Part shown: piece after piece, positions 1-64,000 of the stretch
How positions within the stretch are numbered: position 1 is the first letter of the stretch
Layout: each line of letters opens with the position of its first letter
Source: a virus
Length of the DNA stretch: 64,000 bases
Reading direction: 5' to 3' (one strand)
Virus record (IMG/VR): IMGVR_UViG_3300042564_004498
Location: 32,001 to 96,000 of that record
Position numbers and translations under genes: made by a program
The notes under the pieces: model-generated
What the model was told of the DNA's origin: nothing
Database searches by the model: none
The model's input: the letters and a program-made list of their open reading frames with translations, nothing else

Positions 1-626
1 AGTTGTTCTTCAGTGTATAAACTTGAGTATTCCCCAATAAATAAATTATCCCCTTTTTTTATAGAATTTTCCGATTTAGTTCTTGCAACAACCCCTTTAT
101 ATGCAACCGTTATATTTTTTTGTTTAAAATATTCTACCGTATCAAGAACTTTATCCCAATGCTCCGGGTCCATTAAAAGTCCAATACTCATCATAGCATT
201 TTTTCTTTGACCAATTTCAATTAATTCATCAAATTTAGAAAATTTAGCATATCTAGGGTGAAAACTTAAATGCACATTATTTGTTTTTTCAAAAAGTATT
301 TCCCACACTTCTTTAGGTGCACTCCCGTTACTATCCAAACTAACATTAAAATTATTATCATTAAAGAATGTTATTAATTCTTCAATACCCTCATAAAGAC
401 TTGGTTCTCCTCCTGATATTGACACAAACCTATTAGAATAATCATTAATTTGTGGATTTTCATTAATTAAGTTGGTGAAAAATTTAATATAAGTTTCTAC
501 TAATATCGGTTCTTCCGAACCATTATGAAGAATTGAAGGACAATATTTACAACGATAGTTACACGAATTTGTTACCGTTAGAGTTATATTAAACTCATCA
601 CTTACTATTGATTTTATTTTATTCAT
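1..626 (-). CDS. Radical SAM enzyme (3' end runs off the window)
   Basis: Not in the ORF track. Minus strand from ATG 626 reads MNKIKSIVSDEFNITLTVTNSCNYRCKYCP (CxxxCxxC), then SISGGEP and LDSNGS. ATGA overlap with the upstream gene. Confidence 0.9.
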   Translation of the reverse strand, partial: MNKIKSIVSDEFNITLTVTNSCNYRCKYCPSILHNGSEEPILVETYIKFFTNLINENPQINDYSNRFVSISGGEPSLYEGIEELITFFNDNNFNVSLDSNGSAPKEVWEILFEKTNNVHLSFHPRYAKFSKFDELIEIGQRKNAMMSIGLLMDPEHWDKVLDTVEYFKQKNITVAYKGVVARTKSENSIKKGDNLFIGEYSSLYTEEQ

Positions 627-1468
627 TTTATTTCGTTTAAAGTTTTAATTTCTAATTCGGTAATTAATTTATCTTTATTTGATTCATTAATAAAATCATC
701 CACATTATTAAAAATTTCACTTAATGAATATTTTGGGTTTTTTTTTTGATTTTGTTGTCCTGACACCACAATATCGTTCATTTCGTTTGGTTCCAAATTA
801 ATATATTTTATAATTTCAGAATAATGTTTTTTATAATCAACACCACATAATTGTTCATATGTTACTTCATGAATTGGTATGTCATGAGTTTCACATAATT
901 CTCTTACTTGTTTTTTTTCTGTTATCATATTATTCCGATATTTGGTATATTCATCATATTCTACATTTGTTTTGTTGTATTTATCAATAACAAATTTACT
1001 AAACTTACTTGAGAAATTGGTAACCCCTATTTTAGCTAATTTTCGAGAAAAAAATTGTAAAATAGTATTATCTCTTGTTAAATGAATTACCTTAATATTA
1101 TTTTCTTTAATATAGCATAAAAATTCATCCTCAATATTTCCTTCAACTATATGATTATTGTAAAATACCTTGAATCCTTGAATAGGTTTTTCTATTACTG
1201 ATAAAAATAAATTTAAATATTTTATAACATTTAAATTTCTATTATAAAGTATTTTTTTAGGGTCATTACCAGTTAATTTAATAATTTCTTGGTAAACTGT
1301 AGGGTTTTTATAAAGATGAAGTATTTTATTAATTGTAGTAATATAATTATTTTTTAAAATCTCGTGTTCAAACCTTACTCCTCTTTGATTGTTTAAAAAC
1401 TCAATTAACATATTAGACCCTGTCCTTGCTGTTGTAATTATTATAAAAGTTTCTTTAGTTGTCTTCAT
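623..1468 (-). CDS. Sulfotransferase (Stf0-like)
   Basis: N-terminal PAPS-binding loop TARTGSNML, GFK motif, VIHLTRDN, VTYEQL. Confidence 0.75.
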   Translation of the reverse strand: MKTTKETFIIITTARTGSNMLIEFLNNQRGVRFEHEILKNNYITTINKILHLYKNPTVYQEIIKLTGNDPKKILYNRNLNVIKYLNLFLSVIEKPIQGFKVFYNNHIVEGNIEDEFLCYIKENNIKVIHLTRDNTILQFFSRKLAKIGVTNFSSKFSKFVIDKYNKTNVEYDEYTKYRNNMITEKKQVRELCETHDIPIHEVTYEQLCGVDYKKHYSEIIKYINLEPNEMNDIVVSGQQNQKKNPKYSLSEIFNNVDDFINESNKDKLITELEIKTLNEIK

Positions 1469-2345
1469 TTCTATTTTTAAAATATTCTTCTATATGACTA
1501 AAAATTAAAATATCTGGTTCTTTATACCATTCTAAAATTCCGTCATTGTTTAACCTAATGGATTTAAATATATCCATATTTCTTGTGAATTTATTACGAG
1601 AAGTGTATTGTCTGTCATGTCTATCTCCATGATAGACATGATAGGCATTTCCAGTTATAAACCCAATTGATGGTGAACCCAAAGATTGAACCCATTTTTC
1701 AAATTCAACTAAATTACCTCCTAAGTTAAATCGGCAATTTGGGCTTAACTCATATTTTTTAAAAATATGACTCATTACATTATCCCCACCTCCCAACACA
1801 CAATAAGGGTACAACCCATTTGATTTTTTCCATTGAGCTCTTGTCATTGCCCAAGCAAATCCTGTGTGATATGGTTTTTTATCCCAAAGTTCTATTTTAG
1901 GGTGATTTTTTTCTTGGAATGACCCTATGGATGGTTTTTCCATAAATGGTGTCCCATCTTTATCTAGCCAATATGCTTGTTCAAATAATTGTATTATATC
2001 GTTTGTCTTGAGTTGATTAATAGACATCTCAACCCAATTTTTATTATCAAAAAAAATATCAGAGTCAATCCAAGCAATCAAATCGTATTCGTCAGGAACC
2101 AATTTTTCCGCAATATTTAACAAACATTCTTTTTGCCAAAAAATATTTTTATTAGGGTCTACTAAAATCTGAACCCAATTCTCATATCTCAATGTTTGAG
2201 ATTGTTGACTTGGTAAAAGTAATTCTACCCCAAAAACAGGAACGTTATCAGATGTCATTTTCCCTATAAATTGATGTAAATTATTTATAGGATTATTAAA
2301 ATCACTAAAGTTAAAATGACAAGTAATTACCGCAAGTTTACTCAT
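1455..2345 (-). CDS. GT-A fold glycosyltransferase
   Basis: WQKECLLN, AWIDSD (DxD), GFAWA, LGGGD, HVYHG. Confidence 0.7.
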   Translation of the reverse strand: MSKLAVITCHFNFSDFNNPINNLHQFIGKMTSDNVPVFGVELLLPSQQSQTLRYENWVQILVDPNKNIFWQKECLLNIAEKLVPDEYDLIAWIDSDIFFDNKNWVEMSINQLKTNDIIQLFEQAYWLDKDGTPFMEKPSIGSFQEKNHPKIELWDKKPYHTGFAWAMTRAQWKKSNGLYPYCVLGGGDNVMSHIFKKYELSPNCRFNLGGNLVEFEKWVQSLGSPSIGFITGNAYHVYHGDRHDRQYTSRNKFTRNMDIFKSIRLNNDGILEWYKEPDILIFSHIEEYFKNRNEDN

Positions 2346-2956
2346 ATATTAACATTTGATTTGGGAAATTCTTTATTAGGGATTGTTTTACCAAGGAAAG
2401 GACATAATAATTCCCACCCTTCACCGTTACAAATATTAATTTCTAAAAAATTAGGATTACCTTTAAAATACTCTTTAACTTTATTGTTATAGTCTTGATA
2501 ATAAGTGATAAAACTATCTTTTGTGAATTCAGTTGTATTAAAATGTTTTTTATACAAATCAATTTTCTTTTTTGTTTTCTCTTCGGTCTCGTGGAGATTA
2601 AGAGTTGAGGTTAACCATTTATTAACCGATTCCCACCATTCTTCATCATCTCTAATTGTTAAGATGAATTTAGAATTATAGTAATTTTTATCTAACCATC
2701 TGTATAAATTATTGGTATTGAATGGTCTATCTTTCATACATTCATACCCTGATATTAATTGTCTTAAGATATCATAATCTCTATTAAACCCTGAATTAAT
2801 AATATTATTATTTTTAAATTTGAATTTATTTGACATAACTTTAACCAGGGTAGGTTTATCAAACCCTGAGTAAATTTTTGTATAACCTAATTCTTTCCAA
2901 GCGTCAACTAAAGATGTTGTACCTGTTTTATTTAAACCAATACAAAAGACTTTCAA
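2342..2956 (-). CDS. Sulfotransferase family protein
   Basis: KVFCIGLNKTGTTSL, KFILTIRD...W..S, GEGWELLCPFLG...FPKSN. Start placed at the TTG just after the upstream stop (uncertain). Confidence 0.8.
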   Translation of the reverse strand: MKVFCIGLNKTGTTSLVDAWKELGYTKIYSGFDKPTLVKVMSNKFKFKNNNIINSGFNRDYDILRQLISGYECMKDRPFNTNNLYRWLDKNYYNSKFILTIRDDEEWWESVNKWLTSTLNLHETEEKTKKKIDLYKKHFNTTEFTKDSFITYYQDYNNKVKEYFKGNPNFLEINICNGEGWELLCPFLGKTIPNKEFPKSNVNI

Positions 2957-2957
2957 C

Positions 2958-3830
2958 TTATTGTCGTTTAACTGATGAAATGATGGCGTTAGCATCAAAT
3001 ATCTCAGACTCATCATTGTACGGGAACTCTAATAAATCACCACCTATATTGAATTTACTCAAATAAGCATTTCTTAATTCAGGTTTAACTGTAAAAATGT
3101 TTGATATAATATTATCGTGAATTTCATAACCAAATACATTTGGTTTATTAGTAATCCAACAAACTGTAGATGGTAACTCTAATGCTGCTGCGGTATGTTG
3201 ACAAAAACTGTCAATAAATAATCTTTTTCTACTAAGACTAATCAATACCGCCAACGCCCGAAATGAATCTGTAATAGGGATAGTGTTATCTAATGGAATT
3301 TGGTCTTCTCTTCTAATATGAATGATATTATAAACATCTTTAAATTCATTTACAATATCATTTGCAATACTTATTGGCATATCTCTTGACCAAGAGTACG
3401 CCATGTCTGATGGAGCACCACCATTTGTTTGTAGTAAAAATAGAGGTTTGTCAGAACTAAATTTATTACCAAAAAATTTAATTTCCCTATCTGTTAAAAA
3501 TATTCTTGGTGATTCACCGTTGTAAGGAATATTAAACATTTCACACCAAGTTTTAATTAGGTGTTCTTTTTGTTCAATATGTTCTGTTTGTAAGTAAGGG
3601 TCGTGAGCGAATATTTTAAATTCTTTATCTTCAATATACTCCTCATAAAAATAACTAAAACCTCCAAAGGCAAAGGCTCTGTCAACATTTGGGTTGTTTA
3701 AGAAAACATCAGGATAACCTGAAATAACAATTAATTTTGATTCTGGATATTCTTTTTTAATTGCTTCACAGACAGCGGTGGCTATAACACATTTACCGAT
3801 GCCTCCGTTAATTTGAAATACTATATTCAT
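2958..3830 (-). CDS. GT9 (heptosyltransferase-like) glycosyltransferase with Lys at the catalytic-Asp position
   Basis: MNIVFQINGGIGKCVIATAVCEAIKKEYP...VFLNNPNVD and FIDSFCQHTAAAL match the GT9 pattern. Confidence 0.8.
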   Translation of the reverse strand: MNIVFQINGGIGKCVIATAVCEAIKKEYPESKLIVISGYPDVFLNNPNVDRAFAFGGFSYFYEEYIEDKEFKIFAHDPYLQTEHIEQKEHLIKTWCEMFNIPYNGESPRIFLTDREIKFFGNKFSSDKPLFLLQTNGGAPSDMAYSWSRDMPISIANDIVNEFKDVYNIIHIRREDQIPLDNTIPITDSFRALAVLISLSRKRLFIDSFCQHTAAALELPSTVCWITNKPNVFGYEIHDNIISNIFTVKPELRNAYLSKFNIGGDLLEFPYNDESEIFDANAIISSVKRQ

Positions 3831-3899
3831 ATATTTTTTTGTTTAAAATAAATGTAAATAAATCCTTCAAATTAGTGAAGAGTTAAAAACAATTAGTTA

Positions 3900-4238
3900 T
3901 TAAATTCCATACATTCCCGTAGTCCCTGTAAGTACTTCAATAACATTAGTTCCCATTTGAGTAGCAATTTCATTTAAAATTACACTATCATCAAGACCCC
4001 AAGTTTCTAGTTTAGATTTACCTAAAGTAGTATTAAGATTAAGGATAGACCTGAAATTTGTAACAGTATTTCCTGAAATTTCTCCATTACCAAATACAAC
4101 CTCAAAATTTACTTTTGTTGCACCTAAAGGGTATGGTCTTGCGATAACTGCCATTAAATCGGCTGTTTGAGTAATTGCTGAAAATGGAGTAACTTGTTGA
4201 GTACTTGACGCTGGTGGATTAATTTTTCCGTATAACAT
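3900..4238 (-). CDS. Fibre-associated small protein (paralog of 4265-4600)
   Basis: Shares MLxGKIxP and L..WG.DDSV.L..IA..GT with its neighbour; follows the fibre gene. Confidence 0.6.
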   Translation of the reverse strand: MLYGKINPPASSTQQVTPFSAITQTADLMAVIARPYPLGATKVNFEVVFGNGEISGNTVTNFRSILNLNTTLGKSKLETWGLDDSVILNEIATQMGTNVIEVLTGTTGMYGI

Positions 4239-4264
4239 ATTTTTATATTTTTATATTTTATTTA

Positions 4265-4600
4265 TTAATAAGTGAAATGTGAATCAACAGTTATTTTTTC
4301 TGTTATTGTTGTTCCTATTTTTGAGGCAATAATGTCTAACACAACTGAATCGTCAACACCCCAATTAGATAATTCTTGAGTTGTTAAACTAACTCTATCG
4401 TTTAGTACAACATCAAATTCTTGTTTACCCGACGCATTAAGTATTAAATTACCAAATCTTAGTGTAAAATCAACTTCTGGCTCTCCAATAACATAATTTT
4501 CAGCCTTAACTGCCATATATTCAGCAGTAACTGTTTGAGACGAAAACGCACTTATTTGGTATGTTTTTGTAACTGATGGGATTATTTTTCCTAGTAACAT
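4265..4600 (-). CDS. Fibre-associated small protein (paralog of 3900-4238)
   Basis: MLLGKIIP...LSNWGVDDSVVLDIIASKIGT. Confidence 0.6.
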   Translation of the reverse strand: MLLGKIIPSVTKTYQISAFSSQTVTAEYMAVKAENYVIGEPEVDFTLRFGNLILNASGKQEFDVVLNDRVSLTTQELSNWGVDDSVVLDIIASKIGTTITEKITVDSHFTY

Positions 4601-4625
4601 ATTTTTTATTTTTTATTTTTTAATT

Positions 4626-7600
4626 TTATTTCCAAACTTCAACACCTAACCAACCATTTTTAGCGTCAATATCTTTTCTTGTTCCAATAATCAACACATT
4701 ATATTCTCCATCACAATTTGATGTAAAACTAACACATGTTTGTCCAGAATCTACAACACCATATGCACTACCAAAATGGTTTTTTGGTGTAACAAATACT
4801 TGGTCATCTTCATTTAAGAATTTATAATAATCAGGTAATGCTAAAGATGCACTACAATTTGTAGTCTCTATTTTGTATCTATAAATATTATCTCCTTTTG
4901 TTGGTGATTCCACAAATGAGTGTTGTAAATATTTTGTTTGTGTTTTACTTGGGTCTGGATGATTAATTCTAAAAGTACCACTGGCTTTTGATAAAGCATT
5001 TGTATATGTGGTACAAGAAGCCGCCGCAGATAAGTTAGACCCAACAATATTAGATTTGACATAGGTAGAGCCAATAGTATTACAAATTCCACCTAAAATA
5101 GCATTACAAGCATCAGAAATACAGTTACAAAAACCACCACCAATAAATGATAAACATGAAGTACCACAGTTGATAATTTGATTTTGGCATCCACCAACTA
5201 TTGTTGATTTACTAGAACAAATAGTGTTAGCAAAACCTCCACCAATAAATGAAAAAGTTGAAGTACCACAGTTGATAATATTATTACTATAACCACCGAC
5301 TATTGTTGAAAAACAAGAACAAATAGTGTTGACACAACCACCTCCAATAAATGAGTGATTTGAATCATTGCAGTTTTGAATACAATTCTTATAACCACCG
5401 CTTATTGTTGAATATTGAGAAGAGAGACAGTTTTGTCGACCACCACCAATTGTTGACATATAACCACAAATATGATGTTTATTTGCATACCCACCACCAA
5501 TAGTGTTATAACCGACCATTTCAATTAGGTTATTTTGTCCACCTGAAATGTTGCTAAAATAACCACAACGAATAATGTTTCCATAACCACCACTAATTGT
5601 TCCGCAGCTACTACCACATTCTATTTTGTTTCCACAACCCCCACCGATAAAACCGTTATTGGTACTAATACAAATATGGTTAAACTTTCCTCCTACGATT
5701 GAATTCATGTAACCTGTTGAGATAATATTTCTATCACCACCACCAATAAATCCACAATAAGTGTTTGATGCCGAATTGTATCTACCACCTCCAATAGTGT
5801 TCATATACCCATAAACTGAACAACTACCATATCCACCTCCAATTGTTGAAAAAGTACTACCCTCTAATTTATTAGCAACACCTCCAGCAATTGTTCCATA
5901 TGATGAGTTACCGTCAACCCCATTGCCATTACCACCTCCAATTGTTGACGCATAAGCATAACCACAATTACCAACTCCTCCACCAATTGTTGAGTAGTTG
6001 CTGGACGATGTATTACCTCTCCCACCAGCAATCGTACTACTTATCCCGCAATTACAATTTAAGGCACCACCACCAATTGTTGAACAGTTGTTTAATGTTA
6101 TGCAGTTGCAGGCTCCACCACCAATTGTTTGATAACTCCCAGAAACACTATTTAATCTACCACCCCCTATGAAATCAAAACTTCCACAAGAGCAGTTACA
6201 ACAACCACCACCAATTGTTGATGCGGTAGTATTAACACTTCCATAATCACCTCTTACCGTATTACATAGTCCACCACCAATTGTAGCAAAACAATGATTA
6301 CCTGCAGTATAATTACAAAATCCACCACCAATTGTTGAAACAACAACTTCTGCCCTATTAAGACAACCACCACCAACTGTGGAACCATAACTAGTAGAAT
6401 TACAGAATCCTCCTGCAATTGTTGATAAACATCCTGTGGCTGTATTTTGAAATCCTCCACCAATAAAACTATATTGTCCTGCAACACATGCGAATGGTGC
6501 TGTGGTAAAAACACATGAGAATCCACACCAAACACCTCCACAGGTGTTATTTCCAACACCTCCGGCAACTACCGCACCATAGGATAAACATCCACAAGTG
6601 GAATTACATACAAAATTACAGTTACCTCCTCCAATAAATGAAGCAAATCCATTAGATTTATTATTAATACCACCACCAATTGTTGAGGTTTGACCTGAAA
6701 CACTATTACCTGTTCCACCTCCAATTGTTGAATATTCTCCTAAATTACAATTGTTATTACCACCCCCAATTGTTGAATAATTACAACACATTTTATTACA
6801 TAGACCACCGGCAATTACACTATATGAACCACCACCAATGGTATTAAAAAACCCACCACCAATAGTTGCATCACCACTTATGTTTGAGTTGCAACGACCA
6901 CCACCAATAAAACCGTAGTTGGCACTGACAGTATTACGAAAACCACCACCAATTGTTGACCAGCTACCATAACCACATGCCTGATTACAACAACCACCAC
7001 CAATTGTTGAACCTCCACTAGCACTTTCTATTAAGTTACAACAACCACCACCAATTGTTGAAGATTCACCATAACCACTTATAGTATTACGACGACCACC
7101 ACCAATTGTTGAAACAGGAGAAGTAGATGCGGTATTACAAATACCACCACCAATTGTTGAACCTGAAGAATCTACATCTACGATGTTACAAGAACCTCCT
7201 GCAATTGTTGATAAACATCCTGTGGCTATATTTCGAAATCCTCCACCAATAAAACTATATTGTCCTGCGTTACATGCCGTTGGTGCTACGGTGAAAGCAC
7301 ATGAGGCTAATGTCCAAGTCCCACCACAGGTGTTATTTCCAACACCTCCGGCAACTACCGCACCATAGGATAAACATCCTGAAGTGGAATTACATACAAA
7401 ATTACAGTTACCACCACCAATAAATGAATCAATTGAATAAGAACGATTAGAACGCCCACCACCAATGGTTGAACGACAACAACATGTTTCATTAGAACGC
7501 CCACCACCAATTGTTGAACCCTCACTATATGCAAAATTATTACTCCCACCACCAATGGTTGCATACGGAGCACTCAATTGGTTTTGGAACCCACCACCAA

Positions 7601-8417
7601 TAAAGGAATAATTACTATTGCTATTAATGCGGTTATTAAATCCACCACTAATTACGCCACGATTACTACCAGTATTAATTATATTAAAATCTCCTCCTGC
7701 AATTGTTGAAAATGAATTCGTGGTTATAATGTTACTAGCTCCTCCTCCAATAAATCCACAATATGACGAACTCGTTGTATTTTTATCACCACCAGCAATT
7801 ACATTTGAACAACCATAACTACTCATTGTATTTTTACATCCACCACCAATGAAGGACCTACAATTGTTAATATTAATACTATTAAGATATCCACCTGCTA
7901 TGGTAGAAAAACTAGTACATACATTATTACCAACACCTCCACCTATTGTTGAATAAGAACTGTTTGCGTCTGTGCAATTACTACCGCCACCCGCAATTGT
8001 TGAAGAATAACCACAACTGTAATTACCAAAACCTCCACCAACAGTTGAATAGACGGAATTTGATACATTTTGTCGACCACCACTAATTGTATTAGTGGGT
8101 CCGCAATTAGAATTATAAACACCACCGCCAATTGTTGAGAAGCAACAAACCACACAGTTATTACAACCTCCACCAATTGTTGAAGAAATCCCGCAATTGC
8201 ATATTGTATTACAATTCCCTCCACCAATTGTTGCACAATTAGCATTACAACTTGTGTTACAAGTTCCGTTCACAAATGAACCAACTCCTGTTGCAGTGTT
8301 ACCTGTACCAAAAGTAATACTTCCACATGTACCTTGACATAATCTTTGGACTACGTTTGATGCTGTGCAAAAATCAATCTTACTCTGTCCTGGGGTTATT
8401 AATATATCTTGAGCCAT
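4626..8417 (-). CDS. Cys/Gly-rich repeat fibre (tail or head fibre, beta-solenoid)
   Basis: Dozens of ~14-16-aa (S/G)(T/F)I(G/A/S)GGxxN repeats. C-terminal KASGTFRINHP...LQHSFVESP domain typical of phage fibre C-termini. TATTTAT upstream. Confidence 0.8.
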   Translation of the reverse strand: MAQDILITPGQSKIDFCTASNVVQRLCQGTCGSITFGTGNTATGVGSFVNGTCNTSCNANCATIGGGNCNTICNCGISSTIGGGCNNCVVCCFSTIGGGVYNSNCGPTNTISGGRQNVSNSVYSTVGGGFGNYSCGYSSTIAGGGSNCTDANSSYSTIGGGVGNNVCTSFSTIAGGYLNSININNCRSFIGGGCKNTMSSYGCSNVIAGGDKNTTSSSYCGFIGGGASNIITTNSFSTIAGGDFNIINTGSNRGVISGGFNNRINSNSNYSFIGGGFQNQLSAPYATIGGGSNNFAYSEGSTIGGGRSNETCCCRSTIGGGRSNRSYSIDSFIGGGNCNFVCNSTSGCLSYGAVVAGGVGNNTCGGTWTLASCAFTVAPTACNAGQYSFIGGGFRNIATGCLSTIAGGSCNIVDVDSSGSTIGGGICNTASTSPVSTIGGGRRNTISGYGESSTIGGGCCNLIESASGGSTIGGGCCNQACGYGSWSTIGGGFRNTVSANYGFIGGGRCNSNISGDATIGGGFFNTIGGGSYSVIAGGLCNKMCCNYSTIGGGNNNCNLGEYSTIGGGTGNSVSGQTSTIGGGINNKSNGFASFIGGGNCNFVCNSTCGCLSYGAVVAGGVGNNTCGGVWCGFSCVFTTAPFACVAGQYSFIGGGFQNTATGCLSTIAGGFCNSTSYGSTVGGGCLNRAEVVVSTIGGGFCNYTAGNHCFATIGGGLCNTVRGDYGSVNTTASTIGGGCCNCSCGSFDFIGGGRLNSVSGSYQTIGGGACNCITLNNCSTIGGGALNCNCGISSTIAGGRGNTSSSNYSTIGGGVGNCGYAYASTIGGGNGNGVDGNSSYGTIAGGVANKLEGSTFSTIGGGYGSCSVYGYMNTIGGGRYNSASNTYCGFIGGGDRNIISTGYMNSIVGGKFNHICISTNNGFIGGGCGNKIECGSSCGTISGGYGNIIRCGYFSNISGGQNNLIEMVGYNTIGGGYANKHHICGYMSTIGGGRQNCLSSQYSTISGGYKNCIQNCNDSNHSFIGGGCVNTICSCFSTIVGGYSNNIINCGTSTFSFIGGGFANTICSSKSTIVGGCQNQIINCGTSCLSFIGGGFCNCISDACNAILGGICNTIGSTYVKSNIVGSNLSAAASCTTYTNALSKASGTFRINHPDPSKTQTKYLQHSFVESPTKGDNIYRYKIETTNCSASLALPDYYKFLNEDDQVFVTPKNHFGSAYGVVDSGQTCVSFTSNCDGEYNVLIIGTRKDIDAKNGWLGVEVWK
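6401..7428. repeat. ~240-bp internal duplication in the fibre gene (6401-6642 and 7187-7428)
   Basis: Near-identical flanks with a divergent ~55-bp centre. Confidence 0.9.
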
Positions 8418-8488
8418 CAATTAAATTCGTTTCTTATAAATACACGATAAAAAGAAATTATCACATATAATAACATTTAGTTCATCCA

Positions 8489-9307
8489 TTAATTAAAATA
8501 TAAATAGTTTTTATATTCACTTAACCCCAACTCCAAATTGTATTGTGGTTTCCACCCTTTCATCCATTTGTCTTTATTAGAACAAGTGTAGAATTGATAC
8601 CCTGTCGGGATTAGATTTTCATTATGATATGTAAATGGTATTTCCATGATGTTCATTACATCTTCAAAACTTCTTGATTCCCCGGAACCCACATCGTAAT
8701 GATTAAGATTTAATTCATTATAATTTAGAAATCCAAAGATGTTTGCTGATACAACATCTTTAACATAAATGAAATCCCTTGTTGGGTTTTTTGGAAATAA
8801 TTTACATTCATTACCAAGATTATGTTTGATAAATGACTGGTAGGCAACTGAAGACATTTTTCCCTTATGTTCTTCTCTTGGTCCATAAACATTAAAGTAT
8901 CTAAGACCGATTCCATTATTTGAGATTACATATTGTTCAGCGACGTATTTACTCCACCCATATAAGTTTGATGGATAATTATTGTTTTCACCATAATTGG
9001 CAGCTGATGATGAGTAGATTAGTTTGGAGTTATTTTCTTTACTCCAATCCGTTAACACTTTTGTAAATTCAAAATTTAATACCATCATGTAGTTAACATC
9101 TTTTTCCAAAGTGTCCGAACAGGCTCCGACATGAAAAATTCCTTGAGGGTTATGTTTTATTAGAGTTGATACTAAATCTGATTTCCAATTGTCTGATTGA
9201 AATATGTCTTCGTTTATTTCAATAACCTTATAATTCAATGATATTAATTCTTCTTTAAGGTTTTGACCAATAAATCCTTTTGACCCTGTTAATAATACTT
9301 TTATCAT
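8489..9307 (-). CDS. hldD: ADP-L-glycero-D-manno-heptose-6-epimerase-like NAD-dependent epimerase
   Basis: TGSKGFIG, FHVGACSDT, YSSSAANYG, YGWSK, LRYFNVYGPREEHKGKMSS, YQFYT. Confidence 0.85.
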   Translation of the reverse strand: MIKVLLTGSKGFIGQNLKEELISLNYKVIEINEDIFQSDNWKSDLVSTLIKHNPQGIFHVGACSDTLEKDVNYMMVLNFEFTKVLTDWSKENNSKLIYSSSAANYGENNNYPSNLYGWSKYVAEQYVISNNGIGLRYFNVYGPREEHKGKMSSVAYQSFIKHNLGNECKLFPKNPTRDFIYVKDVVSANIFGFLNYNELNLNHYDVGSGESRSFEDVMNIMEIPFTYHNENLIPTGYQFYTCSNKDKWMKGWKPQYNLELGLSEYKNYLYFN

Positions 9308-10044
9308 GGTGTGGCAACCCCTCTTTTTGATACTACGATTGATGCCATTTTATTGGCGAAGATTATAGATTCCTCAACATCTTTGGTTTCCAAATATTTT
9401 AATGTGAATGATGATGTGAAAGTATCTCCTGCCCCACTAACATCAATGGTCTCCTTTGGGTTAGGAGATGGATAAATTTTACCTTGGTATTTGGCACCGT
9501 TACTTCCAAGTGTAATAAGAAGTTTATTTAATGAGCTATCATTAAAGTTATGTTTGGAAAATTCAGATTCGTTTAACTTCACAAAATCAAATTTATTAAC
9601 AAGGTCATCTCCAATTTGTTTCTTTGTGTCAATAATTGAGAATTGAGCGTGTTTGGTTATTTCAAATAATACCTCATCATTAAGGAATCCTTTATTATAA
9701 TCACTTATAATAACTGCATCCACATTTTTTAATGCGTTTAACTTTGAAATATTTAATTCTAATGGTTCAATATCAGATTCACCCTCATCAACTCTTAAAA
9801 ACATATGATTACTTTTCTTATCAACATATCTTGTTTTTGTAATGTCTTTGTTTTGGTACCAATGAATGATATGTAAATCTTTATTCAAAGATTTTAAGTT
9901 CTCAACAACATTACCTGACATACCTTTGTTTTCCGTTGTCTCTATTGGTGTTAATACGGGCACAGGCGCTTCAGGAGACAATCGTTTTGTCTCCACATAA
10001 ATAAATCTATCTAAACACAACTCACCTATTACTATTATTCTCAT
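9304..10044 (-). CDS. Heptose-7-phosphate kinase (RfaE/HldE kinase domain, PfkB family)
   Basis: RLSPEAPVPV, ISDYNKG, DVSGAGDTF. Confidence 0.9.
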   Translation of the reverse strand: MRIIVIGELCLDRFIYVETKRLSPEAPVPVLTPIETTENKGMSGNVVENLKSLNKDLHIIHWYQNKDITKTRYVDKKSNHMFLRVDEGESDIEPLELNISKLNALKNVDAVIISDYNKGFLNDEVLFEITKHAQFSIIDTKKQIGDDLVNKFDFVKLNESEFSKHNFNDSSLNKLLITLGSNGAKYQGKIYPSPNPKETIDVSGAGDTFTSSFTLKYLETKDVEESIIFANKMASIVVSKRGVATP

Positions 10045-10423
10045 ACTTCAATATTTTTGTTGTACTATAATCTAGTAGTTTTTTATAAAACACTAATTCT
10101 TTTGCGTGTTCACTACCATAAACAATTTCATTCCTATAGTCATCACCAACCACCATATAATCAGGTTGATATTCTTTCACACAATTAATTAGTTCTTCTC
10201 TTGAATCAAACACCACGACTTCATCCACAAATTTTAATGACTGAAGAAAATATTTTCTATCCTCAACATTATTAAATGGTCTACTCTCACCTTTAAGTTC
10301 TTTCACCCTTTTGTCCGAATCTATTCCAACCACTAACACACCTAAAGATTTGGCGTATTCCAACATCTTAAGATGTCCGGCATGAAGAACATCAAATGTT
10401 CCATTTACCCAAACTTTTTTCAT
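10022..10423 (-). CDS. Heptose-1-phosphate nucleotidyltransferase (RfaE/HldE domain II-like)
   Basis: NGTFDVLHAGH, KGESRPFN, VGDDY, YSTTKI. Confidence 0.85.
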   Translation of the reverse strand: MKKVWVNGTFDVLHAGHLKMLEYAKSLGVLVVGIDSDKRVKELKGESRPFNNVEDRKYFLQSLKFVDEVVVFDSREELINCVKEYQPDYMVVGDDYRNEIVYGSEHAKELVFYKKLLDYSTTKILKYENNSNR

Positions 10424-10725
10424 AGTTCTTCTATCCTTATTGACTTATCACAAATGTATAAATCATAATGTGGTTTATGGTTCATCCTTAGTTCGTGGAA
10501 TTTACATCCCCAATCGTTAAGTTGTTGTTTTGTTAATTCTACATAGTCAACTTTTGTTGCCGCACCTCTTGCAGTATAATAAACAATTGTATTACCTTGG
10601 TCATACAATTTATTTATTTTAGATATCTGTTCTAATCGTGGTGCTGCATCAGAATAAGGTTTTGCTATTGTGCAAATTGTCCCATCGATGTCTACATAAA
10701 TTACTTTTGGCTGTCTCCCTTCCAT
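10420..10725 (-). CDS. Small HAD-superfamily phosphatase
   Basis: VDIDGTIC, YYTARG, KPHYDLYICDK. Confidence 0.8.
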   Translation of the reverse strand: MEGRQPKVIYVDIDGTICTIAKPYSDAAPRLEQISKINKLYDQGNTIVYYTARGAATKVDYVELTKQQLNDWGCKFHELRMNHKPHYDLYICDKSIRIEEL

Positions 10726-11087
10726 ACTCTATATGAATCTGAATCAAAATGTTCTGTTGATACTTCAAACACTACCCCATCGGTTATTGCTTCCAATTGA
10801 TGAGGTTGACCTGGTCTTTGTCTAACCACATCACCAACTTTAAGATGTTGTTCAATTACTTCTGCGGTTTCGGTATTAATCCATCGGTAAATAAATTCAC
10901 CTTCATTCACATACCAAGTCTCATCCTTAATCATATGATAATGCATTGAGAATTTTGCGCCTTGTCTAAACCGAAGTAATTTTCCGCAATATAATTCATG
11001 ATTGGCAATAATGATTTCTTCGCCCCAACCTTTTGGGATTTTGCAACCATCACATTCAATCACATTAATAACTTTGGGTGTTTCCAT
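10701..11087 (-). CDS. Cupin-fold sugar-phosphate isomerase-like protein
   Basis: KGWGEE...SMHYHMIKDETWYV...PGQPHQL...EVST. Confidence 0.8.
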   Translation of the reverse strand: METPKVINVIECDGCKIPKGWGEEIIIANHELYCGKLLRFRQGAKFSMHYHMIKDETWYVNEGEFIYRWINTETAEVIEQHLKVGDVVRQRPGQPHQLEAITDGVVFEVSTEHFDSDSYRVWKGDSQK

Positions 11088-11123
11088 AAGATAAAAGTAA
11101 TCTCATCACCAAAATTTGTAAAC

Positions 11124-11157
11124 AAAAAACCCTTCTTAGGAGAAGGGTTGTTTTTTT
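11124..11157. terminator. Bidirectional intrinsic terminator
   Basis: AACCCTTCT-TAGG-AGAAGGGTT flanked by A and T runs. Confidence 0.75.
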
Positions 11158-11996
11158 CTTTTAATTGTTTTGGTATCGTTATCTTTAACAGAGTAAATTA
11201 CAAACACATCTTTCTGTGGATAAATTAAAATGTCCACGGCTTTATGTCTTCCTTTACTAACATCTTTCTTGAATGACTCACCTTGTCCTTCACTTGATTT
11301 CACTTGTATTGTTTTTACCTCACCTCTTGAAGATTTGAAAATTAAATCTGTTGAGAATATCATATCAATAAAATCTCCGTCTCCACCTTGGTATAATAAT
11401 TCATAACCTGGTATTGACCCAATTGTATCGGCAACTTCATTTTCAATTTTTTCTCCCCATTCAGAATTTCTTCTAATATTGGTAGTGTAATCCAATAATT
11501 CATTGGGAGAACTCAAATATTGACTAAAAAGACCTGATAAGTTGTCTTTATACTTCAATAATACTTCTTTTACCTCATCTTCATCTTTGGAATTACTTAT
11601 TGTGTTAATAATTTCAGTAGCGGCTGGACGACCATTATTTTTAGATAAAAATAACAAATCGGTTAAAAGTTTAGCTAAATCGGAAAAATTTGTGTTTAAT
11701 TTGTTAACAGGATGCCATTTACCATCAATATAAACTAATCTTTTACTTGGAAGACTTTCCAAAAATCTATTATAAGTGTAATCATTGATTTTACCGTTAT
11801 CTTTTAAGATATTGACCCCCATAATATATCTTTCAATATCATCTTCTCCAATATTTGTTTTGATTTCATCAAGAATATTATCGATTATTGATTGTAAACC
11901 TAAACCATCATTTCTTGATAACCAAGATTTTAACTTATTCAACGAGTTGAATATTGACTCATGGTCACCTTCTCTTTGTTCTTTTATTAATTTCAT
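11136..11996 (-). CDS. Tagged protein with C-terminal PD-(D/E)xK-like nuclease domain
   Basis: MKLIKEQ leader; E...IDMIFSTDLI...TIQVKS. Confidence 0.55.
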   Translation of the reverse strand: MKLIKEQREGDHESIFNSLNKLKSWLSRNDGLGLQSIIDNILDEIKTNIGEDDIERYIMGVNILKDNGKINDYTYNRFLESLPSKRLVYIDGKWHPVNKLNTNFSDLAKLLTDLLFLSKNNGRPAATEIINTISNSKDEDEVKEVLLKYKDNLSGLFSQYLSSPNELLDYTTNIRRNSEWGEKIENEVADTIGSIPGYELLYQGGDGDFIDMIFSTDLIFKSSRGEVKTIQVKSSEGQGESFKKDVSKGRHKAVDILIYPQKDVFVIYSVKDNDTKTIKRKKQPFS

Positions 11997-11997
11997 A

Positions 11998-12858
11998 TTA
12001 ATGCTGTACTCTTAATCTATCGGTATTATATCCCAAACTTTGTATTAACTCACGAACTTCTTCAGTAAAAGTTGATGTATGTCTCCACGCATTACTTTTA
12101 AAAGTTAAGTTAATTAGTCCACCAACATTATTAGTTGATGTATTAAATTTCACTGAGTGTAATACTTGGGAATTAGGGAGAGCTCTAATTTTCTTTTTTA
12201 TTTCTTTATTTAATGTTTGTTTGACCCATTCATCGACCCCCTGATATACAAATGCACCACTCATATTTAAATCTAATTTTCCGTGGGTAACACTACCAAT
12301 TTCAACACCAATAAAATTAGTTAATGTTTCCATAAAGTCATTTCCCAATTCCGCGGCTCGATAATTTTTTTCAGATTTATCACGAATTGACTTATCAAAA
12401 TCAACACTAAAAAAACCATTTACAACATAAGGAGAATCTTCAGTTAAATTAAGTGTTATCCATTCAGGTAACTCTAACCTATCAGTAAAAAAAGTAATCG
12501 CCTTTTTGTACCTTTCAAGAAAAAGTCCTTCATTTTTAAGACTTGGCATTTTGTGAACGCCTTTTTGTGCTAATTCTCTTCCAACATTAACCATAGTACG
12601 ATAAGCACCATAATAACCTGTAACCACATCAGCAGCGCCATAATCTTCTGCAAATTCTTTCATATGATTTTTAATCAATAAAGAAAGAGGGTATTGACCT
12701 ATTTCATCACCGTGGTTTTTTTTAACCCATGGTCTAAAATAGTTCACAAAAACTTCAACAAAGTCTTCATCCTGGTATTCTTTTGGATTAAAACTTTCTA
12801 AGACAGTTCTTACAACTTTCTCAAGGTCAGATTCGGTAAGTGTGTGTATTTTTTTCAT
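11998..12858 (-). CDS. Tagged hypothetical protein
   Basis: MKKIHTLTESDL leader; TATTTAT-N5-ATG. Confidence 0.75.
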   Translation of the reverse strand: MKKIHTLTESDLEKVVRTVLESFNPKEYQDEDFVEVFVNYFRPWVKKNHGDEIGQYPLSLLIKNHMKEFAEDYGAADVVTGYYGAYRTMVNVGRELAQKGVHKMPSLKNEGLFLERYKKAITFFTDRLELPEWITLNLTEDSPYVVNGFFSVDFDKSIRDKSEKNYRAAELGNDFMETLTNFIGVEIGSVTHGKLDLNMSGAFVYQGVDEWVKQTLNKEIKKKIRALPNSQVLHSVKFNTSTNNVGGLINLTFKSNAWRHTSTFTEEVRELIQSLGYNTDRLRVQH

Positions 12859-12861
12859 TAC

Positions 12862-13032
12862 TTATAAATACTCATTAGGAATGATATGCACAACTTTATT
12901 TGTCATCCCATTCATAACCCGATAAATTGTGTTTTTTTGTTTTTCACTAATAGTGTCAAGAGTAAGCATAAACTCGTAAAGACCTCTTGTCAATTTAAGT
13001 TCCATATACTCTTCAAATTCTCTAGATTCCAT
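12862..13032 (-). CDS. Hypothetical protein
   Basis: MESREF...; TATTTTTG promoter-like motif upstream. Confidence 0.5.
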   Translation of the reverse strand: MESREFEEYMELKLTRGLYEFMLTLDTISEKQKNTIYRVMNGMTNKVVHIIPNEYL

Positions 13033-13102
13033 AATACAAACAAAAATAAACAAAAAACCCCACTTAATAAAGTAGGGTTATATTATTATTTGATTTCAAA
13101 AT

Positions 13103-13696
13103 TTAAAATCCTAAAATTTCGTGTCGTTTAACCGTATCAACAATATCTAAATAGAAATCTTCAAGGTCTCTTTCTCCTGATTCAATTTGATTAATAATTT
13201 CTTGTCTTTTATACCCTGTATTTTTATCAATGAAGTCAATCATTTCATCGTCAGTAATACCTTCAGGTTTTATTGGCTCAGGTATACACTCATGGTCTCT
13301 TTCAACAACACCAATGTCATCAACATATAATCCCGTTTCACCAACCATTTCTTCAAATTTAGGTATCATAATATCTTCATACCACTCTTCAATCACATGT
13401 AGCACAAAAGATTCTTTAACGGTAAACAAAGATTGTATTGTTTTAATAAAGTTTTTAGAAACAATTAAGTGTCCCCCTTCAAAATTTTCATCTTCAAAAT
13501 AAAATATTGCTGTAATCGCCTCTACCCCATCAACACACCAATCCTCCCGAAGATTACCATAATTACGAGATTTTTGTGTGATTTTTCTCTGACCTTCTTC
13601 AATATATTGATTTAGGTATTTTGTAATTGCGTTTTGTAACACGGGACTACTTTTTACAAATCTTTTATATTGTTCTTCAGTTATAATGTATTTCAT
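13103..13696 (-). CDS. Tagged WFE-family protein
   Basis: MKYIITEEQY; AITKYLN...VIEEWYE; TATTTAT-N5-ATG. Confidence 0.75.
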   Translation of the reverse strand: MKYIITEEQYKRFVKSSPVLQNAITKYLNQYIEEGQRKITQKSRNYGNLREDWCVDGVEAITAIFYFEDENFEGGHLIVSKNFIKTIQSLFTVKESFVLHVIEEWYEDIMIPKFEEMVGETGLYVDDIGVVERDHECIPEPIKPEGITDDEMIDFIDKNTGYKRQEIINQIESGERDLEDFYLDIVDTVKRHEILGF

Positions 13697-13719
13697 GTTA
13701 AATAAATAGTTTTGAAATT

Positions 13720-13752
13720 AAAAACCCCCAACATAGTTGAGGGTTTCTTTTT
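13720..13752. terminator. Intrinsic terminator
   Basis: AAACCCCCAAC-ATA-GTTGAGGGTTT with flanking runs. Confidence 0.7.
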
Positions 13753-13760
13753 TCATTATG

Positions 13761-14318
13761 TTAATTTTCTTCAATTTTTCGTTCATCCATCACTTCACGA
13801 TAACCCTCATATAACGAATCTCTAAGTTGATATAAGTTATCATAAATTTCGTCATGATAATCATCATCGTTCATCATCTCTTCAAAATCAATCCCCTCTT
13901 CATAATCTTCAATATCGTCGTAGTCTACGGCGTATACAAATGCACCAATAGGGGCATACCCTTCATCTTCATATGTTCCATAAACAACGGTGTCTCCACC
14001 AAGTACTTCAACAAGTTTTTGTAAATACTCTGTCGGAACACTCCAAGCTGACTCAATTACTAAATCAACATCTGATGAATACTCGTCTATTTCAGATTCA
14101 ATGGTAATCCATTTGGAACCAACATTCTCGGTCATCCATTCTCTATCCATAAAATTATCAGGTTCACTAAACTCAGTCCCGTATAATTTATTGATATTAT
14201 TTACAATATCCACATATAAAGTGTCATCACTTTTACTTACAAGAAGTTCTTTTAATTTAATAAAAGTTTCTTCGTTAAGATTCTCAACCTTAACATAAGT
14301 GGTCATGGTATTTGCCAT
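13761..14318 (-). CDS. Acidic protein with YubB/DUF1281-like ferredoxin-fold motif
   Basis: WMTENVGSKW...IESAWSVP...GTYEDEG. Confidence 0.55.
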   Translation of the reverse strand: MANTMTTYVKVENLNEETFIKLKELLVSKSDDTLYVDIVNNINKLYGTEFSEPDNFMDREWMTENVGSKWITIESEIDEYSSDVDLVIESAWSVPTEYLQKLVEVLGGDTVVYGTYEDEGYAPIGAFVYAVDYDDIEDYEEGIDFEEMMNDDDYHDEIYDNLYQLRDSLYEGYREVMDERKIEEN

Positions 14319-14488
14319 TAATTCTCTAAAATTGATTTGCCCAAAATTAACGGAGAACCTGTTTGACTCTTCACAACTGTGAAATGAGAATCATACTCCT
14401 TGATGAATAAGGTGTCATCTTTACCAAATAATTGTCTGTAATTGTTTTTTGCGTAGTCTTCTACTTGTTTTGAAACTTCTGGTGTCAT
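14318..14488 (-). CDS. Hypothetical 56-aa protein
   Basis: MTPEVSKQVEDYAK...; TTTG-N19-TATATTTG promoter upstream; TAATG coupling to the next gene. Confidence 0.65.
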   Translation of the reverse strand: MTPEVSKQVEDYAKNNYRQLFGKDDTLFIKEYDSHFTVVKSQTGSPLILGKSILEN

Positions 14489-14557
14489 ATTTTTAATTAT
14501 TAAATTATACTGTCACAAATATAGAATAAATTTGTGACAAAACAAATTAATTTTTAA

Positions 14558-14920
14558 TTAAAAAGTTCCAACATCATTTACTTGAAGACCCGTATGTCCT
14601 TCAAACCATTCTTTTACCATTGGTTTCCAAGAATCTTCACCAAAATAAGCATCAAATGACCCATAAATCCCTTTTGGTAATACCAAGAATGGACAATCCA
14701 TACTTGTATTGATATCATGGTTATTACAACTTACCCACCACATATGGTCGTAGTCGTCAAATTCAGGCATCCCTACCAAAGAAAAAAAATACTCAGGCTC
14801 ATTATCATCATATGGTGATTTAAATCCATCATATGGAATTAATTTATCATTGATAAATTCTAAAATGGCGTTGTTACGCTTCCAATTATTTAATTGTTGT
14901 TCGGTTATAATATATTCCAT
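14558..14920 (-). CDS. Tagged WFE-family protein
   Basis: MEYIITEQQL...WKPMVKEWFEGHTGLQV; TATTTAT-N5-ATG. Confidence 0.8.
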   Translation of the reverse strand: MEYIITEQQLNNWKRNNAILEFINDKLIPYDGFKSPYDDNEPEYFFSLVGMPEFDDYDHMWWVSCNNHDINTSMDCPFLVLPKGIYGSFDAYFGEDSWKPMVKEWFEGHTGLQVNDVGTF

Positions 14921-14954
14921 CTCTAATAAATACTCTAACCTTTTAGTTTGGGTA

Positions 14955-15176
14955 TTAAGATTTATTGCCCTTTACAGGTGTTTTTCCTATAATTTTCCAT
15001 ACTTTTTTAATTGGTGCCCCTAATAAGTCATCAAAGGCCCCAATAATAAATGAACTATCATTAATATTATCACTACTACGATTTCTTATTTCAAAAACTA
15101 ACTCTTCACCTTGATGAATTGTACTTTCATCTGTGATTAAATAATCAACTTTTCCTATTATTACATTCATTTCCAT
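14955..15176 (-). CDS. Hypothetical protein
   Basis: ORF in gene-dense context. Confidence 0.5.
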   Translation of the reverse strand: MEMNVIIGKVDYLITDESTIHQGEELVFEIRNRSSDNINDSSFIIGAFDDLLGAPIKKVWKIIGKTPVKGNKS

Positions 15177-15212
15177 AAACCAATAATAAGTTTTTATTTG
15201 TATATGTCAAAT

Positions 15213-15239
15213 AAAAAACCCCTCTTTGTGGGAGGGGTT
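15213..15239 (-). terminator. Intrinsic terminator
   Basis: AACCCCTC...GAGGGGTT stem with U-tract on the minus strand. Confidence 0.7.
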
Positions 15240-15247
15240 GGTTAATA

Positions 15248-16108
15248 TTATATTTGTGATTCAGCGGTCACTACCACATTTGATAGTTTCCATCCCGCAT
15301 TACATAACTTATCGTTATAACAATCTCCTGTAAACCAAGGAGAATCATAAGGACCTTTAGGGGAATATACTTCCCAATATGAAGGTGTTATCCACCAACC
15401 AACAGACATTGACGATTTTAATGATGACATATCTATGGTTGTACCATCAGCACCTCCATTGTTTAATACATCATATGTTAAAATACTCACACCATTTTGA
15501 GTTAAAATAATACTCATATTTGTGTAATCAGAATTAAAAGTAACTTCCATATCAAATGGAATTGTTACATCAATAACATCAACTAAACTATGAGTTCCTT
15601 CACCAGGGTTATTAGATAAATTACTTTGAGTGTAACAATCATCACTCAGAATTGCTTCACTATAAGAATATTCAAATCTTTGTTTGTTATTTAAATGAAT
15701 TGTTTGTTGAAGTATTCTATTACCATTAGTTTCCATAAAGTCAATTTCATTACAATATGGAGACCCTGAATTACCTGCGTCACAATAGTTAGTCCCTTTA
15801 GGTTGGGTTGCACTATTCACCATATAAAACGAAGCATTTAACCAATTGTTTTTTTGAATTTCGGTTGGTTCCATTCCTGATAGGTCAATTGTTGCAGTAA
15901 TTTTAGAAATGTTTTTAAACCCATGGGTTGAAACAACTCTACCAGCATTAAAGGTAACGGTTGAATTTTCAATTATTGGAGACATATTACACCAATCGCT
16001 GGTCCAATCTGAATCAAATGTGACATTATAAGTTGTTAATGATAATGATTTTTTATTACGACGAAATAGTTTTTTTATTCGGTCATAAAATTTAGATAAT
16101 TTACTCAT
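15248..16108 (-). CDS. Clan-B (GH7/GH16-like) glycoside hydrolase-like protein
   Basis: NASFYMV...NYCDAG...YCNEIDFMETN (E-x-D-x-x-E). Confidence 0.6.
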   Translation of the reverse strand: MSKLSKFYDRIKKLFRRNKKSLSLTTYNVTFDSDWTSDWCNMSPIIENSTVTFNAGRVVSTHGFKNISKITATIDLSGMEPTEIQKNNWLNASFYMVNSATQPKGTNYCDAGNSGSPYCNEIDFMETNGNRILQQTIHLNNKQRFEYSYSEAILSDDCYTQSNLSNNPGEGTHSLVDVIDVTIPFDMEVTFNSDYTNMSIILTQNGVSILTYDVLNNGGADGTTIDMSSLKSSMSVGWWITPSYWEVYSPKGPYDSPWFTGDCYNDKLCNAGWKLSNVVVTAESQI

Positions 16109-16115
16109 AAATTGT

Positions 16116-16280
16116 TTATTTCACTTTTTTTTCTTGTTCATTAACCAATGGTTTTGAATCACCAAGCTTTGAATTTATTAATTTAGAGAAATTCTCAGTC
16201 ATTACTTTCATTCCTCCTGTGTGTTGTTCACGGATGGCATTTTTTTCTTCTTCCGATAAATTATTCAATATGTGTTTCAT
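16116..16280 (-). CDS. 54-aa tagged peptide
   Basis: MKHILNNLSEEEKNAIREQH...LVNEQEKKVK; TATTTAT upstream; not in the ORF track. Confidence 0.65.
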   Translation of the reverse strand: MKHILNNLSEEEKNAIREQHTGGMKVMTENFSKLINSKLGDSKPLVNEQEKKVK

Positions 16281-16322
16281 GTTTTGTTTTATTATAAATA
16301 CCTTAATATGTGAAAAAAAAGT

Positions 16323-16856
16323 TTATCGTCTTCCTGATGAAGGTGATGTTGTTCCTCTCCCACCACTTTGTGGCCTAACCGAAGGTGTTTCAGGTCTATA
16401 TTCTTGTTGAGGTCTTACTGACGGGGTTTCTGTTCTTTGTGGTCTTACTGACGGAGTTTCTTGTCTTCCACCTCTTTGTCCTCCAACAGATGGTGTTTCA
16501 TCTCTACGATATTCTCTTCCTCTATAACCATTATTTCTTGCAACTCTATACCCATTATTATAATATACCGGATAAGAATAATAATAATTATAAATTCTTG
16601 GTCTCCAATAAGGGTCATCAAAATAAAACCACCAATTATAACCATTATACCAATTATTTCCCCAATAAAATCTCCAATTATTATAATAATATGGGTCTAA
16701 TTGGTTTGAAAATGTGGATAATGGAACTTGCACTTGCTGGCCCAATTCATTAACTGCCAAGATATGTGTTATTCTTGGTTGGGATGAAACATTTTGATAT
16801 CCTACACAAGATGATAAAAGAAAAAACAATCCAATAATTAATAATACTTTTTTCAT
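16323..16856 (-). CDS. Lipoprotein with Tyr/Trp-rich segment and ETPSVRPQ repeats
   Basis: MKKVLLIIGLFFLLSSC lipobox; four ETPSV repeats; TATTTAT upstream. Confidence 0.75.
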   Translation of the reverse strand: MKKVLLIIGLFFLLSSCVGYQNVSSQPRITHILAVNELGQQVQVPLSTFSNQLDPYYYNNWRFYWGNNWYNGYNWWFYFDDPYWRPRIYNYYYSYPVYYNNGYRVARNNGYRGREYRRDETPSVGGQRGGRQETPSVRPQRTETPSVRPQQEYRPETPSVRPQSGGRGTTSPSSGRR

Positions 16857-16879
16857 AACATTTTTTTATTATAAATATA

Positions 16880-18157
16880 CTAAATTAAAGTTCCTTCTTT
16901 AACACCATTCTCAATAACATCATCAATAGGGTTAACATTACTGTCAATTTGTTTATGTTCTTTTGGTAACCAATAAACTTCTTTCACACCAAATTTAATT
17001 GTTTCCTCAAGATAATCTATAAATGCTTTTGTTCTATCTTCTTTTAGGTTATAGTAATCCCCATAACCTCTTAGTTCACCACTTTGTTCTGGTAATGGTT
17101 GGGTTTCTTTAACACCATTATTAATAACATCTTCAATCATTTTGGGATAACTAGTTGAGTTATTTTCTTTCATCCATTCAACGGTTGACATAATATCTCC
17201 ATCTTTACCGGGTGTCTTTGTTTCCTTAACACCGGTTTGAATGATATCATCTATGTTGCGTGGTCTAAAACCTTTATAATTATAAATTTCCTTAACACCA
17301 TTATTAATCACACCATCTATTCTTCCTTTGTGGTGATATGCGTCATCGTGGGTTTCTTTCACACCATTTTCAATTATTTCTTCAACTTGCCAATCAGTAT
17401 ATTGTGTCATTGGGGAAATATCTCTCACCCCATCTTGAATAACATCTTTAACATCCCATCTATGACCTTTATAATCGTAAATTTCTTTCACCCCATTTTC
17501 AATAATATCATCCAACCTTACATCACCGACTAACCAATCACCATCTTCGGTATGTTTTACACCCTTTTTAATAACACCTTCAATCCAACTTTCATTAAGA
17601 TACGGGTTATTCTGAGTGTTTTTTATCCCATTTTGTAATACCTCTTCCATTTTATTGTCAAAAAACTTCATCACATCAACAGGATTAGTTTCTTTTACAC
17701 CATTATTAAGAGTTGTCTCAACCAACTTTTCTCGTTCTGCACAAATCCATAAGGTTTTTCTCACACCATTTTGAATTGTGTCTTCACAATCCTTTTGCCT
17801 CTTGGCAAACCCCAAGGAGTATTCGCTTACTTTAACGGAATCAATAGACCCATATTTAATCGTATTTTCAATAACATCTTTAAATTCAAACGGATTGTCT
17901 GATGTTTGGTTCAACCCCTTTTTAATAAAACTTTCCATCCATTTGGTGATGTATTGTTGATTATCCACAACATCCAAAGAAACATATTGAAATAAATTAT
18001 TGAAAAAACTATAATTGTACCATAAAGTTCCACCATTAGTTAACTCAACAACCCATTGTTTTGTATCCGTGAATATTAACCAAGTAGATTTATTATGATG
18101 ATATACATCACAACCTTCAACACCCTCAATTATTAATCTATTGATAATCTTTTCCAT
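16880..18157 (-). CDS. WFE-like domain followed by ~14 'I..VI.NGVKET' repeats
   Basis: Repeats with variable linkers, read from the translation. Confidence 0.8.
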   Translation of the reverse strand: MEKIINRLIIEGVEGCDVYHHNKSTWLIFTDTKQWVVELTNGGTLWYNYSFFNNLFQYVSLDVVDNQQYITKWMESFIKKGLNQTSDNPFEFKDVIENTIKYGSIDSVKVSEYSLGFAKRQKDCEDTIQNGVRKTLWICAEREKLVETTLNNGVKETNPVDVMKFFDNKMEEVLQNGIKNTQNNPYLNESWIEGVIKKGVKHTEDGDWLVGDVRLDDIIENGVKEIYDYKGHRWDVKDVIQDGVRDISPMTQYTDWQVEEIIENGVKETHDDAYHHKGRIDGVINNGVKEIYNYKGFRPRNIDDIIQTGVKETKTPGKDGDIMSTVEWMKENNSTSYPKMIEDVINNGVKETQPLPEQSGELRGYGDYYNLKEDRTKAFIDYLEETIKFGVKEVYWLPKEHKQIDSNVNPIDDVIENGVKEGTLI

Positions 18158-18598
18158 CTATTTCTTTTTGAATAATTCAAAAAACTTATCCTCATTAGTT
18201 TTTACCGGAGGAACAATCATAGATTCAACTTTGAATGTTATAAAATCCATTTCTCCTCCATAGGTCATTTTAAAATAATCATTAAATAATTCTTCATAAT
18301 GAGATTTATCACCTTTTGGTATATCGTCTTCATTAAAAAATATATTAATACCAACCAAAAATTTCCAAATTGGTTCAAAATTTACAGGGTTATAAACACT
18401 ATTACTTTTATAACCAATTGTGACAACCTCTCTAATTTCAGGACACAATTTTAAAATTACAGTATTAAATCTTTCAGGTATTTCAATATCGCATACATTC
18501 ATATATGAATCTTTCAATCCAATTGTTGTTTCATTTACCACACGACGAACGAGTCCGTTGGGTATTTCATAATAATCGTCATTATTCTCGTTTTCCAT
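18158..18598 (-). CDS. Hypothetical protein
   Basis: ATG 18598 adjacent to the upstream stop. Confidence 0.6.
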   Translation of the reverse strand: MENENNDDYYEIPNGLVRRVVNETTIGLKDSYMNVCDIEIPERFNTVILKLCPEIREVVTIGYKSNSVYNPVNFEPIWKFLVGINIFFNEDDIPKGDKSHYEELFNDYFKMTYGGEMDFITFKVESMIVPPVKTNEDKFFELFKKK

Positions 18599-18599
18599 A

Positions 18600-18875
18600 C
18601 TATCTAATTGTGTTTGGTTGGATTGTTGTGTCTTCAAAGGACTCTGTGGACACAAACTCACTTTTCATATAATCAATTACATATTCAAACATTTCGTAAT
18701 CTTTAAAATCACCTCTTTTGTGTCCGGCTTTAATCAACATAGACATGCCAGCAGCTAACATCATTGTTGATTCCTTAACCGATAATAACTCTTGGTCTTT
18801 TGGGAAAGCGATGTCAAAATAATTTCTTTTATTTTCACCTCGTCTGTGTGTTACTGCAACTGTTAAACTATCCAT
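18600..18875 (-). CDS. Hypothetical protein
   Basis: TATCTTTG promoter upstream. Confidence 0.6.
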   Translation of the reverse strand: MDSLTVAVTHRRGENKRNYFDIAFPKDQELLSVKESTMMLAAGMSMLIKAGHKRGDFKDYEMFEYVIDYMKSEFVSTESFEDTTIQPNTIR

Positions 18876-18922
18876 TTTGTATTTTTAACAAAGATAATAA
18901 ATTATAAATAAAAAACCCACTA

Positions 18923-20041
18923 TTAAAGTGGGTTATTTTTGTTTTTCAATAAAGAGTATAATTTACTTAATTTTTTTGTCATTTTTAGACAAATGTTTCT
19001 TGTCTGATTAATCTCGTATTTGATGAATTTCTCATAGTCACCACCAAATCTTGTAACCCTATCCAAATATTTGTCAAAATATTTTTGTTTCTTTCCACTA
19101 AACCCAAAGAGTTCTTCAATAAACTCTTGTGTTAAATATGACTTCATTGTGCCTGCTCTCCAATTCAATAAAGTCTTAAAGAACTCCTTTAATGTTACAT
19201 CAACCATTTCGTCATCTGATGCATCTTCAGGATAATTAATATTATTATCGTCAAAAGTTTCTTTAATTTGGGGGATAATCTTTTTTAAATCATCCCTTAG
19301 TTTTTCATAAGTTAAATTGGCTCCGTCTTTATAAATCTCATAAACTTTATTATTTGTGATAAATTTATAAAAATCTTCTTTGGTGATTCCTTCCTCCTCC
19401 AACGCAGCATACAATTCTGTGGCTCTAACCAAATTTTCTGTGGTATGAGCAAAATACATATAATGTAATAATTTATTTAATGGTGGTATATTTCCAAATT
19501 GTCTTTGACTTCCAATTTGATATTCAACTCGTTTATTGGTTTTTAAGTTTGGGTTAACAGATTCATCGTAACCGTGTTTTATCTCATGAGCCAAACTTGA
19601 GATGATTACTACTTTTTCTTTTTTAAACTCATCAATTAAATCTTGAGTTGTTGCGTCATTATCTAAAGTCATATTAATTGACAAATCAATTACATCCATA
19701 TCACGATTAGTAGTGTAATTGAATTTATTGTTCATCTCCACTGTACTACGATGGGTCATACCTCTTAGATATATTTTTTGTCTACTATCCCCATTAACAT
19801 CATATTCATCTAAACTATCAACATTAAATTCCAAGTTAATAGTGTCAAACTTATAATCATTAATTTGAAAATTTCCCTTTAATACTATTGGTTTTTTTAT
19901 GAAAGATTTTAATTTGGTGGTTGGTTTAAGTTCCGACATCATTTTGTCGTATAGTTGTCTGGCAATGTCAACGATATTAGTTGGGACACCAACCGCTTCG
20001 TTTAATTTTTTATATTGAGATTCTGTTAATACGTATTTCAT
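18923..20041 (-). CDS. Tagged protein with HExxH metallopeptidase-like motif
   Basis: MKYVLTESQYKKLNEAVG; LAHEIKHGYD; TATTTAT-N5-ATG. Confidence 0.7.
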   Translation of the reverse strand: MKYVLTESQYKKLNEAVGVPTNIVDIARQLYDKMMSELKPTTKLKSFIKKPIVLKGNFQINDYKFDTINLEFNVDSLDEYDVNGDSRQKIYLRGMTHRSTVEMNNKFNYTTNRDMDVIDLSINMTLDNDATTQDLIDEFKKEKVVIISSLAHEIKHGYDESVNPNLKTNKRVEYQIGSQRQFGNIPPLNKLLHYMYFAHTTENLVRATELYAALEEEGITKEDFYKFITNNKVYEIYKDGANLTYEKLRDDLKKIIPQIKETFDDNNINYPEDASDDEMVDVTLKEFFKTLLNWRAGTMKSYLTQEFIEELFGFSGKKQKYFDKYLDRVTRFGGDYEKFIKYEINQTRNICLKMTKKLSKLYSLLKNKNNPL

Positions 20042-20105
20042 TAATGATAAATATAAGAAGACTTTAAATAAAAAACCTCAACGATTAAGATGAGGTTTTA
20101 TTAAA

Positions 20106-20222
20106 TTAAAATTCTTTTTTTAAACGACTAAGGATTTCATTGTTCTTATTCGTTCTCTTCAATTCCTTAAGAACATTTCTTCTATTCTTTTTAGGTTTAC
20201 CAATTTTTCTTGATTTTGACAT
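20106..20222 (-). CDS. 38-aa highly basic peptide
   Basis: MSKSRKIGKPKKNRRNVLKELKRTNKNNEILSRLKKEF; TATTTAT upstream, terminator downstream. Confidence 0.6.
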   Translation of the reverse strand: MSKSRKIGKPKKNRRNVLKELKRTNKNNEILSRLKKEF

Positions 20223-20277
20223 AGTTAGTATTTTATAATAAATATACTATCCCCAATTATCGTCATTATCAAAAAAA

Positions 20278-20583
20278 TTAATCATCATCACTAAAGTCCC
20301 AATTAACAATCTCATTAACAGGATAATCATACGTTTCTTCAAACCATTCACCAGCATATTCCAAAGCGTCCTCACCCGAAACATTAAACATGGCCGCAAA
20401 CCCAAAGATGATATCATTAGAAACCAATAATTTATTATTATAAATCTTATAATGCCAAGTCTGATTGCCATGGTTGTTTTCAAGGGAAAGATAATGTTGT
20501 GTTTCCTTAACATTATAATCAGGAGAATCAAAATATTTCCACATTAAATTCTTAACCTGTGATTCTTTAATAATATATTCCAT
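20278..20583 (-). CDS. Tagged WFE-family protein
   Basis: MEYIIKESQV...AGEWFEETYDYPV; TATTTAT-N4-ATG. Confidence 0.8.
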   Translation of the reverse strand: MEYIIKESQVKNLMWKYFDSPDYNVKETQHYLSLENNHGNQTWHYKIYNNKLLVSNDIIFGFAAMFNVSGEDALEYAGEWFEETYDYPVNEIVNWDFSDDD

Positions 20584-20604
20584 AATGATAAATACTCAAC
20601 TATC

Positions 20605-20670
20605 AAAAAAAGGGGCTGGGGATTCCCACGAACGAAGTGAGTTTCCGTCGGGCGGTACACGAATTACCAC
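20605..20670. repeat. Dispersed ~65-bp repeat, copy 1
   Basis: AAAAAAAGGGGCTGGGGATTCCCACGAACGAAGTGAG...GGGCGGTACACGAATTACC. Confidence 0.85.
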
Positions 20671-20713
20671 ATAATATTACCAAGATATCAACTCTACCAC
20701 AAGGATAATCGTT

Positions 20714-21157
20714 TTACCCAAACATCCTCACCATTACATTATGATTATTATCGGACTTCTGTCGGGGAGTAATATTACCAAGAATCAAATCTATCTGACT
20801 ATACATACCCGTACCACAATCCATTGTCTTTTTTACCCCATTACGTAAAACGGATTCCAACAACACAACGTGTGGGAGTGGCAAGTTTTGGGTGGCCTCT
20901 ACCTTACCATGTAAAAACAATTCAAACCATTCTGTTATCAGGGGTTCATATTCTTTATAACCAATATCAAATAACTTAAAGAAATTATCAAAGAATCCCC
21001 ACCTCCAAAATAGTCTACCTGATTCCTGAAATTCAAAATACCAATACTTGTTCTCCCTATCAATAAACCAAATGTTACCCCGATGTAGAATTACTTCCGC
21101 ATGGGATAAATCCTCACTCAACTTTTTAAATATAAATTCCTTTAACCTATCTGTCAT
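20714..21157 (-). CDS. Untagged WFE-family protein with NGVK repeat
   Basis: LITEWFE...VLRNGVKKT. Confidence 0.7.
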   Translation of the reverse strand: MTDRLKEFIFKKLSEDLSHAEVILHRGNIWFIDRENKYWYFEFQESGRLFWRWGFFDNFFKLFDIGYKEYEPLITEWFELFLHGKVEATQNLPLPHVVLLESVLRNGVKKTMDCGTGMYSQIDLILGNITPRQKSDNNHNVMVRMFG

Positions 21158-21431
21158 CTTTCGGTATATTATTTAACCATTCATTAAAATATCGTGAAGT
21201 ATCTGTATGACTTAAACAAAATAGTATTCTTACACTACGGTATAACTCAGACCTCATAGATATTCTCTTAACACCATCCTTACGAGAACCAACCACAATT
21301 CCATTAACAGAATAAATGGTCTTAAACATATTCCCCCTGTACCCACCAAAATGAATTTTTTGTTTTGATACAGATAAGGTGGGGTTACCCCCAACCGTAG
21401 AATTAAGATATTCATTAACCAATTTTTCCAT
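21147..21431 (-). CDS. Hypothetical protein (divergent WFE-like)
   Basis: MEKLVNEYLN...YFNEWLN. Confidence 0.55.
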   Translation of the reverse strand: MEKLVNEYLNSTVGGNPTLSVSKQKIHFGGYRGNMFKTIYSVNGIVVGSRKDGVKRISMRSELYRSVRILFCLSHTDTSRYFNEWLNNIPKDDR

Positions 21432-21619
21432 TATGTTGTTTCATCAATATTGGACATCACATAACCTTCAGGTGGAAAATGAATCAAACATCTTCCATTA
21501 CCCTTATAACAAGAGCAATCCTTATCATCATCAATCTCAAATGAAACACTACTTTCCTTATCTTCGTAATTTGTGAAGAAATCATTAAAGATTCCCGTAA
21601 TAGTTATTTTCTTTTTCAC
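21431..21619 (-). CDS. Hypothetical protein
   Basis: Coupled ORF in operon. Confidence 0.5.
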   Translation of the reverse strand: MKKKITITGIFNDFFTNYEDKESSVSFEIDDDKDCSCYKGNGRCLIHFPPEGYVMSNIDETT

Positions 21620-21620
21620 C

Positions 21621-21944
21621 TTATTTCTTTTTGAATTGTGAAACCCTTTGTGGGTCTATTGTCACCACAATGTTACCACTACTATCGGCATACGAAGCGA
21701 TATCATCATCCAATAACATTTTATGAATAGTATCGTCATAATAAATCACCACACTATTGTATGAGTAATGTGGATAATGTTGTTTAATTGGTTCCAATAG
21801 AACAACAATAGTACATTGACTAACAGCGCCATCCATAATGGATTTAATTAGTTCATAATAATATTGGTTTCGTTTTTTCTTATACTCGTTCAATATATCA
21901 ATTCGAGATAAGGTTTCAGTTGTCTTTGGTTTAGAATTCCACAT
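21621..21944 (-). CDS. Hypothetical protein
   Basis: Coupled ORF in operon. Confidence 0.55.
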   Translation of the reverse strand: MWNSKPKTTETLSRIDILNEYKKKRNQYYYELIKSIMDGAVSQCTIVVLLEPIKQHYPHYSYNSVVIYYDDTIHKMLLDDDIASYADSSGNIVVTIDPQRVSQFKKK

Positions 21945-22308
21945 TATTTTTTACTATTTCAATTAATTTTTTAAGACAAGCAAGTTCCGCTTCTTCGGGA
22001 GATATAAAATAAACTATACTTCTATTTACTGATTCAGTGCTCTTATCATCCAAATAACTGTAACGATAATTCCAATAAATAGACTTATCTATTTTCATCC
22101 AAAAAGTAGAACTATGTATTTTATACTTCTCTCTAAACCATCTAAATGCTTGTTGGTAAAGTGGTGCTGAATTTCTTCCATCACAAGGAAAATTACCCCC
22201 CATTGGTTTATTATTCTCCATATCATTATAAAATCCAAAACAATCCTCATCAAAGCCTAATTCTTTTAACGATAATGATTGTTCGTAAGTCACAAATTCT
22301 TTTTCCAT
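21931..22308 (-). CDS. Hypothetical protein, tandem paralog of 22308-22745
   Basis: MEKEFVTYEQSLSLKELGF...SAPLYQQAFRWFREKY...LACLKKLIEI. Confidence 0.8.
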   Translation of the reverse strand: MEKEFVTYEQSLSLKELGFDEDCFGFYNDMENNKPMGGNFPCDGRNSAPLYQQAFRWFREKYKIHSSTFWMKIDKSIYWNYRYSYLDDKSTESVNRSIVYFISPEEAELACLKKLIEIVKNNVEF

Positions 22309-22745
22309 TATTTCTCTTTTGCGATTTCTATTAATTTTTTTAGACATTCAAGCTCTGATTCTTCGGGAGTATTAAATGTACCACTATAAGACGAACCTGA
22401 CCCTACAAAATTATCATATATGTATTTTTCCGAGTATAAATCTCTTATCTGAAAACAATATTCTATTGCTCCCATATCGGATGTATATGGCTCAGCATGC
22501 AGATTGTACTTCTCTCTAAACCATCTAAACGCTTGTCTGTAAAGTGGAGCACTACACGCCTTATCTAAACAATTACTATTCACCCAATCACTTGGGCTTT
22601 CATTCATACCGAATTCTGTCTCTAAAAAATATTCAGTAAAATTACTTGGTATTAGTGTTGACCTGAACCAACCAAAACAAGGTTCATTAAATCCCAATTC
22701 TTTTAATTCCAATGATTGCTCATAAGGTACAAATTCTTTTTCCAT
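22308..22745 (-). CDS. Hypothetical protein, tandem paralog of 21931-22308
   Basis: MEKEFVPYEQSLELKELGF...SAPLYRQAFRWFREKY...LECLKKLIEI. Confidence 0.8.
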   Translation of the reverse strand: MEKEFVPYEQSLELKELGFNEPCFGWFRSTLIPSNFTEYFLETEFGMNESPSDWVNSNCLDKACSAPLYRQAFRWFREKYNLHAEPYTSDMGAIEYCFQIRDLYSEKYIYDNFVGSGSSYSGTFNTPEESELECLKKLIEIAKEK

Positions 22746-22799
22746 AATTCTTTATTTAGAAAGCGAAGATATAACAAAGAATTTAATCCACCAAATATA

Positions 22800-23195
22800 T
22801 TATGAAAAAAAGGGCTGGGATTCCCCCGAACAAAGTGAGGTCGGACGACTGGCCACAATAACTCCCCTCTCAATAACCTTATCAACCTCAAAGTCTTTTC
22901 TCCAATCATATACGGTGGGAAGATAATCAGGATAACAATGTTTGCCAACAAAATTCATCCCCAAACCATTACGAATCCAATTAGAAATATAACTATCATT
23001 ACCCGGCACCACCAAAGACATATAAGAAAATAAGTTATGGAAGAAAAAATAATTATAAAAAGTATATCCCGTATAACTAACCGTAACAACCCATGTTTTA
23101 TTGTCGGGGTTAATTATCCAGTGTGAACCCCTATACTCATACCACACGTATCCCGAGATAGTATCATTAAGAACTTTAGTAATCAGTTTTTCCAT
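22800..23195 (-). CDS. Untagged WFE-like protein (paralog of the 16880-18157 N-domain)
   Basis: W.I..D.K.WVV...G...YNY.FF.NLF.Y.SL...YI..W; 3' end overlaps repeat copy 2. Confidence 0.7.
   Translation of the reverse strand: MEKLITKVLNDTISGYVWYEYRGSHWIINPDNKTWVVTVSYTGYTFYNYFFFHNLFSYMSLVVPGNDSYISNWIRNGLGMNFVGKHCYPDYLPTVYDWRKDFEVDKVIERGVIVASRPTSLCSGESQPFFS
22805..22866. repeat. Dispersed repeat, copy 2 (divergent)
   Basis: AAAAAAAGGGCTGGGATTCCCCCGAACAAAGTGAG. Confidence 0.75.
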
Positions 23196-23206
23196 AATAT
23201 AGTTTT

Positions 23207-23271
23207 AAAAAAAAGGGCTGGGATTACCCCGAACGAAGTGAGTCTCCGCCGGGCGGTATACGAATTACCCC
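23207..23271. repeat. Dispersed repeat, copy 3
   Basis: AAAAAAAAGGGCTGGGATTACCCCGAACGAAGTGAG...GGGCGGTATACGAATTACC. Confidence 0.85.
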
Positions 23272-23810
23272 AAAAACTCCATTAACGATTTCGCCGATGT
23301 ATCAAACAATAAATTATATTTCAATAAATCTTTATACTCCTTTGTCCCCTTATTAATAGTAGACCTCATCTCAATGTTATGGTTATTCTCATTAGAAAGT
23401 TCAGTACCATTCATAGGACATATTTTAAACTTATAAATCATATGTTTAGGGATTACAAAAAACATGGGGGTGAAATCATTCTCACAATCAACAAAACAAA
23501 ATAAATAATAATCAATTAACTGCCACGGCCTAAGATGGGTTAGATTATAAGCGTTAGAAAGATTGGATAAAAAACTAACCTTAATCTCAAAGTGTTTTCC
23601 ATTCTTCTTAGAGTCCCCCCGATTCATACGAGTTTTAACTGACTCCATACCAAACTCCCGTATAATTTTCTGTTCAATCCTCTTACCATAAGAACACGGT
23701 AATAACCTAACATAACAGTCACAAATAAAATCCTTTAACTTTAACCCAAAATCAACATCCTTCCTTTGACCAAATTTAAGTTTCGCCAACTGTAAATAAT
23801 CCAATACCAT
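23265..23810 (-). CDS. PD-(D/E)xK restriction-endonuclease-like protein
   Basis: GKRIEQ...RGDSKKNGKHFEIKVS; TTTG-N20-TATCTTTG promoter. Confidence 0.55.
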   Translation of the reverse strand: MVLDYLQLAKLKFGQRKDVDFGLKLKDFICDCYVRLLPCSYGKRIEQKIIREFGMESVKTRMNRGDSKKNGKHFEIKVSFLSNLSNAYNLTHLRPWQLIDYYLFCFVDCENDFTPMFFVIPKHMIYKFKICPMNGTELSNENNHNIEMRSTINKGTKEYKDLLKYNLLFDTSAKSLMEFLG

Positions 23811-24032
23811 TACACCTTTATTTTATATTAGTCAACAAAGATATAACATTTCCCCATTTCTCACAAAATTTTCCAAAAATTTTTTTTGTCCTTGAAGAGG
23901 GTAAAATAAAAAGGGGGGTCCACTTTACAGAATAGTAGACGAGAGTAAAGAACGACCCCGTTCATCATACGAGAGTAATTGTTACTTCCGAGATTGGACA
24001 TAAAAAAACCCCTCTGTTGGGAGGGGGTTATA

Positions 24033-24353
24033 TTAATTAGACTTGAATCTTTTTCTTATAATAACATCTTTTACAGGTAGTCTATAATCTTTCTTTACCC
24101 ATAACTTAATTACCTTATGGATTTGTTTTTCATTTAATTTAAAAAAATCCATTAACGAAAAATGTATTCTACTGTCATCAGATGAAATAAACAATTCCAT
24201 AGGTTTCTTCTTATACAAGAAAATAATATTACCATCACTTTCCGAAAAAATAATGTTAGGACCTATGTCTTCCCGTTTTAAATTTGGAAACTCCTTTCGT
24301 AACCATTTAAGGATAACACTAAATAACCTCTTCTCACTTATAATATATTCCAT
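24033..24353 (-). CDS. Tagged WFE-family protein
   Basis: MEYIISEKRL...VIKLWVKKDYRLPV; TATTTAT-N4-ATG. Confidence 0.75.
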   Translation of the reverse strand: MEYIISEKRLFSVILKWLRKEFPNLKREDIGPNIIFSESDGNIIFLYKKKPMELFISSDDSRIHFSLMDFFKLNEKQIHKVIKLWVKKDYRLPVKDVIIRKRFKSN

Positions 24354-24619
24354 AGAAATAAATACCAAACAAAGAACATTTTTTCCCCAAAAATTATTTT
24401 TGTCATTGAAGGGACATTTAAAAAGAAGGGGTCGTGTTCCCCGGACCAATACTCCACCCCGTAGGTAGGGTTTATATCCGGAAAATTTCCGGGTAATGAA
24501 TCATTATTTCCGGATAGGAGTTATTCACCCATTAAAGGGTGGGGGATTTATTCCCCCGACCATCTAACCGGAGGGGTAAATTTTTACCCAAAAATTATTT
24601 TATTTGATTTAGGGGATTA

Positions 24620-24815
24620 TCCCCCCTATATGACATTCTGACAGTATAGTAAGGGGGGATACGGGGGGGAGGGGGGCCCCATAGGGGGGTAGACCCCATG
24701 CCAGAGGGGTGGTCTGTCAGTATAAGTTATTAACAATGTTATCCCCCCTCCCCATTAGTTATCAACATGACAGGGTGATAAAAAAAAAGTTATCAACATA
24801 TTACTGTGGATAACT
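24620..24815. promoter_or_regulatory. G-tract plus DnaA-box-like cluster (candidate origin)
   Basis: TTATTAACA 24727, TTATCAACA 24759 and 24790, TGTGGATAA 24805; TGACA motifs; G-runs 24652-24710. Confidence 0.55.
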
Positions 24816-24839
24816 TTATGGTATGATATTGTTTGTTAA

Positions 24840-25262
24840 CTATTGTTCGGGGACAATGAATGACCCGATGTGGAATGACCGACCTTGTGGTAGTCTAAGT
24901 TCCACGGGTAAGGCGGGGGAGCTATGTATGTCTTCCATCATCTGATTCATGGGAGATGTGATGAGGTTATCTCCTTCTTCATATGACATGTCCAATAGTA
25001 GTGATGGGTATGTGGCTCTATAACCTTTCCCACTATCAAGGTCCCTAGTTACCCATGGAAGGAATGGTCTCTCATATTCATTGGCCATTTGTATTGGGTC
25101 CACGATAAGTTCTAAGAAGATTACATTATAAAGGTTTACCTCATCCTCATTTATAATCACATCCTTAATCCATTTGTTCTCATTCATAAGGGCCTTCCTT
25201 ACAACCTTGAACTCATAGTTGTTTCTTAATTCATCGGGGGTCATTACATTTCTAACTGCCAT
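24840..25262 (-). CDS. Hypothetical protein
   Basis: 140-aa ORF; TATTTAT 22 nt upstream. Confidence 0.65.
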   Translation of the reverse strand: MAVRNVMTPDELRNNYEFKVVRKALMNENKWIKDVIINEDEVNLYNVIFLELIVDPIQMANEYERPFLPWVTRDLDSGKGYRATYPSLLLDMSYEEGDNLITSPMNQMMEDIHSSPALPVELRLPQGRSFHIGSFIVPEQ

Positions 25263-25339
25263 AGTGTTGTATAATATATTAATGATAAATATATGATATA
25301 TTGTTTGGGGGTTACATTTATTATCCGTACCTTTGTATC

Positions 25340-25436
25340 ACTGAATCGGTAACCACTCCGACAGGGGGCGCAAGTAAGGTTGGGGAGAGTGGACGGAGCA
25401 GCGCTTTATATTTTTAATATAAATCCCCCACCTTTG
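25340..25436 (+). ncRNA. Candidate small structured RNA
   Basis: Follows TTTG-N20-TACCTTTG (25304-25335); no ORF; AAGGTTGGGGA/TCCCCCACCTT stem, TCGG/CCGA hairpin, CCACT/AGTGG loop pairing. Confidence 0.45.
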
Positions 25437-25583
25437 TTACGAATATCATAATGGTACCTTTAACTAAGAGAAAATTATTACTAATGAAATCCCCCATTCT
25501 TTGTGAATGTCATAATTTGTTTGTATATTTGTGTCTTGACGGTGATAGTCGCCGTCATCTCTTACACATTTAAATCATTAGTC

Positions 25584-25658
25584 ATGAAAGGTTTCCTTAA
25601 AGCATTGTTTGTTGGGTATGTAGTAGTTGGGGTTTATAACCACCTTACAAAGAAATAA
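25584..25658 (+). CDS. 24-aa hydrophobic peptide
   Basis: MKGFLKALFVGYVVVGVYNHLTKK; own TTTG...TATATTTG promoter, leader hairpin and downstream hairpin. Confidence 0.5.
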   Translation: MKGFLKALFVGYVVVGVYNHLTKK

Positions 25659-25682
25659 CAGAGGGACATTGATGTCCCCCTC

Positions 25683-25955
25683 TTATTTTACATACTCCCT
25701 TATTAGTTCCTGACACTTACCCACTATATCCTTGGGGGTAATGTTGTCCCCGCCATATTCATAGAGTCCTTCTATCTTGGCATCCACACATCCCCACGCA
25801 TCCATTCCTATTGGTTTACGTTGGAAGGTTTTCTTTGCCCTCTCGAAATATAGAGAACCTAACTCCATTCCCCCACCATCTGAGATTACTATTCTTATTA
25901 CTCCCTCATCCATTGGGGATAATTCATATGTCAAATTGTCTACTGTTATATCCAT
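25683..25955 (-). CDS. Hypothetical protein
   Basis: TATTTAT-N4-ATG (MDITVDN). Confidence 0.65.
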   Translation of the reverse strand: MDITVDNLTYELSPMDEGVIRIVISDGGGMELGSLYFERAKKTFQRKPIGMDAWGCVDAKIEGLYEYGGDNITPKDIVGKCQELIREYVK

Positions 25956-26013
25956 AATCATAAATATAGGTTGGGGAACATATAAAATAAAGGTGAAACC
26001 ATCCGATTAGGAT

Positions 26014-26130
26014 GTATTAACAGTTGGGGTGTTGATAACTTTTGGTCCTGACAGTCTGTCATAAGGAAAAATAAATGTTAATTGTTGATAACTTTAGGGT
26101 AAATTATTTGGATTTGTCAAAATGTCAGGG
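26014..26130. promoter_or_regulatory. Second DnaA-box-like/TGACA cluster
   Basis: TGTTGATAA 26030 and 26083; TGACAGTCTGTCA 26049; TGTCAAAATGTCA 26115. Confidence 0.5.
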
Positions 26131-26870
26131 GAGCTCTCGATAGGGGATAATCCCTTTCCCCGCATTTAACCCCCACCGTGGTTACACAGTCTACCACTTT
26201 TTACCACCGATAGTGTCATGTGGATAGTGTAAAGACCACTTTTTTCCCCCTGACGACCCCTACAGGACCAGTTTTTTACTATGTGTATTTCCTAGCGAAA
26301 AAGGGAGTAGTAAGTGAAAGACGCGTGGAAACGAGTTTACGAGTGTTATAGAAGGACTTTTATTACTTCAACGAGTGTCACAGACCGACCTAAGGAGTGA
26401 ACCGATACACTATATGTCCCCCTCGTATAGACCATGTAACATCCTTTCGTAGTGGAGACAACTCATTAGTGGTAAGTAGTGGGGAAACTTACTATTCATA
26501 TCACTCATGTGAGTTTTAAACTGACTACACTGATATGAAACATAAGTTATTATATCATCGTGTAATTATATGACATCACATATAAATGGTCGTAGACCAT
26601 TACTTTTATATGTCATTACATATAACGATTACTAATACCACCACATATGTCTCTTCGTTTAGGTGGGGACCACATATGTTGGGCGGGGAACATATAATTA
26701 TTATCGGGTTATAGGTAATAATAAGGTTATAGACTGATAATATATGTTTATAAGGTTCAGGACTTATATCCGTATTTATACGATAATATCCGAAAATGAT
26801 ACGATACATGAATGAACGAAAAAAGGAGACCCGAATGGAGTCTCCCTTTGTAGTGAGTGAATGGATTGGA

Positions 26871-27137
26871 TTATTTTACTACAGTTACAATCTCTTTGTC
26901 CCACCCTGTTATCTTATTACCATTTTGTAAATTGGTAATCATATTGGTGGCTTCTATTTCAGTATTGAATGTAAGTGGATAAGATTGACAATCCCCATTA
27001 TGACATTCCACATCTGTTATATTCTCCCATAGTTTCCACCATAAGAACTTTGATTGACATTGTACTGTATAATGTTCTTTATTTATCTCCCCTTTCTCGT
27101 AGTGTGTATGTTTAACTACTCTGTATATTTTCTTCAT
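26871..27137 (-). CDS. Hypothetical protein
   Basis: TATATTTG-N4-ATG. Confidence 0.65.
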   Translation of the reverse strand: MKKIYRVVKHTHYEKGEINKEHYTVQCQSKFLWWKLWENITDVECHNGDCQSYPLTFNTEIEATNMITNLQNGNKITGWDKEIVTVVK

Positions 27138-27228
27138 AACGCAAATATATTAATATTTGTTTTTATTGTCAATAAGGTTTATGATTTTCCTTATTGATAT
27201 AGTCATATTAATCATTATCTTTGCACAT

Positions 27229-27546
27229 ATGACCGACAATCTTAAACATGCTATCTTTAACTTTCTTACCACCGAGTATGGTAATTTACCCCCTTATAAA
27301 ACAGAGGAATGTGAATATTATGTTTTTTATTTTTTAAAGGGTGAAAAAATAATTGTATACAATTGGGTAACTAAAGAAGTTCATATAAGGTATAGTATTG
27401 TTTGGAGATTTTTAGAGAATTTTTTTGATTTATCGTATACAAAAGTATCCCTGTTAATGTCAGAGTGGTTAGAATCTATTTACAAATTAGATATATCTAA
27501 AATATCAACAATTAATGACCATCAATTTAGTTGGATACATAATTAA
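27229..27546 (+). CDS. Untagged WFE-family protein with host-type promoter
   Basis: TATCTTTG-N5-ATG; MTDNLKHAIFNFLTTEYG...LMSEWLESIYKL. Confidence 0.75.
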   Translation: MTDNLKHAIFNFLTTEYGNLPPYKTEECEYYVFYFLKGEKIIVYNWVTKEVHIRYSIVWRFLENFFDLSYTKVSLLMSEWLESIYKLDISKISTINDHQFSWIHN

Positions 27547-27621
27547 TCTATCATATGGTCCGAGGCGTTAATCCCCAACCCCCTTTAAATTAAAAACCCC
27601 CACCGTTAAGTGAGGGTTGTA

Positions 27622-28185
27622 TTAATAGAATGATTTTAATTCCATGTACGGCCCCAAATTATATTTGTCTATAATCTGTTTGAAGATTTGTTGTCTGTAT
27701 CTTGAACCCAATATGTTCTTTTTACTAATGAATCCATAACCAAATCCTGAATCACCACTTAATCCCACCACTTTGTAATATGGTTGGTCGTGAAGATTTG
27801 TCGGATATAATCTTGCGGTGAATTTATATCTTAAACCACCCTTAGGTCCGAATGAAAAGTCCCCTAATTCTTTTTCACCACGATGTAGTGGTCGTAAATT
27901 ATCATTTAGTCCAAGTTTTTCAACCAACGCTTCATGTATGTATAGCGCTGTTTTGTCTACAGACATATAAACAAGTGGTGTATGAGTATCTTCACTGAAC
28001 ATCATAATATCTCCATCATAAAGAACATTTATTAAATTATCAATTCCACCCATTAGTTTAGATGTAATTTGTATCCCTGATTGTTTTAACATGGATTTTA
28101 ATGCATCTTTTTTTGAATCGGATTGTTCGTTAATAACCCCTCCCATCATTGATTGTATCCTATGTATGTTCTCTTGTAAGTTCAT
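27622..28185 (-). CDS. Tagged hypothetical protein
   Basis: MNLQENIHRIQSMMGGVINEQ leader, shared with the upstream gene. Confidence 0.75.
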   Translation of the reverse strand: MNLQENIHRIQSMMGGVINEQSDSKKDALKSMLKQSGIQITSKLMGGIDNLINVLYDGDIMMFSEDTHTPLVYMSVDKTALYIHEALVEKLGLNDNLRPLHRGEKELGDFSFGPKGGLRYKFTARLYPTNLHDQPYYKVVGLSGDSGFGYGFISKKNILGSRYRQQIFKQIIDKYNLGPYMELKSFY

Positions 28186-28186
28186 A

Positions 28187-28960
28187 TTATTTAAAGTCAG
28201 GTAGTTTGGTGTCTTTAACAAATTTGTTATGTGAAGCTTTATATGATTTTTGAGTTTCATCGTTCACATCTTTGGTGTATTGCCAATTCCAATATAAATC
28301 ATCGTTTGGTTTGAAACCATAGAACTCATGAACCTTTTTTTGTATTTCAGTTACGTTCTCACCATTCCAATTCTGTCCAACACAAATAAACCCTGTCTCT
28401 ATATCCTTAACAAGATTTGATTCCCCCAATGTTGCGTGTCTATTCTCAATCCAAGTTAGTCTCTCGATTAAGTTTTGGTAGAACATATTGGTTTGTCCCC
28501 ACCTGATGGAACTAAAAAATATAACTGCGTCAGATTCAAATAACTCTTTTGATATCTTCCATAGTTCATCCTTTGGATTGTTATAACTTGCCCAACATCT
28601 ATGGTCACCTGATGGATTTTTCTTCTTATCTTTAAGCATGGATTTTAACACCCCACAACTATTCCCATCTTTTCTTGATACATTCCCTTCACAAGGAACT
28701 ATATTAAGTTCGGAAACATCAATTAAAACTGATGTATCTTTTAACTCATCGTTAAGGTACATGGCAATCGCCTTTGATTTTGGAATATCTTCGTTCTCCT
28801 TATCCCAATTATATCTATTGGAACAACTTAAGATTAAAACTTTCTTTTTATCTTTAAGAATATCTAATGTTTTCTTGATTGATTTCCATGCGTCGGACTG
28901 AACCATCTCTTCGGCAATCATCATCTCTCTTATTCTTTGTATGTTTTCTTGTAAGTTCAT
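28187..28960 (-). CDS. Tagged flavodoxin-fold / NADPH-dependent FMN reductase-like protein
   Basis: MNLQENIQRIREMMIAEE; ILSCSNR, IVPCEG, ESDAVIFFSSIRWG, LIERL; TATTTAT-N4-ATG. Confidence 0.7.
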   Translation of the reverse strand: MNLQENIQRIREMMIAEEMVQSDAWKSIKKTLDILKDKKKVLILSCSNRYNWDKENEDIPKSKAIAMYLNDELKDTSVLIDVSELNIVPCEGNVSRKDGNSCGVLKSMLKDKKKNPSGDHRCWASYNNPKDELWKISKELFESDAVIFFSSIRWGQTNMFYQNLIERLTWIENRHATLGESNLVKDIETGFICVGQNWNGENVTEIQKKVHEFYGFKPNDDLYWNWQYTKDVNDETQKSYKASHNKFVKDTKLPDFK

Positions 28961-29008
28961 ATTAATAAATATAAAAAAAAGGAGAATGTTATCTCCCTTT
29001 GTTTTATT

Positions 29009-29290
29009 TTACCTACCTTCGTATTCCCATAGTACCGCGTTACAATAAGCATGTACCGCTCCTTCAGTCATATTGGTTTTATGACAATGTTGTAGATGTA
29101 TCGGATGGTCCAAGAATCCATCAGGGAATAGTTTTAGATTGATTCGTCTCTTTGTTATTCTCTCAGGTGCGGGACTGTCTAATGTCTCCCCACAATACAT
29201 ACATAAATTGTTCTGTTCTTTGATATATTGTAACCTAACCTCTCTTCTTTGTGGCTGAGTTAATTTCGTGTAGTCTATTGGTAAATTCAT
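29009..29290 (-). CDS. Endonuclease VII-like His-Me finger protein
   Basis: QNNLCMYCG...HLQHCHKT...GAVHAYCNAVL. Confidence 0.7.
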   Translation of the reverse strand: MNLPIDYTKLTQPQRREVRLQYIKEQNNLCMYCGETLDSPAPERITKRRINLKLFPDGFLDHPIHLQHCHKTNMTEGAVHAYCNAVLWEYEGR

Positions 29291-29484
29291 ATGACAATAA
29301 TAATCATAGGTATTTATTTTGTCAAATTAAAATAGTGTGGTGAATTATAGGTATTTGTGGTGAATTATGGTTATTTATCCCCCACTCTTGTGAATAGTAG
29401 TTAAAAATGATACAACATAGGAGTGAACGAAAAAGGAGACCTTGTATGGTCTCCTTATGTAGTGAGTGAGTATGATGTATTATT

Positions 29485-30006
29485 TTACCATGTTCTACAT
29501 GCCCAATATCTTGGTTTCCATCTTGGTCCAGGGTTATCACAATTATGTCTAGCCCTAAATGATTTTCTTCTTTCAGGATTATTCTTTTTAATCCTCATTA
29601 TTTTACCATGAGCAGATTTTCCTCCAAACCCAAAGTTAACCTTTACAACCTTACCCTTATCGTTTTTAACATATACCTTTGACTTCTTAACATCACCTTG
29701 CATAATTTTACCAAGTTGGACCTTACGCCCTTGGTATTCAGCTTCGGTTAACAAATCACCAATAACAAAGTTGGTTTCTTCAACTGAACCATACTTATCC
29801 TCATACAAAGTTTTATTTTTTGAGGTCTCTTCAATCTCTTCAGATTCATTCTTAACGCAATTTGGATATCTTTTACCAAACATTGTTTTCATCCCTTTTT
29901 TGGTATAACCTTTCCAACAACCTTCAGTCATTTCAGTTTCTTCTGCAAGAACACGTTTGATTAAATGAATCAAATCTCCTTCAGTAAGTTTAATAATCTT
30001 TGTCAT
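29485..30006 (-). CDS. Tagged modular protein with basic C-terminal phage domain
   Basis: MTKIIKLTEGDL; CWKGY...PNCVK module; LLTE|AEYQGRKV...SFRARHNC...RYWACRTW. Confidence 0.75.
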   Translation of the reverse strand: MTKIIKLTEGDLIHLIKRVLAEETEMTEGCWKGYTKKGMKTMFGKRYPNCVKNESEEIEETSKNKTLYEDKYGSVEETNFVIGDLLTEAEYQGRKVQLGKIMQGDVKKSKVYVKNDKGKVVKVNFGFGGKSAHGKIMRIKKNNPERRKSFRARHNCDNPGPRWKPRYWACRTW

Positions 30007-30011
30007 ATTAT

Positions 30012-31001
30012 TTATTGTTTTAAATGTTTAAATCTAAATTCTATCTTCGCTCCTTTTGGGTCTTCCGCCTTCCATCTGAATCTCTTACCAATATAGTCTT
30101 TAAGTTCTCCCCTCATTTTGATTTTGATTGCGTCTTCCACCTTAGTTGAATCAAGGTTAGGAATCTCCCCCTTTAAATAGTTTTGTGGTGTAGTCACTTG
30201 GGTGTTGTTTTCTCTTTTAAGAACATCATATACATCTATGTCCACGAAAGCTTTGTCATCATTCACATCTATATTCTTTACTTGGAACTTTATATTTGTA
30301 TTTGGAACCATTTGTTCTGGGTCCCGATTCCAATAGTTGAACGTCTTTGCAGTTTTCTTTCTCTTTTTTAAATCAGGTTCAATATTTTTTAATTTCTGTA
30401 CCTTATTCTTCATTATCTCCTCGTGACTATATCCTCTTTCTAATAGTTTCATCTCCTCAGGAGTTAATGTGTACAAATTGTCAAACTCTTTATTGTCCCA
30501 CGATACAGGATTGGAATTACTCATTTGTCTACTCGTGGATGAAGAATAATTTGCAGTTACCTCATACCACTTATCATCTTTGAATATGTAAACTGGGTAC
30601 CATCCGTATGATGCAACTTTGTAGTATGGAATTCCTTTTGGGTCTTCAGTCCAATAACCCTCTAAGTTTGAACCCCTGAAAGGTAATTGGGCTATTGTGT
30701 ATAACTTCGCATTTGGATTTGATATAACTTTACCCTTTTGTTTTCTTGGGTCAACAAAGTTCTCCTTTGTTAGATTTGAATAGTCACCATCTTTTTTAAA
30801 GTTTAACACATACAATTCCAAAATATATTGTTCAAACCCTTCAGGTATTCCCATATATGGCGCCATGTGTTTGATGACGGTCAATAAAGATGCTCTCGTT
30901 CTATTTTTTTTCTTCTCCTCGTCTAATAACTTGAATAGCTTGGAAACCACTTTTAATGATGGCTCATTGGACTCTTCCGATATTGTGGTAATTGTTTTCA
31001 T
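30012..31001 (-). CDS. Tagged hypothetical protein
   Basis: MKTITTISEE; SYGWYPVYIF...YSSSTSRQM; TATTTAT-N5-ATG. Confidence 0.7.
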   Translation of the reverse strand: MKTITTISEESNEPSLKVVSKLFKLLDEEKKKNRTRASLLTVIKHMAPYMGIPEGFEQYILELYVLNFKKDGDYSNLTKENFVDPRKQKGKVISNPNAKLYTIAQLPFRGSNLEGYWTEDPKGIPYYKVASYGWYPVYIFKDDKWYEVTANYSSSTSRQMSNSNPVSWDNKEFDNLYTLTPEEMKLLERGYSHEEIMKNKVQKLKNIEPDLKKRKKTAKTFNYWNRDPEQMVPNTNIKFQVKNIDVNDDKAFVDIDVYDVLKRENNTQVTTPQNYLKGEIPNLDSTKVEDAIKIKMRGELKDYIGKRFRWKAEDPKGAKIEFRFKHLKQ

Positions 31002-31056
31002 TATTAATAAATATACGGATAATAAAAAACCCCCACATTTCTGTGAGGGTTATTAT

Positions 31057-31257
31057 TTATTTTACCTCTCCATAAAGGTCAACTTTATATCCTTTTTTGG
31101 TTATGATAGAATCCATATGGTACCAAAGTTTTTCTTTGTTTTCTATTGTCTCAATAACAACCTTCGTTCGGTTTGTTGTTTCTTGATTAGGACTTGTGTC
31201 AATTGTATAAGGAATATTGTTAATTTCCATATACTTAATATATTCATTTGTTTCCAT
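31057..31257 (-). CDS. Hypothetical protein
   Basis: Last ORF of an operon, before terminator 31024-31051. Confidence 0.55.
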   Translation of the reverse strand: METNEYIKYMEINNIPYTIDTSPNQETTNRTKVVIETIENKEKLWYHMDSIITKKGYKVDLYGEVK

Positions 31258-31449
31258 TACTATTTTTTTATGTCAGACATCTACTTAAGGACCAATTGTG
31301 TTTGGGTCGCTCTTAATTTCTTATTTAAATACTTCTTCACTCCGACCTCCACATACCATTTCCTGTTCTGTCTTCTACGCCTTGAGTGACAGGTAGAGCA
31401 ACTGTCTATCACTAAAGTAATAACCAATAAACATAACCACCACTTAATA

Positions 31450-32088
31450 TTATTTTTTTTCATTCCTTAATTTTCTTTTTGGCGTTGGTTCATAATACTC
31501 GTTATCAAATTGAGGAATAATTTCAGGGTTATATTCAACGCCTGTCTCATAGTTATTTCCAATCCATATGTTATATCTTTCAATGTAAGTCAACTCTTCA
31601 CAACAATCATCTCCCCATCTTTCGTAGAATTCGTCGTCTGTCAATAATTTGGTTATAAAATCTTCTTTGGTTGGGCATTTAACCAATTGACCCGCCTGAG
31701 AAGATATTAAATCACTATAGTTTTCACTGTTATACGATGGGTTATGAATAAAATTATCATATACATTATCAATAGTGTTAGTGATTGAATGTACGAATTT
31801 GCCAACCTCAACTTGGTAAGACATATATTCAGGATTATGATACCCCGAATTTATTATCTCTATTCTTTTAGGGTTCTCCAAATACCAATAAGCCATTTGG
31901 ATTGATTTAGTCATTGTATTATAAACATCTCCAAACTCATGGTTATCATTATACCATCCCGTCTGTGTTTTATAGTTTCTAAACTCTATGGAAAAATTTA
32001 AGTTACAGCCATTACCGTAATGCTCAGGACTATAATGAAAATATACCCCTAAATCTTCTAATTTCTTGTATTCATCTAAGTTTGTCAT
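31450..32088 (-). CDS. Hypothetical protein
   Basis: 212-aa ORF in operon. Confidence 0.65.
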   Translation of the reverse strand: MTNLDEYKKLEDLGVYFHYSPEHYGNGCNLNFSIEFRNYKTQTGWYNDNHEFGDVYNTMTKSIQMAYWYLENPKRIEIINSGYHNPEYMSYQVEVGKFVHSITNTIDNVYDNFIHNPSYNSENYSDLISSQAGQLVKCPTKEDFITKLLTDDEFYERWGDDCCEELTYIERYNIWIGNNYETGVEYNPEIIPQFDNEYYEPTPKRKLRNEKK

Positions 32089-32099
32089 TTTTATTTCCT

Positions 32100-32495
32100 T
32101 TAATCTTCATCAGAAATGAAATCCGAAATTGATGGTTTACTATACCAATTTGAAATCAATCCATTTTCACCAATATGTAAATCAATGTAATCACCGTATT
32201 TGCCAGGAAGTAATGCGTTAGGCACATAATCTTCCTCAATTGACAATATAGTATTCCCTTCTGAATCTAAAAGAAAGTATGAACCTTCATCACAAACTTT
32301 CATACTCAGATGACCTGTTTCACCTTTAGGCCAATCTATTACTCTACCTTCATCAATGTTAATAACTGCGGACCACATATCACCTTTTCTTAATGGAAAA
32401 TTGTTAGGTATGTCTTCTTCATCATACCTTACCGCAACATCAACTTTTACCATTGTAATTTCAACTTCTTTCTCTACTTTAATTTTTACTTTCAT
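32100..32495 (-). CDS. Hypothetical phage protein
   Basis: WPKG...KVCDEGSY...YVP...YGDYI. Confidence 0.7.
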   Translation of the reverse strand: MKVKIKVEKEVEITMVKVDVAVRYDEEDIPNNFPLRKGDMWSAVINIDEGRVIDWPKGETGHLSMKVCDEGSYFLLDSEGNTILSIEEDYVPNALLPGKYGDYIDLHIGENGLISNWYSKPSISDFISDED

Positions 32496-32635
32496 TTTGA
32501 TTATTTCTTTTTAACTTTTGGTGTTAATTCTGTTAATGGTTTCCCACATTTAATACATTTCGCAATTTTATCCGTGTCCCAAACCTCATCCATCTTAAAT
32601 GTGTGATTACATTCCGATTCTTGTTTCTCCATCTA

Positions 32636-33136
32636 TTATGATTTTAATATTCGTATCGCTCTGTTGGCACATTCATTTGTTAATCCATAACCTATGTCCA
32701 CACAATCAGGGTGATTAATATTATTGGCGGTTCTAACAAAATTCCCTCTTTGGTGTTGTAAGAAATCATTATCATCATCAAAGATAACATATTTTTCCAC
32801 TTCAGGATGTTCATCCAACCAATATTCAACTTCGTGACCTCTTTCAATTTGGTCTAAAAATACAAATGAACCTTCGTTAAATAAGTCATTACAATCCGGT
32901 GTGATATCAATAACCTCACCAGGTAACCCTCTAAACTCCCACATATCTTTCATTCTCTGTAATCCGCCAAATCTCCAAGTTGAGGATATCACAATTTTTG
33001 CACCTGTTTCTTCGATAACTCTTTTAAGATTATCAACTAAATGTTGATGGAAGGTACCACCATATTCGTCGTGACCTTGAGAATACACATTCAACACTCC
33101 ATCTATATCTAAAAATATAACCTTAATCTTTTCCAT
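32636..33136 (-). CDS. HAD-domain protein (Swiss-Army-knife RNA-repair-like)
   Basis: IFLDIDGVLN, IVISSTWR, RGHEV, YVIFDDD, GLT. Confidence 0.8.
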   Translation of the reverse strand: MEKIKVIFLDIDGVLNVYSQGHDEYGGTFHQHLVDNLKRVIEETGAKIVISSTWRFGGLQRMKDMWEFRGLPGEVIDITPDCNDLFNEGSFVFLDQIERGHEVEYWLDEHPEVEKYVIFDDDNDFLQHQRGNFVRTANNINHPDCVDIGYGLTNECANRAIRILKS

Positions 33137-33419
33137 CTTTTTTAAACTTTAAATATTGTTTATTATGTTCTTCTTCTAATTGGTTAGGAGCAAACTCTTC
33201 CCAATGTTCTACAATTCTTTGAGCACATACTTTGTGTAATTCTTCTAAAAATGCCACACAGTGATGGTCTTCTAAAGCATCAATATATTGATTGGCTTGT
33301 TCTTCGTAGTTTGGTATACTCCATGTTTCACTTGATATAACAGCCTCTTCTAATGTTACATTTATCTCATGTAAAAACACATGAACATATGTACTATTTC
33401 CTAATCTAATTGATTTCAT
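33123..33419 (-). CDS. Hypothetical protein
   Basis: Coupled ORF. Confidence 0.6.
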   Translation of the reverse strand: MKSIRLGNSTYVHVFLHEINVTLEEAVISSETWSIPNYEEQANQYIDALEDHHCVAFLEELHKVCAQRIVEHWEEFAPNQLEEEHNKQYLKFKKDGKD

Positions 33420-33546
33420 TTTTCTTCTTTGGTATTTCGTAATTTTCTTCTAACCACTCAAATAATTCGTTGGGTAATATACATGGGTAAAAATCTATAA
33501 AATCAAATAAGATTTCTTCCTAATCGTTTTCATTATTTTCTTCCAT
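33406..33546 (-). pseudogene. Small ORF with in-frame TAG at codon 9
   Basis: MEENNEND*EEILFDFIDFYPCILPNELFEWLEENYEIPKKKNEIN fills the operon gap. Confidence 0.5.
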
Positions 33547-33558
33547 ACAATATGTTTC

Positions 33559-34065
33559 TTAATCTTTATTTAATTGTTCAATAATATATTGAATACCTTT
33601 TTCAGTTAATTTATAACCATCAGGAAATTCACCATGACCGTCACTTACCCTAAATAAATGAATAGGGTTGATTAAACTTAAACCTTTTAGAACTTTGTGT
33701 TGTCGAATCACTCTTTTAGCACCTTCTCTTTTCTCATCGTTGAAAATGTCCTCAATTTTAATTTCTTCTTTTGGATATTGAGCCATTGGTACTTCCATCA
33801 TTAAATCTTCTTTTTCAACTAAATAAGGTCTAGCATGCCATATACATTTTGAGTGGTTTTGACCTGAATTATTTGGGTCAACTTCTCTTCCCATAGGATT
33901 AACCAATACTTCAGTAAACTCAACCTCATCTCCATCATAAACCGCAACACCACTAATCCAAACATAATCAGTCATTGTAACAAAATTTGAATGCAATGGT
34001 AACGCTCCTAAAATATCGTACTGAATGAACCAACTACCGTAAAGTTTTACTAATTTACCTTTCAT
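33559..34065 (-). CDS. Hypothetical protein
   Basis: ORF in operon. Confidence 0.65.
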   Translation of the reverse strand: MKGKLVKLYGSWFIQYDILGALPLHSNFVTMTDYVWISGVAVYDGDEVEFTEVLVNPMGREVDPNNSGQNHSKCIWHARPYLVEKEDLMMEVPMAQYPKEEIKIEDIFNDEKREGAKRVIRQHKVLKGLSLINPIHLFRVSDGHGEFPDGYKLTEKGIQYIIEQLNKD

Positions 34066-34068
34066 AAT

Positions 34069-34278
34069 CTATTTGTTTTTTAATTGTTCAAACCAATTTT
34101 TTACGTCACTTGGAAGTACATAAGGACACCTAATTAATAATTTTAATACTTCTTCCTTACTATAACTTCTTTCTTGTTGAGAAAATAAACTTGGTAGTAT
34201 TTCATTAACTAATATTTCAACATCAATTGAGTTACCTTTATTGTAACCCCACTTTGCTAGTTCTGTTATAAAGTCCAT
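34069..34278 (-). CDS. Hypothetical protein
   Basis: ORF in operon. Confidence 0.55.
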   Translation of the reverse strand: MDFITELAKWGYNKGNSIDVEILVNEILPSLFSQQERSYSKEEVLKLLIRCPYVLPSDVKNWFEQLKNK

Positions 34279-34281
34279 ATC

Positions 34282-34515
34282 TTATTTCTTTTTAAATTTA
34301 AAAATCTTGTCTAATCCGACCCCTAAATAAATAAGAATAAGATATGCAGGAGGAGACAAAATCAAAGAAGTAAGAAGTACAACTGGAGATACAGGTGTAA
34401 ATTGATGCCCCGTAATACTATATGATATCAAATCAATAATAGTTATTATTAATCCTAAAATTAATGTACCCATGAAACCGATTGCCGTAATTATTGTTGC
34501 GATTCTTTCAAACAT
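34282..34515 (-). CDS. Two-TM membrane protein
   Basis: Two hydrophobic segments; first gene after a TTTG-N20-TATCTTTG promoter. Confidence 0.6.
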   Translation of the reverse strand: MFERIATIITAIGFMGTLILGLIITIIDLISYSITGHQFTPVSPVVLLTSLILSPPAYLILIYLGVGLDKIFKFKKK

Positions 34516-34535
34516 AACTCATCTTTTTATTAAGT

Positions 34536-34584
34536 ACAAAGATAACATTATTATTTGTCCTAACCAAATATTTTATTATCTTTG
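34536..34584. promoter_or_regulatory. Overlapping divergent Bacteroidota-type promoters
   Basis: Minus strand TTTG-N20-TATCTTTG; plus strand TTTG-N19-TATCTTTG-N4-ATG. Confidence 0.75.
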
Positions 34585-34588
34585 TCGT

Positions 34589-35092
34589 ATGATATTAGAC
34601 CTTACAAAATACAGCATTGAAGACCTTGTTTCTTTAAAAAATGAAATCAACAATCATTTACACTTTTATGTGGATGGATATCTTTATATTTGTAATGTTC
34701 GTTCATATGGACGACAATGGAAACAGAATGTTAATAACTTACATTCCCTTCAAGAACTTTGTAACCAATACGATGGTTATGATGGTATTGTGGATATCTA
34801 TTCCACAAACCCAAACCTTTCTGAGATTGAGAACTACGGCAATGTAATGTACATTGTCTCTGAGGAAGATTATGAGAAATGGAAACAATATGATTATCTT
34901 ACCTCCACAGTTAGTGATATCAATCATAAGTTGGATGTATGGGAAAGCCGTGAACAAATGTCATTCCGAGACCGACCGACCTTTGCTCCGTATTATAATC
35001 GTGAGGAACTTGCAGGTCTTAAGAAAGAGATTGTTGAATATGATATGTCTTTTGTTGCTCCTGTTAGTGTAAAGAGAGTATATGAGGAGTAA
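34589..35092 (+). CDS. Hypothetical protein
   Basis: Start reassigned to ATG 34589, just after the promoter. Confidence 0.7.
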   Translation: MILDLTKYSIEDLVSLKNEINNHLHFYVDGYLYICNVRSYGRQWKQNVNNLHSLQELCNQYDGYDGIVDIYSTNPNLSEIENYGNVMYIVSEEDYEKWKQYDYLTSTVSDINHKLDVWESREQMSFRDRPTFAPYYNREELAGLKKEIVEYDMSFVAPVSVKRVYEE

Positions 35093-35095
35093 AAA

Positions 35096-35149
35096 AGATT
35101 ATTACCAAAATGTGTAATAATCTCCATTATTACCAAAATGTGTAATACC
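35096..35149. repeat. Tandem 22-bp repeat, each copy an inverted repeat around an 8-bp spacer
   Basis: AGATTATTAC-CAAAATGT-GTAATAATCT, then ATTATTAC-CAAAATGT-GTAATAC. Confidence 0.8.
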
Positions 35150-35243
35150 TCATCAAAAACTAATTTTTACACAACACTTTATTATAACTTTCACACAAAA
35201 CAATATTACCTTTCATGGTAAGATAAACCTCATAATTTGGGGT

Positions 35244-35618
35244 TTATCTTGTGATGATTGGTAATGTATTATCACAGTTTTTTACTTTTTTAACATAAAT
35301 GTCTGTTGGTTCCCCGACATAACTATAAACTAATTGCCAAATCTCATCAATTATATCATCATACATTTTACGGTCAGCTTGTGTCACAGGAAAATATTTG
35401 GTCCCATGGCCACCAATAACTTTAACATCTATTCTGTAATGTGAGAATCCAAATTCTTGATTTGATGCCAATTCCCTGTTGTGTGGTGCAATAACTTTCA
35501 CACCACAAACAATTCCATCATGTGAGGGTAAAAAATTTGTTTCCAATAACTTGGTTATCATTGGAGATAAATCTTTCTCTGTTTCTTCTTTTATTATTCG
35601 TCTAATAAGTTCTCTCAT
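35244..35618 (-). CDS. Tagged hypothetical protein
   Basis: MRELIRRIIKEE; TATTTAT-N5-ATG. Confidence 0.7.
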   Translation of the reverse strand: MRELIRRIIKEETEKDLSPMITKLLETNFLPSHDGIVCGVKVIAPHNRELASNQEFGFSHYRIDVKVIGGHGTKYFPVTQADRKMYDDIIDEIWQLVYSYVGEPTDIYVKKVKNCDNTLPIITR

Positions 35619-35681
35619 CCATTATAAATACCTTAACGCACCTATTTGTCAAATTGATTTTAATTATCTATCTTTGTAAAT

Positions 35682-36065
35682 ATGACCTCAGAGCTCCTGA
35701 TATTAAATAAATACATGAAGAAACTATTTCCATTTATTTTGGAAGTGGATAGTGTTTATGTTGGTGAGGAACTATATGACCCGTATACATTTAGCCCCAC
35801 AATTAACCATAGTAGTAGTGGTACCTCCCGAAGAGATAAAAACTTATTAAAAATTAACATTTATGTTTCCCCTCTCCATTTCTGTGAACTTATGGATGAT
35901 AGGGTTGAGAAGAAGATTGTTAACCACATAATTGATAATTGTTCTTCTTTACTTAAATCAGTTGTTACTTCTTGGGATGGTAATAAACCACGAATCTTAT
36001 TCTTCCCATCTGTGGGTGAAAAATCAACTATTCTTGAGGGTTTAGAATGGATAGAACAAAATTGA
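35682..36065 (+). CDS. Hypothetical protein
   Basis: TTTG-N20-TATCTTTG-N5-ATG. Confidence 0.7.
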   Translation: MTSELLILNKYMKKLFPFILEVDSVYVGEELYDPYTFSPTINHSSSGTSRRDKNLLKINIYVSPLHFCELMDDRVEKKIVNHIIDNCSSLLKSVVTSWDGNKPRILFFPSVGEKSTILEGLEWIEQN

Positions 36066-36090
36066 ATCAACCAACTAACTATTTATTATT

Positions 36091-36792
36091 ATGATAAAAG
36101 ACAAATTAACTATTGTAATTCCTGCAAAAAATGAAGCCGATGTAATTGATATTACTTTATCTCATCTTAACAACCAATACGGTATTAAAGGTACTCGTGT
36201 AATCGTTGCAGATTGTTCTGACGATATGACTGTAAACATTGTATTATCAGGAAAGTATAAAAACTTAAACCTTGAAGTTATTGATGGTGGTCTTCCAAGT
36301 GTTGCAAGAAATAATGGAGCTAAACTAGTTAAAACCGATTATGTTTTGTTTTTGGACGCCGACATATTCTTAACTGATAGACACACAATCTATGAAACAC
36401 TTAGAATTACTCAAAACAATCGTCTTCATTTAGTTACAACCAAATTTAGAGTTAAAGGGGTATACTCATTCATTTTTCCTGTGTTTGAATTTTTTAGAAA
36501 CTTAATCGCGTCAAAAGCGCCATGTGCTATTGGAGGTTATATGTTGTTTAAACTATCAGAATTTAATAAAGTTGGTGGATTTGTTAATGAAGATAAATTT
36601 GGTGAGGATTTCCATCTTAGTATGAAGATAGACCCTCGTCGTTTCTCAGTTGCTCCACATAAAATATACACAACCGATAGAAGATTCAGAAATAAAGGAT
36701 TGTTGTATATGATGAAGATGGCATTCTTAGGTTACATAAACAGAAATAACGATAACTTCTTTAGAAATGACCACAACTACTGGAAAATATAA
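36091..36792 (+). CDS. GT2 glycosyltransferase
   Basis: IVIPAKNE, VADCSDD, ARNNGA, FLDAD, GGF...EDF. Confidence 0.9.
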   Translation: MIKDKLTIVIPAKNEADVIDITLSHLNNQYGIKGTRVIVADCSDDMTVNIVLSGKYKNLNLEVIDGGLPSVARNNGAKLVKTDYVLFLDADIFLTDRHTIYETLRITQNNRLHLVTTKFRVKGVYSFIFPVFEFFRNLIASKAPCAIGGYMLFKLSEFNKVGGFVNEDKFGEDFHLSMKIDPRRFSVAPHKIYTTDRRFRNKGLLYMMKMAFLGYINRNNDNFFRNDHNYWKI

Positions 36793-37510
36793 ATGTGTAA
36801 TCCTTTCCGATTTACATTTGGGAATGGCAGATTGTAAACCTAAAAAGATTCTTAAGTTCCTTGAATCCATAAAGACAGAGACGTTAATCCTGAATGGTGA
36901 TATAATTGATATCGACGCTCTTCGTCGTGGTTCCAAGTGGAAAGGTAAACACATGAAAGTTGTTATCAAACTATTGGAGATGTCCAAAGATACAGAGATT
37001 ATCTATATCAGAGGGAATCATGATAATGATGTTAAGGATTTATACCATACATTTCTTGGTAATATTAAATTTGTGGAAGATTATATCTATACCGTTAACG
37101 ATAAAAAGTATTTTATATTTCATGGTGATAGGATAGATGTTACAACCAAATATAAATTACTTACTCAAATTGGTTCCATAGGTTATGACTTCGCCCTTAG
37201 ACTTAATACTTGGTATAACAAATACCGAGAACTCACAGGAAAACCATACTACAGTATCTCTAAAATCATTAAAGAAAACTTTAAGAAAGCATTATCGTTC
37301 ATTAATGACTTTGAAGTTAATGCTTGTGATTACGCTAAAACCCTTAATTGTGATGGCGTAATCTGTGGACACATCCATATCCCATCTGTTAAAGTGATTA
37401 ACGGTATTGAATATTACAACTCAGGTGATTGGGTTGAGAACTTCTCCGCACTTGTTTTAACAAAAAATAATAAGTGGGAATTAAAGGTTTTTGAGTACCC
37501 AAATTCATAG
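36767..37510 (+). CDS. LpxH-like metallophosphoesterase (UDP-2,3-diacylglucosamine hydrolase family)
   Basis: SDLHLG, GDIID, GNHD, HGD, CGHIH, YYNSGDW. Confidence 0.85.
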   Translation: MTTTTGKYKCVILSDLHLGMADCKPKKILKFLESIKTETLILNGDIIDIDALRRGSKWKGKHMKVVIKLLEMSKDTEIIYIRGNHDNDVKDLYHTFLGNIKFVEDYIYTVNDKKYFIFHGDRIDVTTKYKLLTQIGSIGYDFALRLNTWYNKYRELTGKPYYSISKIIKENFKKALSFINDFEVNACDYAKTLNCDGVICGHIHIPSVKVINGIEYYNSGDWVENFSALVLTKNNKWELKVFEYPNS

Positions 37511-37542
37511 ATAATTTATTCTATTATCGTATCTTTGTATCT

Positions 37543-46711: not shown

Positions 46712-47164
46712 TTAATTTTGGGCGAATGCTTTATCCGCCCAAGTTTTAGCTCCCATTCTACCCCATAATTCCATGTCACACATGTCAGGGAATGATTCTC
46801 TCATTGTTCCTACGGTTAACACATTCAAAAACCCTTTGTCAATTGAGTACCATTTACCGCTTTTAGTTGTGTAAACATTCATCCAATGACCGTACTCATT
46901 TTTTACTTGGATGTTAACTAAAGAATTTTTTCCGTATCCTCTGATAACTTCAGATGCAGTTCCTTTAGTATCGTGGATATTGATGAACCCCGCTTGACAT
47001 TTATTTGCAATACGGAATTCGTAGTCTTTGTCTTGGTCTTTGATGTGGTTAGAAACCATTACAGAAACTCTTTTGTTTTTTACTGTAGTGTTGAAAGTGC
47101 CGTAGAATACATCTCCAGCTAATGTTCCTTCTGTTACTTTGATGATGGTGTTTGTAGTTGTCAT
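46712..47164 (-). CDS. Hypothetical protein
   Basis: Promoter/leader shared with the 45744 gene. Confidence 0.7.
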   Translation of the reverse strand: MTTTNTIIKVTEGTLAGDVFYGTFNTTVKNKRVSVMVSNHIKDQDKDYEFRIANKCQAGFINIHDTKGTASEVIRGYGKNSLVNIQVKNEYGHWMNVYTTKSGKWYSIDKGFLNVLTVGTMRESFPDMCDMELWGRMGAKTWADKAFAQN

Positions 47165-47221
47165 AGTCTTATCGTTTTTGTGTATACAAAGATAAGGTTT
47201 AATTCCGAACTACCAAAACTT

Positions 47222-47470
47222 TTATTTATTTTTACAAATATGTTCTTGGTAACAACCTTGACCAGCACCTTCAAGATAACCATCCCTCAAGTCTATGTGT
47301 GTAGATATTAAATAAGGCGTATCTTTACCGCATATTACACATTTATCATATTGTGGTTGTTCAGAGTTTCTCTTTGCCTCCCAATATTTATTTCGGACTT
47401 TTTCACCAAGCATCTCATTATTTGGTGTTTCCAAAATTTCTTTTTCTGTTAAAGTAACTAATATTTCCAT
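47222..47470 (-). CDS. Small Cys-containing protein
   Basis: CVICGK...YLEGAGQGC. Confidence 0.6.
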   Translation of the reverse strand: MEILVTLTEKEILETPNNEMLGEKVRNKYWEAKRNSEQPQYDKCVICGKDTPYLISTHIDLRDGYLEGAGQGCYQEHICKNK

Positions 47471-47532
47471 AGTGATAATATTTTTTTATAAATATAGAAA
47501 TTAACTATTAGAAAACAAAGGTATTTATTAAT

Positions 47533-47922
47533 ATGATTAATGAAGAAATTTTAACAGAAAAAATTAAATATATTATAATCTCTGAATCAGGAAAAGAATT
47601 TGAGATTATGGATGTCTCATTAGAAATGGATTATTTATCTAACGACAAATTAACAATTGAATCGTATCGTGTTTTTGTTAAATTTGATTATAATAATGCT
47701 ATTGACCCTGATTTACATTATTTCACTAAAGATATTACAAGAATGTCTGAAAAAATGCGTAATATTATTAGCAAATATGTGATAGACTCCAAAGGTAAAT
47801 TAATACAAGGAGGTGAAAATACTTCCATAAGTGAAGGTGATATTTGGACATTAGATTTCGCTGCAGATGAAAGACATATTTTTGATATGTCTTACCTAAT
47901 TGTACCAAATAAAGAAGATTAA
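47533..47922 (+). CDS. Hypothetical protein
   Basis: TATTTAT-N4-ATG; MINEE. Confidence 0.7.
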   Translation: MINEEILTEKIKYIIISESGKEFEIMDVSLEMDYLSNDKLTIESYRVFVKFDYNNAIDPDLHYFTKDITRMSEKMRNIISKYVIDSKGKLIQGGENTSISEGDIWTLDFAADERHIFDMSYLIVPNKED

Positions 47923-47924
47923 TT

Positions 47925-48776
47925 ATGAGCGAAAAATTACAAAGACTATCAATAAAAATGGCGGAATTATTCCCCAAAGATGCTTCATCACCTCAAGTAT
48001 ATTATGATTTATTTAAAGACATATACAAACAACAAAAAGACTATTTTTTTAATTTTGACCCATCAGATATTATTAAATTAATATTCTACATATACTCTTA
48101 CAACAAAACAAATAATTTTAAGTTAGCCGATTTAATGTTAAACAAAATAGGGTTTGCTAGTTTATTTATAACTCAAGGAGATAATTACCTTGAAACTTGT
48201 TCAGATTGTGGTGGTAATGGTGAAGTGGATTGTAGTAGTTGTGACGGGTCAGGGGAAGTAGAATGTGATGAATGTTATGGTACAGGAGAAGTAGAATGTG
48301 ATGAATGTCTTGGTAGTGGGGTAGATAGCAATAACCCAGAAGAACAATGTTCTGAATGTAATGGTTCAGGTGTTAGAACATGTGGTTCATGTCACGGAGA
48401 TGCTGAGTTAGATTGTGACAATTGTAATGACGGAAAAGAACTTTGTTATAGTTGTGATTCAACAGGTGAGATTGAAACCGATAAATTATTATATGACTAT
48501 TATGTTATTTGTACTTGGGACACATTTATTAAGGACCGATGTGAATTAAGAGCTGAGACCCTTGAACCAGCTTTATCTGAATATGATTTTGATAGATTAA
48601 GAGACGATTTTATTGTATTAGGATATCAAGAATCTTATCAAAGATTTATTGACGGAATACAAACTAACGAAGTTTATTGTTCCAACTATAGTGATGAACC
48701 AGAATTACATAAAAGTTATTCATCAGATTATAAAATTTGGATGGATGATAGTGATATGATACGATACGAAGGATAA
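47925..48776 (+). CDS. Protein with DnaJ-type CxxCxGxG zinc-finger repeats
   Basis: Eight CxxC units (CSDCGGNG, CSSCDGSG, CDECYGTG...); no J-domain HPD. Confidence 0.8.
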   Translation: MSEKLQRLSIKMAELFPKDASSPQVYYDLFKDIYKQQKDYFFNFDPSDIIKLIFYIYSYNKTNNFKLADLMLNKIGFASLFITQGDNYLETCSDCGGNGEVDCSSCDGSGEVECDECYGTGEVECDECLGSGVDSNNPEEQCSECNGSGVRTCGSCHGDAELDCDNCNDGKELCYSCDSTGEIETDKLLYDYYVICTWDTFIKDRCELRAETLEPALSEYDFDRLRDDFIVLGYQESYQRFIDGIQTNEVYCSNYSDEPELHKSYSSDYKIWMDDSDMIRYEG

Positions 48777-48778
48777 TT

Positions 48779-49276
48779 ATGAGTAATATAAAAACATTTT
48801 TAAAAGTCTTAAATAAAGTTGGTTACCCAAATCCTGACTTAGATTCTATTTTCAGAATGGTAGATTACGACTTATATGATTTATTACCTGACTTAGTTAA
48901 TGAGGTTGGTGAAGATGGTGCCAATGACTTTATTGAAAGGGCTATAAGTAAAGTTTATAATGGTGGTAAAGGAATTAGAGTTACCGTTAATGATGGAGAC
49001 TATGGTGAATATGCATACATTAAACTTGAAAACCCTCATGTTTCTTTAGAGAATGACGACACAACAGTACTTTCAAGATGGAGTTGGGGAGAAACTAAAT
49101 TATTAACCTCAGACGAGGATGGTAATGAAATTTACAAAACCATGGACCAAATATCTGAAGAGACTGACATGGGAGATTGGGGAGAATATGAAGAACTTGT
49201 TGAATACATAAAAACTCAATGTAATGATTTTATGTATAGAAATTGTGGGTTTGGCATTTGGTGGGATGAACAATAA
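48779..49276 (+). CDS. Hypothetical acidic protein
   Basis: Operon ORF before terminator 49275-49301. Confidence 0.7.
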   Translation: MSNIKTFLKVLNKVGYPNPDLDSIFRMVDYDLYDLLPDLVNEVGEDGANDFIERAISKVYNGGKGIRVTVNDGDYGEYAYIKLENPHVSLENDDTTVLSRWSWGETKLLTSDEDGNEIYKTMDQISEETDMGDWGEYEELVEYIKTQCNDFMYRNCGFGIWWDEQ

Positions 49277-49340
49277 AAAAGAGAGACCGAAGTCTCTCTT
49301 TAGGGCCGTACCGTTTTAGTACAGATTCCACCACCAAGTT

Positions 49341-49637
49341 TTATCTAACTTGGAAATCATTATCTCTAAAAATTTGATTCACTAATTCTTCTAATCTTTT
49401 ACCCGACATGTAACCAGCAACCTCTCCATCATCAGGACAAAAGAAATTAGTCATAAATTCACCCGTTTCCAAATTAATAATTGCTAATTCAAATGTATTA
49501 ATAAAATCCCCATATAATCCTTGACAACCACCTACAATAGAAAACTTAATAACATCGTTACTAATAACCGTAATTCGCCCTTTCTCTCTTACAGGATGTT
49601 GTTTTGACCAATCAATTATATTTTGAATTGTTATCAT
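49341..49637 (-). CDS. Hypothetical protein
   Basis: SIVGG..GLYGD...FELAI. Confidence 0.65.
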   Translation of the reverse strand: MITIQNIIDWSKQHPVREKGRITVISNDVIKFSIVGGCQGLYGDFINTFELAIINLETGEFMTNFFCPDDGEVAGYMSGKRLEELVNQIFRDNDFQVR

Positions 49638-49927
49638 TTTTGATTTCTAATTTGTTTTAACTTAACCTCTAATAAATCAATATTAAATCTGTCGTTTTTA
49701 CTTTTGTTTGGTTTATTTCGTAACTCCTTAATAAGCTCAATAACAGTTTCTTCCTCTGTTTTTTCTTTAACTTCCTCCTTAATCACATCCAAAGGAATGA
49801 TTGGTTCAGGAATATTTTTTTTGATTTGTTTGTTAGCATGACTCTCACCAAGTTTATATGCTCCGTATAGAAGAGCTCCCGCTCCTGCGATTTTAAGGAT
49901 TCCTCCTAATAATGTGTCTCTACTCAT
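49634..49927 (-). CDS. Hypothetical protein with N-terminal hydrophobic helix
   Basis: LLGGILKIAGAGALLYGAY. Confidence 0.6.
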   Translation of the reverse strand: MSRDTLLGGILKIAGAGALLYGAYKLGESHANKQIKKNIPEPIIPLDVIKEEVKEKTEEETVIELIKELRNKPNKSKNDRFNIDLLEVKLKQIRNQK

Positions 49928-50205
49928 TTTGTTTCTAACGCCTCCATTTTAGATTTATTAATAAGATGTTCTGCCAGTGTGTAATTATCAACATTAGTTG
50001 TGATAATTGAATTAACCAAGTGTTTGTGAGGAACATGAACTAAAAAATCAGTTCCGTTAAAGAATGTTAAATCATTCTTAAGTTCAATACAACCTTGAAC
50101 CATTTTCAAAAACAGTTTGAATTGAGTCGCGTTTACAAATGTTTCGCTCAAAAGTACACCGAATGTTTCGTGTTGAATCTTAATGTTATGTGAGTTCATG
50201 TTCAT
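49924..50205 (-). CDS. Hypothetical protein
   Basis: TATCTTTG promoter upstream. Confidence 0.65.
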   Translation of the reverse strand: MNMNSHNIKIQHETFGVLLSETFVNATQFKLFLKMVQGCIELKNDLTFFNGTDFLVHVPHKHLVNSIITTNVDNYTLAEHLINKSKMEALETK

Positions 50206-50264
50206 ATCCCTTTGTTTAGATTACAAAGATAAACATTATTTCTTTAGTAAAAAAATAATTAAAC

Positions 50265-50295
50265 AAAAAAAGGTGTTACATCACTGTAACACCTT
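50265..50295 (-). terminator. Intrinsic terminator of the large ncRNA
   Basis: AAGGTGTTACA-GTGA-TGTAACACCTT followed by TTTTT. Confidence 0.85.
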
Positions 50296-50299
50296 CTTG

Positions 50300-51165
50300 G
50301 CTAATACGATGAGAATACTCGTCTTATTGAGAATCTTTAGAAGGATTATTGTTTCCCTTCGTTTCCACTATCTTTTGGATAGTAATCCTCATTGCCGATT
50401 AGTTAGACTAATCACTCCTTAAGGTAATAACCACTCTCTTACTACTCTACTCTCTTCAACCTTGCGAGCTAACTCAGGATTCGACTCCTTAGAGGTTTTT
50501 GGTAAAAATACGATTGAACTTGGGATTCTTTCGTGCCACGGACCGCCCGTGACTGTGTAGGCAACTTTCGTTATCACCTGACGAACACTTTTCCGTTTTT
50601 CTGTTAGTTTTTCACCTATTGAAAAGTTTGGTTTGTGTTGTGGATGAGTCCAAGTAGAGGTCCGTCTTAGGCTTCGTTATCTTTTGAACAACAAAATACC
50701 TGTCTACTCGGTGAGATATCCCTATCTCCATATTTTAAGATTACTTCAAACGAACACCTTGGTAGATGTTTTGTAAGGTTAGTAGCGACACCACTCGTTC
50801 TCTAACTTACCTTTCGGTTTTAAGTCCCCTCTCATATTGGAGTCCGCAATAATATTGTTGGAACAATATTTTTTGCTTGACCCCTGTGACTTATTCTTAT
50901 TGTTTTTCCAAACTCAGTTCAGGAACCCACATTCCCAAACCATCCAACCACTTTCCCTAAAGCGTCGCCCTCAATACTCAAGGTCGGATGATATGTCACT
51001 TGTATACTCGAGTTCCATTTCTGAAACCGCAATCCTGTTAACACAACAGGTTCACTTTATCCCCCTTTCGAGGTTTATTTGACGACCATATACAGCCGAT
51101 TATCGTTTATTAAATTAGTCTCAATGTCAACCCGAAGGTCTTGATATCAACATCTAAATGGATAA
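50300..51165 (-). ncRNA. Large (~870 nt) highly structured ncRNA, GOLLD-like candidate
   Basis: No credible ORF; many hairpins with GAAA/GCAA/UUCG loops on the minus strand; promoters and boxA-like motif upstream, terminator downstream; adjacent to tRNAs. Confidence 0.75.
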
Positions 51166-51169
51166 TAAT

Positions 51170-51565
51170 ATTTTCAAAGAACGTAATTCATATTAATGAA
51201 GGAAAGGTCAACCTTACCGAAGTGGGATTTTAACCCTTCCTTCATTTCAATTGTTTTACAAAGGTAGATGAAAGTTTTGACACTGTCAAATTTTTATAAA
51301 ACTTTTTTCTAACAATCTTACTCTGTTACTACCGATAGTGAGATTTGATTTCGGTGATTGTTAAAGACCAAATAGTGTTACCCGTTTGGTTTACAAAGAT
51401 AAGAAAGTTTTTTTGAACTGTCAAATCTTTTTTTAGAAATTTTGTGTTTATTTTTTTAATGACCAAAGTCAAAAACCATATTTTATAACACACCCTCTTT
51501 CATGGTCTTGGGGTTATCTCCAATTGTTTTACAAAGATATGAATAACTTTTCAATTAATCAAACA
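51170..51565 (-). promoter_or_regulatory. Three tandem TTTG-N20-TAnnTTTG promoters with boxA-like elements
   Basis: -7 elements at ~51259-66, ~51394-401, ~51532-39; GTTCTTTGAAA ~51173-83; GGTCTTTAACAA ~51358-69. Confidence 0.75.
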
Positions 51566-51590
51566 CTTTTTAAAACTTTTTTTTAATTAG

Positions 51591-51663
51591 TAGCGGGAGA
51601 AGGACTCGAACCTCCGACCTTATGGTTATGAGCCACACGAGCTGCCAACTGCTCTATCCCACG
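51591..51663 (-). tRNA. tRNA-Met(CAT), initiator-like
   Basis: CGTGGGA TA GAGC AGTTGGCA GCTC G TGTGG CTCATAA CCATA AGGTC GGAGG TTCGAGT CCTTC TCCCGCT A; C1 unpaired, A11-U24; no encoded CCA. Confidence 0.92.
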
Positions 51664-51677
51664 ATGTTTGTTGTTAG

Positions 51678-51750
51678 TTGCGTAGGGCCGGAAACGAACC
51701 GACTTGGACTGGCTTATGAGACCAGTGAGATACCTTACCTCCCCCTCGCG
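51678..51750 (-). tRNA. Atypical tRNA-Met(CAT)
   Basis: CTGGT-CTCATAA-GCCAG anticodon arm, GTCGG-TTCGTTT-CCGGC T arm, acceptor stem with a 1-nt bulge and C1.A72 mismatch. Confidence 0.75.
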
Positions 51751-52020
51751 ATATATCATTATTTTAAAGAACTTCAGATAAAAAATCCCACAAGCTACAA
51801 GGGTTTTCTCAAACTCACACTTGCGGGATTTGTTTCACAAAGATAGGAAAGTTTTTTTGAACTGTCAAATCTTTTTTTAACCGCGAAACATTTTCTGGGG
51901 TGTTTGTCCTTTCGGACATGAACATATAAATATGTCCTTTTTTTTAAAAATACAATAATATTATTGAAATGTCAAATAAAAATTCAAATACTATTATGTT
52001 TTCTAAAGTATTTATTTGAT

Positions 52021-52374
52021 ATGAAGGTAAGAATTAACGATAACAGTTTTAATGTAAAAACATTAATTGATAGAGAATCCCAATCAATTGGGATGATGGG
52101 TAAAGCATTTGATGGAACTTTTAATGGATTGTTATTCTTAATGGATGGTAAGAAACAATGTTTTTGGATGAAGGGTTGTGTAATTCCATTAGACATAATC
52201 ATTATAAAGAACAATGTGATTGTAAATATACATCACGATTGTCCTCCATGTAATAATGAATTTGATTGTCCTTCCTATTGTGGAAACGGTAATATTGTAT
52301 TAGAACTTGAGGGTGGTTCTTGTGAAATCCTCAACATTCAACCGGGTGATAGTATCACTTACGACTTATCTTAA
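52021..52374 (+). CDS. DUF192 family protein
   Basis: GMM...GLLF...FWMKGCVIPLDIII...VLELEGG...GD; TATTTAT-N5-ATG. Confidence 0.85.
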   Translation: MKVRINDNSFNVKTLIDRESQSIGMMGKAFDGTFNGLLFLMDGKKQCFWMKGCVIPLDIIIIKNNVIVNIHHDCPPCNNEFDCPSYCGNGNIVLELEGGSCEILNIQPGDSITYDLS

Positions 52375-53783
52375 TCCTCCGAAGAATTTTTAGACTCCTC
52401 AATTTTTTTCTTTAATACTTTTTGAAATTCAGTAGCAATCATTTTTGTAAACTTAACTGATGGTGAATCATCTTTCTCAGAATCATACTTATACTTACCT
52501 TGTGGTGGTCTTTTACCTCTACCTAAATAATTAAGTCCTGAGATATTGGTAATACATTTGTGACCACCAGAATTAGACTGAATTAAATCCCAAGCATTAA
52601 TACCAATTTTATCCATCAATTCAAGTTCTTGTTCAGATAATTCATTGAATGGTTTTTCCATCATTCTTTCAATTTTTCCTAAGGCTTCTTCTCCACCGTC
52701 CATGAATACAAATTTTCCACCGTAAAGAGCGTCAAAGTCTTTAAAAGTAAAACCAACACTTTCAGGTCCAGCACTTGTTTCACTAACCCATTTCATAGTT
52801 GACAAAGGAATTTTCCTATCCTTTAATTGAGATTCCCATCTAACCAAAACTTCTTGAGCTATCTCCCCAAGATTAACCCCTTTAAGTTCTCTTTCTTTTT
52901 TAAACGGATTACAAGATGCTTGAACAAGACCCATCGGCCAAGCCATGATAAGAAAATCCGCCTCAGGATTATTTCTGAATGGTGTATATCTGTCGTAAGA
53001 CCCAGGCTTAAACATACTACCCCCACCGTATTGAAAAATAATGTTATCAGACACTGTTGGATAGTCTGCCATTTTGTCTGCATAATCTTGTGCATTTTTT
53101 TGTAAGTCTTCAGGTTTGGCGGCATTTGTTTTTGTCATCCAAGCTCTAATGTTATTTAGTATAGACAATAAAGAAGGTTCAGAATCCATAACCAATCCTT
53201 CTAAAAATCCTGGTTTGTTTTTAAAAGCTAAAAGTAATTTGTTTATTACTAAACCTAATAACATTTTATTCTTTTGTAATGAAGAGTCTTTATCTATTCT
53301 GTAGATATAATTAACCACTTCTTTTGGTGTAATATCATGTTTTGCATAATCCGCAGAATCCACGGTATTAATCAATAATATATCAGATGATGGGAATAAA
53401 TCTGTTGGTGAAACTACTTGAGAAATAGTCTCAACATTTGAACGAGCCCCTCTAAATTGTTTGGAGGTACCCTTTTCAACACCAACTTGTTTATCGTGAT
53501 GGTCTGTGTGAATCACAAACATTGGTTTACCATGAGCAAAATCTACTAGAACAGGCATTGTATCCCCTTGAGCGTCATTCTTTTTAACCGAGAACTCCTT
53601 ATCACCATATTGTATAATATGGGCACCAACAACATCAATACCGTTGTCTTCAAGGTATTTTTTCATCGCAATCGCTGTTGTTACCCCATCAAGGTCTTGG
53701 TGAAAATAAATCTCAGCTTTTTGATATCTTTTCTTTAAGGCGTTGATATTTCTCAACCCTGATTCTGATATAATTCTTTTCAT
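52371..53783 (-). CDS. Tagged DHH-family phosphoesterase
   Basis: MKRIISESG; FHQDLDG, LVDFAH, HTDHH, SGGH. Confidence 0.75.
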   Translation of the reverse strand: MKRIISESGLRNINALKKRYQKAEIYFHQDLDGVTTAIAMKKYLEDNGIDVVGAHIIQYGDKEFSVKKNDAQGDTMPVLVDFAHGKPMFVIHTDHHDKQVGVEKGTSKQFRGARSNVETISQVVSPTDLFPSSDILLINTVDSADYAKHDITPKEVVNYIYRIDKDSSLQKNKMLLGLVINKLLLAFKNKPGFLEGLVMDSEPSLLSILNNIRAWMTKTNAAKPEDLQKNAQDYADKMADYPTVSDNIIFQYGGGSMFKPGSYDRYTPFRNNPEADFLIMAWPMGLVQASCNPFKKERELKGVNLGEIAQEVLVRWESQLKDRKIPLSTMKWVSETSAGPESVGFTFKDFDALYGGKFVFMDGGEEALGKIERMMEKPFNELSEQELELMDKIGINAWDLIQSNSGGHKCITNISGLNYLGRGKRPPQGKYKYDSEKDDSPSVKFTKMIATEFQKVLKKKIEESKNSSED

Positions 53784-53786
53784 AAA

Positions 53787-54134
53787 TTAAAATAATTTAC
53801 TTATCCAAGCAACAGCTTTATCAATAATGTCTTGGTCCAATCCTAATTTATGTAATGCTGTATATGTGTCAGGTCCTGGAATTCCGTCAGGGTTAATATT
53901 CTCTTTTTCTTGGAATTTTTTAAGAGCGTTAACCGTAGTTGGTCCCCATTTTTCATCCACAGGTATTTGGAATAATTTACCATTCACCCCAACTTTTTTC
54001 ATTTTAAAATAATCATTAAGAGCCGTTTGTAATTCAAACACTTCTTGACTACTTAGTTGATTTTGTTCTTTAATAACTCTTCTAACTAATTTAGTTAAAT
54101 CTGATTCTGTTAATCTTATAATTCTTTTTGCCAT
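53787..54134 (-). CDS. Tagged peptidoglycan-binding domain protein
   Basis: MAKRIIRLTESDL...VIKEQ; LQTAL...WGPTTVNALKKFQ...DGIPGPDT. Confidence 0.8.
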   Translation of the reverse strand: MAKRIIRLTESDLTKLVRRVIKEQNQLSSQEVFELQTALNDYFKMKKVGVNGKLFQIPVDEKWGPTTVNALKKFQEKENINPDGIPGPDTYTALHKLGLDQDIIDKAVAWISKLF

Positions 54135-54157
54135 TTTATTTTTTAATTTGTATTAAT

Positions 54158-55222
54158 TTACATTCCAGGGATTGGATTTACTTGTCCCGTGAATAAACCT
54201 CTTAAGAATTTAGCGAATGGGTCACCTGTGACATTGTCACTTGACACACTCTGTGATATATCATCTGCGGTATTTTTGATAGGGTCTACTGGTGAGTTTC
54301 CTTCTTTAAACGATTGATTAAAATATTCTTTAGATTCGGGAGTTTTCTGATAATCTTCCATTGACTTAATCATTTCATTTTCACTACCTAATTTTTTAAT
54401 AACTTCTTCCGCTCCTACCCAATTTCCAATACCAATATAATCCAAGAACCCTAACCACCATTTGGTTTGCTGCATCATAATCTTTAATCTTCTACCTTCA
54501 GGGCTTCGGAACACTCTTGGAATTCCTCCGAAGAATGTTTGACTCAAAAATCCAGGTTTAGATAGTGCCGCAACATCAAATACTTTACTATCTTTCATCA
54601 AATCTTTAAGTGCCTGAATATCATGAATTTTAGCTTTACCTAACTTCATGTCGGCTTCTAATGATTTTGCCAAACCACTAACACCTTTACTTTTAGTACC
54701 CGCTCTACCCAATAAAGTGAAATAATCCATAATAGTGTTCTTCATACCTTTGAATGGTCCCACAGGAAGTTCTTTTAAAAAACTATTAACTTTTTCTGCC
54801 CATCCACCAGTACCACCAGCACTTTGTAAGAATTTACCAACAGGTCCTGGGTCTTTAGCAAGACTTGAAATCATTTCAGTTGCTTTTGCAGGATTAGTTT
54901 TAGATAGTTTTATTGCCGCTTCTAATTCTTTTGTTGCTTTGGAGCCAATTTTCATTGCTCCCATAACAGGCTTAGCGACAATGTCACCAACAAAAAATGG
55001 AACCGCAGCTACTAAACTTAAGACACCAAAAAGGGTATCTCCTTGTATAAAATAAGAAATAGCATTGATTGAATCGGTGATTGGTGTTGGGTCTATGATA
55101 CCGACAATATCCATCACATTGTTATACCACGCCTCATTAATTGTTTTCTCACCATTTTTATCTTTAATGATGGATTCTTTAATTAATTTTAATTGGTGTT
55201 CAGTAATTATAATTTCACTCAT
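54158..55222 (-). CDS. Tagged protein with pre-toxin-TG-like hydrophobic segment
   Basis: MSEIIITEHQL...INE|AWY; VGIIDPTPITDSINAISY...SLVAAVPFFVGD. Confidence 0.65.
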   Translation of the reverse strand: MSEIIITEHQLKLIKESIIKDKNGEKTINEAWYNNVMDIVGIIDPTPITDSINAISYFIQGDTLFGVLSLVAAVPFFVGDIVAKPVMGAMKIGSKATKELEAAIKLSKTNPAKATEMISSLAKDPGPVGKFLQSAGGTGGWAEKVNSFLKELPVGPFKGMKNTIMDYFTLLGRAGTKSKGVSGLAKSLEADMKLGKAKIHDIQALKDLMKDSKVFDVAALSKPGFLSQTFFGGIPRVFRSPEGRRLKIMMQQTKWWLGFLDYIGIGNWVGAEEVIKKLGSENEMIKSMEDYQKTPESKEYFNQSFKEGNSPVDPIKNTADDISQSVSSDNVTGDPFAKFLRGLFTGQVNPIPGM

Positions 55223-55280
55223 TTAATCTTTTATTAATAAATATTCGTAGAAACAAAAAAAAGGGTCAATGACCCTTTTA

Positions 55281-56129
55281 TTATAAATCTAATTCTATTT
55301 GTTTGTTTTTATCTATAAAGTGTTGAACTCTATCAGTGGCCACTTTGGTATAATTCTCACTTAATTCAATCCCTATCCATCGTCTTCCACTTACTTCAGC
55401 AGCAACTAAACTAGTACCACTACCTGTGAATGGGTCCAAAACAATATCATTCCTATATGTTAATATTTTGATTGCCTTTAATGGTATATCCATTGAGAAT
55501 GTCGCTTTGGTTTGTTGTTTAGTATCTGCAAAATATTCCCATTGTCCATATACTAAACTCATAAACTCTTTCTTATCCTCATCTTGATACATCATCTTTT
55601 GTTTAATAGTACCATCCTCTTGTTCTAAATCAACCAATTCTCCTTTCCATTGTGATTCACCCTTAACCTTTTTAATACGGTCTTTCTTATAGGCCAATAC
55701 TACACACTCTTTTGGATTATAAATGTATGGACTACTTGGTGACATCCATGAACCCCAAGCTGTGGTTTTACTTCTGTGTGGTGAGTTCTCATCAAGGTCT
55801 ACAAGCCCATAGAATTTAAATCCAACTTTCTTCATCACCGCCCAAAATTCAGACATAAATAATACTCTACCACCTCTATCTTGTACATTTACTTCATAAG
55901 GTATGTTTATTGCAACTCTACCATCATCTTTTATTAACCGATATGCCTGTGTCAACCATTGTTCTGTAAATTCCCAATACTCATCCATCATCATTCTATC
56001 GTCATGACTATCATAATCAATACCAACATTATATGGTGGAGAGGTTACAATTAAATCAATAGTTGACTCAGGAAGTTTAGCCATCTCAACAATACAATCT
56101 CCTTGAATAATTCTTTTTGTTTCTAACAT
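55281..56129 (-). CDS. Beta-class amino-DNA methyltransferase (probably N4-C)
   Basis: IVTSPPYN preceding VLDPFTGSGTS; IGIEL. Confidence 0.9.
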   Translation of the reverse strand: MLETKRIIQGDCIVEMAKLPESTIDLIVTSPPYNVGIDYDSHDDRMMMDEYWEFTEQWLTQAYRLIKDDGRVAINIPYEVNVQDRGGRVLFMSEFWAVMKKVGFKFYGLVDLDENSPHRSKTTAWGSWMSPSSPYIYNPKECVVLAYKKDRIKKVKGESQWKGELVDLEQEDGTIKQKMMYQDEDKKEFMSLVYGQWEYFADTKQQTKATFSMDIPLKAIKILTYRNDIVLDPFTGSGTSLVAAEVSGRRWIGIELSENYTKVATDRVQHFIDKNKQIELDL

Positions 56130-56530
56130 TATAATTTACCTTCTTGTTTTAATTGTTCTCTTATTTTGGTGGCTGAGATATCACTCACTTCTTGAGGTGG
56201 TAAATGCTCTATTATATCGTAACCAACTCCTCTTCCAAAATTTACCGATTCAACATCAGGGATTACCATAACCTTAACTCTTCCCTCAATAATTAAATCA
56301 TATAACTTGATAAGGATATTTTCATAAACTTCTTGTGCTGTGAATGGGTTCTGTTCGTTAGGTTCTATGTCTCTAACACAGATTAAAACATTCTTACCTT
56401 GTTCAAGTCTTTGGTCTATCAACCATCTGTGCCCATCGTGCCATGGTTGCCATCTTCCAATAAACATTGAGAATTGTTTACCAGGGTTATTTTTTAATTT
56501 TGGGTCTCCTTCTATGTGTATCTTTTCCAT
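56129..56530 (-). CDS. HxGH nucleotidyltransferase (cytidylyltransferase-like)
   Basis: FIGRWQPWHDGH, NPF, GRGVGY, ISATKIR. Confidence 0.8.
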   Translation of the reverse strand: MEKIHIEGDPKLKNNPGKQFSMFIGRWQPWHDGHRWLIDQRLEQGKNVLICVRDIEPNEQNPFTAQEVYENILIKLYDLIIEGRVKVMVIPDVESVNFGRGVGYDIIEHLPPQEVSDISATKIREQLKQEGKL

Positions 56531-56531
56531 A

Positions 56532-56963
56532 TTATTTTTTAAATATTTTTTCAACACATTCGGCAACAGTGATGTTGTCGGTGCACATGTCAATGTAATT
56601 TTCTGTTGGTGGTTCATAGTCTTGAACAAAGAATTGTTCCCTACCTCTTACCTCTGAAGTATAAACATAAACTTCTTTTATTGCATTTTCAAGTTTCTCT
56701 TTGAATGCATCTCTTTGTCCTTTGTAAGGAGACACTAATGATACTAAAACATTTTGTCCTTTGGAGTGAAGATATTGAGCCAAATGTTGAGCTAATTGTA
56801 TATTCTTCATTCGTCCTTCTTTTGAATAATCTTTATTATCAAATAATTCTCTAATATCATCACCATCAATATGGTACCAATTATTGAAGTACCTTAACTC
56901 CATAATTGATTTTGCCAATGTTGTCTTACCTGCACCAGGTTGTCCTGTTAACCAATAAATCAT
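56532..56963 (-). CDS. cysC: Adenylyl-sulfate (APS) kinase
   Basis: WLTGQPGAGKTTLA, IDGDDIR, YSKEGR, SLVSPY, YEPP. Confidence 0.85.
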   Translation of the reverse strand: MIYWLTGQPGAGKTTLAKSIMELRYFNNWYHIDGDDIRELFDNKDYSKEGRMKNIQLAQHLAQYLHSKGQNVLVSLVSPYKGQRDAFKEKLENAIKEVYVYTSEVRGREQFFVQDYEPPTENYIDMCTDNITVAECVEKIFKK

Positions 56964-57190
56964 TTTTCTAAGTTTTTAATTTTTCTCTCCAAATACCATA
57001 AAGCTTTCTTTAAATCTTGGAGTTCTTTATCCGAGTCTTTTTTACCCGCTCTCGCAACATACTTAACAACATTGAAGATGTAAGCATCTTTATCAAGCCC
57101 CCAAGCCTCGCAAACTTTTACAACTTCATATGGATTATCCTGACCACCGTAATGTTCTGGGTGGTTAACCATTTCTTTATTTTTACTCAT
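56960..57190 (-). CDS. DUF3310 family protein
   Basis: VNHPEHY...NVVKYVARAGKK...DLKKALWYL. Confidence 0.85.
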   Translation of the reverse strand: MSKNKEMVNHPEHYGGQDNPYEVVKVCEAWGLDKDAYIFNVVKYVARAGKKDSDKELQDLKKALWYLERKIKNLEK

Positions 57191-57413
57191 AATTTCACTA
57201 TGTAATATTTCCCCAATTTAAGAGACTTTTTATGGCCATTTCTAACAGAAAACAATGGTTTTGTGGTCACATTAATTCCAAACCCATTATTAAATCTAAT
57301 AGACCATCCTGATGGTGAAGTACTAAATAAAATAGAATAATCAAATACTCTAATCACAGTTTGACTACAACCACTACCAATATAATATGTTTTCTTAGAT
57401 ATACACATAATGA

Positions 57414-57641
57414 TTATTGGTTATCACTTCGTTTTCCTCTCTTAGTCGGTACTTGGTCGGTTACTTGGTCGGTTACTTGGTCGGTCTTTTTAACTTTACC
57501 TCTGTATTCTTTCCAATCTGATTTTGGTGTGTAAGCCCAGTTACCACCTTTTACTCTAATTCCAGCGTCATAGTCGGTAGTTCTCATAACTTCCCCTAAT
57601 TCTCTACCTTTTGTTTGTCTAATTAATTTAATGCACTTCAT
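57414..57641 (-). CDS. Small basic protein with DQVT repeats
   Basis: 12-bp tandem repeat x3 at ~57446-57485. Confidence 0.6.
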   Translation of the reverse strand: MKCIKLIRQTKGRELGEVMRTTDYDAGIRVKGGNWAYTPKSDWKEYRGKVKKTDQVTDQVTDQVPTKRGKRSDNQ

Positions 57642-57843
57642 TGTTTCCTCCGTGTTTTTTATTGTTAATAATTATAAGAATTTCTTTATCTGACTTACCT
57701 TTACAATATAACTTATGAATAAAATCACCCATCTTATCTTCAAAGATTAAAGCATCACTCTTACCATAATATTGTTTTAGCCTACCATTGTTTAAAGCAT
57801 TAATACTTCCTTCAAGAGTAACCCATCGTTTATTAAATCCCAT
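57628..57843 (-). CDS. Hypothetical protein
   Basis: MGFNKRW...DALIFED. Confidence 0.6.
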   Translation of the reverse strand: MGFNKRWVTLEGSINALNNGRLKQYYGKSDALIFEDKMGDFIHKLYCKGKSDKEILIIINNKKHGGNNEVH

Positions 57844-57860
57844 AAGTAATTATAAGAAAC

Positions 57861-58640
57861 TTATTTTTCAGAGTCAAAGGAATTCATCTTTTCAAGGTTA
57901 ACAATTTGAAAAATGTATGCCATTAGTTTTCTTTTCATGATTGGAATCATGGTTTGTTCCATTGGTAGTTTTTGAGAACATTTCATCTCAAATATTGGAA
58001 GGTCTTTATAAGAATCTGTATGATTCCATTTTGTGAAAGTATTGATAACACTAGTTAGTGTCATCCCATTCAAAGTATTATCGTAAATTAAATTAATATA
58101 AGTTTTATTATTATGAGTATCCCCTTTTGGTTTTTTTATTTCATATTCCCAAACCATTAATTTTTCATTTTCTTTATCAAAATAAAACATATAACCCATA
58201 CCAGAGATTAATCCTTTTTTGTTTTTTTTAAGAAAAATGTCTGTACTATCATAGGCTAAATTCCATATTGATTTTGCAATATTAAACGCATCAAATAATT
58301 TTCCACCTGAAAATGTAAGAGTCTTATCTAACTCACTTTCTTCATCATTTGATAATTGTCTTGGTTTTTTTGAAATAAGTTCTTTAACAAGGATTTCATC
58401 ATCACACGACTCAAATTTTTTATTAGTCAGTAATAATGTATTTTCTTTAACAATAGATTGTAAGTTCGCCAAATGTAGCGACAATTCAACAAAGTCAGGA
58501 TATATTTCCAACTTATCAAATCCTTTTTCACATTTTTGTAAGTAATCTAATAAAGTATATTTGTTATATTCAAAATCAATAGGCTCTTTGAACATCCACT
58601 CAGGATTTAACTTAAATGATATTTTTTTCTTTCTTCCCAT
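57861..58640 (-). CDS. Hypothetical protein
   Basis: W...PIDFEYNKYTLLDYLQ. Confidence 0.7.
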   Translation of the reverse strand: MGRKKKISFKLNPEWMFKEPIDFEYNKYTLLDYLQKCEKGFDKLEIYPDFVELSLHLANLQSIVKENTLLLTNKKFESCDDEILVKELISKKPRQLSNDEESELDKTLTFSGGKLFDAFNIAKSIWNLAYDSTDIFLKKNKKGLISGMGYMFYFDKENEKLMVWEYEIKKPKGDTHNNKTYINLIYDNTLNGMTLTSVINTFTKWNHTDSYKDLPIFEMKCSQKLPMEQTMIPIMKRKLMAYIFQIVNLEKMNSFDSEK

Positions 58641-58666
58641 TTTTCAATAATACAATTAATGATAAA

Positions 58667-60439
58667 TTAATCAATTCTGATTACATAAAATAACTCATCT
58701 TTCACATAAATCTCATCAGCACTACCATCATAACTACTTATAGTTGCACCATACCCATCAGCATTTATCACTCCTTGGATAAAATCATCTTTGTCAATAT
58801 AATTCTCCCAATCTAACCCATAATTTTGCATGAATTCTTCCGGGTCATAATTAACATCACGAACTAACTCATTAATCTTATCTTCAATCATATCCTCAGG
58901 GAAGTCTCCGTCAGGATTGGTTTCTATTTCTTCAATCTCTTCTTTAAATTCTTCAATAAGTTCATTTAATTCATCAATCTTGTCTTGAATACTTTCATCT
59001 CCTTCACCACCATCCATATGACTTTCCATGTCATTAATATGGTTTTCAAGTTTTTCAATTTTATTATTCAAGATTTCAATTTTTTCTTCTTGGTCTTCAG
59101 ATAACATTCTATCCTCATCACTAAAATAAGATTCAGGACTATCTCTCACATCATTTTCATAAACATCTTCCGCTTCTTTAACAATAGCTTCGGTGTCCAA
59201 ATACCCTTGAGCAAATCCTGAGTTAAATCCTGTATAACCAATATCATCAATTAAATTATCCACGTAGTCATAACAACTTTTTTGCATATCATCATCATCA
59301 CCAACCCCATATCTTCTACCATCTAAATCAGCATCAATAACTTCAAATTCAGTTAAGTCATAATGTTGTCCCACAGGAACAATGTTGTACACATCAATAT
59401 GTCCATCATAAGTTGTTAATTCATCCTCAAGAGCTTCAATTTCATCTAATATTTCAACATTTTCATCAGGTTCTCCTTCTCTTTCATCATCATCATATCT
59501 TCTTTTAAGTACCTCTATCTCATTATTAATTCTTAGAATATCCGCCCTGTCATCATTAGTTAATACACTAACATCTGAATTTTCAACAAGAAAGTTTAGT
59601 AATGCATGGGCCTCTAATCCTTCATCAGGACAATCACCATTCAAATCCCATTCCTCATCTTCTCTTCTCTCTTGAGCGTCTTCCCTCATTCCTTGAACTC
59701 TCTGTTGTTCTCTTAATCTTTCAAGTCTTTCTTTTTCTTTTTTGGCAGAAGCAATATCAGAATATATTTTAAGTTGTTCTCCGTATTCTTGTTGTAAATA
59801 AGAATCAACTGAAGATATTATTTCATTAATTTTGTTTGTGTTGAGTATCCATCCATTTTTAATTGCCTCATCTTTCGCGTCATAATAAATTGTACCCCCA
59901 TCAAATTTTCTTAATAACGCAACTTTATACAATGGGTCACTGGTTGCTTTAGTTCTATCTAAAATGTAGAATAACTTTCCATCTTCATTATATCTTTTGA
60001 ATTGGTAATCAGATTCTGCCGCAGTACACCACTTGGTACCTTTACCATAATAACACGAAGCGTCATGTGTTAATGGATTAACAACAAAAAACTTTCCATC
60101 ATCATAAACAACATTACCACCCTCAACTTTTTTAACATCTCTCCGAGCCCTATTATGATAGTTCACAATTGAGTTTATTAATTCATCAGCATTTTGATAT
60201 TGTGTAATATCAGTTTTTGGTAGGTTTGTTGAAATCTTATCAAACCTTTCAAGAGCATCTACTAATTTGGTAAAGTTCTCATCAAAGTTAATGTTGTCAG
60301 ATACCTTGCCTACCCACTCAAAATATTTTTGTGGTACTTTCTCAATAATTTTGTTCAAATTTTCAGGTGAAAATTTCTTTCCATACTTGGATTTAAAGTC
60401 ATCAACTCTTCCTTCTTGTATTAATTTTAAAAAATCCAT
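58667..60439 (-). CDS. Tagged large acidic protein
   Basis: MDFLKLIQE|G; ASCYYGKGTKWCTAA domain; coiled coils; TATTTAT upstream. Confidence 0.75.
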   Translation of the reverse strand: MDFLKLIQEGRVDDFKSKYGKKFSPENLNKIIEKVPQKYFEWVGKVSDNINFDENFTKLVDALERFDKISTNLPKTDITQYQNADELINSIVNYHNRARRDVKKVEGGNVVYDDGKFFVVNPLTHDASCYYGKGTKWCTAAESDYQFKRYNEDGKLFYILDRTKATSDPLYKVALLRKFDGGTIYYDAKDEAIKNGWILNTNKINEIISSVDSYLQQEYGEQLKIYSDIASAKKEKERLERLREQQRVQGMREDAQERREDEEWDLNGDCPDEGLEAHALLNFLVENSDVSVLTNDDRADILRINNEIEVLKRRYDDDEREGEPDENVEILDEIEALEDELTTYDGHIDVYNIVPVGQHYDLTEFEVIDADLDGRRYGVGDDDDMQKSCYDYVDNLIDDIGYTGFNSGFAQGYLDTEAIVKEAEDVYENDVRDSPESYFSDEDRMLSEDQEEKIEILNNKIEKLENHINDMESHMDGGEGDESIQDKIDELNELIEEFKEEIEEIETNPDGDFPEDMIEDKINELVRDVNYDPEEFMQNYGLDWENYIDKDDFIQGVINADGYGATISSYDGSADEIYVKDELFYVIRID

Positions 60440-60521
60440 TAATCTTTTATTTAATAAATATCATTTTTATATTATAATTAAACCATAATCACTATTTATA
60501 GTAATAAAGTTATTGTTTAAT

Positions 60522-61112
60522 ATGGTAGGAGGGATTTACAAGATAGAAAATTTAATTGATGGTAAAGTTTATATCGGAAGTTCTATTAATATTATTAGCC
60601 GAAAACAAAAACATTTTTGGATGTTAAAAAAAGGGATTCACGATAATTGTCATCTCCAACATAGTTACAATAAATTTGGTGAGGATTCATTTATATTTGA
60701 AGTATTAGAAGAATGTAATAATAAAGATTTAATAATTAAAGAAAATTATCATATTTTTAAATATAAATCTAACAATAGCGAGTTTGGTTATAATTTGGCA
60801 ACCGTAAATGAATTTAGAAGAAATACATATAATAATGAAGTTAAAGTTAAATTGTCTAAATATAATTTAACCAAGAATGGTAATTTTAATACATATTCAC
60901 TAACTAATATTCAAACTAATAAAGAACACACATTTAATACATTAGTTGACGGCGCCAATTATTTAATTCAAAATGGATTTGCAAAAGGGAAATCTCGGAA
61001 TGTGAGAATGAAATTATCAAACTCGCTTAGGGGGATTAAAGTTAACAATGGAAGTAAAACAGAAACAATAAGAAAAACTTGTTATAAACATAATTTTAAT
61101 ATAATAAACTAA
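60522..61112 (+). CDS. Free-standing GIY-YIG homing endonuclease
   Basis: GIYKIENLIDGKVYIGSS...R...H...E...GYN. Confidence 0.9.
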   Translation: MVGGIYKIENLIDGKVYIGSSINIISRKQKHFWMLKKGIHDNCHLQHSYNKFGEDSFIFEVLEECNNKDLIIKENYHIFKYKSNNSEFGYNLATVNEFRRNTYNNEVKVKLSKYNLTKNGNFNTYSLTNIQTNKEHTFNTLVDGANYLIQNGFAKGKSRNVRMKLSNSLRGIKVNNGSKTETIRKTCYKHNFNIIN

Positions 61113-61127
61113 AAAAAACGAATCACT

Positions 61128-61289
61128 ATGTCGTGTGGATGCAAAAATAAGCAAAATCAAACACCTGAGCAACAAACCGCTCAAGTTCAACAGGCACAAG
61201 CTGTTAAACAACAACAAACTGAAAGCATTAAACAAGCTATCAAGAAAACTGTTGAGAAGTACTACAATGTAAATAAAACCTCTAACTAA
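61128..61289 (+). CDS. 53-aa MSCGCK peptide
   Basis: MSCGCKNKQNQ...KKTVEKYYNVNKTSN; not in the ORF track. Confidence 0.7.
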   Translation: MSCGCKNKQNQTPEQQTAQVQQAQAVKQQQTESIKQAIKKTVEKYYNVNKTSN

Positions 61290-61351
61290 GGAATTTTACA
61301 TAAATTAACAGAGGGACAATGAAAATTGCCCCTTTTTTTGTATTTATACAT

Positions 61352-62344
61352 ATGGATTTTAATGATATAGTAGAAAAATTTAATAATGGAGATTTAGATG
61401 TTGAAAAATATTTTAACGACTATGAGACTTTCTTCAGTGTATTAAAGAAAAGAGGTTTAATGAGTGAAATAGACCCAAATAATGCCACTGATGGTGACCA
61501 ATGGCAAAATGAATATTTGTTATGGTTATACCATAATGATAAAACCGCCTTTAACAAATGGGTACCACCTCTATTGAATGATGTTATTTTTAAAGACGGT
61601 GTTTATTATTTGGATGTTGATGATAGAGGTGAGTTAAGTAAATTATTTTGTGATGGTAGAAATGATATCTCACGAAGTACTATTGAAGGTATTCTTAGCG
61701 GTGAAAGTGATTGGGACCCTTATTGGAACACAACCGATGATGTTTACAGAGATGTTGTTGAAGAGCTTAATGAAGACAATTTAAAACTTCTTGGTGAATA
61801 CATTGTATCTAATCTTGAGGGTAAAGAAATTGAACCAGAAACCGAACTTTTGTCTGACATTGCAACATCCCAAGGAACTGAAAATCCAATCATTAATTAT
61901 GAGAATGTTACTCAAATAATTAGAGACGAAGAAACATTAAAATATTTGTGGGACACTGGATTACCAGAACTACACGGAGAATTGTATAGTATTCATAGTC
62001 AATCATATAATAATGCGTATGAAGATACTGTTTGGGAAGAAGTTTGGAATGAACTTAGTACTTACTTTATAGGTCATGGCGAATGGGTATCAAGACCTCA
62101 CAGATATAAAAAAGATACCGAAGTTCAACACTTTGTCATACCAATAGCCAATTTTGAATCCGATATTGTTAAATTTTTAGAAGATAATAAAGGTTACGGT
62201 AATTCAGGTACTTTAGAGTATTGGGGTAGTTACGTAGATGTTTTAAAAGAATGGGCTGATTGTTTGGGTGTTCGCTCACCAGATTACCCTGATTTTCAAA
62301 AAGTAGATAAAAATATAAATGAATTATTTCCTGATTATATTTAA
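61352..62344 (+). CDS. Hypothetical acidic protein
   Basis: TATTTAT-N4-ATG at 61352. Confidence 0.75.
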   Translation: MDFNDIVEKFNNGDLDVEKYFNDYETFFSVLKKRGLMSEIDPNNATDGDQWQNEYLLWLYHNDKTAFNKWVPPLLNDVIFKDGVYYLDVDDRGELSKLFCDGRNDISRSTIEGILSGESDWDPYWNTTDDVYRDVVEELNEDNLKLLGEYIVSNLEGKEIEPETELLSDIATSQGTENPIINYENVTQIIRDEETLKYLWDTGLPELHGELYSIHSQSYNNAYEDTVWEEVWNELSTYFIGHGEWVSRPHRYKKDTEVQHFVIPIANFESDIVKFLEDNKGYGNSGTLEYWGSYVDVLKEWADCLGVRSPDYPDFQKVDKNINELFPDYI

Positions 62345-62421
62345 TATTTTTATAATCTTCTATTCGTTTTATTTTTTAAAATCCCTATTATTCACTCAAT
62401 AAATAATAATTTAACTTATTG

Positions 62422-63177
62422 ATGAATTTAAAGAAAATCGGAAGTAATATCTTTGCAACAAATTTATTTGCAGATTTCATATTATCTAAAATACCAAAAG
62501 AAGAACAGTCTATCATAAAAGTGATTGATTGTACCAACTTCTTTGTAATTAAAGGAAAAACAACTTATAATGAAGTTTTAGACATTTCAACTTTAACTTC
62601 AGAATTTGAAAAAAAATACAAATCAATAATTAAAGATGTTAAAATAAGTCACTCGATTGACTTAATTGAATATGGTGTTGATATGTCATCTACATCAGAG
62701 ATTACTCACACTTATTATTTTACCGACAATTGTGCTTATAATCAAAAACAAATTGATTTATTTAAGTCTGAGGATTGTACATACACTAATGAATATGTCC
62801 CTAAAAAAATAACCAATGAAGAATTGGTTACTGTATCTGAATTTCCTCATGGATATTCTCTCGGCCAAGGTAGATTATTATATTACTACGGTAAACACAT
62901 ATTTTATAGTATTCCGTCAGATTATTCAACACAATCATTAACATTCAATTTAACCACATTAAAAGATGAAGATGGTGATAACCTACTTAAAGTGTTTAAC
63001 CCATATCTTGGAACCAATGACGATAGATTAGTTTCCGCAATTTTAGATGTTTTTGATTTTGATATGTCTTGGTTAAGTACTGAAATGAAAAAAGTGGATT
63101 GGAGTATAGAACTCACAAATCCACTTAAAGAATATTCTGTAATTAAAGAAAAAAATAAAGATTTAATTTTATTCTAA
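62422..63177 (+). CDS. Hypothetical protein (weak MetK-like resemblance)
   Basis: NLFADFILSKI...FVIKGKTT. Confidence 0.6.
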   Translation: MNLKKIGSNIFATNLFADFILSKIPKEEQSIIKVIDCTNFFVIKGKTTYNEVLDISTLTSEFEKKYKSIIKDVKISHSIDLIEYGVDMSSTSEITHTYYFTDNCAYNQKQIDLFKSEDCTYTNEYVPKKITNEELVTVSEFPHGYSLGQGRLLYYYGKHIFYSIPSDYSTQSLTFNLTTLKDEDGDNLLKVFNPYLGTNDDRLVSAILDVFDFDMSWLSTEMKKVDWSIELTNPLKEYSVIKEKNKDLILF

Positions 63178-63473
63178 ATAATTCCTACGTTTTTTCTATG
63201 TTGATTAACAATATCAACCGCTTCTGTAAGTTCATAATAATTTTTATCAGGAACATATAAAAAAGATTCATGGTTTTCACCATCACCTTCAATAATTAAT
63301 AATGCAGGAATCATATCGTTTTCAGTTATTTGACTGAATGTGTCATATTCATCCTTATAGACCTCAATATCTCTATCAAAAAATTCAACACCTTCTTTAG
63401 TTAATAACTCTTTGAACTCTGTACAAAATGGACAACCTTGCATCGTGTACACAATAACATTTAAATCTTTCAT
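63174..63473 (-). CDS. Glutaredoxin-like protein
   Basis: VYTMQGCPFC...MIPAL. Confidence 0.85.
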   Translation of the reverse strand: MKDLNVIVYTMQGCPFCTEFKELLTKEGVEFFDRDIEVYKDEYDTFSQITENDMIPALLIIEGDGENHESFLYVPDKNYYELTEAVDIVNQHRKNVGII

Positions 63474-63478
63474 TTTAA

Positions 63479-63799
63479 TTAGTTTAACAAAGCAAGTACT
63501 TGGTCTGGTTGTAAAATCCCCGCTTGGGAGAATGTTTGCATTCCTTCCTTGAAGACTTTTATTGTTGGGACGCTTCTGATTCCTAACTCTCTCATATAAT
63601 CCATATCACTTTCGATATCAAATTTATACACCCCATATGTAGGTGTTCCTGTAGATTCTTTAATTAACGATTCATTAACTTTTTCTAAGTTAACTAACAT
63701 TACTTTACATGGGCCACACCATGTTGCGAATAAATCTAATACAAAACTTTCTTTGTTAATAATTTTTTGTTTTAATTCTTCAGATGTTATTTGTTGCAT
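63479..63799 (-). CDS. Thioredoxin
   Basis: LFATWCGPCK...IRSVPT. Confidence 0.9.
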   Translation of the reverse strand: MQQITSEELKQKIINKESFVLDLFATWCGPCKVMLVNLEKVNESLIKESTGTPTYGVYKFDIESDMDYMRELGIRSVPTIKVFKEGMQTFSQAGILQPDQVLALLN

Positions 63800-64000
63800 T
63801 TTTAAATTGTTTTAATACTTGACCAATAAATAAGTCAAATTCGTTTGATTGTTCTTGTTTATAGTGAATAGTTACTTCAATCATTTGTTGTTGACCAGTA
63901 ATGTATTCATGTTCTCTAAATAAATAAATATAAAACCCTTGTGTTGTTTTATACAATTTTTCTTTATAAATTCTTTTACCATCTGTATCCATAGTAAAAT
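63780..64000 (-). CDS. Hypothetical protein (possibly 5'-truncated by the window edge)
   Basis: Frame stays open to the window end. Confidence 0.5.
   Translation of the reverse strand, partial: FTMDTDGKRIYKEKLYKTTQGFYIYLFREHEYITGQQQMIEVTIHYKQEQSNEFDLFIGQVLKQFKNATNNI

Follow-up and report, generated by a model that had tools for sequence, protein, structure and literature searches.

The question raised by this locus is whether a phage that carries a Cys-rich tail fibre, a glycosyltransferase (GT)-like gene and sugar-nucleotide genes side by side glycosylates its own fibre and, if so, on which residues. The stretch of DNA analysed (the window, 64,000 nt) comes from an uncultured marine T4-like phage of the pelagimyophage type, and every gene in its positions 1-12000 is on the minus strand. 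The initial annotation proposed that the phage makes a nucleotide-heptose and attaches it to the fibre Cys by means of a GT9-like enzyme lacking a catalytic base. We put at roughly 0.55 the probability that the module is a phage fibre-decoration set within a host-recognition cluster, and at the same level both an action of the enzyme on the fibre and glycosylation of the fibre. The genes at the centre of this reading are the following.

4626..8420, minus strand: Cys-rich tail fibre (UspA1/YadA-like repeats and a phage tail-fibre C-terminal domain)
4265..4600, minus strand: small Cys-free protein, 111 aa, paralogue 1 (a homologue is next to the GT in related loci)
3900..4238, minus strand: small protein, 112 aa, paralogue 2 (evidence as for the first paralogue)
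2958..3830, minus strand: GT9-fold GGxGK transferase, 290 aa (AF2 model, structure matches and WaaC/WaaF alignment)

The fibre ORF encodes 1264 aa from a TTG start, or 1263 aa if the next codon, an ATG, is taken as the start. We counted 94 Cys (7.4% of 1264 residues), seven times the usual level and in agreement with the 90-95 (~7%) estimated at first by hand, together with 20.5% Gly, 12.3% Ser, 10.8% Asn and 8.9% Thr. ORFs of 100 aa or more, taken over the whole 145.5-kb record, average 1.5% Cys, and the other large proteins all have 3.9% or less. About 60 STIGGGxxN repeats are present, with 60 [IV][GAS]GG anchors spaced mostly by 15-17 residues. Searches of Pfam, PHROG and NCBIfam gave no matches for the fibre; phmmer aligned it with the UspA1 head (PDB 3PR7, E 9e-14), and its C-terminal 174 aa match annotated tail-fibre/virion proteins of P-SSM2, P-SSM5 and S-TIM phages. 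The heads of Moraxella UspA1 and Yersinia YadA are trimeric autotransporter left-handed parallel beta-rolls and, by homology, the 15-17-residue STIGGGxxNxAxG-type repeats of the phage protein are predicted to fold in the same way, so that the fibre is, judged from its sequence, an adhesin-like beta-roll on the UspA1/YadA head plan. Unlike UspA1 and YadA, it has no membrane anchor and ends in a cyanophage-type tail-fibre domain. The predicted model of the fibre is poor (pLDDT 55); the logic of the repeats suggests that the Cys point outward.

As claimed at first, the Cys are at variable repeat positions and also in the non-repeat C-terminal domain, which has four (1136, 1189, 1229 and 1236). 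Precisely, in the repeats they fall only at registers +4, +5, +7, +9 and -6 to -3, making up 9-17% of every variable register (0-0.7% in the Cys-poor relatives analysed, which hold polar or charged residues there) and 0% of the core registers, hence never at the conserved I0, G1-3, N6, residue +8, S-2 or T-1. Cys retention over 36 related pairs was 0.65, like that of Tyr, Arg and Ala and under those of Trp (0.80) and Gly (0.87), so that the Cys turn over at the pace of other surface residues. Among 2788 rungs, no register pair was enriched in Cys within or between rungs, the i/i+2 pair +5/+7 was avoided (24 observed vs 46 expected, z -4.5) and rungs with a single Cys were slightly over-represented. 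Such a distribution speaks against ordinary disulfide or metal-site Cys and bears out the irregular scatter described in the initial annotation.

The same data bear on an explanation in which the Cys cross-link or stabilise the fibre in oxic seawater after release, through disulfides or metal, and the GT9-like protein has nothing to do with them, being for example a non-catalytic assembly factor. Disulfides are frequent in extracellular proteins, two more large, likely structural proteins of this phage reach 3.6-3.9% Cys, and GT9-like folds can be non-enzymatic, a chloroplast NDH subunit being among the fold matches of the enzyme. Random oxidative cross-linking of the fibre Cys may occur. However, the sites are not conserved one by one, their pairing is as described above and the GT shows almost no variation at its donor-site residues (see below), and we consider this explanation very improbable.

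The enzyme is encoded by the third gene downstream of the fibre and begins with MNIVFQINGGIGK. Its AF2 model (pLDDT 97.5) has GT9 proteins as best structural matches (Foldseek E 3e-12 to 1e-7), with VIA Z of 20-23 for GT9 chains vs 11 for the next GT-B families, and the family comprises 768 representatives at E<=1e-3. The protein falls short of PF01075, of the TIGR heptosyltransferase models and of TIGR04414. In full-length hhalign alignments with WaaC (E. coli sequence taken from NC_000913.3) and WaaF (probability 83-90%), K13 falls on Asp13 of both, as had been noted for WaaC, and 60 of 63 homologues, which go down to 28% identity, share this Lys; heptosyltransferases all keep Asp at this position (PMC5713226). 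The enzyme is probably catalytic, since its donor motif D207-S208...H212, kept in 61 of the 63 sequences, aligns with WaaC D261-T262...H266, and the D261A change in HepI costs about 2000-fold in activity (PMC5713226). In the acceptor domain, His90 is kept in 48 of the 63 and Asp/Glu77, which adjoins the invariant Pro78-Tyr79, in 56; the latter could be a relocated base, so the description of the enzyme as base-less is not established. The related argument, that a thiol acceptor needs less help from a base, is weakened as well: the S-glycosyltransferases known so far still rely on ordinary catalytic machinery.

The small proteins encoded between fibre and enzyme fall in virus-only clusters without a family. 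In 32 of 85 related loci a homologue immediately precedes the GT, and they are candidates for a fibre chaperone or a tip protein.

The pairing of fibre and enzyme is not limited to this phage. Of 52 non-identical IMG/VR loci, 37 have the GT downstream of an IGGG fibre at a distance of at most 2.5 kb, and these 37 fibres have a median Cys content of 3.3% (at least 2% in 34 of them) vs 1.0% for other ORFs. The same pairing was found on a 37%-GC MAG contig, and in the cultured Pelagibacter phage HTVC111P gp53 (GGVGK, 25% identity) comes after gp52, a tail fibre with 12 Cys and YadA-like repeats, the other tail proteins having 0-4 Cys. We tested co-occurrence by an unbiased scan for the pattern YSTIGGG, in which most records are fragments and whose statistics ignore phage relatedness: the GT was in the record for 46 of 68 fibres with at least 2% Cys and for 6 of 21 fibres with at most 1.2% (Fisher p 0.002). 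In near-complete records, it accompanied 5/5 Cys-rich and 0/5 Cys-poor fibres (p 0.008). Two apparent exceptions (G080 and G064) carry a Cys-rich IGGG fibre elsewhere, and no Cys at all occurs in their other giant virion proteins. The association of GGxGK enzymes with Cys-rich fibres foreseen in the initial annotation was thus found, and the data support that the enzyme and the Cys-bearing UspA1/YadA-like fibre type belong together and are genetically coupled.

The closest known arrangement is that of TibC/AAH with TibA/AIDA-I (BAHT; TIGR04414; PDB 4RAP/4RB4), in which a cytoplasmic GT9-fold enzyme, whose gene adjoins that of a repeat beta-solenoid adhesin, hyper-glycosylates this beta-helical adhesin with ADP-heptose (PMC4358343). 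TibC is among the best structural matches of the phage enzyme (Z 20.1, rmsd 2.9, 257 residues aligned). The phage enzyme differs in having Lys in place of the catalytic Asp110, in lacking the four-Cys iron finger and the N-terminal extension and in being paired with a trimeric-adhesin-type beta-roll that bears many Cys instead of with a Ser-acceptor beta-helix. With WaaC/WaaF (CAZy GT9, Pfam PF01075) it shares the GT-B fold (Z 20-21) and the D(S/T)xxxH donor motif, whereas their genes are in an LPS core context and the phage gene is in a virion-fibre context. The chemistry proposed for the phage is that of the glycocin S-glycosyltransferases SunS, ThuS and PalS (GT2), which put a sugar on bacteriocin Cys and represent the only established bacterial protein S-glycosylation (PMC6405829, PMC12457901). 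Those enzymes have a GT-A fold and modify one or two Cys of a small peptide, whereas the phage enzyme, GT-B/GT9-like, would act on tens of sites of a virion fibre.

The acceptor could instead be Ser, Thr or Asn, as in AIDA-I/TibA, with the GGxGK enzyme using Asp/Glu77 or His90 as a relocated base, or extending a heptose placed by a BAHT enzyme, and with the Cys serving another purpose. The repeats contain 21% Ser+Thr, which dominate registers +7 and +9, the acid at position 77 is conserved, and a canonical BAHT (TibC/AAH-family) O-heptosyltransferase with the Asp (TIGR04414, 205 bits, cut-off 200) is encoded elsewhere in this genome, and 19 of 45 related records have one as well; in L054, L063, L065 and L067 the GGxGK gene comes directly after a BAHT fusion gene. 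Moreover, Cys in the repeats takes the place mainly of acidic residues and not of Ser/Thr, and since no Ser/Thr depletion was seen where Cys was gained, there is no sign of a swap from O- to S-acceptors. This explanation leaves unaccounted for both the tracking of Cys-bearing fibres by an enzyme that is absent with Cys-poor, equally Ser/Thr-rich beta-roll fibres, and the Asp-to-Lys change at a position kept by all heptosyltransferases (PMC5713226). We consider it unlikely.

As regards the donor, the genes upstream of the fibre form a five-gene cassette.

10701..11087, minus strand: cupin, first gene of the cassette (Pfam Cupin_2 E 6e-8; weak D-lyxose/mannose isomerase match)
10420..10725, minus strand: minimal HAD phosphatase, 101 aa (weak matches: PF25109 E 1.4e-3; TIGR01689/TIGR01662 E 2e-3 to 7e-3)
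10022..10423, minus strand: heptose-1-phosphate adenylyltransferase-like, HldC / HldE domain II (TIGR02199 E 5.8e-30, 104 bits, cut-off 181.5; CTP_transf_like E 2.7e-18)
9304..10044, minus strand: heptose-7-phosphate kinase-like, HldA / HldE domain I (TIGR02198 E 1.2e-38, 133 bits, cut-off 345; PfkB E 1.6e-19)
8489..9307, minus strand: ADP-glycero-manno-heptose 6-epimerase-like, HldD (TIGR02197 E 1.5e-53, 182 bits, cut-off 274.6; Pfam Epimerase E 5.6e-29)

The nucleotide-heptose pathway of the initial annotation is recognisable, with the HldD and HldE-domain matches all under the NCBIfam equivalog cut-offs. The cupin has a readable H-x-H...E...H metal motif, matches phrog_7851 (E 2e-35, labelled 'cysteine dioxygenase') and is the first cassette gene in 7 other loci too; a GmhA of the SIS type was not found within the 145 kb of the record, and the cupin is a candidate sedoheptulose-7-P isomerase replacing it. 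The minimal HAD, whose position is kept in 6 loci, is a candidate GmhB substitute. The claim that heptose is the donor of the GGxGK enzyme lost ground: only 8 of 85 loci have the cassette at 10 kb or less from the enzyme, it adjoins the BAHT gene in four other records and, given the BAHT enzyme of this genome, the heptose may feed that enzyme, a more orthodox ADP-heptose user, instead.

Downstream of the GT, the region continues with genes that could tailor a glycan.

2342..3016, minus strand: sulfotransferase, Sulfotransfer_4 (Pfam PF17784 E 5e-32)
1455..2345, minus strand: candidate GT-A glycosyltransferase, 296 aa (ESM-Atlas nearest clusters)
623..1468, minus strand: weak sulfotransferase-like protein (PF13469 E 3.6e-3, under cut-off)
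1..626, minus strand: radical SAM enzyme, 336 aa in full, extending past the window start (PF04055 E 1e-10)

The neighbouring GT of the initial annotation (1455-2345) had no HMM match in Pfam, NCBIfam or PHROG. The ESM-Atlas clusters lying nearest to it are 'glycosyltransferase family protein', GT2 and GT7C, and from these language-model features it is possibly a GT-A enzyme. Its sequence contains a DSD motif, and the gene directly follows the GT in L001-L004. The radical SAM enzyme had no specific subfamily, its best NCBIfam models (generic activase, viperin, QueE) being all far under their cut-offs. Past its gene, outside the window, are a 297-aa protein of no assigned function, two further sulfotransferases and an FkbM methyltransferase.

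Such genes in pelagimyophage host-recognition clusters have been interpreted as modifying the host surface (PMC7029224). Accordingly, the sugar genes could be auxiliary and remodel the host envelope (LPS core, O-chain or capsule), for example to block superinfection, their adjacency to the fibre reflecting only a hypervariable host-recognition cluster. It fits with this that LPS cores are the classical GT9 substrates, that the tailoring genes are variable and cassette-like between loci and that a second glycan cluster is present elsewhere in the genome. In contrast, the GT-after-fibre order persists in phages that differ widely, one of them a 31.6-kb phage with no other sugar genes in its 13.6-kb tail, lysis and right-end region, the enzyme lacks the Asp kept by every LPS heptosyltransferase (PMC5713226), and the co-occurrence with Cys-bearing fibres would have no explanation. 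We regard this alternative as quite improbable.

In fibre glycosylation as we propose it, the GGxGK transferase would work in the cytoplasm, while virions are being assembled or earlier, and attach a sugar to side chains exposed on the fibre repeats. The donor would be a nucleotide sugar, here, we infer, most plausibly ADP-heptose from the neighbouring cassette, and the variable tailoring genes (four sulfotransferases, the methyltransferase, the possible GT-A and the radical SAM enzyme) may then elaborate the glycan. The ~90 evenly scattered surface Cys would be the leading candidate acceptors, because the enzyme family tracks Cys-bearing fibres and the Cys behave as independent single sites; overall, S-linkage is a tentative and rather doubtful proposal. 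What stands of the original S-linked scheme is the GT9 fold, Lys13, the linkage to the fibre and the Cys pattern; the heptose link is weakened and the base-less claim is not established.

Mycobacteriophage virion glycans are reportedly O-linked, borne by the C-termini of capsid and tail-tube proteins and made by other GT families; unlike the fibre described here, that system has no Cys-rich substrate. Virion glycosylation by phages does exist there, own structural proteins being decorated by phage-encoded glycosyltransferases (Freeman et al. 2023, PMC10527164, as cited in PMC10568470). For the marine phage considered here, the locus means that its fibre is probably sugar-coated by the phage itself, a sugar-to-sulfur bond being a possible means of attachment.

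The source record is linear and 145.5 kb long, with an estimated completeness of ~48%, and the G+C content of the window is ~31%. Every gene in the first 12,000 nt of the window (1-12000) lies on the minus strand, and the genes around the fibre are, in coding order:

10701-11087, minus strand: cupin, first in coding order
10420-10725, minus strand: small HAD protein
10022-10423, minus strand: adenylyltransferase-like protein
9304-10044, minus strand: PfkB kinase-like protein
8489-9307, minus strand: SDR epimerase
4626-8420, minus strand: Cys-rich tail fibre
4265-4600 and 3900-4238, minus strand: two paralogues of 111/112 aa
2958-3830, minus strand: GGxGK enzyme, 290 aa
2342-3016, minus strand: Sulfotransfer_4 protein
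1455-2345, minus strand: 296-aa unknown protein
623-1468, minus strand: weak sulfotransferase-like protein
overrunning the window start, minus strand: radical SAM enzyme
past the window start: 297-aa unknown protein, two further sulfotransferases and an FkbM methyltransferase

The arrangement agrees with that of the pelagimyophage "host recognition cluster", in which tail fibres lie amid glycosyltransferases, rfaE and radical-SAM cassettes (PMC7029224). The closest phage-database relatives of the GGxGK enzyme come from one marine single-cell virus and two Pelagibacter phages; a search of the phage collection for near-identical DNA gave no match. The phage also encodes an SmpB homologue (L089:1610-2038, i.e. 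G000:C1:27610-28038; PF01668, E 2e-43). Window 56129-56963 (minus strand) holds a 143-aa APS-kinase-like P-loop protein (PF01583, E 2e-18) and, overlapping with it, a 166-aa nucleotidyltransferase-like gene. The pair may be a minimal phage-encoded source of PAPS for the four sulfotransferases; a classical ATP sulfurylase was not found in the 145.5-kb record.

The initial annotation had described the fibre as Cys-rich, and the exact count bears this out, with 94 Cys among 1264 residues (7.4%) vs 1.5% in the ORFs of the record of at least 100 aa. Sixty [IV][GAS]GG anchors, most of them at a spacing of 15-17 residues, run through the protein, and its repeat region matches the head of the Moraxella adhesin UspA1 (PDB 3pr7, E 9e-14), a YadA-like left-handed parallel beta-roll (LPBR) with layers of 15 residues (PMC9543794). 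The sequence features examined as marks of a YadA-like head, similarity to a solved LPBR head and a 14-16-residue repeat in which Gly is invariant and a core residue is small, are found in the fibre. Trimeric autotransporters end in a C-terminal outer-membrane beta-barrel anchor, whereas the fibre has none and carries a cyanophage-type domain instead, its last 174 residues matching annotated cyanophage tail-fibre or virion proteins. A head of this type would form a homotrimer with a beta-roll fold; a single-sequence AF2 model of residues 421-620 had a pLDDT of 55 and no Foldseek match at E<=0.001; the matches of this low-confidence model were generic solenoids with E>0.2.

Residues 334-405 and 596-667 of the fibre form a near-exact internal duplication of ~70 residues. 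Part of the duplicated block is an insertion of 35 residues, Cys among them, into the repeat array, and the second copy has gained extra Cys. Two further large, likely structural proteins of the phage (L087:2867-5437 and L087:7003-10338, within G000:C1:121866-129337) contain 3.9% and 3.6% Cys, hence a raised Cys content is not wholly limited to the IGGG-repeat fibre. One of the two has a weak SprB-repeat match.

Numbering the repeat registers from the Ile (I0), the Cys of this fibre are confined to the variable registers, with none at I0, G1-3, N6, +8, S-2 or T-1. Fibre homologues are either Cys-rich (2-9%) or Cys-poor (0-0.7%). Comparing 186 Cys-rich with 52 Cys-poor fibres register by register, Cys makes up 9-17% of each main variable register, about 4% of registers +10, -6 and -5, and 0% of core registers; with the gain of Cys, Asp/Glu decreased and Ser/Thr did not. 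The registers that hold Cys carry polar or charged residues in the Cys-poor relatives, from which we infer that the fibre Cys are exposed.

The initial proposal of sugar-bearing Cys competes with the possibility that the Cys cross-link the fibre. Fibre pairs were chosen by k-mer pairing and then aligned pairwise; in 36 independent related pairs, Cys retention was 0.65, no better than that of Tyr, Arg or Ala and lower than that of Trp (0.80) and Gly (0.87). Such retention is, on these alignments, unlike that of structural disulfide Cys. Among 154 non-redundant fibres (2788 rungs), no register pair was enriched in Cys, whether the two registers lay on one rung or on neighbouring ones (70 tests, z at most 3.0). 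Rungs with a single Cys were slightly over-represented, and the +5/+7 pair in the same repeat was half as frequent as expected (24 observed vs 46, z -4.5). The pattern speaks against disulfides or metal sites laid out by design and would fit many independent, spaced surface sites; we regard cross-linking as quite unlikely. The avoided +5/+7 pair corresponds to i/i+2 thiols on one strand face (154 Cys-rich fibres, loci L001-L211 and P0271-P0390).

Two other fates of the Cys were considered and set aside. Thioether cross-linking by the radical SAM enzyme was rejected because this protein belongs to no specific subfamily and has no homologue in the 85 related loci. S-sulfation was rejected because the sulfotransferases are not conserved with the module: the Sulfotransfer_4 protein has a homologue in 1 of 85 loci and the protein at 623-1468 in none. 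One sulfotransferase resembles the carbohydrate sulfotransferase NoeE.

The GGxGK enzyme was modelled by AF2 with 63 homologues as input (pLDDT 97.5), and the top structural matches of the model were all GT9: 3tov, WaaF, WaaC and TibC (Foldseek E 3e-12 for 3tov, 7.5e-11 for 1psw and about 1e-8 for WaaC, ranging up to 7e-7). VIA Z values were 23.2, 21.2 and 20.1 for GT9 matches vs 11.4 for the next GT-B family. Taking a GT-B fold closest to solved GT9 structures as the definition of a GT9 fold, the predicted structure has one. Family models matched far less: there was no Pfam match at E<=0.01, PF01075 included; the best NCBIfam heptosyltransferase model (TIGR02193/02195/02201) reached E 0.09 and 11.8 bits, with cut-offs of at least 170; and TIGR04414, the model of the bacterial autotransporter heptosyltransferases (BAHT; TibC/AAH), was not among the family-model matches. 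PDB sequence searches gave no match with a shallow alignment and one weak match (WaaF, E 0.013) with a second one.

Aligned by hhalign to single WaaC or WaaF sequences, the enzyme matched in its C-terminal domain alone. The replacement of the catalytic Asp13 of WaaC by Lys, noticed at first by eye, was recovered in a full-length profile alignment (probability 83-90%) that puts Lys13 on Asp13 of E. coli WaaC and WaaF, the N-terminus being aligned only with a two-sequence GT9 profile and a low-mact or global setting. Of 63 family members, with identities down to 28%, 60 keep Lys13, and so does gp53 of the cultured phage HTVC111P at 25% identity. Asp13 is common to all heptosyltransferases, and its change to Ala costs about 4700-fold in activity (PMC5713226); its TibC counterpart is Asp110 (PMC4358343).

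On the donor side, D207-S208...H212 aligns with D261-T262...H266 of WaaC, the D(T/S)GxxH motif, and is kept in 61 of 63 sequences; this near invariance suggests that the GGxGK enzyme is catalytic. The phosphate-binding Lys192 of WaaC stands opposite Tyr145 in one alignment and in a gap beside Arg149, conserved in 58/63 sequences, in another. Position 77, directly before the invariant Pro78-Tyr79, is Asp/Glu in 56/63 members, and His90 is conserved in 48/63; in the three members that lack Lys13, the acid at 77 is missing too. Hence, of the claim that the enzyme is base-less, the loss of Asp13 stands, but, given the conserved Asp/Glu77 and His90, it is just as likely that the base has moved or that Lys and an acid act as a pair. 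The five Cys of the enzyme are scattered (14, 21, 96, 210, 224), with no CxxC, so that it lacks the four-Cys iron finger of TibC (C339, C342, C358, C370; PMC4358343). It differs also from the glycocin-type S-glycosyltransferases, which have a GT-A fold (GT2), in having a GT-B fold. Two homologues contain one in-frame TGA each (G117:C1:2967-3851 and G123:C1:15028-15912), which could be a sequencing error, a pseudogene or recoding.

The GGxGK enzyme is genetically tied to the fibre. We found 80 IMG/VR loci with the enzyme, of which 52 were non-identical and had sufficient upstream sequence; in 37 of these 52, the nearest large upstream gene was an IGGG-repeat fibre, at most 2.5 kb away. The linked fibres had a median Cys content of 3.3% (range 1.2-7.6; other ORFs, 1.0%). 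In 32/85 loci, a homologue of the small 111-aa protein lay between fibre and enzyme. The pairing was found again in a MAG contig of 37% GC and in the cultured 31.6-kb Pelagibacter phage HTVC111P (gp52/gp53), whose tail fibre gp52 has a different YadA-like repeat and 12 Cys. The genes of the bacterial TibC/AAH enzymes likewise adjoin the gene of their beta-solenoid adhesin substrate. A search for related loci with the Cys-poor fibre P0310 as query gave no match.

Co-occurrence of the enzyme with Cys-rich fibres across phages, an association predicted in the initial annotation, was evaluated by scanning the viral collection with a Cys-blind DNA pattern for YSTIGGG and then searching whole records for the enzyme. 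It was present in 46 of 68 records with fibres of Cys>=2% vs 6 of 21 with fibres of Cys<=1.2% (p 0.002), and in 5/5 Cys-rich vs 0/5 Cys-poor near-complete records (p 0.008), counts that are uncorrected for relatedness and come mostly from fragmentary records. Two loci in which the enzyme lies beside Cys-free or collagen-like fibres (L054, L070) were dropped as counter-examples, because a Cys-rich IGGG fibre lies elsewhere in their records, G064 (38 Cys) and G080 (64 Cys); other virion proteins of these records (900-3800 residues) have zero to three Cys. At L049 the enzyme adjoins a Cys-free or collagen-like fibre, an apparent counter-example. The fibres at L070:5688-9704 and L054:17919-20864 are built of collagen-like GTS/GTN triplets (18-25% Gly, 33-46% Ser+Thr, almost no Cys) and have a gene of this enzyme family and a BAHT gene as neighbours.

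As for the donor, the kinase, adenylyltransferase and epimerase of the heptose cassette had TIGR02198 (E 1e-38), TIGR02199 (6e-30) and TIGR02197 (1.5e-53) as best models, all below equivalog cut-offs. Gene order is conserved (cupin, HAD, adenylyltransferase, kinase, epimerase), and the block recurs, cupin first, at window 8489-11087 and in L025, L026, L030, L032, L055, L066 and L074; the HAD was not detectable in the L032 copy. No SIS-type GmhA (SIS_2) was found in the 145.5-kb record, which makes the cupin, first here and in 7 other loci, a plausible isomerase; since the cassette recurs in the same order, the cupin appears to be an isomerase that stands in for GmhA without being its orthologue. 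PHROG labels the cupin "cysteine dioxygenase", a label set aside for this sugar-phosphate isomerase role because of the fixed place of the cupin in the cassette.

Outside the window, the same genome encodes a 757-aa GT4-GT9 fusion (L213:6536-8809, i.e. G000:C1:139535-141808). Its C-terminal half scores 205.4 bits with TIGR04414 (cut-off 200), and the protein keeps the canonical "SIGD" Asp and a CxxC-x15-C-x11-C array spaced identically to the TibC iron finger (PMC4358343). These sequence features identify the C-terminal half as a genuine O-heptosyltransferase of the TibC/AAH family. Of 45 related records, 19 carry a BAHT gene, and four of these 19 have it beside the heptose cassette, so ADP-heptose has an orthodox consumer. 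In related phage records the BAHT family is often found as fusion proteins of 1130-1180 aa. A second sugar cluster adjoins the BAHT fusion of this phage (L213:194-6467, i.e. G000:C1:133193-139466), with a DegT-type aminotransferase fragment, a methyltransferase, two hexapeptide acyltransferases and several unknowns.

The heptose link is therefore less firm than initially proposed: the cassette adjoins the fibre here, but no more than 8/85 loci have it at a distance of up to 10 kb from the enzyme (there ~2.1 kb downstream of it), and the BAHT would be a rival user of ADP-heptose. Heptose may be the donor of the GGxGK enzyme or the sugar that it extends, or the enzyme may take a different donor. 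With an O-heptosyltransferase in the genome and Ser/Thr undiminished in Cys-rich fibres, a fibre glycosylated through an O-linkage rather than on Cys is a possible, if doubtful, reading; on the other side stands the association of the enzyme with Cys-rich fibres. The sugar genes of the pelagimyophage cluster have been interpreted as host O-chain modifiers (PMC7029224), and modification of the host surface would suit such a layout; set beside the pairing of enzyme and fibre genes, we hold it to be unlikely.

The best-supported reading, by analogy, is a phage fibre-decoration module that would work like AAH/AIDA-I, with Cys as the leading candidate for the acceptor on the fibre. In its full form, to which we give a probability of about 0.2, the GGxGK enzyme would be a protein S-glycosyltransferase putting phage-made heptose on tens of surface Cys of the fibre, the heptose being later sulfated and methylated, and the canonical BAHT would take the serines, in an O/S division of labour.

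In the limited literature searched, we found no published description of Cys-rich fibres paired with a GGxGK enzyme. If S-heptosylation is true, the fibre would become the first viral glycoprotein with an S-linkage and the enzyme the first S-glycosyltransferase of the GT-B/GT9 type. S-glycosylation would also gain a new class of enzyme. S-glycosidic bonds are resistant to glycosidases and of interest to glycoengineers. Cysteine is costly for SAR11-type hosts, which lack sulfate reduction, SAR11 not being established as the host of this phage; a linkage to sulfur would explain this costly trait. The cultured HTVC111P gp52/gp53 pair puts the question within direct experimental reach. If such phages, abundant in the ocean, glycosylate the receptor-binding fibres of their own virions, predictions of host range and structural studies of fibres that are blind to glycans would be incomplete. 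Were the linkage to sulfur, it would also account in concrete terms for the many glycosyltransferases of pelagimyophage host-recognition clusters, now read as host-LPS modifiers (PMC7029224).

Follow-up and report, generated by a model that had tools for sequence, protein, structure and literature searches.

About 25 genes in the window analysed here, a 64,000-nucleotide stretch of viral DNA, encode proteins with short N-terminal leaders, and these leaders are probably capsid-targeting and processing propeptides of the kind found in phage T4. The tagged genes make up roughly one in six in the window, which is part of a 145-kb contig, about 48% complete, from an uncultured freshwater T4-type phage of about 300 kb. 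Some five leader classes can be distinguished, each ending in hydrophobic-[I/L]-x-Glu. For T4, the gp21 cleavage rule L/I-x-E and a 10-aa capsid targeting sequence are documented (PMC9026906, PMC3012670), and IPI, IPII, IPIII and Alt likewise carry a short leader ending in hydrophobic-[L/I]-x-Glu on otherwise unrelated proteins (PMC9026906). The T4-like capsid-targeting reading proposed in a first-pass annotation of the window finds indirect support in the head protease and capsid cleavage site of related phages, the T4 leaders themselves, exchange of leaders at the Glu joint, and the freedom of tail and replication genes from tags. Its idea of a portable cassette and most of its payload labels are not borne out.

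If the leaders act as in T4, tagged proteins would be made late in infection, and a short amphipathic N-terminal helix would direct each to the scaffold core while the prohead assembles. A serine protease of the gp21 type, which is inactive outside the prohead, would cut after the Glu of hydrophobic-[I/L]-x-E, and the freed protein would stay in the head with the DNA and enter the host at infection. Targeting, cleavage, virion residence and injection of the tagged proteins are all predicted here from sequence. The lineage would then have expanded a T4-type device to about 15% of its genes, with several interchangeable leader classes and a fast-changing, mostly orphan cargo that includes a small acidic family and HExxH, peptidoglycan-binding and DHH-like proteins.

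Leaders and their distribution

The first-pass annotation counted about 25 leader-bearing genes, and every start that it cited begins as it described. Between positions 11136 and 60439, we find 23 clear cases and three to five weaker ones (Table 1).

Table 1. Leader-bearing genes in the window, with predicted cleavage sites; the last column gives the position of TATTTAT upstream of the start.
Coordinates	Strand	Product	Leader	TATTTAT
11136..11996	-	286 aa	short, 6 aa, ending I-K-E	
11998..12858	-	286 aa	class B, long (L-T-E-S-D-L ... V-L-E type, ~21 aa, two sites)	-12
13103..13696	-	197 aa	class A (7 aa, MKYIITE type), predicted cut after Glu7	-12
14558..14920	-	120 aa, small W-F-x family	class A	-12
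18923..20041	-	372 aa, HExxH	class A, two sites (after Glu7, Glu15)	
20278..20583	-	101 aa	class A	-11
24033..24353	-	106 aa	class A	-11
27622..28185	-	187 aa; start taken at 28185, directly behind stop of upstream gene	class D (site after Glu20)	
28187..28960	-	257 aa	class D (MNLQENI type, site after Glu17)	-11
29485..30006	-	173 aa	class B, long (~22 aa)	
30012..31001	-	329 aa	possible tag (I-S-E at 7-9)	-12
35244..35618	-	124 aa	class C (M-R-E-L-I ... I-K-E, 11 aa)	-12
37837..41534	+	eight-gene operon, starts 37837, 38121, 38996, 39372, 39687, 40081, 40717, 41115	class A in every gene	
47222..47470	-	82 aa	possible tag (weaker), sites after Glu9 and Glu14	
47533..47922	+	129 aa	possible tag (weaker), class-A-like motif at residues 10-18 behind first I-L-T-E	-11
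52371..53783	-	470 aa, weak DHH-domain match from residue 25	class A (7 aa)	
53787..54134	-	115 aa, PG_binding_1 domain (residues 29-94)	class B, 23 aa	
54158..55222	-	354 aa	class-A-like, sites after Glu8 and Glu16	-21
58667..60439	-	590 aa	9 aa, ending I-Q-E	

The motif is confined to protein starts. The strict class-A pattern (MKYIITE type, with L or I at P3) occurs at 14 N-termini and at no internal position in 43,553 residues. In the complete relative it occurs at 15 N-termini and one internal position, and that sole internal match lies directly behind an internal Met and is therefore a mis-called start. Against a background of about two per position, the broader pattern hydrophobic-[ILV]-x-E starts at residue 4 in 17 proteins here and in 23 encoded by the complete relative. 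Long leaders often have two [I/L]-x-Glu sites. Leader codons vary synonymously (Ser TCN/AGY, Ile ATA/ATT, Tyr TAC/TAT, Thr ACA/ACT/ACC), so selection has kept the leaders at the level of the peptide rather than as a DNA repeat. The DNA surrounding tagged starts is likewise no repeat, and the promoter link is only partial (see below); the portable unit of late promoter plus packaging tag envisaged in the first-pass annotation is not borne out. Flavobacterium phage immuto lacks the class-A DNA pattern, and a near-identity DNA search of isolated phages returned a tRNA-like stretch as its sole match.

Tagged genes number about 40 here, in half a genome, and about 58 in one complete relative, a loose tag definition yielding some false positives such as a DnaG-like primase, whereas T4 loads only a handful of injected proteins. 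None of the 83 genes in the block that holds baseplate J, sheath, RNR and DNA polymerase is tagged, compared to 58 of 302 elsewhere (p 3e-7). Gene content near tagged genes varies strongly among related contigs; tagged genes are neither significantly more nor less likely than untagged ones to have an orthologue, and the identities to their orthologues do not differ significantly either. The hypervariable internal-protein (ip) loci of T-even phages also hold a variable gene set with only the leader in common, but the present set is far larger and falls into many more leader classes.

Leader exchange and the head genes of relatives

Orthologue pairs from this genome and a 308-kb relative show leader classes swapped as units, with sequence similarity resuming right after the Glu. 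The 197-aa protein has an orthologue with an 11-aa class-C leader, similar again from the residue behind its Glu. The 470-aa protein is 69% identical to an orthologue whose different 7-aa leader also ends in I-x-E, and the counterpart of the 124-aa protein has a different 13-aa leader ending in L-V-E. A class-B leader precedes the orthologue of the 590-aa protein, and the relative's version of the 329-aa protein, itself just a possible case, has a clear class-C leader. Homologues of the 173-aa protein from related contigs carry a class-A leader instead of class B. For the 286-aa class-B protein, homologues from related loci keep both Glu sites while the other leader residues vary. The orthologue of the 257-aa class-D protein is 93% identical. 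In the HExxH family, all 49 distinct homologue leaders, 5 to 28 aa long and of several classes, have Glu at P1 and L or I at P3, and they precede an invariant mature start, A-V-G-V-P.

The first-pass annotation called for a prohead protease and for the same motif in capsid or scaffold propeptides. A search of the 145-kb contig that contains the window found no head genes (protease, capsid protein and the whole head module), which fits its being a fragment, and the link from protease and capsid site to the window's tags runs through relatives. There, both are present. Of nine related contigs, eight (among them every one of the six with a completeness of 90% or more) encode a T4 gp21-family protease (PF03420, Peptidase S77, 78-88 bits). 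Its sequence identity to T4 gp21 is 34%, its ELNHP and SSRG motifs are kept, and the catalytic motifs align. The gp23-type capsid protein of these relatives has a conserved 60-aa propeptide ending L-I-N-E↓A, which aligns with F-L-T-E↓A of T4 (Glu65↓Ala66), so the lineage pairs the protease family and the capsid protein type of T4 with the same site. Scaffold and core-like proteins of the relatives also start with [L/I]-x-Glu-type sites. The head gene order is that of T4: portal, core, protease, scaffold, capsid.

In the T4 record, a leader of at most 10 aa that ends in hydrophobic-[L/I]-x-E opens each of ipII, ipIII, gp24, gp67, gp68, gp21 and gp22. The leaders described here show no similarity to the T4 leader MKTYQEFIAE beyond the motif; compared to the ipII/ipIII targeting sequence, only the final hydrophobic-I-x-E is in common. 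They also differ from those of T4 in falling into about five interchangeable classes, 5-28 aa long and often with two sites.

Several observations count against reading the tagged proteins as capsid cargo. The predicted mature proteins are mostly acidic, with a median pI of 5.7, whereas the T4 cargo is basic (9.6-9.7 for IPII and IPIII). Some leaders are just 5-7 aa long, shorter than the 10-aa targeting sequence of T4. We know of no precedent for one gene in six being head cargo.

A second system for comparison comes from the phiKZ-like giant phages (phiKZ, 201phi2-1, SPN3US), whose protease, a diverged gp21 homologue, processes dozens of head proteins, inner-body and ejection proteins included, by cleavage behind the Glu of a three-residue motif, with redundant sites in the propeptides (PMC9026906). 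Their motif is S/A-x-E, which the HExxH-family leaders do not show in any of 49 cases; P3 here is I or L, as in T4. Their protease is only remotely gp21-like, whereas that of the present lineage scores above the Pfam S77 cut-off, and no common short leader has been described for them.

Proteins that enter the host together with the DNA are active ahead of all phage gene expression, which makes them prime counter-defence candidates. If the tags work as in T4, they would allow the injected proteome of uncultured giant phages to be read from sequence. For this lineage, that proteome would comprise dozens of mostly orphan proteins, and the T4 loading device would prove scalable and diversifiable, which would be relevant to engineering phage heads as protein carriers. 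As a tentative extension, which we hold to be possible rather than probable, freshwater Bacteroidota phages of ~300 kb may form a widespread lineage in which capsid cargo released by the head protease takes up about 15% of the genes (40-60 proteins). Non-redundant leader classes might sort amounts, head positions or release order, and free recombination of leader and payload at the Glu joint might serve as plug-in delivery of first-minute effectors against host defences.

Payloads and readings outside the capsid

After trimming of 25 residues, most tagged proteins have no BLAST relation to each other, as the first-pass description of unrelated proteins implied. That description fails for at least ten class-A genes, including several in the eight-gene operon, which form one paralogous family of ~100-130 aa with a common C-terminal W-F-x motif. 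One family among the tagged proteins comprises 483 sequence clusters at 50% identity.

The small W-F-x family offers arguments for a role outside the capsid, in which the leader would be a conserved N-terminal helix used for oligomerisation, docking to a host target or another phage machine, or cell localisation, spread by paralogy and domain shuffling, with the Glu as part of the helix and not a cut site. Members are conserved along their whole length, with Ile5 and Glu7 at least 90% conserved. Conservation is highest in the leader, which continues into helix 1; this counts against capsid cargo, as a plain structural element would give the same pattern. An AF2 model of the 39687-40079 gene product has the leader opening helix 1, at lower pLDDT; that the leader is modelled with low confidence and not within a sheet, here as in the HExxH protein, is in favour of capsid processing. 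Fused forms keep only I-x-E-S at the internal joint, which can be read either as the start of a repeated domain or, in line with the capsid reading, as a retained I-x-E↓S site. We nevertheless regard a helix with a job outside the capsid as unlikely, since it does not explain why unrelated families carry the leader, why [L/I]-x-E alone persists when orthologues trade entire leader classes of 5-28 aa, or why the conserved residues coincide with what the lineage's own head protease recognises and with its capsid propeptide site.

It is quite improbable that the leaders are propeptides or recognition tags for an enzyme outside the capsid, such as another Glu-specific protease or a multi-substrate modifying enzyme, or that they time activation or degradation. 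A radical-SAM-like gene, which lies at the window's left edge, might be taken to suggest such an enzyme, but it sits in a sugar-modification cluster. The tagged genes are scattered over many separate clusters with no obvious common neighbour gene or enzyme consistently beside them, and the motif matches the gp21 rule.

Capsid targeting remains the preferred reading of the leaders, and the payloads behind them are mostly without named relatives. No match was found in PHROGs for nine of ten tagged proteins, and Pfam is blank for most. Among the payload types named in the first-pass annotation, HExxH and PG-binding stand, and DHH stands as a weak match; nuclease-like, flavodoxin-fold and ART-like labels find no support in Pfam or PHROGs. 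In the 115-aa protein, the PG_binding_1 match (Pfam, E 8.4e-13) lies directly behind the leader. The DHH match of the 470-aa protein (E 7e-4) is below the Pfam cut-off, and a PDB sequence search with this protein and the 354-aa protein found nothing. The H-E-x-x-H of the 372-aa protein is invariant. Its AF2 model has a pLDDT of 89, with the leader at lower confidence, and comparison to the PDB (Foldseek) and a wide VIA-align search gave no convincing fold (best Z 4.5); M1 aminopeptidases reached a Z of only 3.6-3.8. Searching for related loci with the single HExxH protein gave no match, an alignment being required as the query, and tblastn against isolated phages with this protein and one member of the small family also gave none. 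The small-family model matched only uncharacterised phage proteins in BFVD, and the ESM Atlas returned only unnamed viral clusters. The 590-aa protein has two paralogues in the genome, and over residues 37-160 it is similar to a protein of phage PA5oct whose annotation as a structural, virion protein comes from ESI-MS/MS; this is the one hint that a tagged protein may reside in the virion.

Promoter motifs

The first-pass annotation placed nearly all tagged genes behind TATTTAT or in operons that start with it, and none directly behind a host-type promoter. Tested per gene, TATTTAT at -14 to -9 precedes 13 of 40 loosely tagged genes and 15 of 179 others (odds ratio 5.3, p 2e-4), an enrichment that bears out the link in part; it is weaker in the relative. 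The host-type TAnnTTTG box is indeed seldom seen ahead of strongly tagged genes, but the difference from untagged genes is not statistically significant. The eight-gene operon has a single TATTTAT, at -12 of its first gene, with intergenic gaps of 0-5 nt or overlaps. Matches from RNA runs on the tagged operon are short and partial, and probably derive from relatives. It is highly improbable that the shared start is a by-product of expression, through seemingly leaderless mRNAs with a promoter box 4-5 nt before the ATG and AT-rich first codons (Lys, Tyr, Ile, Thr, Glu) favoured for initiation, for although the genome is 31% GC and the boxes lie close to the ATG (TATTTAT peaking at -11/-12, TAnnTTTG at -12/-13), most tagged genes are internal to operons and have no box, synonymous codons vary even between the two Ser codon sets, the P1 Glu is invariant across leaders of very different length, and the motif is missing from untagged genes that immediately follow the same box. 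Since TATTTAT is also present ahead of the genes for protease, scaffold and portal, it is a probable late-type motif.

Leader peptides at protein N-termini

A simple gene call on the 145,525-base viral contig, of which the window represents bases 32001-96000, gave 219 genes. All of the starts cited in the first-pass annotation read as described there, and the "about 25" tagged genes it placed between 11136 and 60439 become 23 with clear tags plus three to five weaker cases. The pattern hydrophobic-[ILV]-x-E begins at residue 4 in 17 contig proteins, versus about two at any other position; the complete 308,574-base relative has 23 proteins with the pattern at this same place. The strict class A pattern occurs 14 times N-terminally and never internally in the 43,553 residues of contig proteins. 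For the relative, the counts are 15 N-terminal and one internal, the latter lying directly behind an internal Met and thus attributable to a mis-called start. As a negative control, one block of 83 genes in the relative, containing baseplate J, tail sheath, ribonucleotide reductase, and DNA polymerase B, has no tags, versus 58 among 302 genes elsewhere (p 3e-7). Under the loose tag definition, certain genes are tagged falsely, among them one for a DnaG-like primase.

Copies of a shared leader peptide are encoded by synonymously differing codons, with even serine alternating between TCN and AGY. It is therefore the peptide that is conserved rather than a DNA cassette, and the proposal of a portable unit of promoter plus tag is not supported as far as mobile DNA is concerned.

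Leader classes and located features (window coordinates unless a handle is given)
Feature	Position	Remark
Class A leader		MKYIITE type
Class B leader		long; L-T-E-S-D-L, then a second site such as V-L-K-E
Class C leader		M-R-E-L-I ... I-K-E
Class D leader		MNLQENI type
Further leaders		few, short
HExxH protein	18923-20041 (-)	class A leader
Eight-gene operon	37837-41534
Two-module protein	40081-40716	211 aa, class A leader
PG_binding_1 domain	53787-54134	directly behind a 23-residue leader
Leader-class swaps, examples	13103, 29485, 30012, 35244, 38121, 58667	contig versus 308-kb relative
Promoter-like boxes near ATG, examples	13697-13708, 20584-20594, 37825-37836
Non-coding gap	43347-43577	adjoins gene 43578-44205
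High-depth RNA contigs	43393-44000
Two adjacent tRNA-Met (CAT) genes	51590-51749	minus strand
Sigma-70-family factor	L114:13356-14153	minus strand; DNA right of the window
Identical gene pair	L112:124-525	contig left end
Flavobacterium phage immuto	L120:5149-6759 and neighbours	cultured relative

Payloads and the joint behind the glutamate

The tagged proteins had been called unrelated. Most indeed show no BLAST relation once the first 25 residues are trimmed, but at least ten class A genes, a large part of the eight-gene operon among them, belong to one family of 100-130 residues with a common C-terminal W-F-x motif. When a library of 1.8 billion representatives was searched with a profile of this family, 483 clusters were reached. 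As for the payload labels, HExxH is invariant in the 372-residue protein, PG_binding_1 is recognized, and DHH matches one tagged protein only below the Pfam cut-off, but Pfam and PHROGs gave no support for the remaining labels.

The HExxH protein is widespread in giant-phage contigs; an alignment of its homologues, used as query, returned 292 related viral loci. Its mature part starts A-V-G-V-P without exception in 99 homologues, preceded by 49 distinct leaders of at least eight residues, which fall in several classes and extend up to 28 residues. The P1 Glu and P3 Leu/Ile are present in all 49. Between orthologues of the contig and the 308-kb relative, the leader class repeatedly differs, with similarity restarting directly behind the Glu (examples in the table). 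Two-module forms of the small family retain only I-x-E/S at their internal joint (a slash marks the joint here and below).

One class A protein of the window apparently has two modules. Its first half matches a 99-residue protein of the 308-kb relative, while its second half opens with a leader-like internal I-I-K-E-N-K-L and closes with the W-F-x of the family. In a profile comparison of this protein, the alignment was confined to the first 22 residues.

AlphaFold2 models were obtained for the HExxH protein (pLDDT 89, pTM 0.87) and for a small-family member (pLDDT 82). In both, the leader is the low-confidence beginning of the first helix and lies outside any sheet, so its clipping appears structurally plausible. 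The small-family model matched no known fold, and comparison of the HExxH model with the PDB by Foldseek and VIA-align gave no convincing match; the HExxH protein is possibly a new metalloprotein fold.

The head module and the comparison with T4

In the T4 record, the leaders of ipII, ipIII, gp24, gp67, gp68, gp21, and gp22 have at most ten residues, and all end in hydrophobic-[L/I]-x-E. The protease gp21 cleaves after L/I-x-E, residues 1-10 of IPIII are enough for head loading, and this may allow T4-like phages to load varied proteins (PMC9026906, PMC3012670).

No gene for a gp21-type protease or gp23-type capsid protein was found on the contig, which would be expected of half a genome (the contig is rated about 48% complete). 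The search for a prohead protease succeeded in relatives instead: a Peptidase S77 (T4 gp21) protein scores above the Pfam cut-off in eight of nine related contigs searched, and none of the six with a completeness rating of 90% or more (272-318 kb) lacks it. About half of the contig's genes have homologues in the 308-kb relative, whose head genes follow one another as in T4: portal, core protein, protease, scaffold, capsid protein. The protease encoded there (L098:11066-11791, minus strand) shares 34% identity with T4 gp21, with the ELNHP and SSRG motifs retained. The motif expected in a capsid propeptide is likewise present in relatives. The propeptide spans 60 residues with almost no difference among four genomes; it ends L-I-N-E/A, which aligns with the F-L-T-E/A site of T4, while the sequence directly after is variable.

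The best reading of these sequences, which we hold with moderate confidence, is that a greatly expanded T4-type system would load proteins into the prohead and then remove their leaders. Several findings weigh against it. The protease link rests on relatives, and some leaders are very short. The leader of the small family is its best-conserved element and is continuous with helix 1, as expected of a plain structural element. Most of the cargo, in its predicted mature form, is acidic (median pI 5.7), whereas T4 IPII and IPIII have pI values of 9.6-9.7. A literature search found no paper on the leaders of this lineage or on a comparable expansion of T4-type tags.

The cultured Flavobacterium phage vB_FspM_immuto_3-5A has the same head-module order, a capsid propeptide ending I-V-S-E/A, and a neighbouring gene whose 360-residue product has an early F-I-A-E/A resembling a T4 tag. 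It might be used as a model for experiments.

Promoter-like boxes, host, and transcripts

Counting both strands, the contig has 132 copies of TATTTAT. Of these, 59 lie no more than 60 nt ahead of a called gene and on its strand, with a sharp peak at -11/-12. In all relatives the box is likewise found ahead of the genes for protease, scaffold, and portal, and in immuto ahead of structural genes; by these positions it resembles a late-type promoter. Its association with tags is real, with 13 of 40 tagged versus 15 of 179 untagged genes having the box at -14 to -9 (odds ratio 5.3, p 2e-4), but partial, since in the 308-kb relative it is significant in a wider interval only and many tagged genes are operon-internal.

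A second box, the Bacteroidota-type TAnnTTTG, peaks at -12/-13. With both boxes this near the ATG, many transcripts would have little or no untranslated 5' region. A phage sigma-70-family factor in which Pfam recognizes regions 2 and 4 (E 1e-15), encoded 13.4 kb past the window's right end, is a candidate for reading one of the two promoter classes.

The contig has a GC content of about 31%, and its DNA was detected in at least 20 metagenome runs from lake water. A freshwater Bacteroidota host is indicated by Bacteroidota-type signal peptides, the TAnnTTTG boxes, and the presence of a Flavobacterium phage among the cultured phages with the most similar capsid proteins. At the contig's left end, two small genes encode proteins 100% identical to those of the 308-kb relative, which suggests recent exchange, as orthologues are typically 40-70% identical.

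In lake metatranscriptomes, four runs belonging to four studies gave RNA contigs that cover 43393-44000 at high depth, one of them at 183. Two begin exactly at 43393, within a non-coding gap, which fits an abundant small RNA.

What the first reader, a model, noticed from the sequence alone, without database searches (positions are those of the whole stretch)
50300..51165. ~870-nt ornate non-coding RNA beside tRNAs (GOLLD-like or a new class)
Seen on the minus strand: hairpins AATATTGTT/AACAATATT (50851-70), CCTGTT/AACAGG (51034-50), GATTAG/CTAATC (50397-413), ACTATC/GATAGT (50367-83), GAGATA/TATCTC and CACGG/CCGTG. Tetraloop stems include ACC-TTCG-GGT, CCTC-GAAA-GGGG, ACC-GAAA-GGT and TAAC-GAAA-GTTG. 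GC is higher than the flanks, there is no ORF, and promoter and terminator boundaries are clean. Known: GOLLD RNAs are ~800-nt phage/lake-derived RNAs often next to tRNAs, of unknown function. The assignment rests on size, context and my recollection of the 3' region, not on a search.
Basis: partly seen in the sequence, partly recalled or inferred. Interest (0 to 1): 0.85.

Follow-up and report, generated by a model that had tools for sequence, protein, structure and literature searches.

The report
GOLLD RNA gene in jumbo phage
The gene-free stretch is a textbook member of the known GOLLD family of giant phage RNAs (which self-assemble into RNA-only cages of unknown function), so the RNA is real but not a new class.

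Summary
Rfam's GOLLD model (RF02032) matches window 50306-50711 (minus strand) full-length at 323 bits (cut-off 150, E 9e-92). Rfam models only the conserved 3' domain. The unmodelled 5' half (50712 to about 51184) is homologous at 66-80% identity to the region upstream of the GOLLD 3' domain in about 100 other IMG/VR phage contigs. It carries 118 predicted base pairs, 93% canonical across 53 sequences, and 79 of them show compensatory changes. The unit is longer than reported. A Bacteroidota-type promoter (TAnnTTTG at 51266-51259) predicts a start near 51254. A 17-bp leader hairpin follows, then the 878-nt GOLLD body and a strong terminator (50298-50267), about 990 nt in all. Two tRNA-Met(CAT) genes and three more promoter-like sites lie upstream. 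The window is part of a 145.5-kb phage record estimated about 48% complete. It is not a new class: ROOL, intron, RNase P and tmRNA models give nothing here. Cage formation is inferred from solved GOLLD structures, and no expression data could be obtained. This scan has noted GOLLD RNAs many times before on other DNA. By-product: tRNA(CAT) is the tRNA most often abutting GOLLD in relatives.

The parts
51259..51290 (-). Promoter nearest the RNA: TTTG, 20 nt, TAccTTTG (Bacteroidota sigma-A type; the -7 box is at 51266-51259). Predicted transcription start at about 51254.
   Evidence: Pattern scan (14 sites in the window against 3.3 +/- 1.7 expected). The same TAnCTTTG box is the majority consensus upstream of GOLLD in alignment A1. 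The -7 box lies at -12 to -5 in flavobacteria (PMC9723704). The start site is inferred, not measured.
51195..51246 (-). Leader hairpin with a 17-bp stem, between the promoter and the conserved GOLLD body. Relatives carry a shorter hairpin at this place.
   Evidence: Fold of -24.2 kcal/mol, z -4.8, 0 of 200 shuffles as good. Short CGGAAA...CCG hairpins occupy the same position in A1.
50712..51184 (-). GOLLD 5' domain (about 473 nt), beginning with the conserved motif GTTCTTTGAA (51183-51174). It holds about 20 helices, including conserved GAAA-loop hairpins at 51077-58 and 50818-09.
   Evidence: blastn homology to about 100 GOLLD-bearing phage contigs at 66-80% identity. 118 pairs, 93.2% canonical, 79 with compensatory changes; slid controls give 37-42% and 23-28.
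50306..50711 (-). GOLLD 3' domain as modelled by Rfam RF02032. It includes the first hairpin with the invariant UCAAAAG loop (50700-50670), the A-rich variable linker (about 50655-50590, no tRNA inside) and the pseudoknot 50578-70/50431-23.
   Evidence: cmscan 323.2 bits, E 8.8e-92, model 1-416/416. 103 pairs, 94.6% canonical, 70 compensatory. Loop conservation and linker length.
50260..50298 (-). Intrinsic terminator: 14-pair hairpin (50298-50267) followed by a T-run.
   Evidence: Terminator scan. Fold of -17.8 kcal/mol, z -5.7. 37 of 63 non-redundant relatives have a terminator-like hairpin within 80 nt of the GOLLD 3' end.
51590..51663 (-). tRNA-Met (anticodon CAT), same strand, about 400 nt upstream of the GOLLD body.
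   Evidence: ARAGORN; Rfam tRNA 55.6 bits. Homologues at 81-88% identity lie directly against GOLLD in relatives.
51679..51749 (-). Second tRNA-Met (CAT), low-scoring.
   Evidence: ARAGORN; Rfam tRNA 30.3 bits, just over the cut-off of 29. Homologues lie just 3' of GOLLD in L029, L030 and L024.
51394..51869 (-). Three further promoter-like sites of the same type (51869-51838 before the tRNAs, 51563-51532, 51425-51394). No terminator was found between them and GOLLD, so they may all read through into it.
   Evidence: Pattern scan; no minus-strand terminator in 51165-51900. The spacers 51426-51526 and 51291-51388 show no significant fold (z -0.3, -1.2) and no Rfam match.

Best explanation
This is a gene for a GOLLD RNA (Rfam RF02032) carried by an uncultured jumbo phage. 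Shown here: a full-length, high-scoring 3' domain; a structured 5' domain supported by covariation and shared with about 100 other GOLLD loci; a variable A-rich linker; an intrinsic terminator; and a phage context beside tRNA-Met genes. Inferred: transcription by the host RNA polymerase from one or more Bacteroidota sigma-A-type promoters. The nearest one predicts a start at about 51254 and a transcript of about 990 nt whose 878-nt body is the GOLLD fold. Inferred by homology to the solved env-38 and Streptococcus agalactiae GOLLD structures: the RNA self-assembles without protein into a dihedral 12-14-mer nanocage. The 5' domains form the caps, the 3' domains form the rings, and the linker points inward. 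Most speculative: the cage acts during lytic growth on the translation apparatus, holding or shielding a cargo such as phage tRNA (here tRNA-Met) or ribosomal particles.
For:: RF02032 at 323.2 bits (cut-off 150), E 8.8e-92, model 1-416/416, no truncation; one search repeats this and finds a single copy in the 145.5-kb phage record; the conserved 3' motif occurs in more than 117 IMG/VR contigs, and about 100 of them also match the window's 5' half; 229 consensus pairs, 93.7% canonical, 150 compensatory; slid controls give 38-44% and 42-61. The 5' domain alone has 118 pairs, 93.2% canonical and 79 compensatory; the UCAAAAG loop is invariant in 53 sequences. The loop of hairpin 50490-76 switches between GUCGAA and CCGCAA (CG to GC), the pattern Kretsch et al. 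report for the intermolecular L21a kissing loop. Two adjacent hairpins are present where env-38 has P21a and P21b. Body length is 878 nt against a median of 881 in relatives and 833 for env-38; terminator; promoter type; published GOLLD facts (phage or prophage, near tRNAs, env-38 downstream of a tRNA-Met, 14-mer and 12-mer cages, expression rising at lysis).
Against: There is no expression data for this locus, so the start, the end and any processing are predictions. I could not align the 5' domain directly to the published env-38 or S. agalactiae sequences, so the mapping to stems P1-P13 is by scale and features only. Cage formation and stoichiometry are inferred from homologues. Stoichiometry varies between solved members (10, 12, 14). 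No function is known for any GOLLD, so the functional step is a guess. The host is inferred from promoter type only.
Confidence: 0.93

Rival explanations
1. A new class of large ornate RNA that only resembles GOLLD in size and context.
For: Before any search, size and context alone could not tell GOLLD from ROOL or from an unknown family. Other follow-ups in this scan have found undescribed large phage RNAs.
Against: Full-length GOLLD covariance-model hit at more than twice the curated cut-off. The pseudoknot and loop motifs are conserved.
Confidence: 0.01
2. A chimera: a canonical GOLLD 3' domain joined to a 5' domain that is not the published P1-P13 architecture, that is, a clade-specific alternative cap that could change the oligomer.
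For: The literature describes the 5' domain as less conserved, and the S. agalactiae GOLLD lacks several 5' stems and forms a 12-mer instead of a 14-mer. The Mycobacterium GOLLD locus (L122) and the MAG loci gave no blastn match to the window's 5' half. I could not align directly to env-38.
Against: The 5' domain is about the same size as that of env-38 (473 against 420 nt) and carries conserved GAAA loops, as reported for L11a. It is shared by about 100 aquatic phage GOLLDs, the same kind of source as env-38 and the Lake Gatun sequences. The two huge-phage relatives also have it.
Confidence: 0.05
3. Only the 406-nt 3' domain is the functional RNA. The upstream 470 nt is a spacer, a leader or a separate RNA.
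For: Rfam models only the 3' part. The isolated S. agalactiae 3' domain still forms oligomers in vitro.
Against: The 5' half shows covariation as strong as the 3' half. No promoter or terminator lies between the halves. A conserved promoter sits upstream of the 5' motif in relatives.
Confidence: 0.01

Closest known systems
GOLLD RNA env-38 (marine metagenome; PDB 9MEE; Kretsch et al., bioRxiv 10.1101/2024.12.08.627333)
   Same: Same Rfam family. Two-domain build with a variable linker, similar size (833 against 878 nt), aquatic phage-type source, lies beside a tRNA-Met, A-rich L14-type loop, and two adjacent hairpins at the P21a/P21b position with a CG/GC-switching loop.
   Different: This copy has an extra 17-bp leader hairpin and several upstream promoter-like sites. 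Its tRNA-Met genes are about 400-500 nt upstream and do not abut the RNA. Its oligomeric state is unknown.
Streptococcus agalactiae GOLLD (PDB 9L0R full length, 9LMF 3' domain; reviewed in PMC12990946)
   Same: Same family and 3' domain; RNA-only dihedral cage.
   Different: The S. agalactiae RNA is shorter (700 nt), lacks P9, P11a-c and P21b, and forms a 12-mer. The window RNA is long and keeps two hairpins at the P21 position, so it looks more like env-38.
Mycobacterium GOLLD inside tRNA arrays (Morgado et al. 2020, cited; locus L122 here)
   Same: Same family (L122 scores 197 bits) and lies next to tRNAs.
   Different: The Mycobacterium copies sit in large tRNA arrays, and some have a tRNA-Phe inside the linker. 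Here the linker is 66 nt with no tRNA, and the whole 145-kb record has only 4 tRNAs.
ROOL RNA (phage and prophage cage-forming RNA, octamer)
   Same: Large ornate phage RNA near tRNAs that forms an RNA-only cage.
   Different: Unrelated sequence and fold. No ROOL hit in the window at Rfam's cut-offs.

Membership tests
GOLLD RNA (Rfam RF02032) | Match to the family covariance model above the curated gathering score, over the whole model | tested here: met
   323.2 bits against 150, E 8.8e-92, model 1-416/416, not truncated.
GOLLD RNA (Rfam RF02032) | Conserved 3'-domain helices and long-range pseudoknot, kept by compensatory changes | tested here: met
   3' domain: 103 pairs, 94.6% canonical, 70 compensatory. 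Pseudoknot 50578-70/50431-23: 9 pairs, 97% canonical, 8 compensatory.
GOLLD RNA (Rfam RF02032) | Conserved A-rich loop of the first 3'-domain hairpin (L14, used for an A-minor bridge in the cage) | tested here: met
   UCAAAAG at 50686-50680; the CAAAAG core is invariant in all 53 aligned sequences. The assignment to L14 follows the Rfam consensus.
GOLLD RNA (Rfam RF02032) | A structured but less conserved 5' domain of about 400 nt (P1-P13) upstream of a variable linker | tested here: met
   473-nt 5' domain, 118 pairs, 79 compensatory; 66-nt A-rich linker, 52-77 nt in relatives. Stem-by-stem mapping to P1-P13 was not possible, because no reference sequence was available to the tools.
GOLLD RNA (Rfam RF02032) | Phage or prophage location, usually next to tRNA genes | tested here: met
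   IMG/VR virus record of 145.5 kb; two tRNA-Met genes 400-500 nt upstream on the same strand.
GOLLD RNA (Rfam RF02032) | Palindromic or self-complementary loop (L21a) that covaries CG to GC, marking an intermolecular kissing contact | tested here: inconclusive
   The loop of hairpin 50490-76 is GUCGAA here and CCGCAA in most relatives, which fits the published pattern. That this hairpin is P21a is my inference from its position.
GOLLD RNA (Rfam RF02032) | RNA-only homo-oligomeric nanocage (10-14 copies) | not testable with these tools
   Needs mass photometry or cryo-EM of the transcript.
GOLLD RNA (Rfam RF02032) | Transcript present, rising during phage lysis | not testable with these tools
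   The whole-window scan against 4227 families returned only GOLLD and two tRNAs. ARAGORN found no tmRNA.

The most novel reading that the evidence does not exclude
GOLLD and a tRNA with anticodon CAT form a conserved functional pair, not a chance neighbourhood. In non-redundant relatives the nearest same-strand tRNA within 500 nt of GOLLD is tRNA(CAT) in 13 of 29 cases, against 28 of 226 tRNAs overall. In 7 loci it starts within -1 to +9 nt of the GOLLD 3' end, so the two would be made as one precursor. Both of the window's tRNA types are found in that position in different lineages. The cage might therefore store, deliver or shield a Met or initiator-like tRNA during infection.
Probability: 0.12. 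Interest if true: 0.6.

Novelty: new member of a known kind. Interest (0 to 1): 0.2.

Why it matters
For GOLLD itself this adds little: it is one more member of a family with more than a hundred relatives in IMG/VR alone. It does give a cleanly bounded example (host-type promoter, leader, 878-nt body, terminator) from a jumbo phage whose promoters point to a Bacteroidota host. No paper in the searched library discusses GOLLD in that phylum. The comparative set built here shows that the 5' domain of this aquatic-phage clade is as constrained as the 3' domain. It also shows that tRNA(CAT) is the preferred direct neighbour of GOLLD. That is a small but testable clue to a function that is still unknown 17 years after the family was described.

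Tried and rejected
(2) Host from bacterial genomes: the 19-base GOLLD motif hit six genome contigs, three of them Bacteroidota MAGs. Rfam then confirmed only the Mycobacterium locus as GOLLD. About 4 chance matches are expected for that pattern in 596 Gb, so I dropped the MAG hits as evidence. (3) Extra RNA genes between the tRNAs and GOLLD: a permissive Rfam scan of 51150-51900 gave only the two tRNAs and a chance snoRNA hit at E 0.84. The two promoter-flanked spacers do not fold better than shuffles, and only one of them has a single relative (L103). (4) Neighbour genes as partners: a 93-aa ORF, a 470-aa ORF, DUF192, a DNA methyltransferase and DUF3310 recur near GOLLD. Their distances vary from 0.1 to 8 kb and the loci are related phages, so this is shared genome order, not linkage. 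The 470-aa protein has only sub-threshold DHH/DHHA1 signals and no PDB relative. The 93-aa protein has no match anywhere. (5) A literature search for GOLLD together with Bacteroidetes returned only irrelevant papers. (6) DNA search of named phage genomes found only two uncultured huge phages (LR756502, LR745206) and a short Acinetobacter phage match.

Full report
What is there. Read on the minus strand, window 50260-51290 is a gene-free stretch with raised GC: 0.38-0.44 against 0.26-0.33 in the flanks. Only short mechanical ORFs of 81 aa or less overlap it. A scan of the whole window against all 4227 Rfam families at curated cut-offs returned three hits. One is GOLLD (RF02032) at 50306-50711, minus strand, 323.2 bits against a cut-off of 150, E 8.8e-92, covering model positions 1-416 of 416 without truncation. 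The other two are tRNAs at 51591-51663 and 51679-51749. ARAGORN calls both tRNA-Met with anticodon CAT. No ROOL, intron, RNase P, tmRNA or OLE model matched. The window is bases 32001-96000 of a 145,525-bp IMG/VR virus record that CheckV rates 48% complete, so this is probably a jumbo phage. The record holds this one GOLLD copy and only four tRNAs in all.

The half that Rfam does not model. Published work describes GOLLD as a less conserved 5' domain (P1-P13, residues 1-420 in env-38), a variable linker, and a conserved 3' domain (P14-P27). Rfam's 416-position model covers only the linker and the 3' domain. To test the remaining 470 nt, I scanned IMG/VR with a conserved 3'-domain motif (19 specified bases). 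It matched more than 117 contigs. blastn of the window's 5' half against these loci gave matches in about 100 of them at 66-80% identity. The matches run from about 51184 (in some from about 51100) down to 50712. The two named relatives in the phage collection are the uncultured huge phages LR756502 (642 kb) and LR745206 (635 kb). These come from a French lake and a Japanese subsurface sample (PMC9723777). They carry full-length GOLLD hits of 275 and 287 bits.

Structure and covariation. I aligned the window RNA with 52 non-redundant full-length relatives (A1), computed an RNAalifold consensus on the window's columns and counted pairs. Of 229 consensus pairs, 93.7% of cells are canonical and 150 pairs show compensatory double changes in at least two sequences. 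With the 3' partners slid by 1-3 columns the figures fall to 38-44% and 42-61. The 5' domain alone has 118 pairs, 93.2% canonical and 79 compensatory (controls 37-42% and 23-28). That is as good as the Rfam-modelled 3' domain, which has 103 pairs, 94.6% canonical and 70 compensatory. Its 5' arm belongs to the family's long-range pseudoknot (50578-70 with 50431-23; 9 pairs, 8 compensatory).

Features tied to cage assembly. The loop of the first 3'-domain hairpin reads UCAAAAG, and its CAAAAG core is invariant in all 53 sequences. This fits the conserved adenines of L14 that make an A-minor bridge in the cage. At the position where env-38 has P21a and P21b there are two adjacent hairpins. The first has the loop GUCGAA here and CCGCAA in most relatives, a CG-to-GC switch like the one reported for the self-pairing L21a kissing loop. 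Assigning this hairpin to P21a is my inference. Two GAAA-loop hairpins in the 5' domain are conserved. The body measures 878 nt from the 5' motif to the model's 3' end, against 802-930 nt (median 881) in relatives. The linker is 66 nt and holds no tRNA.

Boundaries. Downstream, a 14-pair hairpin at 50298-50267 followed by a T-run is a strong terminator (z -5.7). 37 of 63 relatives have a similar element within 80 nt of the 3' end. Upstream, the majority consensus of A1 reads TAnCTTTGTAAAAC, then a short hairpin, then GTTCTTTGAA...ATTATCCATT. TAnnTTTG is the -7 box of the main sigma factor in flavobacteria and lies at -12 to -5 (PMC9723704). In the window this box is at 51266-51259, with TTTG 20 nt upstream. 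That predicts a start near 51254. A 17-bp leader hairpin follows at 51246-51195 (z -4.8), and the conserved body begins at about 51184. The full pattern TTTG-N18-21-TAnnTTTG occurs 14 times in the window against 3.3 +/- 1.7 expected; no shuffle exceeded 7. This points to a Bacteroidota host, and it is the only host evidence I have. The Bacteroidota MAG contigs that matched the motif in the genome collection are not GOLLD by Rfam and are the chance matches expected for that pattern.

Surroundings. Four of the 14 promoter-like sites lie in a row on the GOLLD strand: before the tRNA pair (51869-51838), at 51563-51532, at 51425-51394 and at 51290-51259. No terminator lies between them. The tRNAs and GOLLD may therefore also be made as one longer precursor. 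The two spacers do not fold better than shuffled sequence and match no Rfam family. Several genes recur near GOLLD in relatives: a 93-aa ORF downstream (31 loci), a 470-aa ORF with sub-threshold DHH/DHHA1 signals (26 loci), DUF192 (21), a DNA methyltransferase (28) and DUF3310 (27). Their distances vary widely and the loci are related phages, so I read this as shared genome order and not as a functional link.

A by-product. Among non-redundant relatives, the nearest same-strand tRNA within 500 nt of GOLLD has anticodon CAT in 13 of 29 cases, against 28 of 226 tRNAs in the same loci. In seven loci it begins within -1 to +9 nt of the GOLLD 3' end. These tRNAs are homologues of the window's two tRNAs. 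The tRNA1 type lies directly 3' of GOLLD in L068, L013, L104, L100 and L081, and directly 5' in LR745206. The tRNA2 type lies directly 3' in L029, L030 and L024. The published env-38 RNA also lies downstream of a tRNA-Met. The loci are related, so the counts are not independent. The different arrangements do suggest that the pairing is maintained.

How it most likely works. Shown: it is a GOLLD gene with both domains under structural constraint. Inferred: the host polymerase transcribes it from sigma-A-type promoters, transcription stops at the terminator, and the RNA folds into two domains. Like env-38 (14-mer) and the S. agalactiae GOLLD (12-mer), it would then assemble without protein into a hollow dihedral cage with the linker facing inward. 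No GOLLD has a known function. The working idea in the literature is encapsulation of tRNAs, ribosomes or other cargo during lysis, and the tRNA(CAT) linkage seen here fits that idea loosely. No expression data could be obtained.

Verdict. The 'new class' reading is rejected. This is an ordinary member of a known, abundant family. This scan has already noted GOLLD RNAs many times on other DNA, including in giant Bacteroidota phages. Interest is low; the tRNA(CAT) association is the only part that might merit follow-up.

Noticed in passing
window 51259-51869 (minus strand): Four Bacteroidota-type promoter-like sites (TTTG-N20-21-TAnnTTTG) lie in tandem over 610 nt. One is before the two tRNA-Met genes and three are between the tRNAs and GOLLD, with no terminator between them. 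The spacers (51426-51526, 51291-51388) show no significant fold and no Rfam match.
   Followed up: partly
window 51291-51388; L103:311-373: The second spacer has one relative: 89% identity over 63 nt, about 100-160 nt upstream of the GOLLD in contig L103. It may be a small conserved element, or only a close relative's spacer.
   Followed up: no
relatives L068, L013, L104, L042, L015, L019, L030, L077 (3' side); L003, L089, L009 (5' side): A tRNA with anticodon CAT abuts GOLLD far more often than other tRNAs do: 13 of 29 nearest tRNAs against 28 of 226 overall. Seven start within -1 to +9 nt of the GOLLD 3' end.
   Followed up: partly
window 51590-51663 (minus strand): Read by eye from the Rfam alignment, this tRNA-Met has a C1 x U72 mismatch and an A11:U24 pair, both initiator-like, but only two G:C pairs at positions 29-31/39-41. 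It may be an initiator-like tRNA; its identity was not tested.
   Followed up: no
window 51679-51749 (minus strand): The second tRNA-Met scores only 30.3 bits (cut-off 29), with irregular D-arm alignment. It could be a degenerate or specialised tRNA.
   Followed up: no
window 50666-50656 with 50589-50580 (minus strand): RNAalifold predicts a 10-pair helix (96% canonical, 6 compensatory) that closes off the variable linker. It is not in Rfam's consensus line and partly overlaps the outer stem of Rfam's first hairpin.
   Followed up: no
window 51181-51174 with 50422-50415 (minus strand): A predicted long-range helix joins the conserved 5' motif UUCUUUGA to UUAAGGAG in the 3' domain: 8 pairs, 90% canonical, but only one compensatory pair. 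It could clamp the two domains together or be an artefact of two conserved motifs.
   Followed up: no
window 49924-50205 (minus strand): A 93-aa ORF with its own TAtcTTTG box lies right after the GOLLD terminator. It recurs downstream of GOLLD in 31 related loci at 73-86% identity and has no match in Pfam, PHROGs or the ESM Atlas.
   Followed up: partly
window 52371-53783 (minus strand) and 51964-52374 (plus strand): A 470-aa phage protein has sub-threshold DHH (20.4 bits against 28.1) and DHHA1-like signals, so it may be a RecJ/NrnA-type phosphoesterase. Next to it is a DUF192 protein. Both recur upstream of GOLLD in 21-26 related loci.
   Followed up: partly
L101:4571-4648; L058:13563-13958; L050:2090-2486; L096:2457-2778: ARAGORN calls a suppressor-type tRNA (anticodon TTA) in one relative's GOLLD locus, and tmRNA genes in three others.
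   Followed up: no
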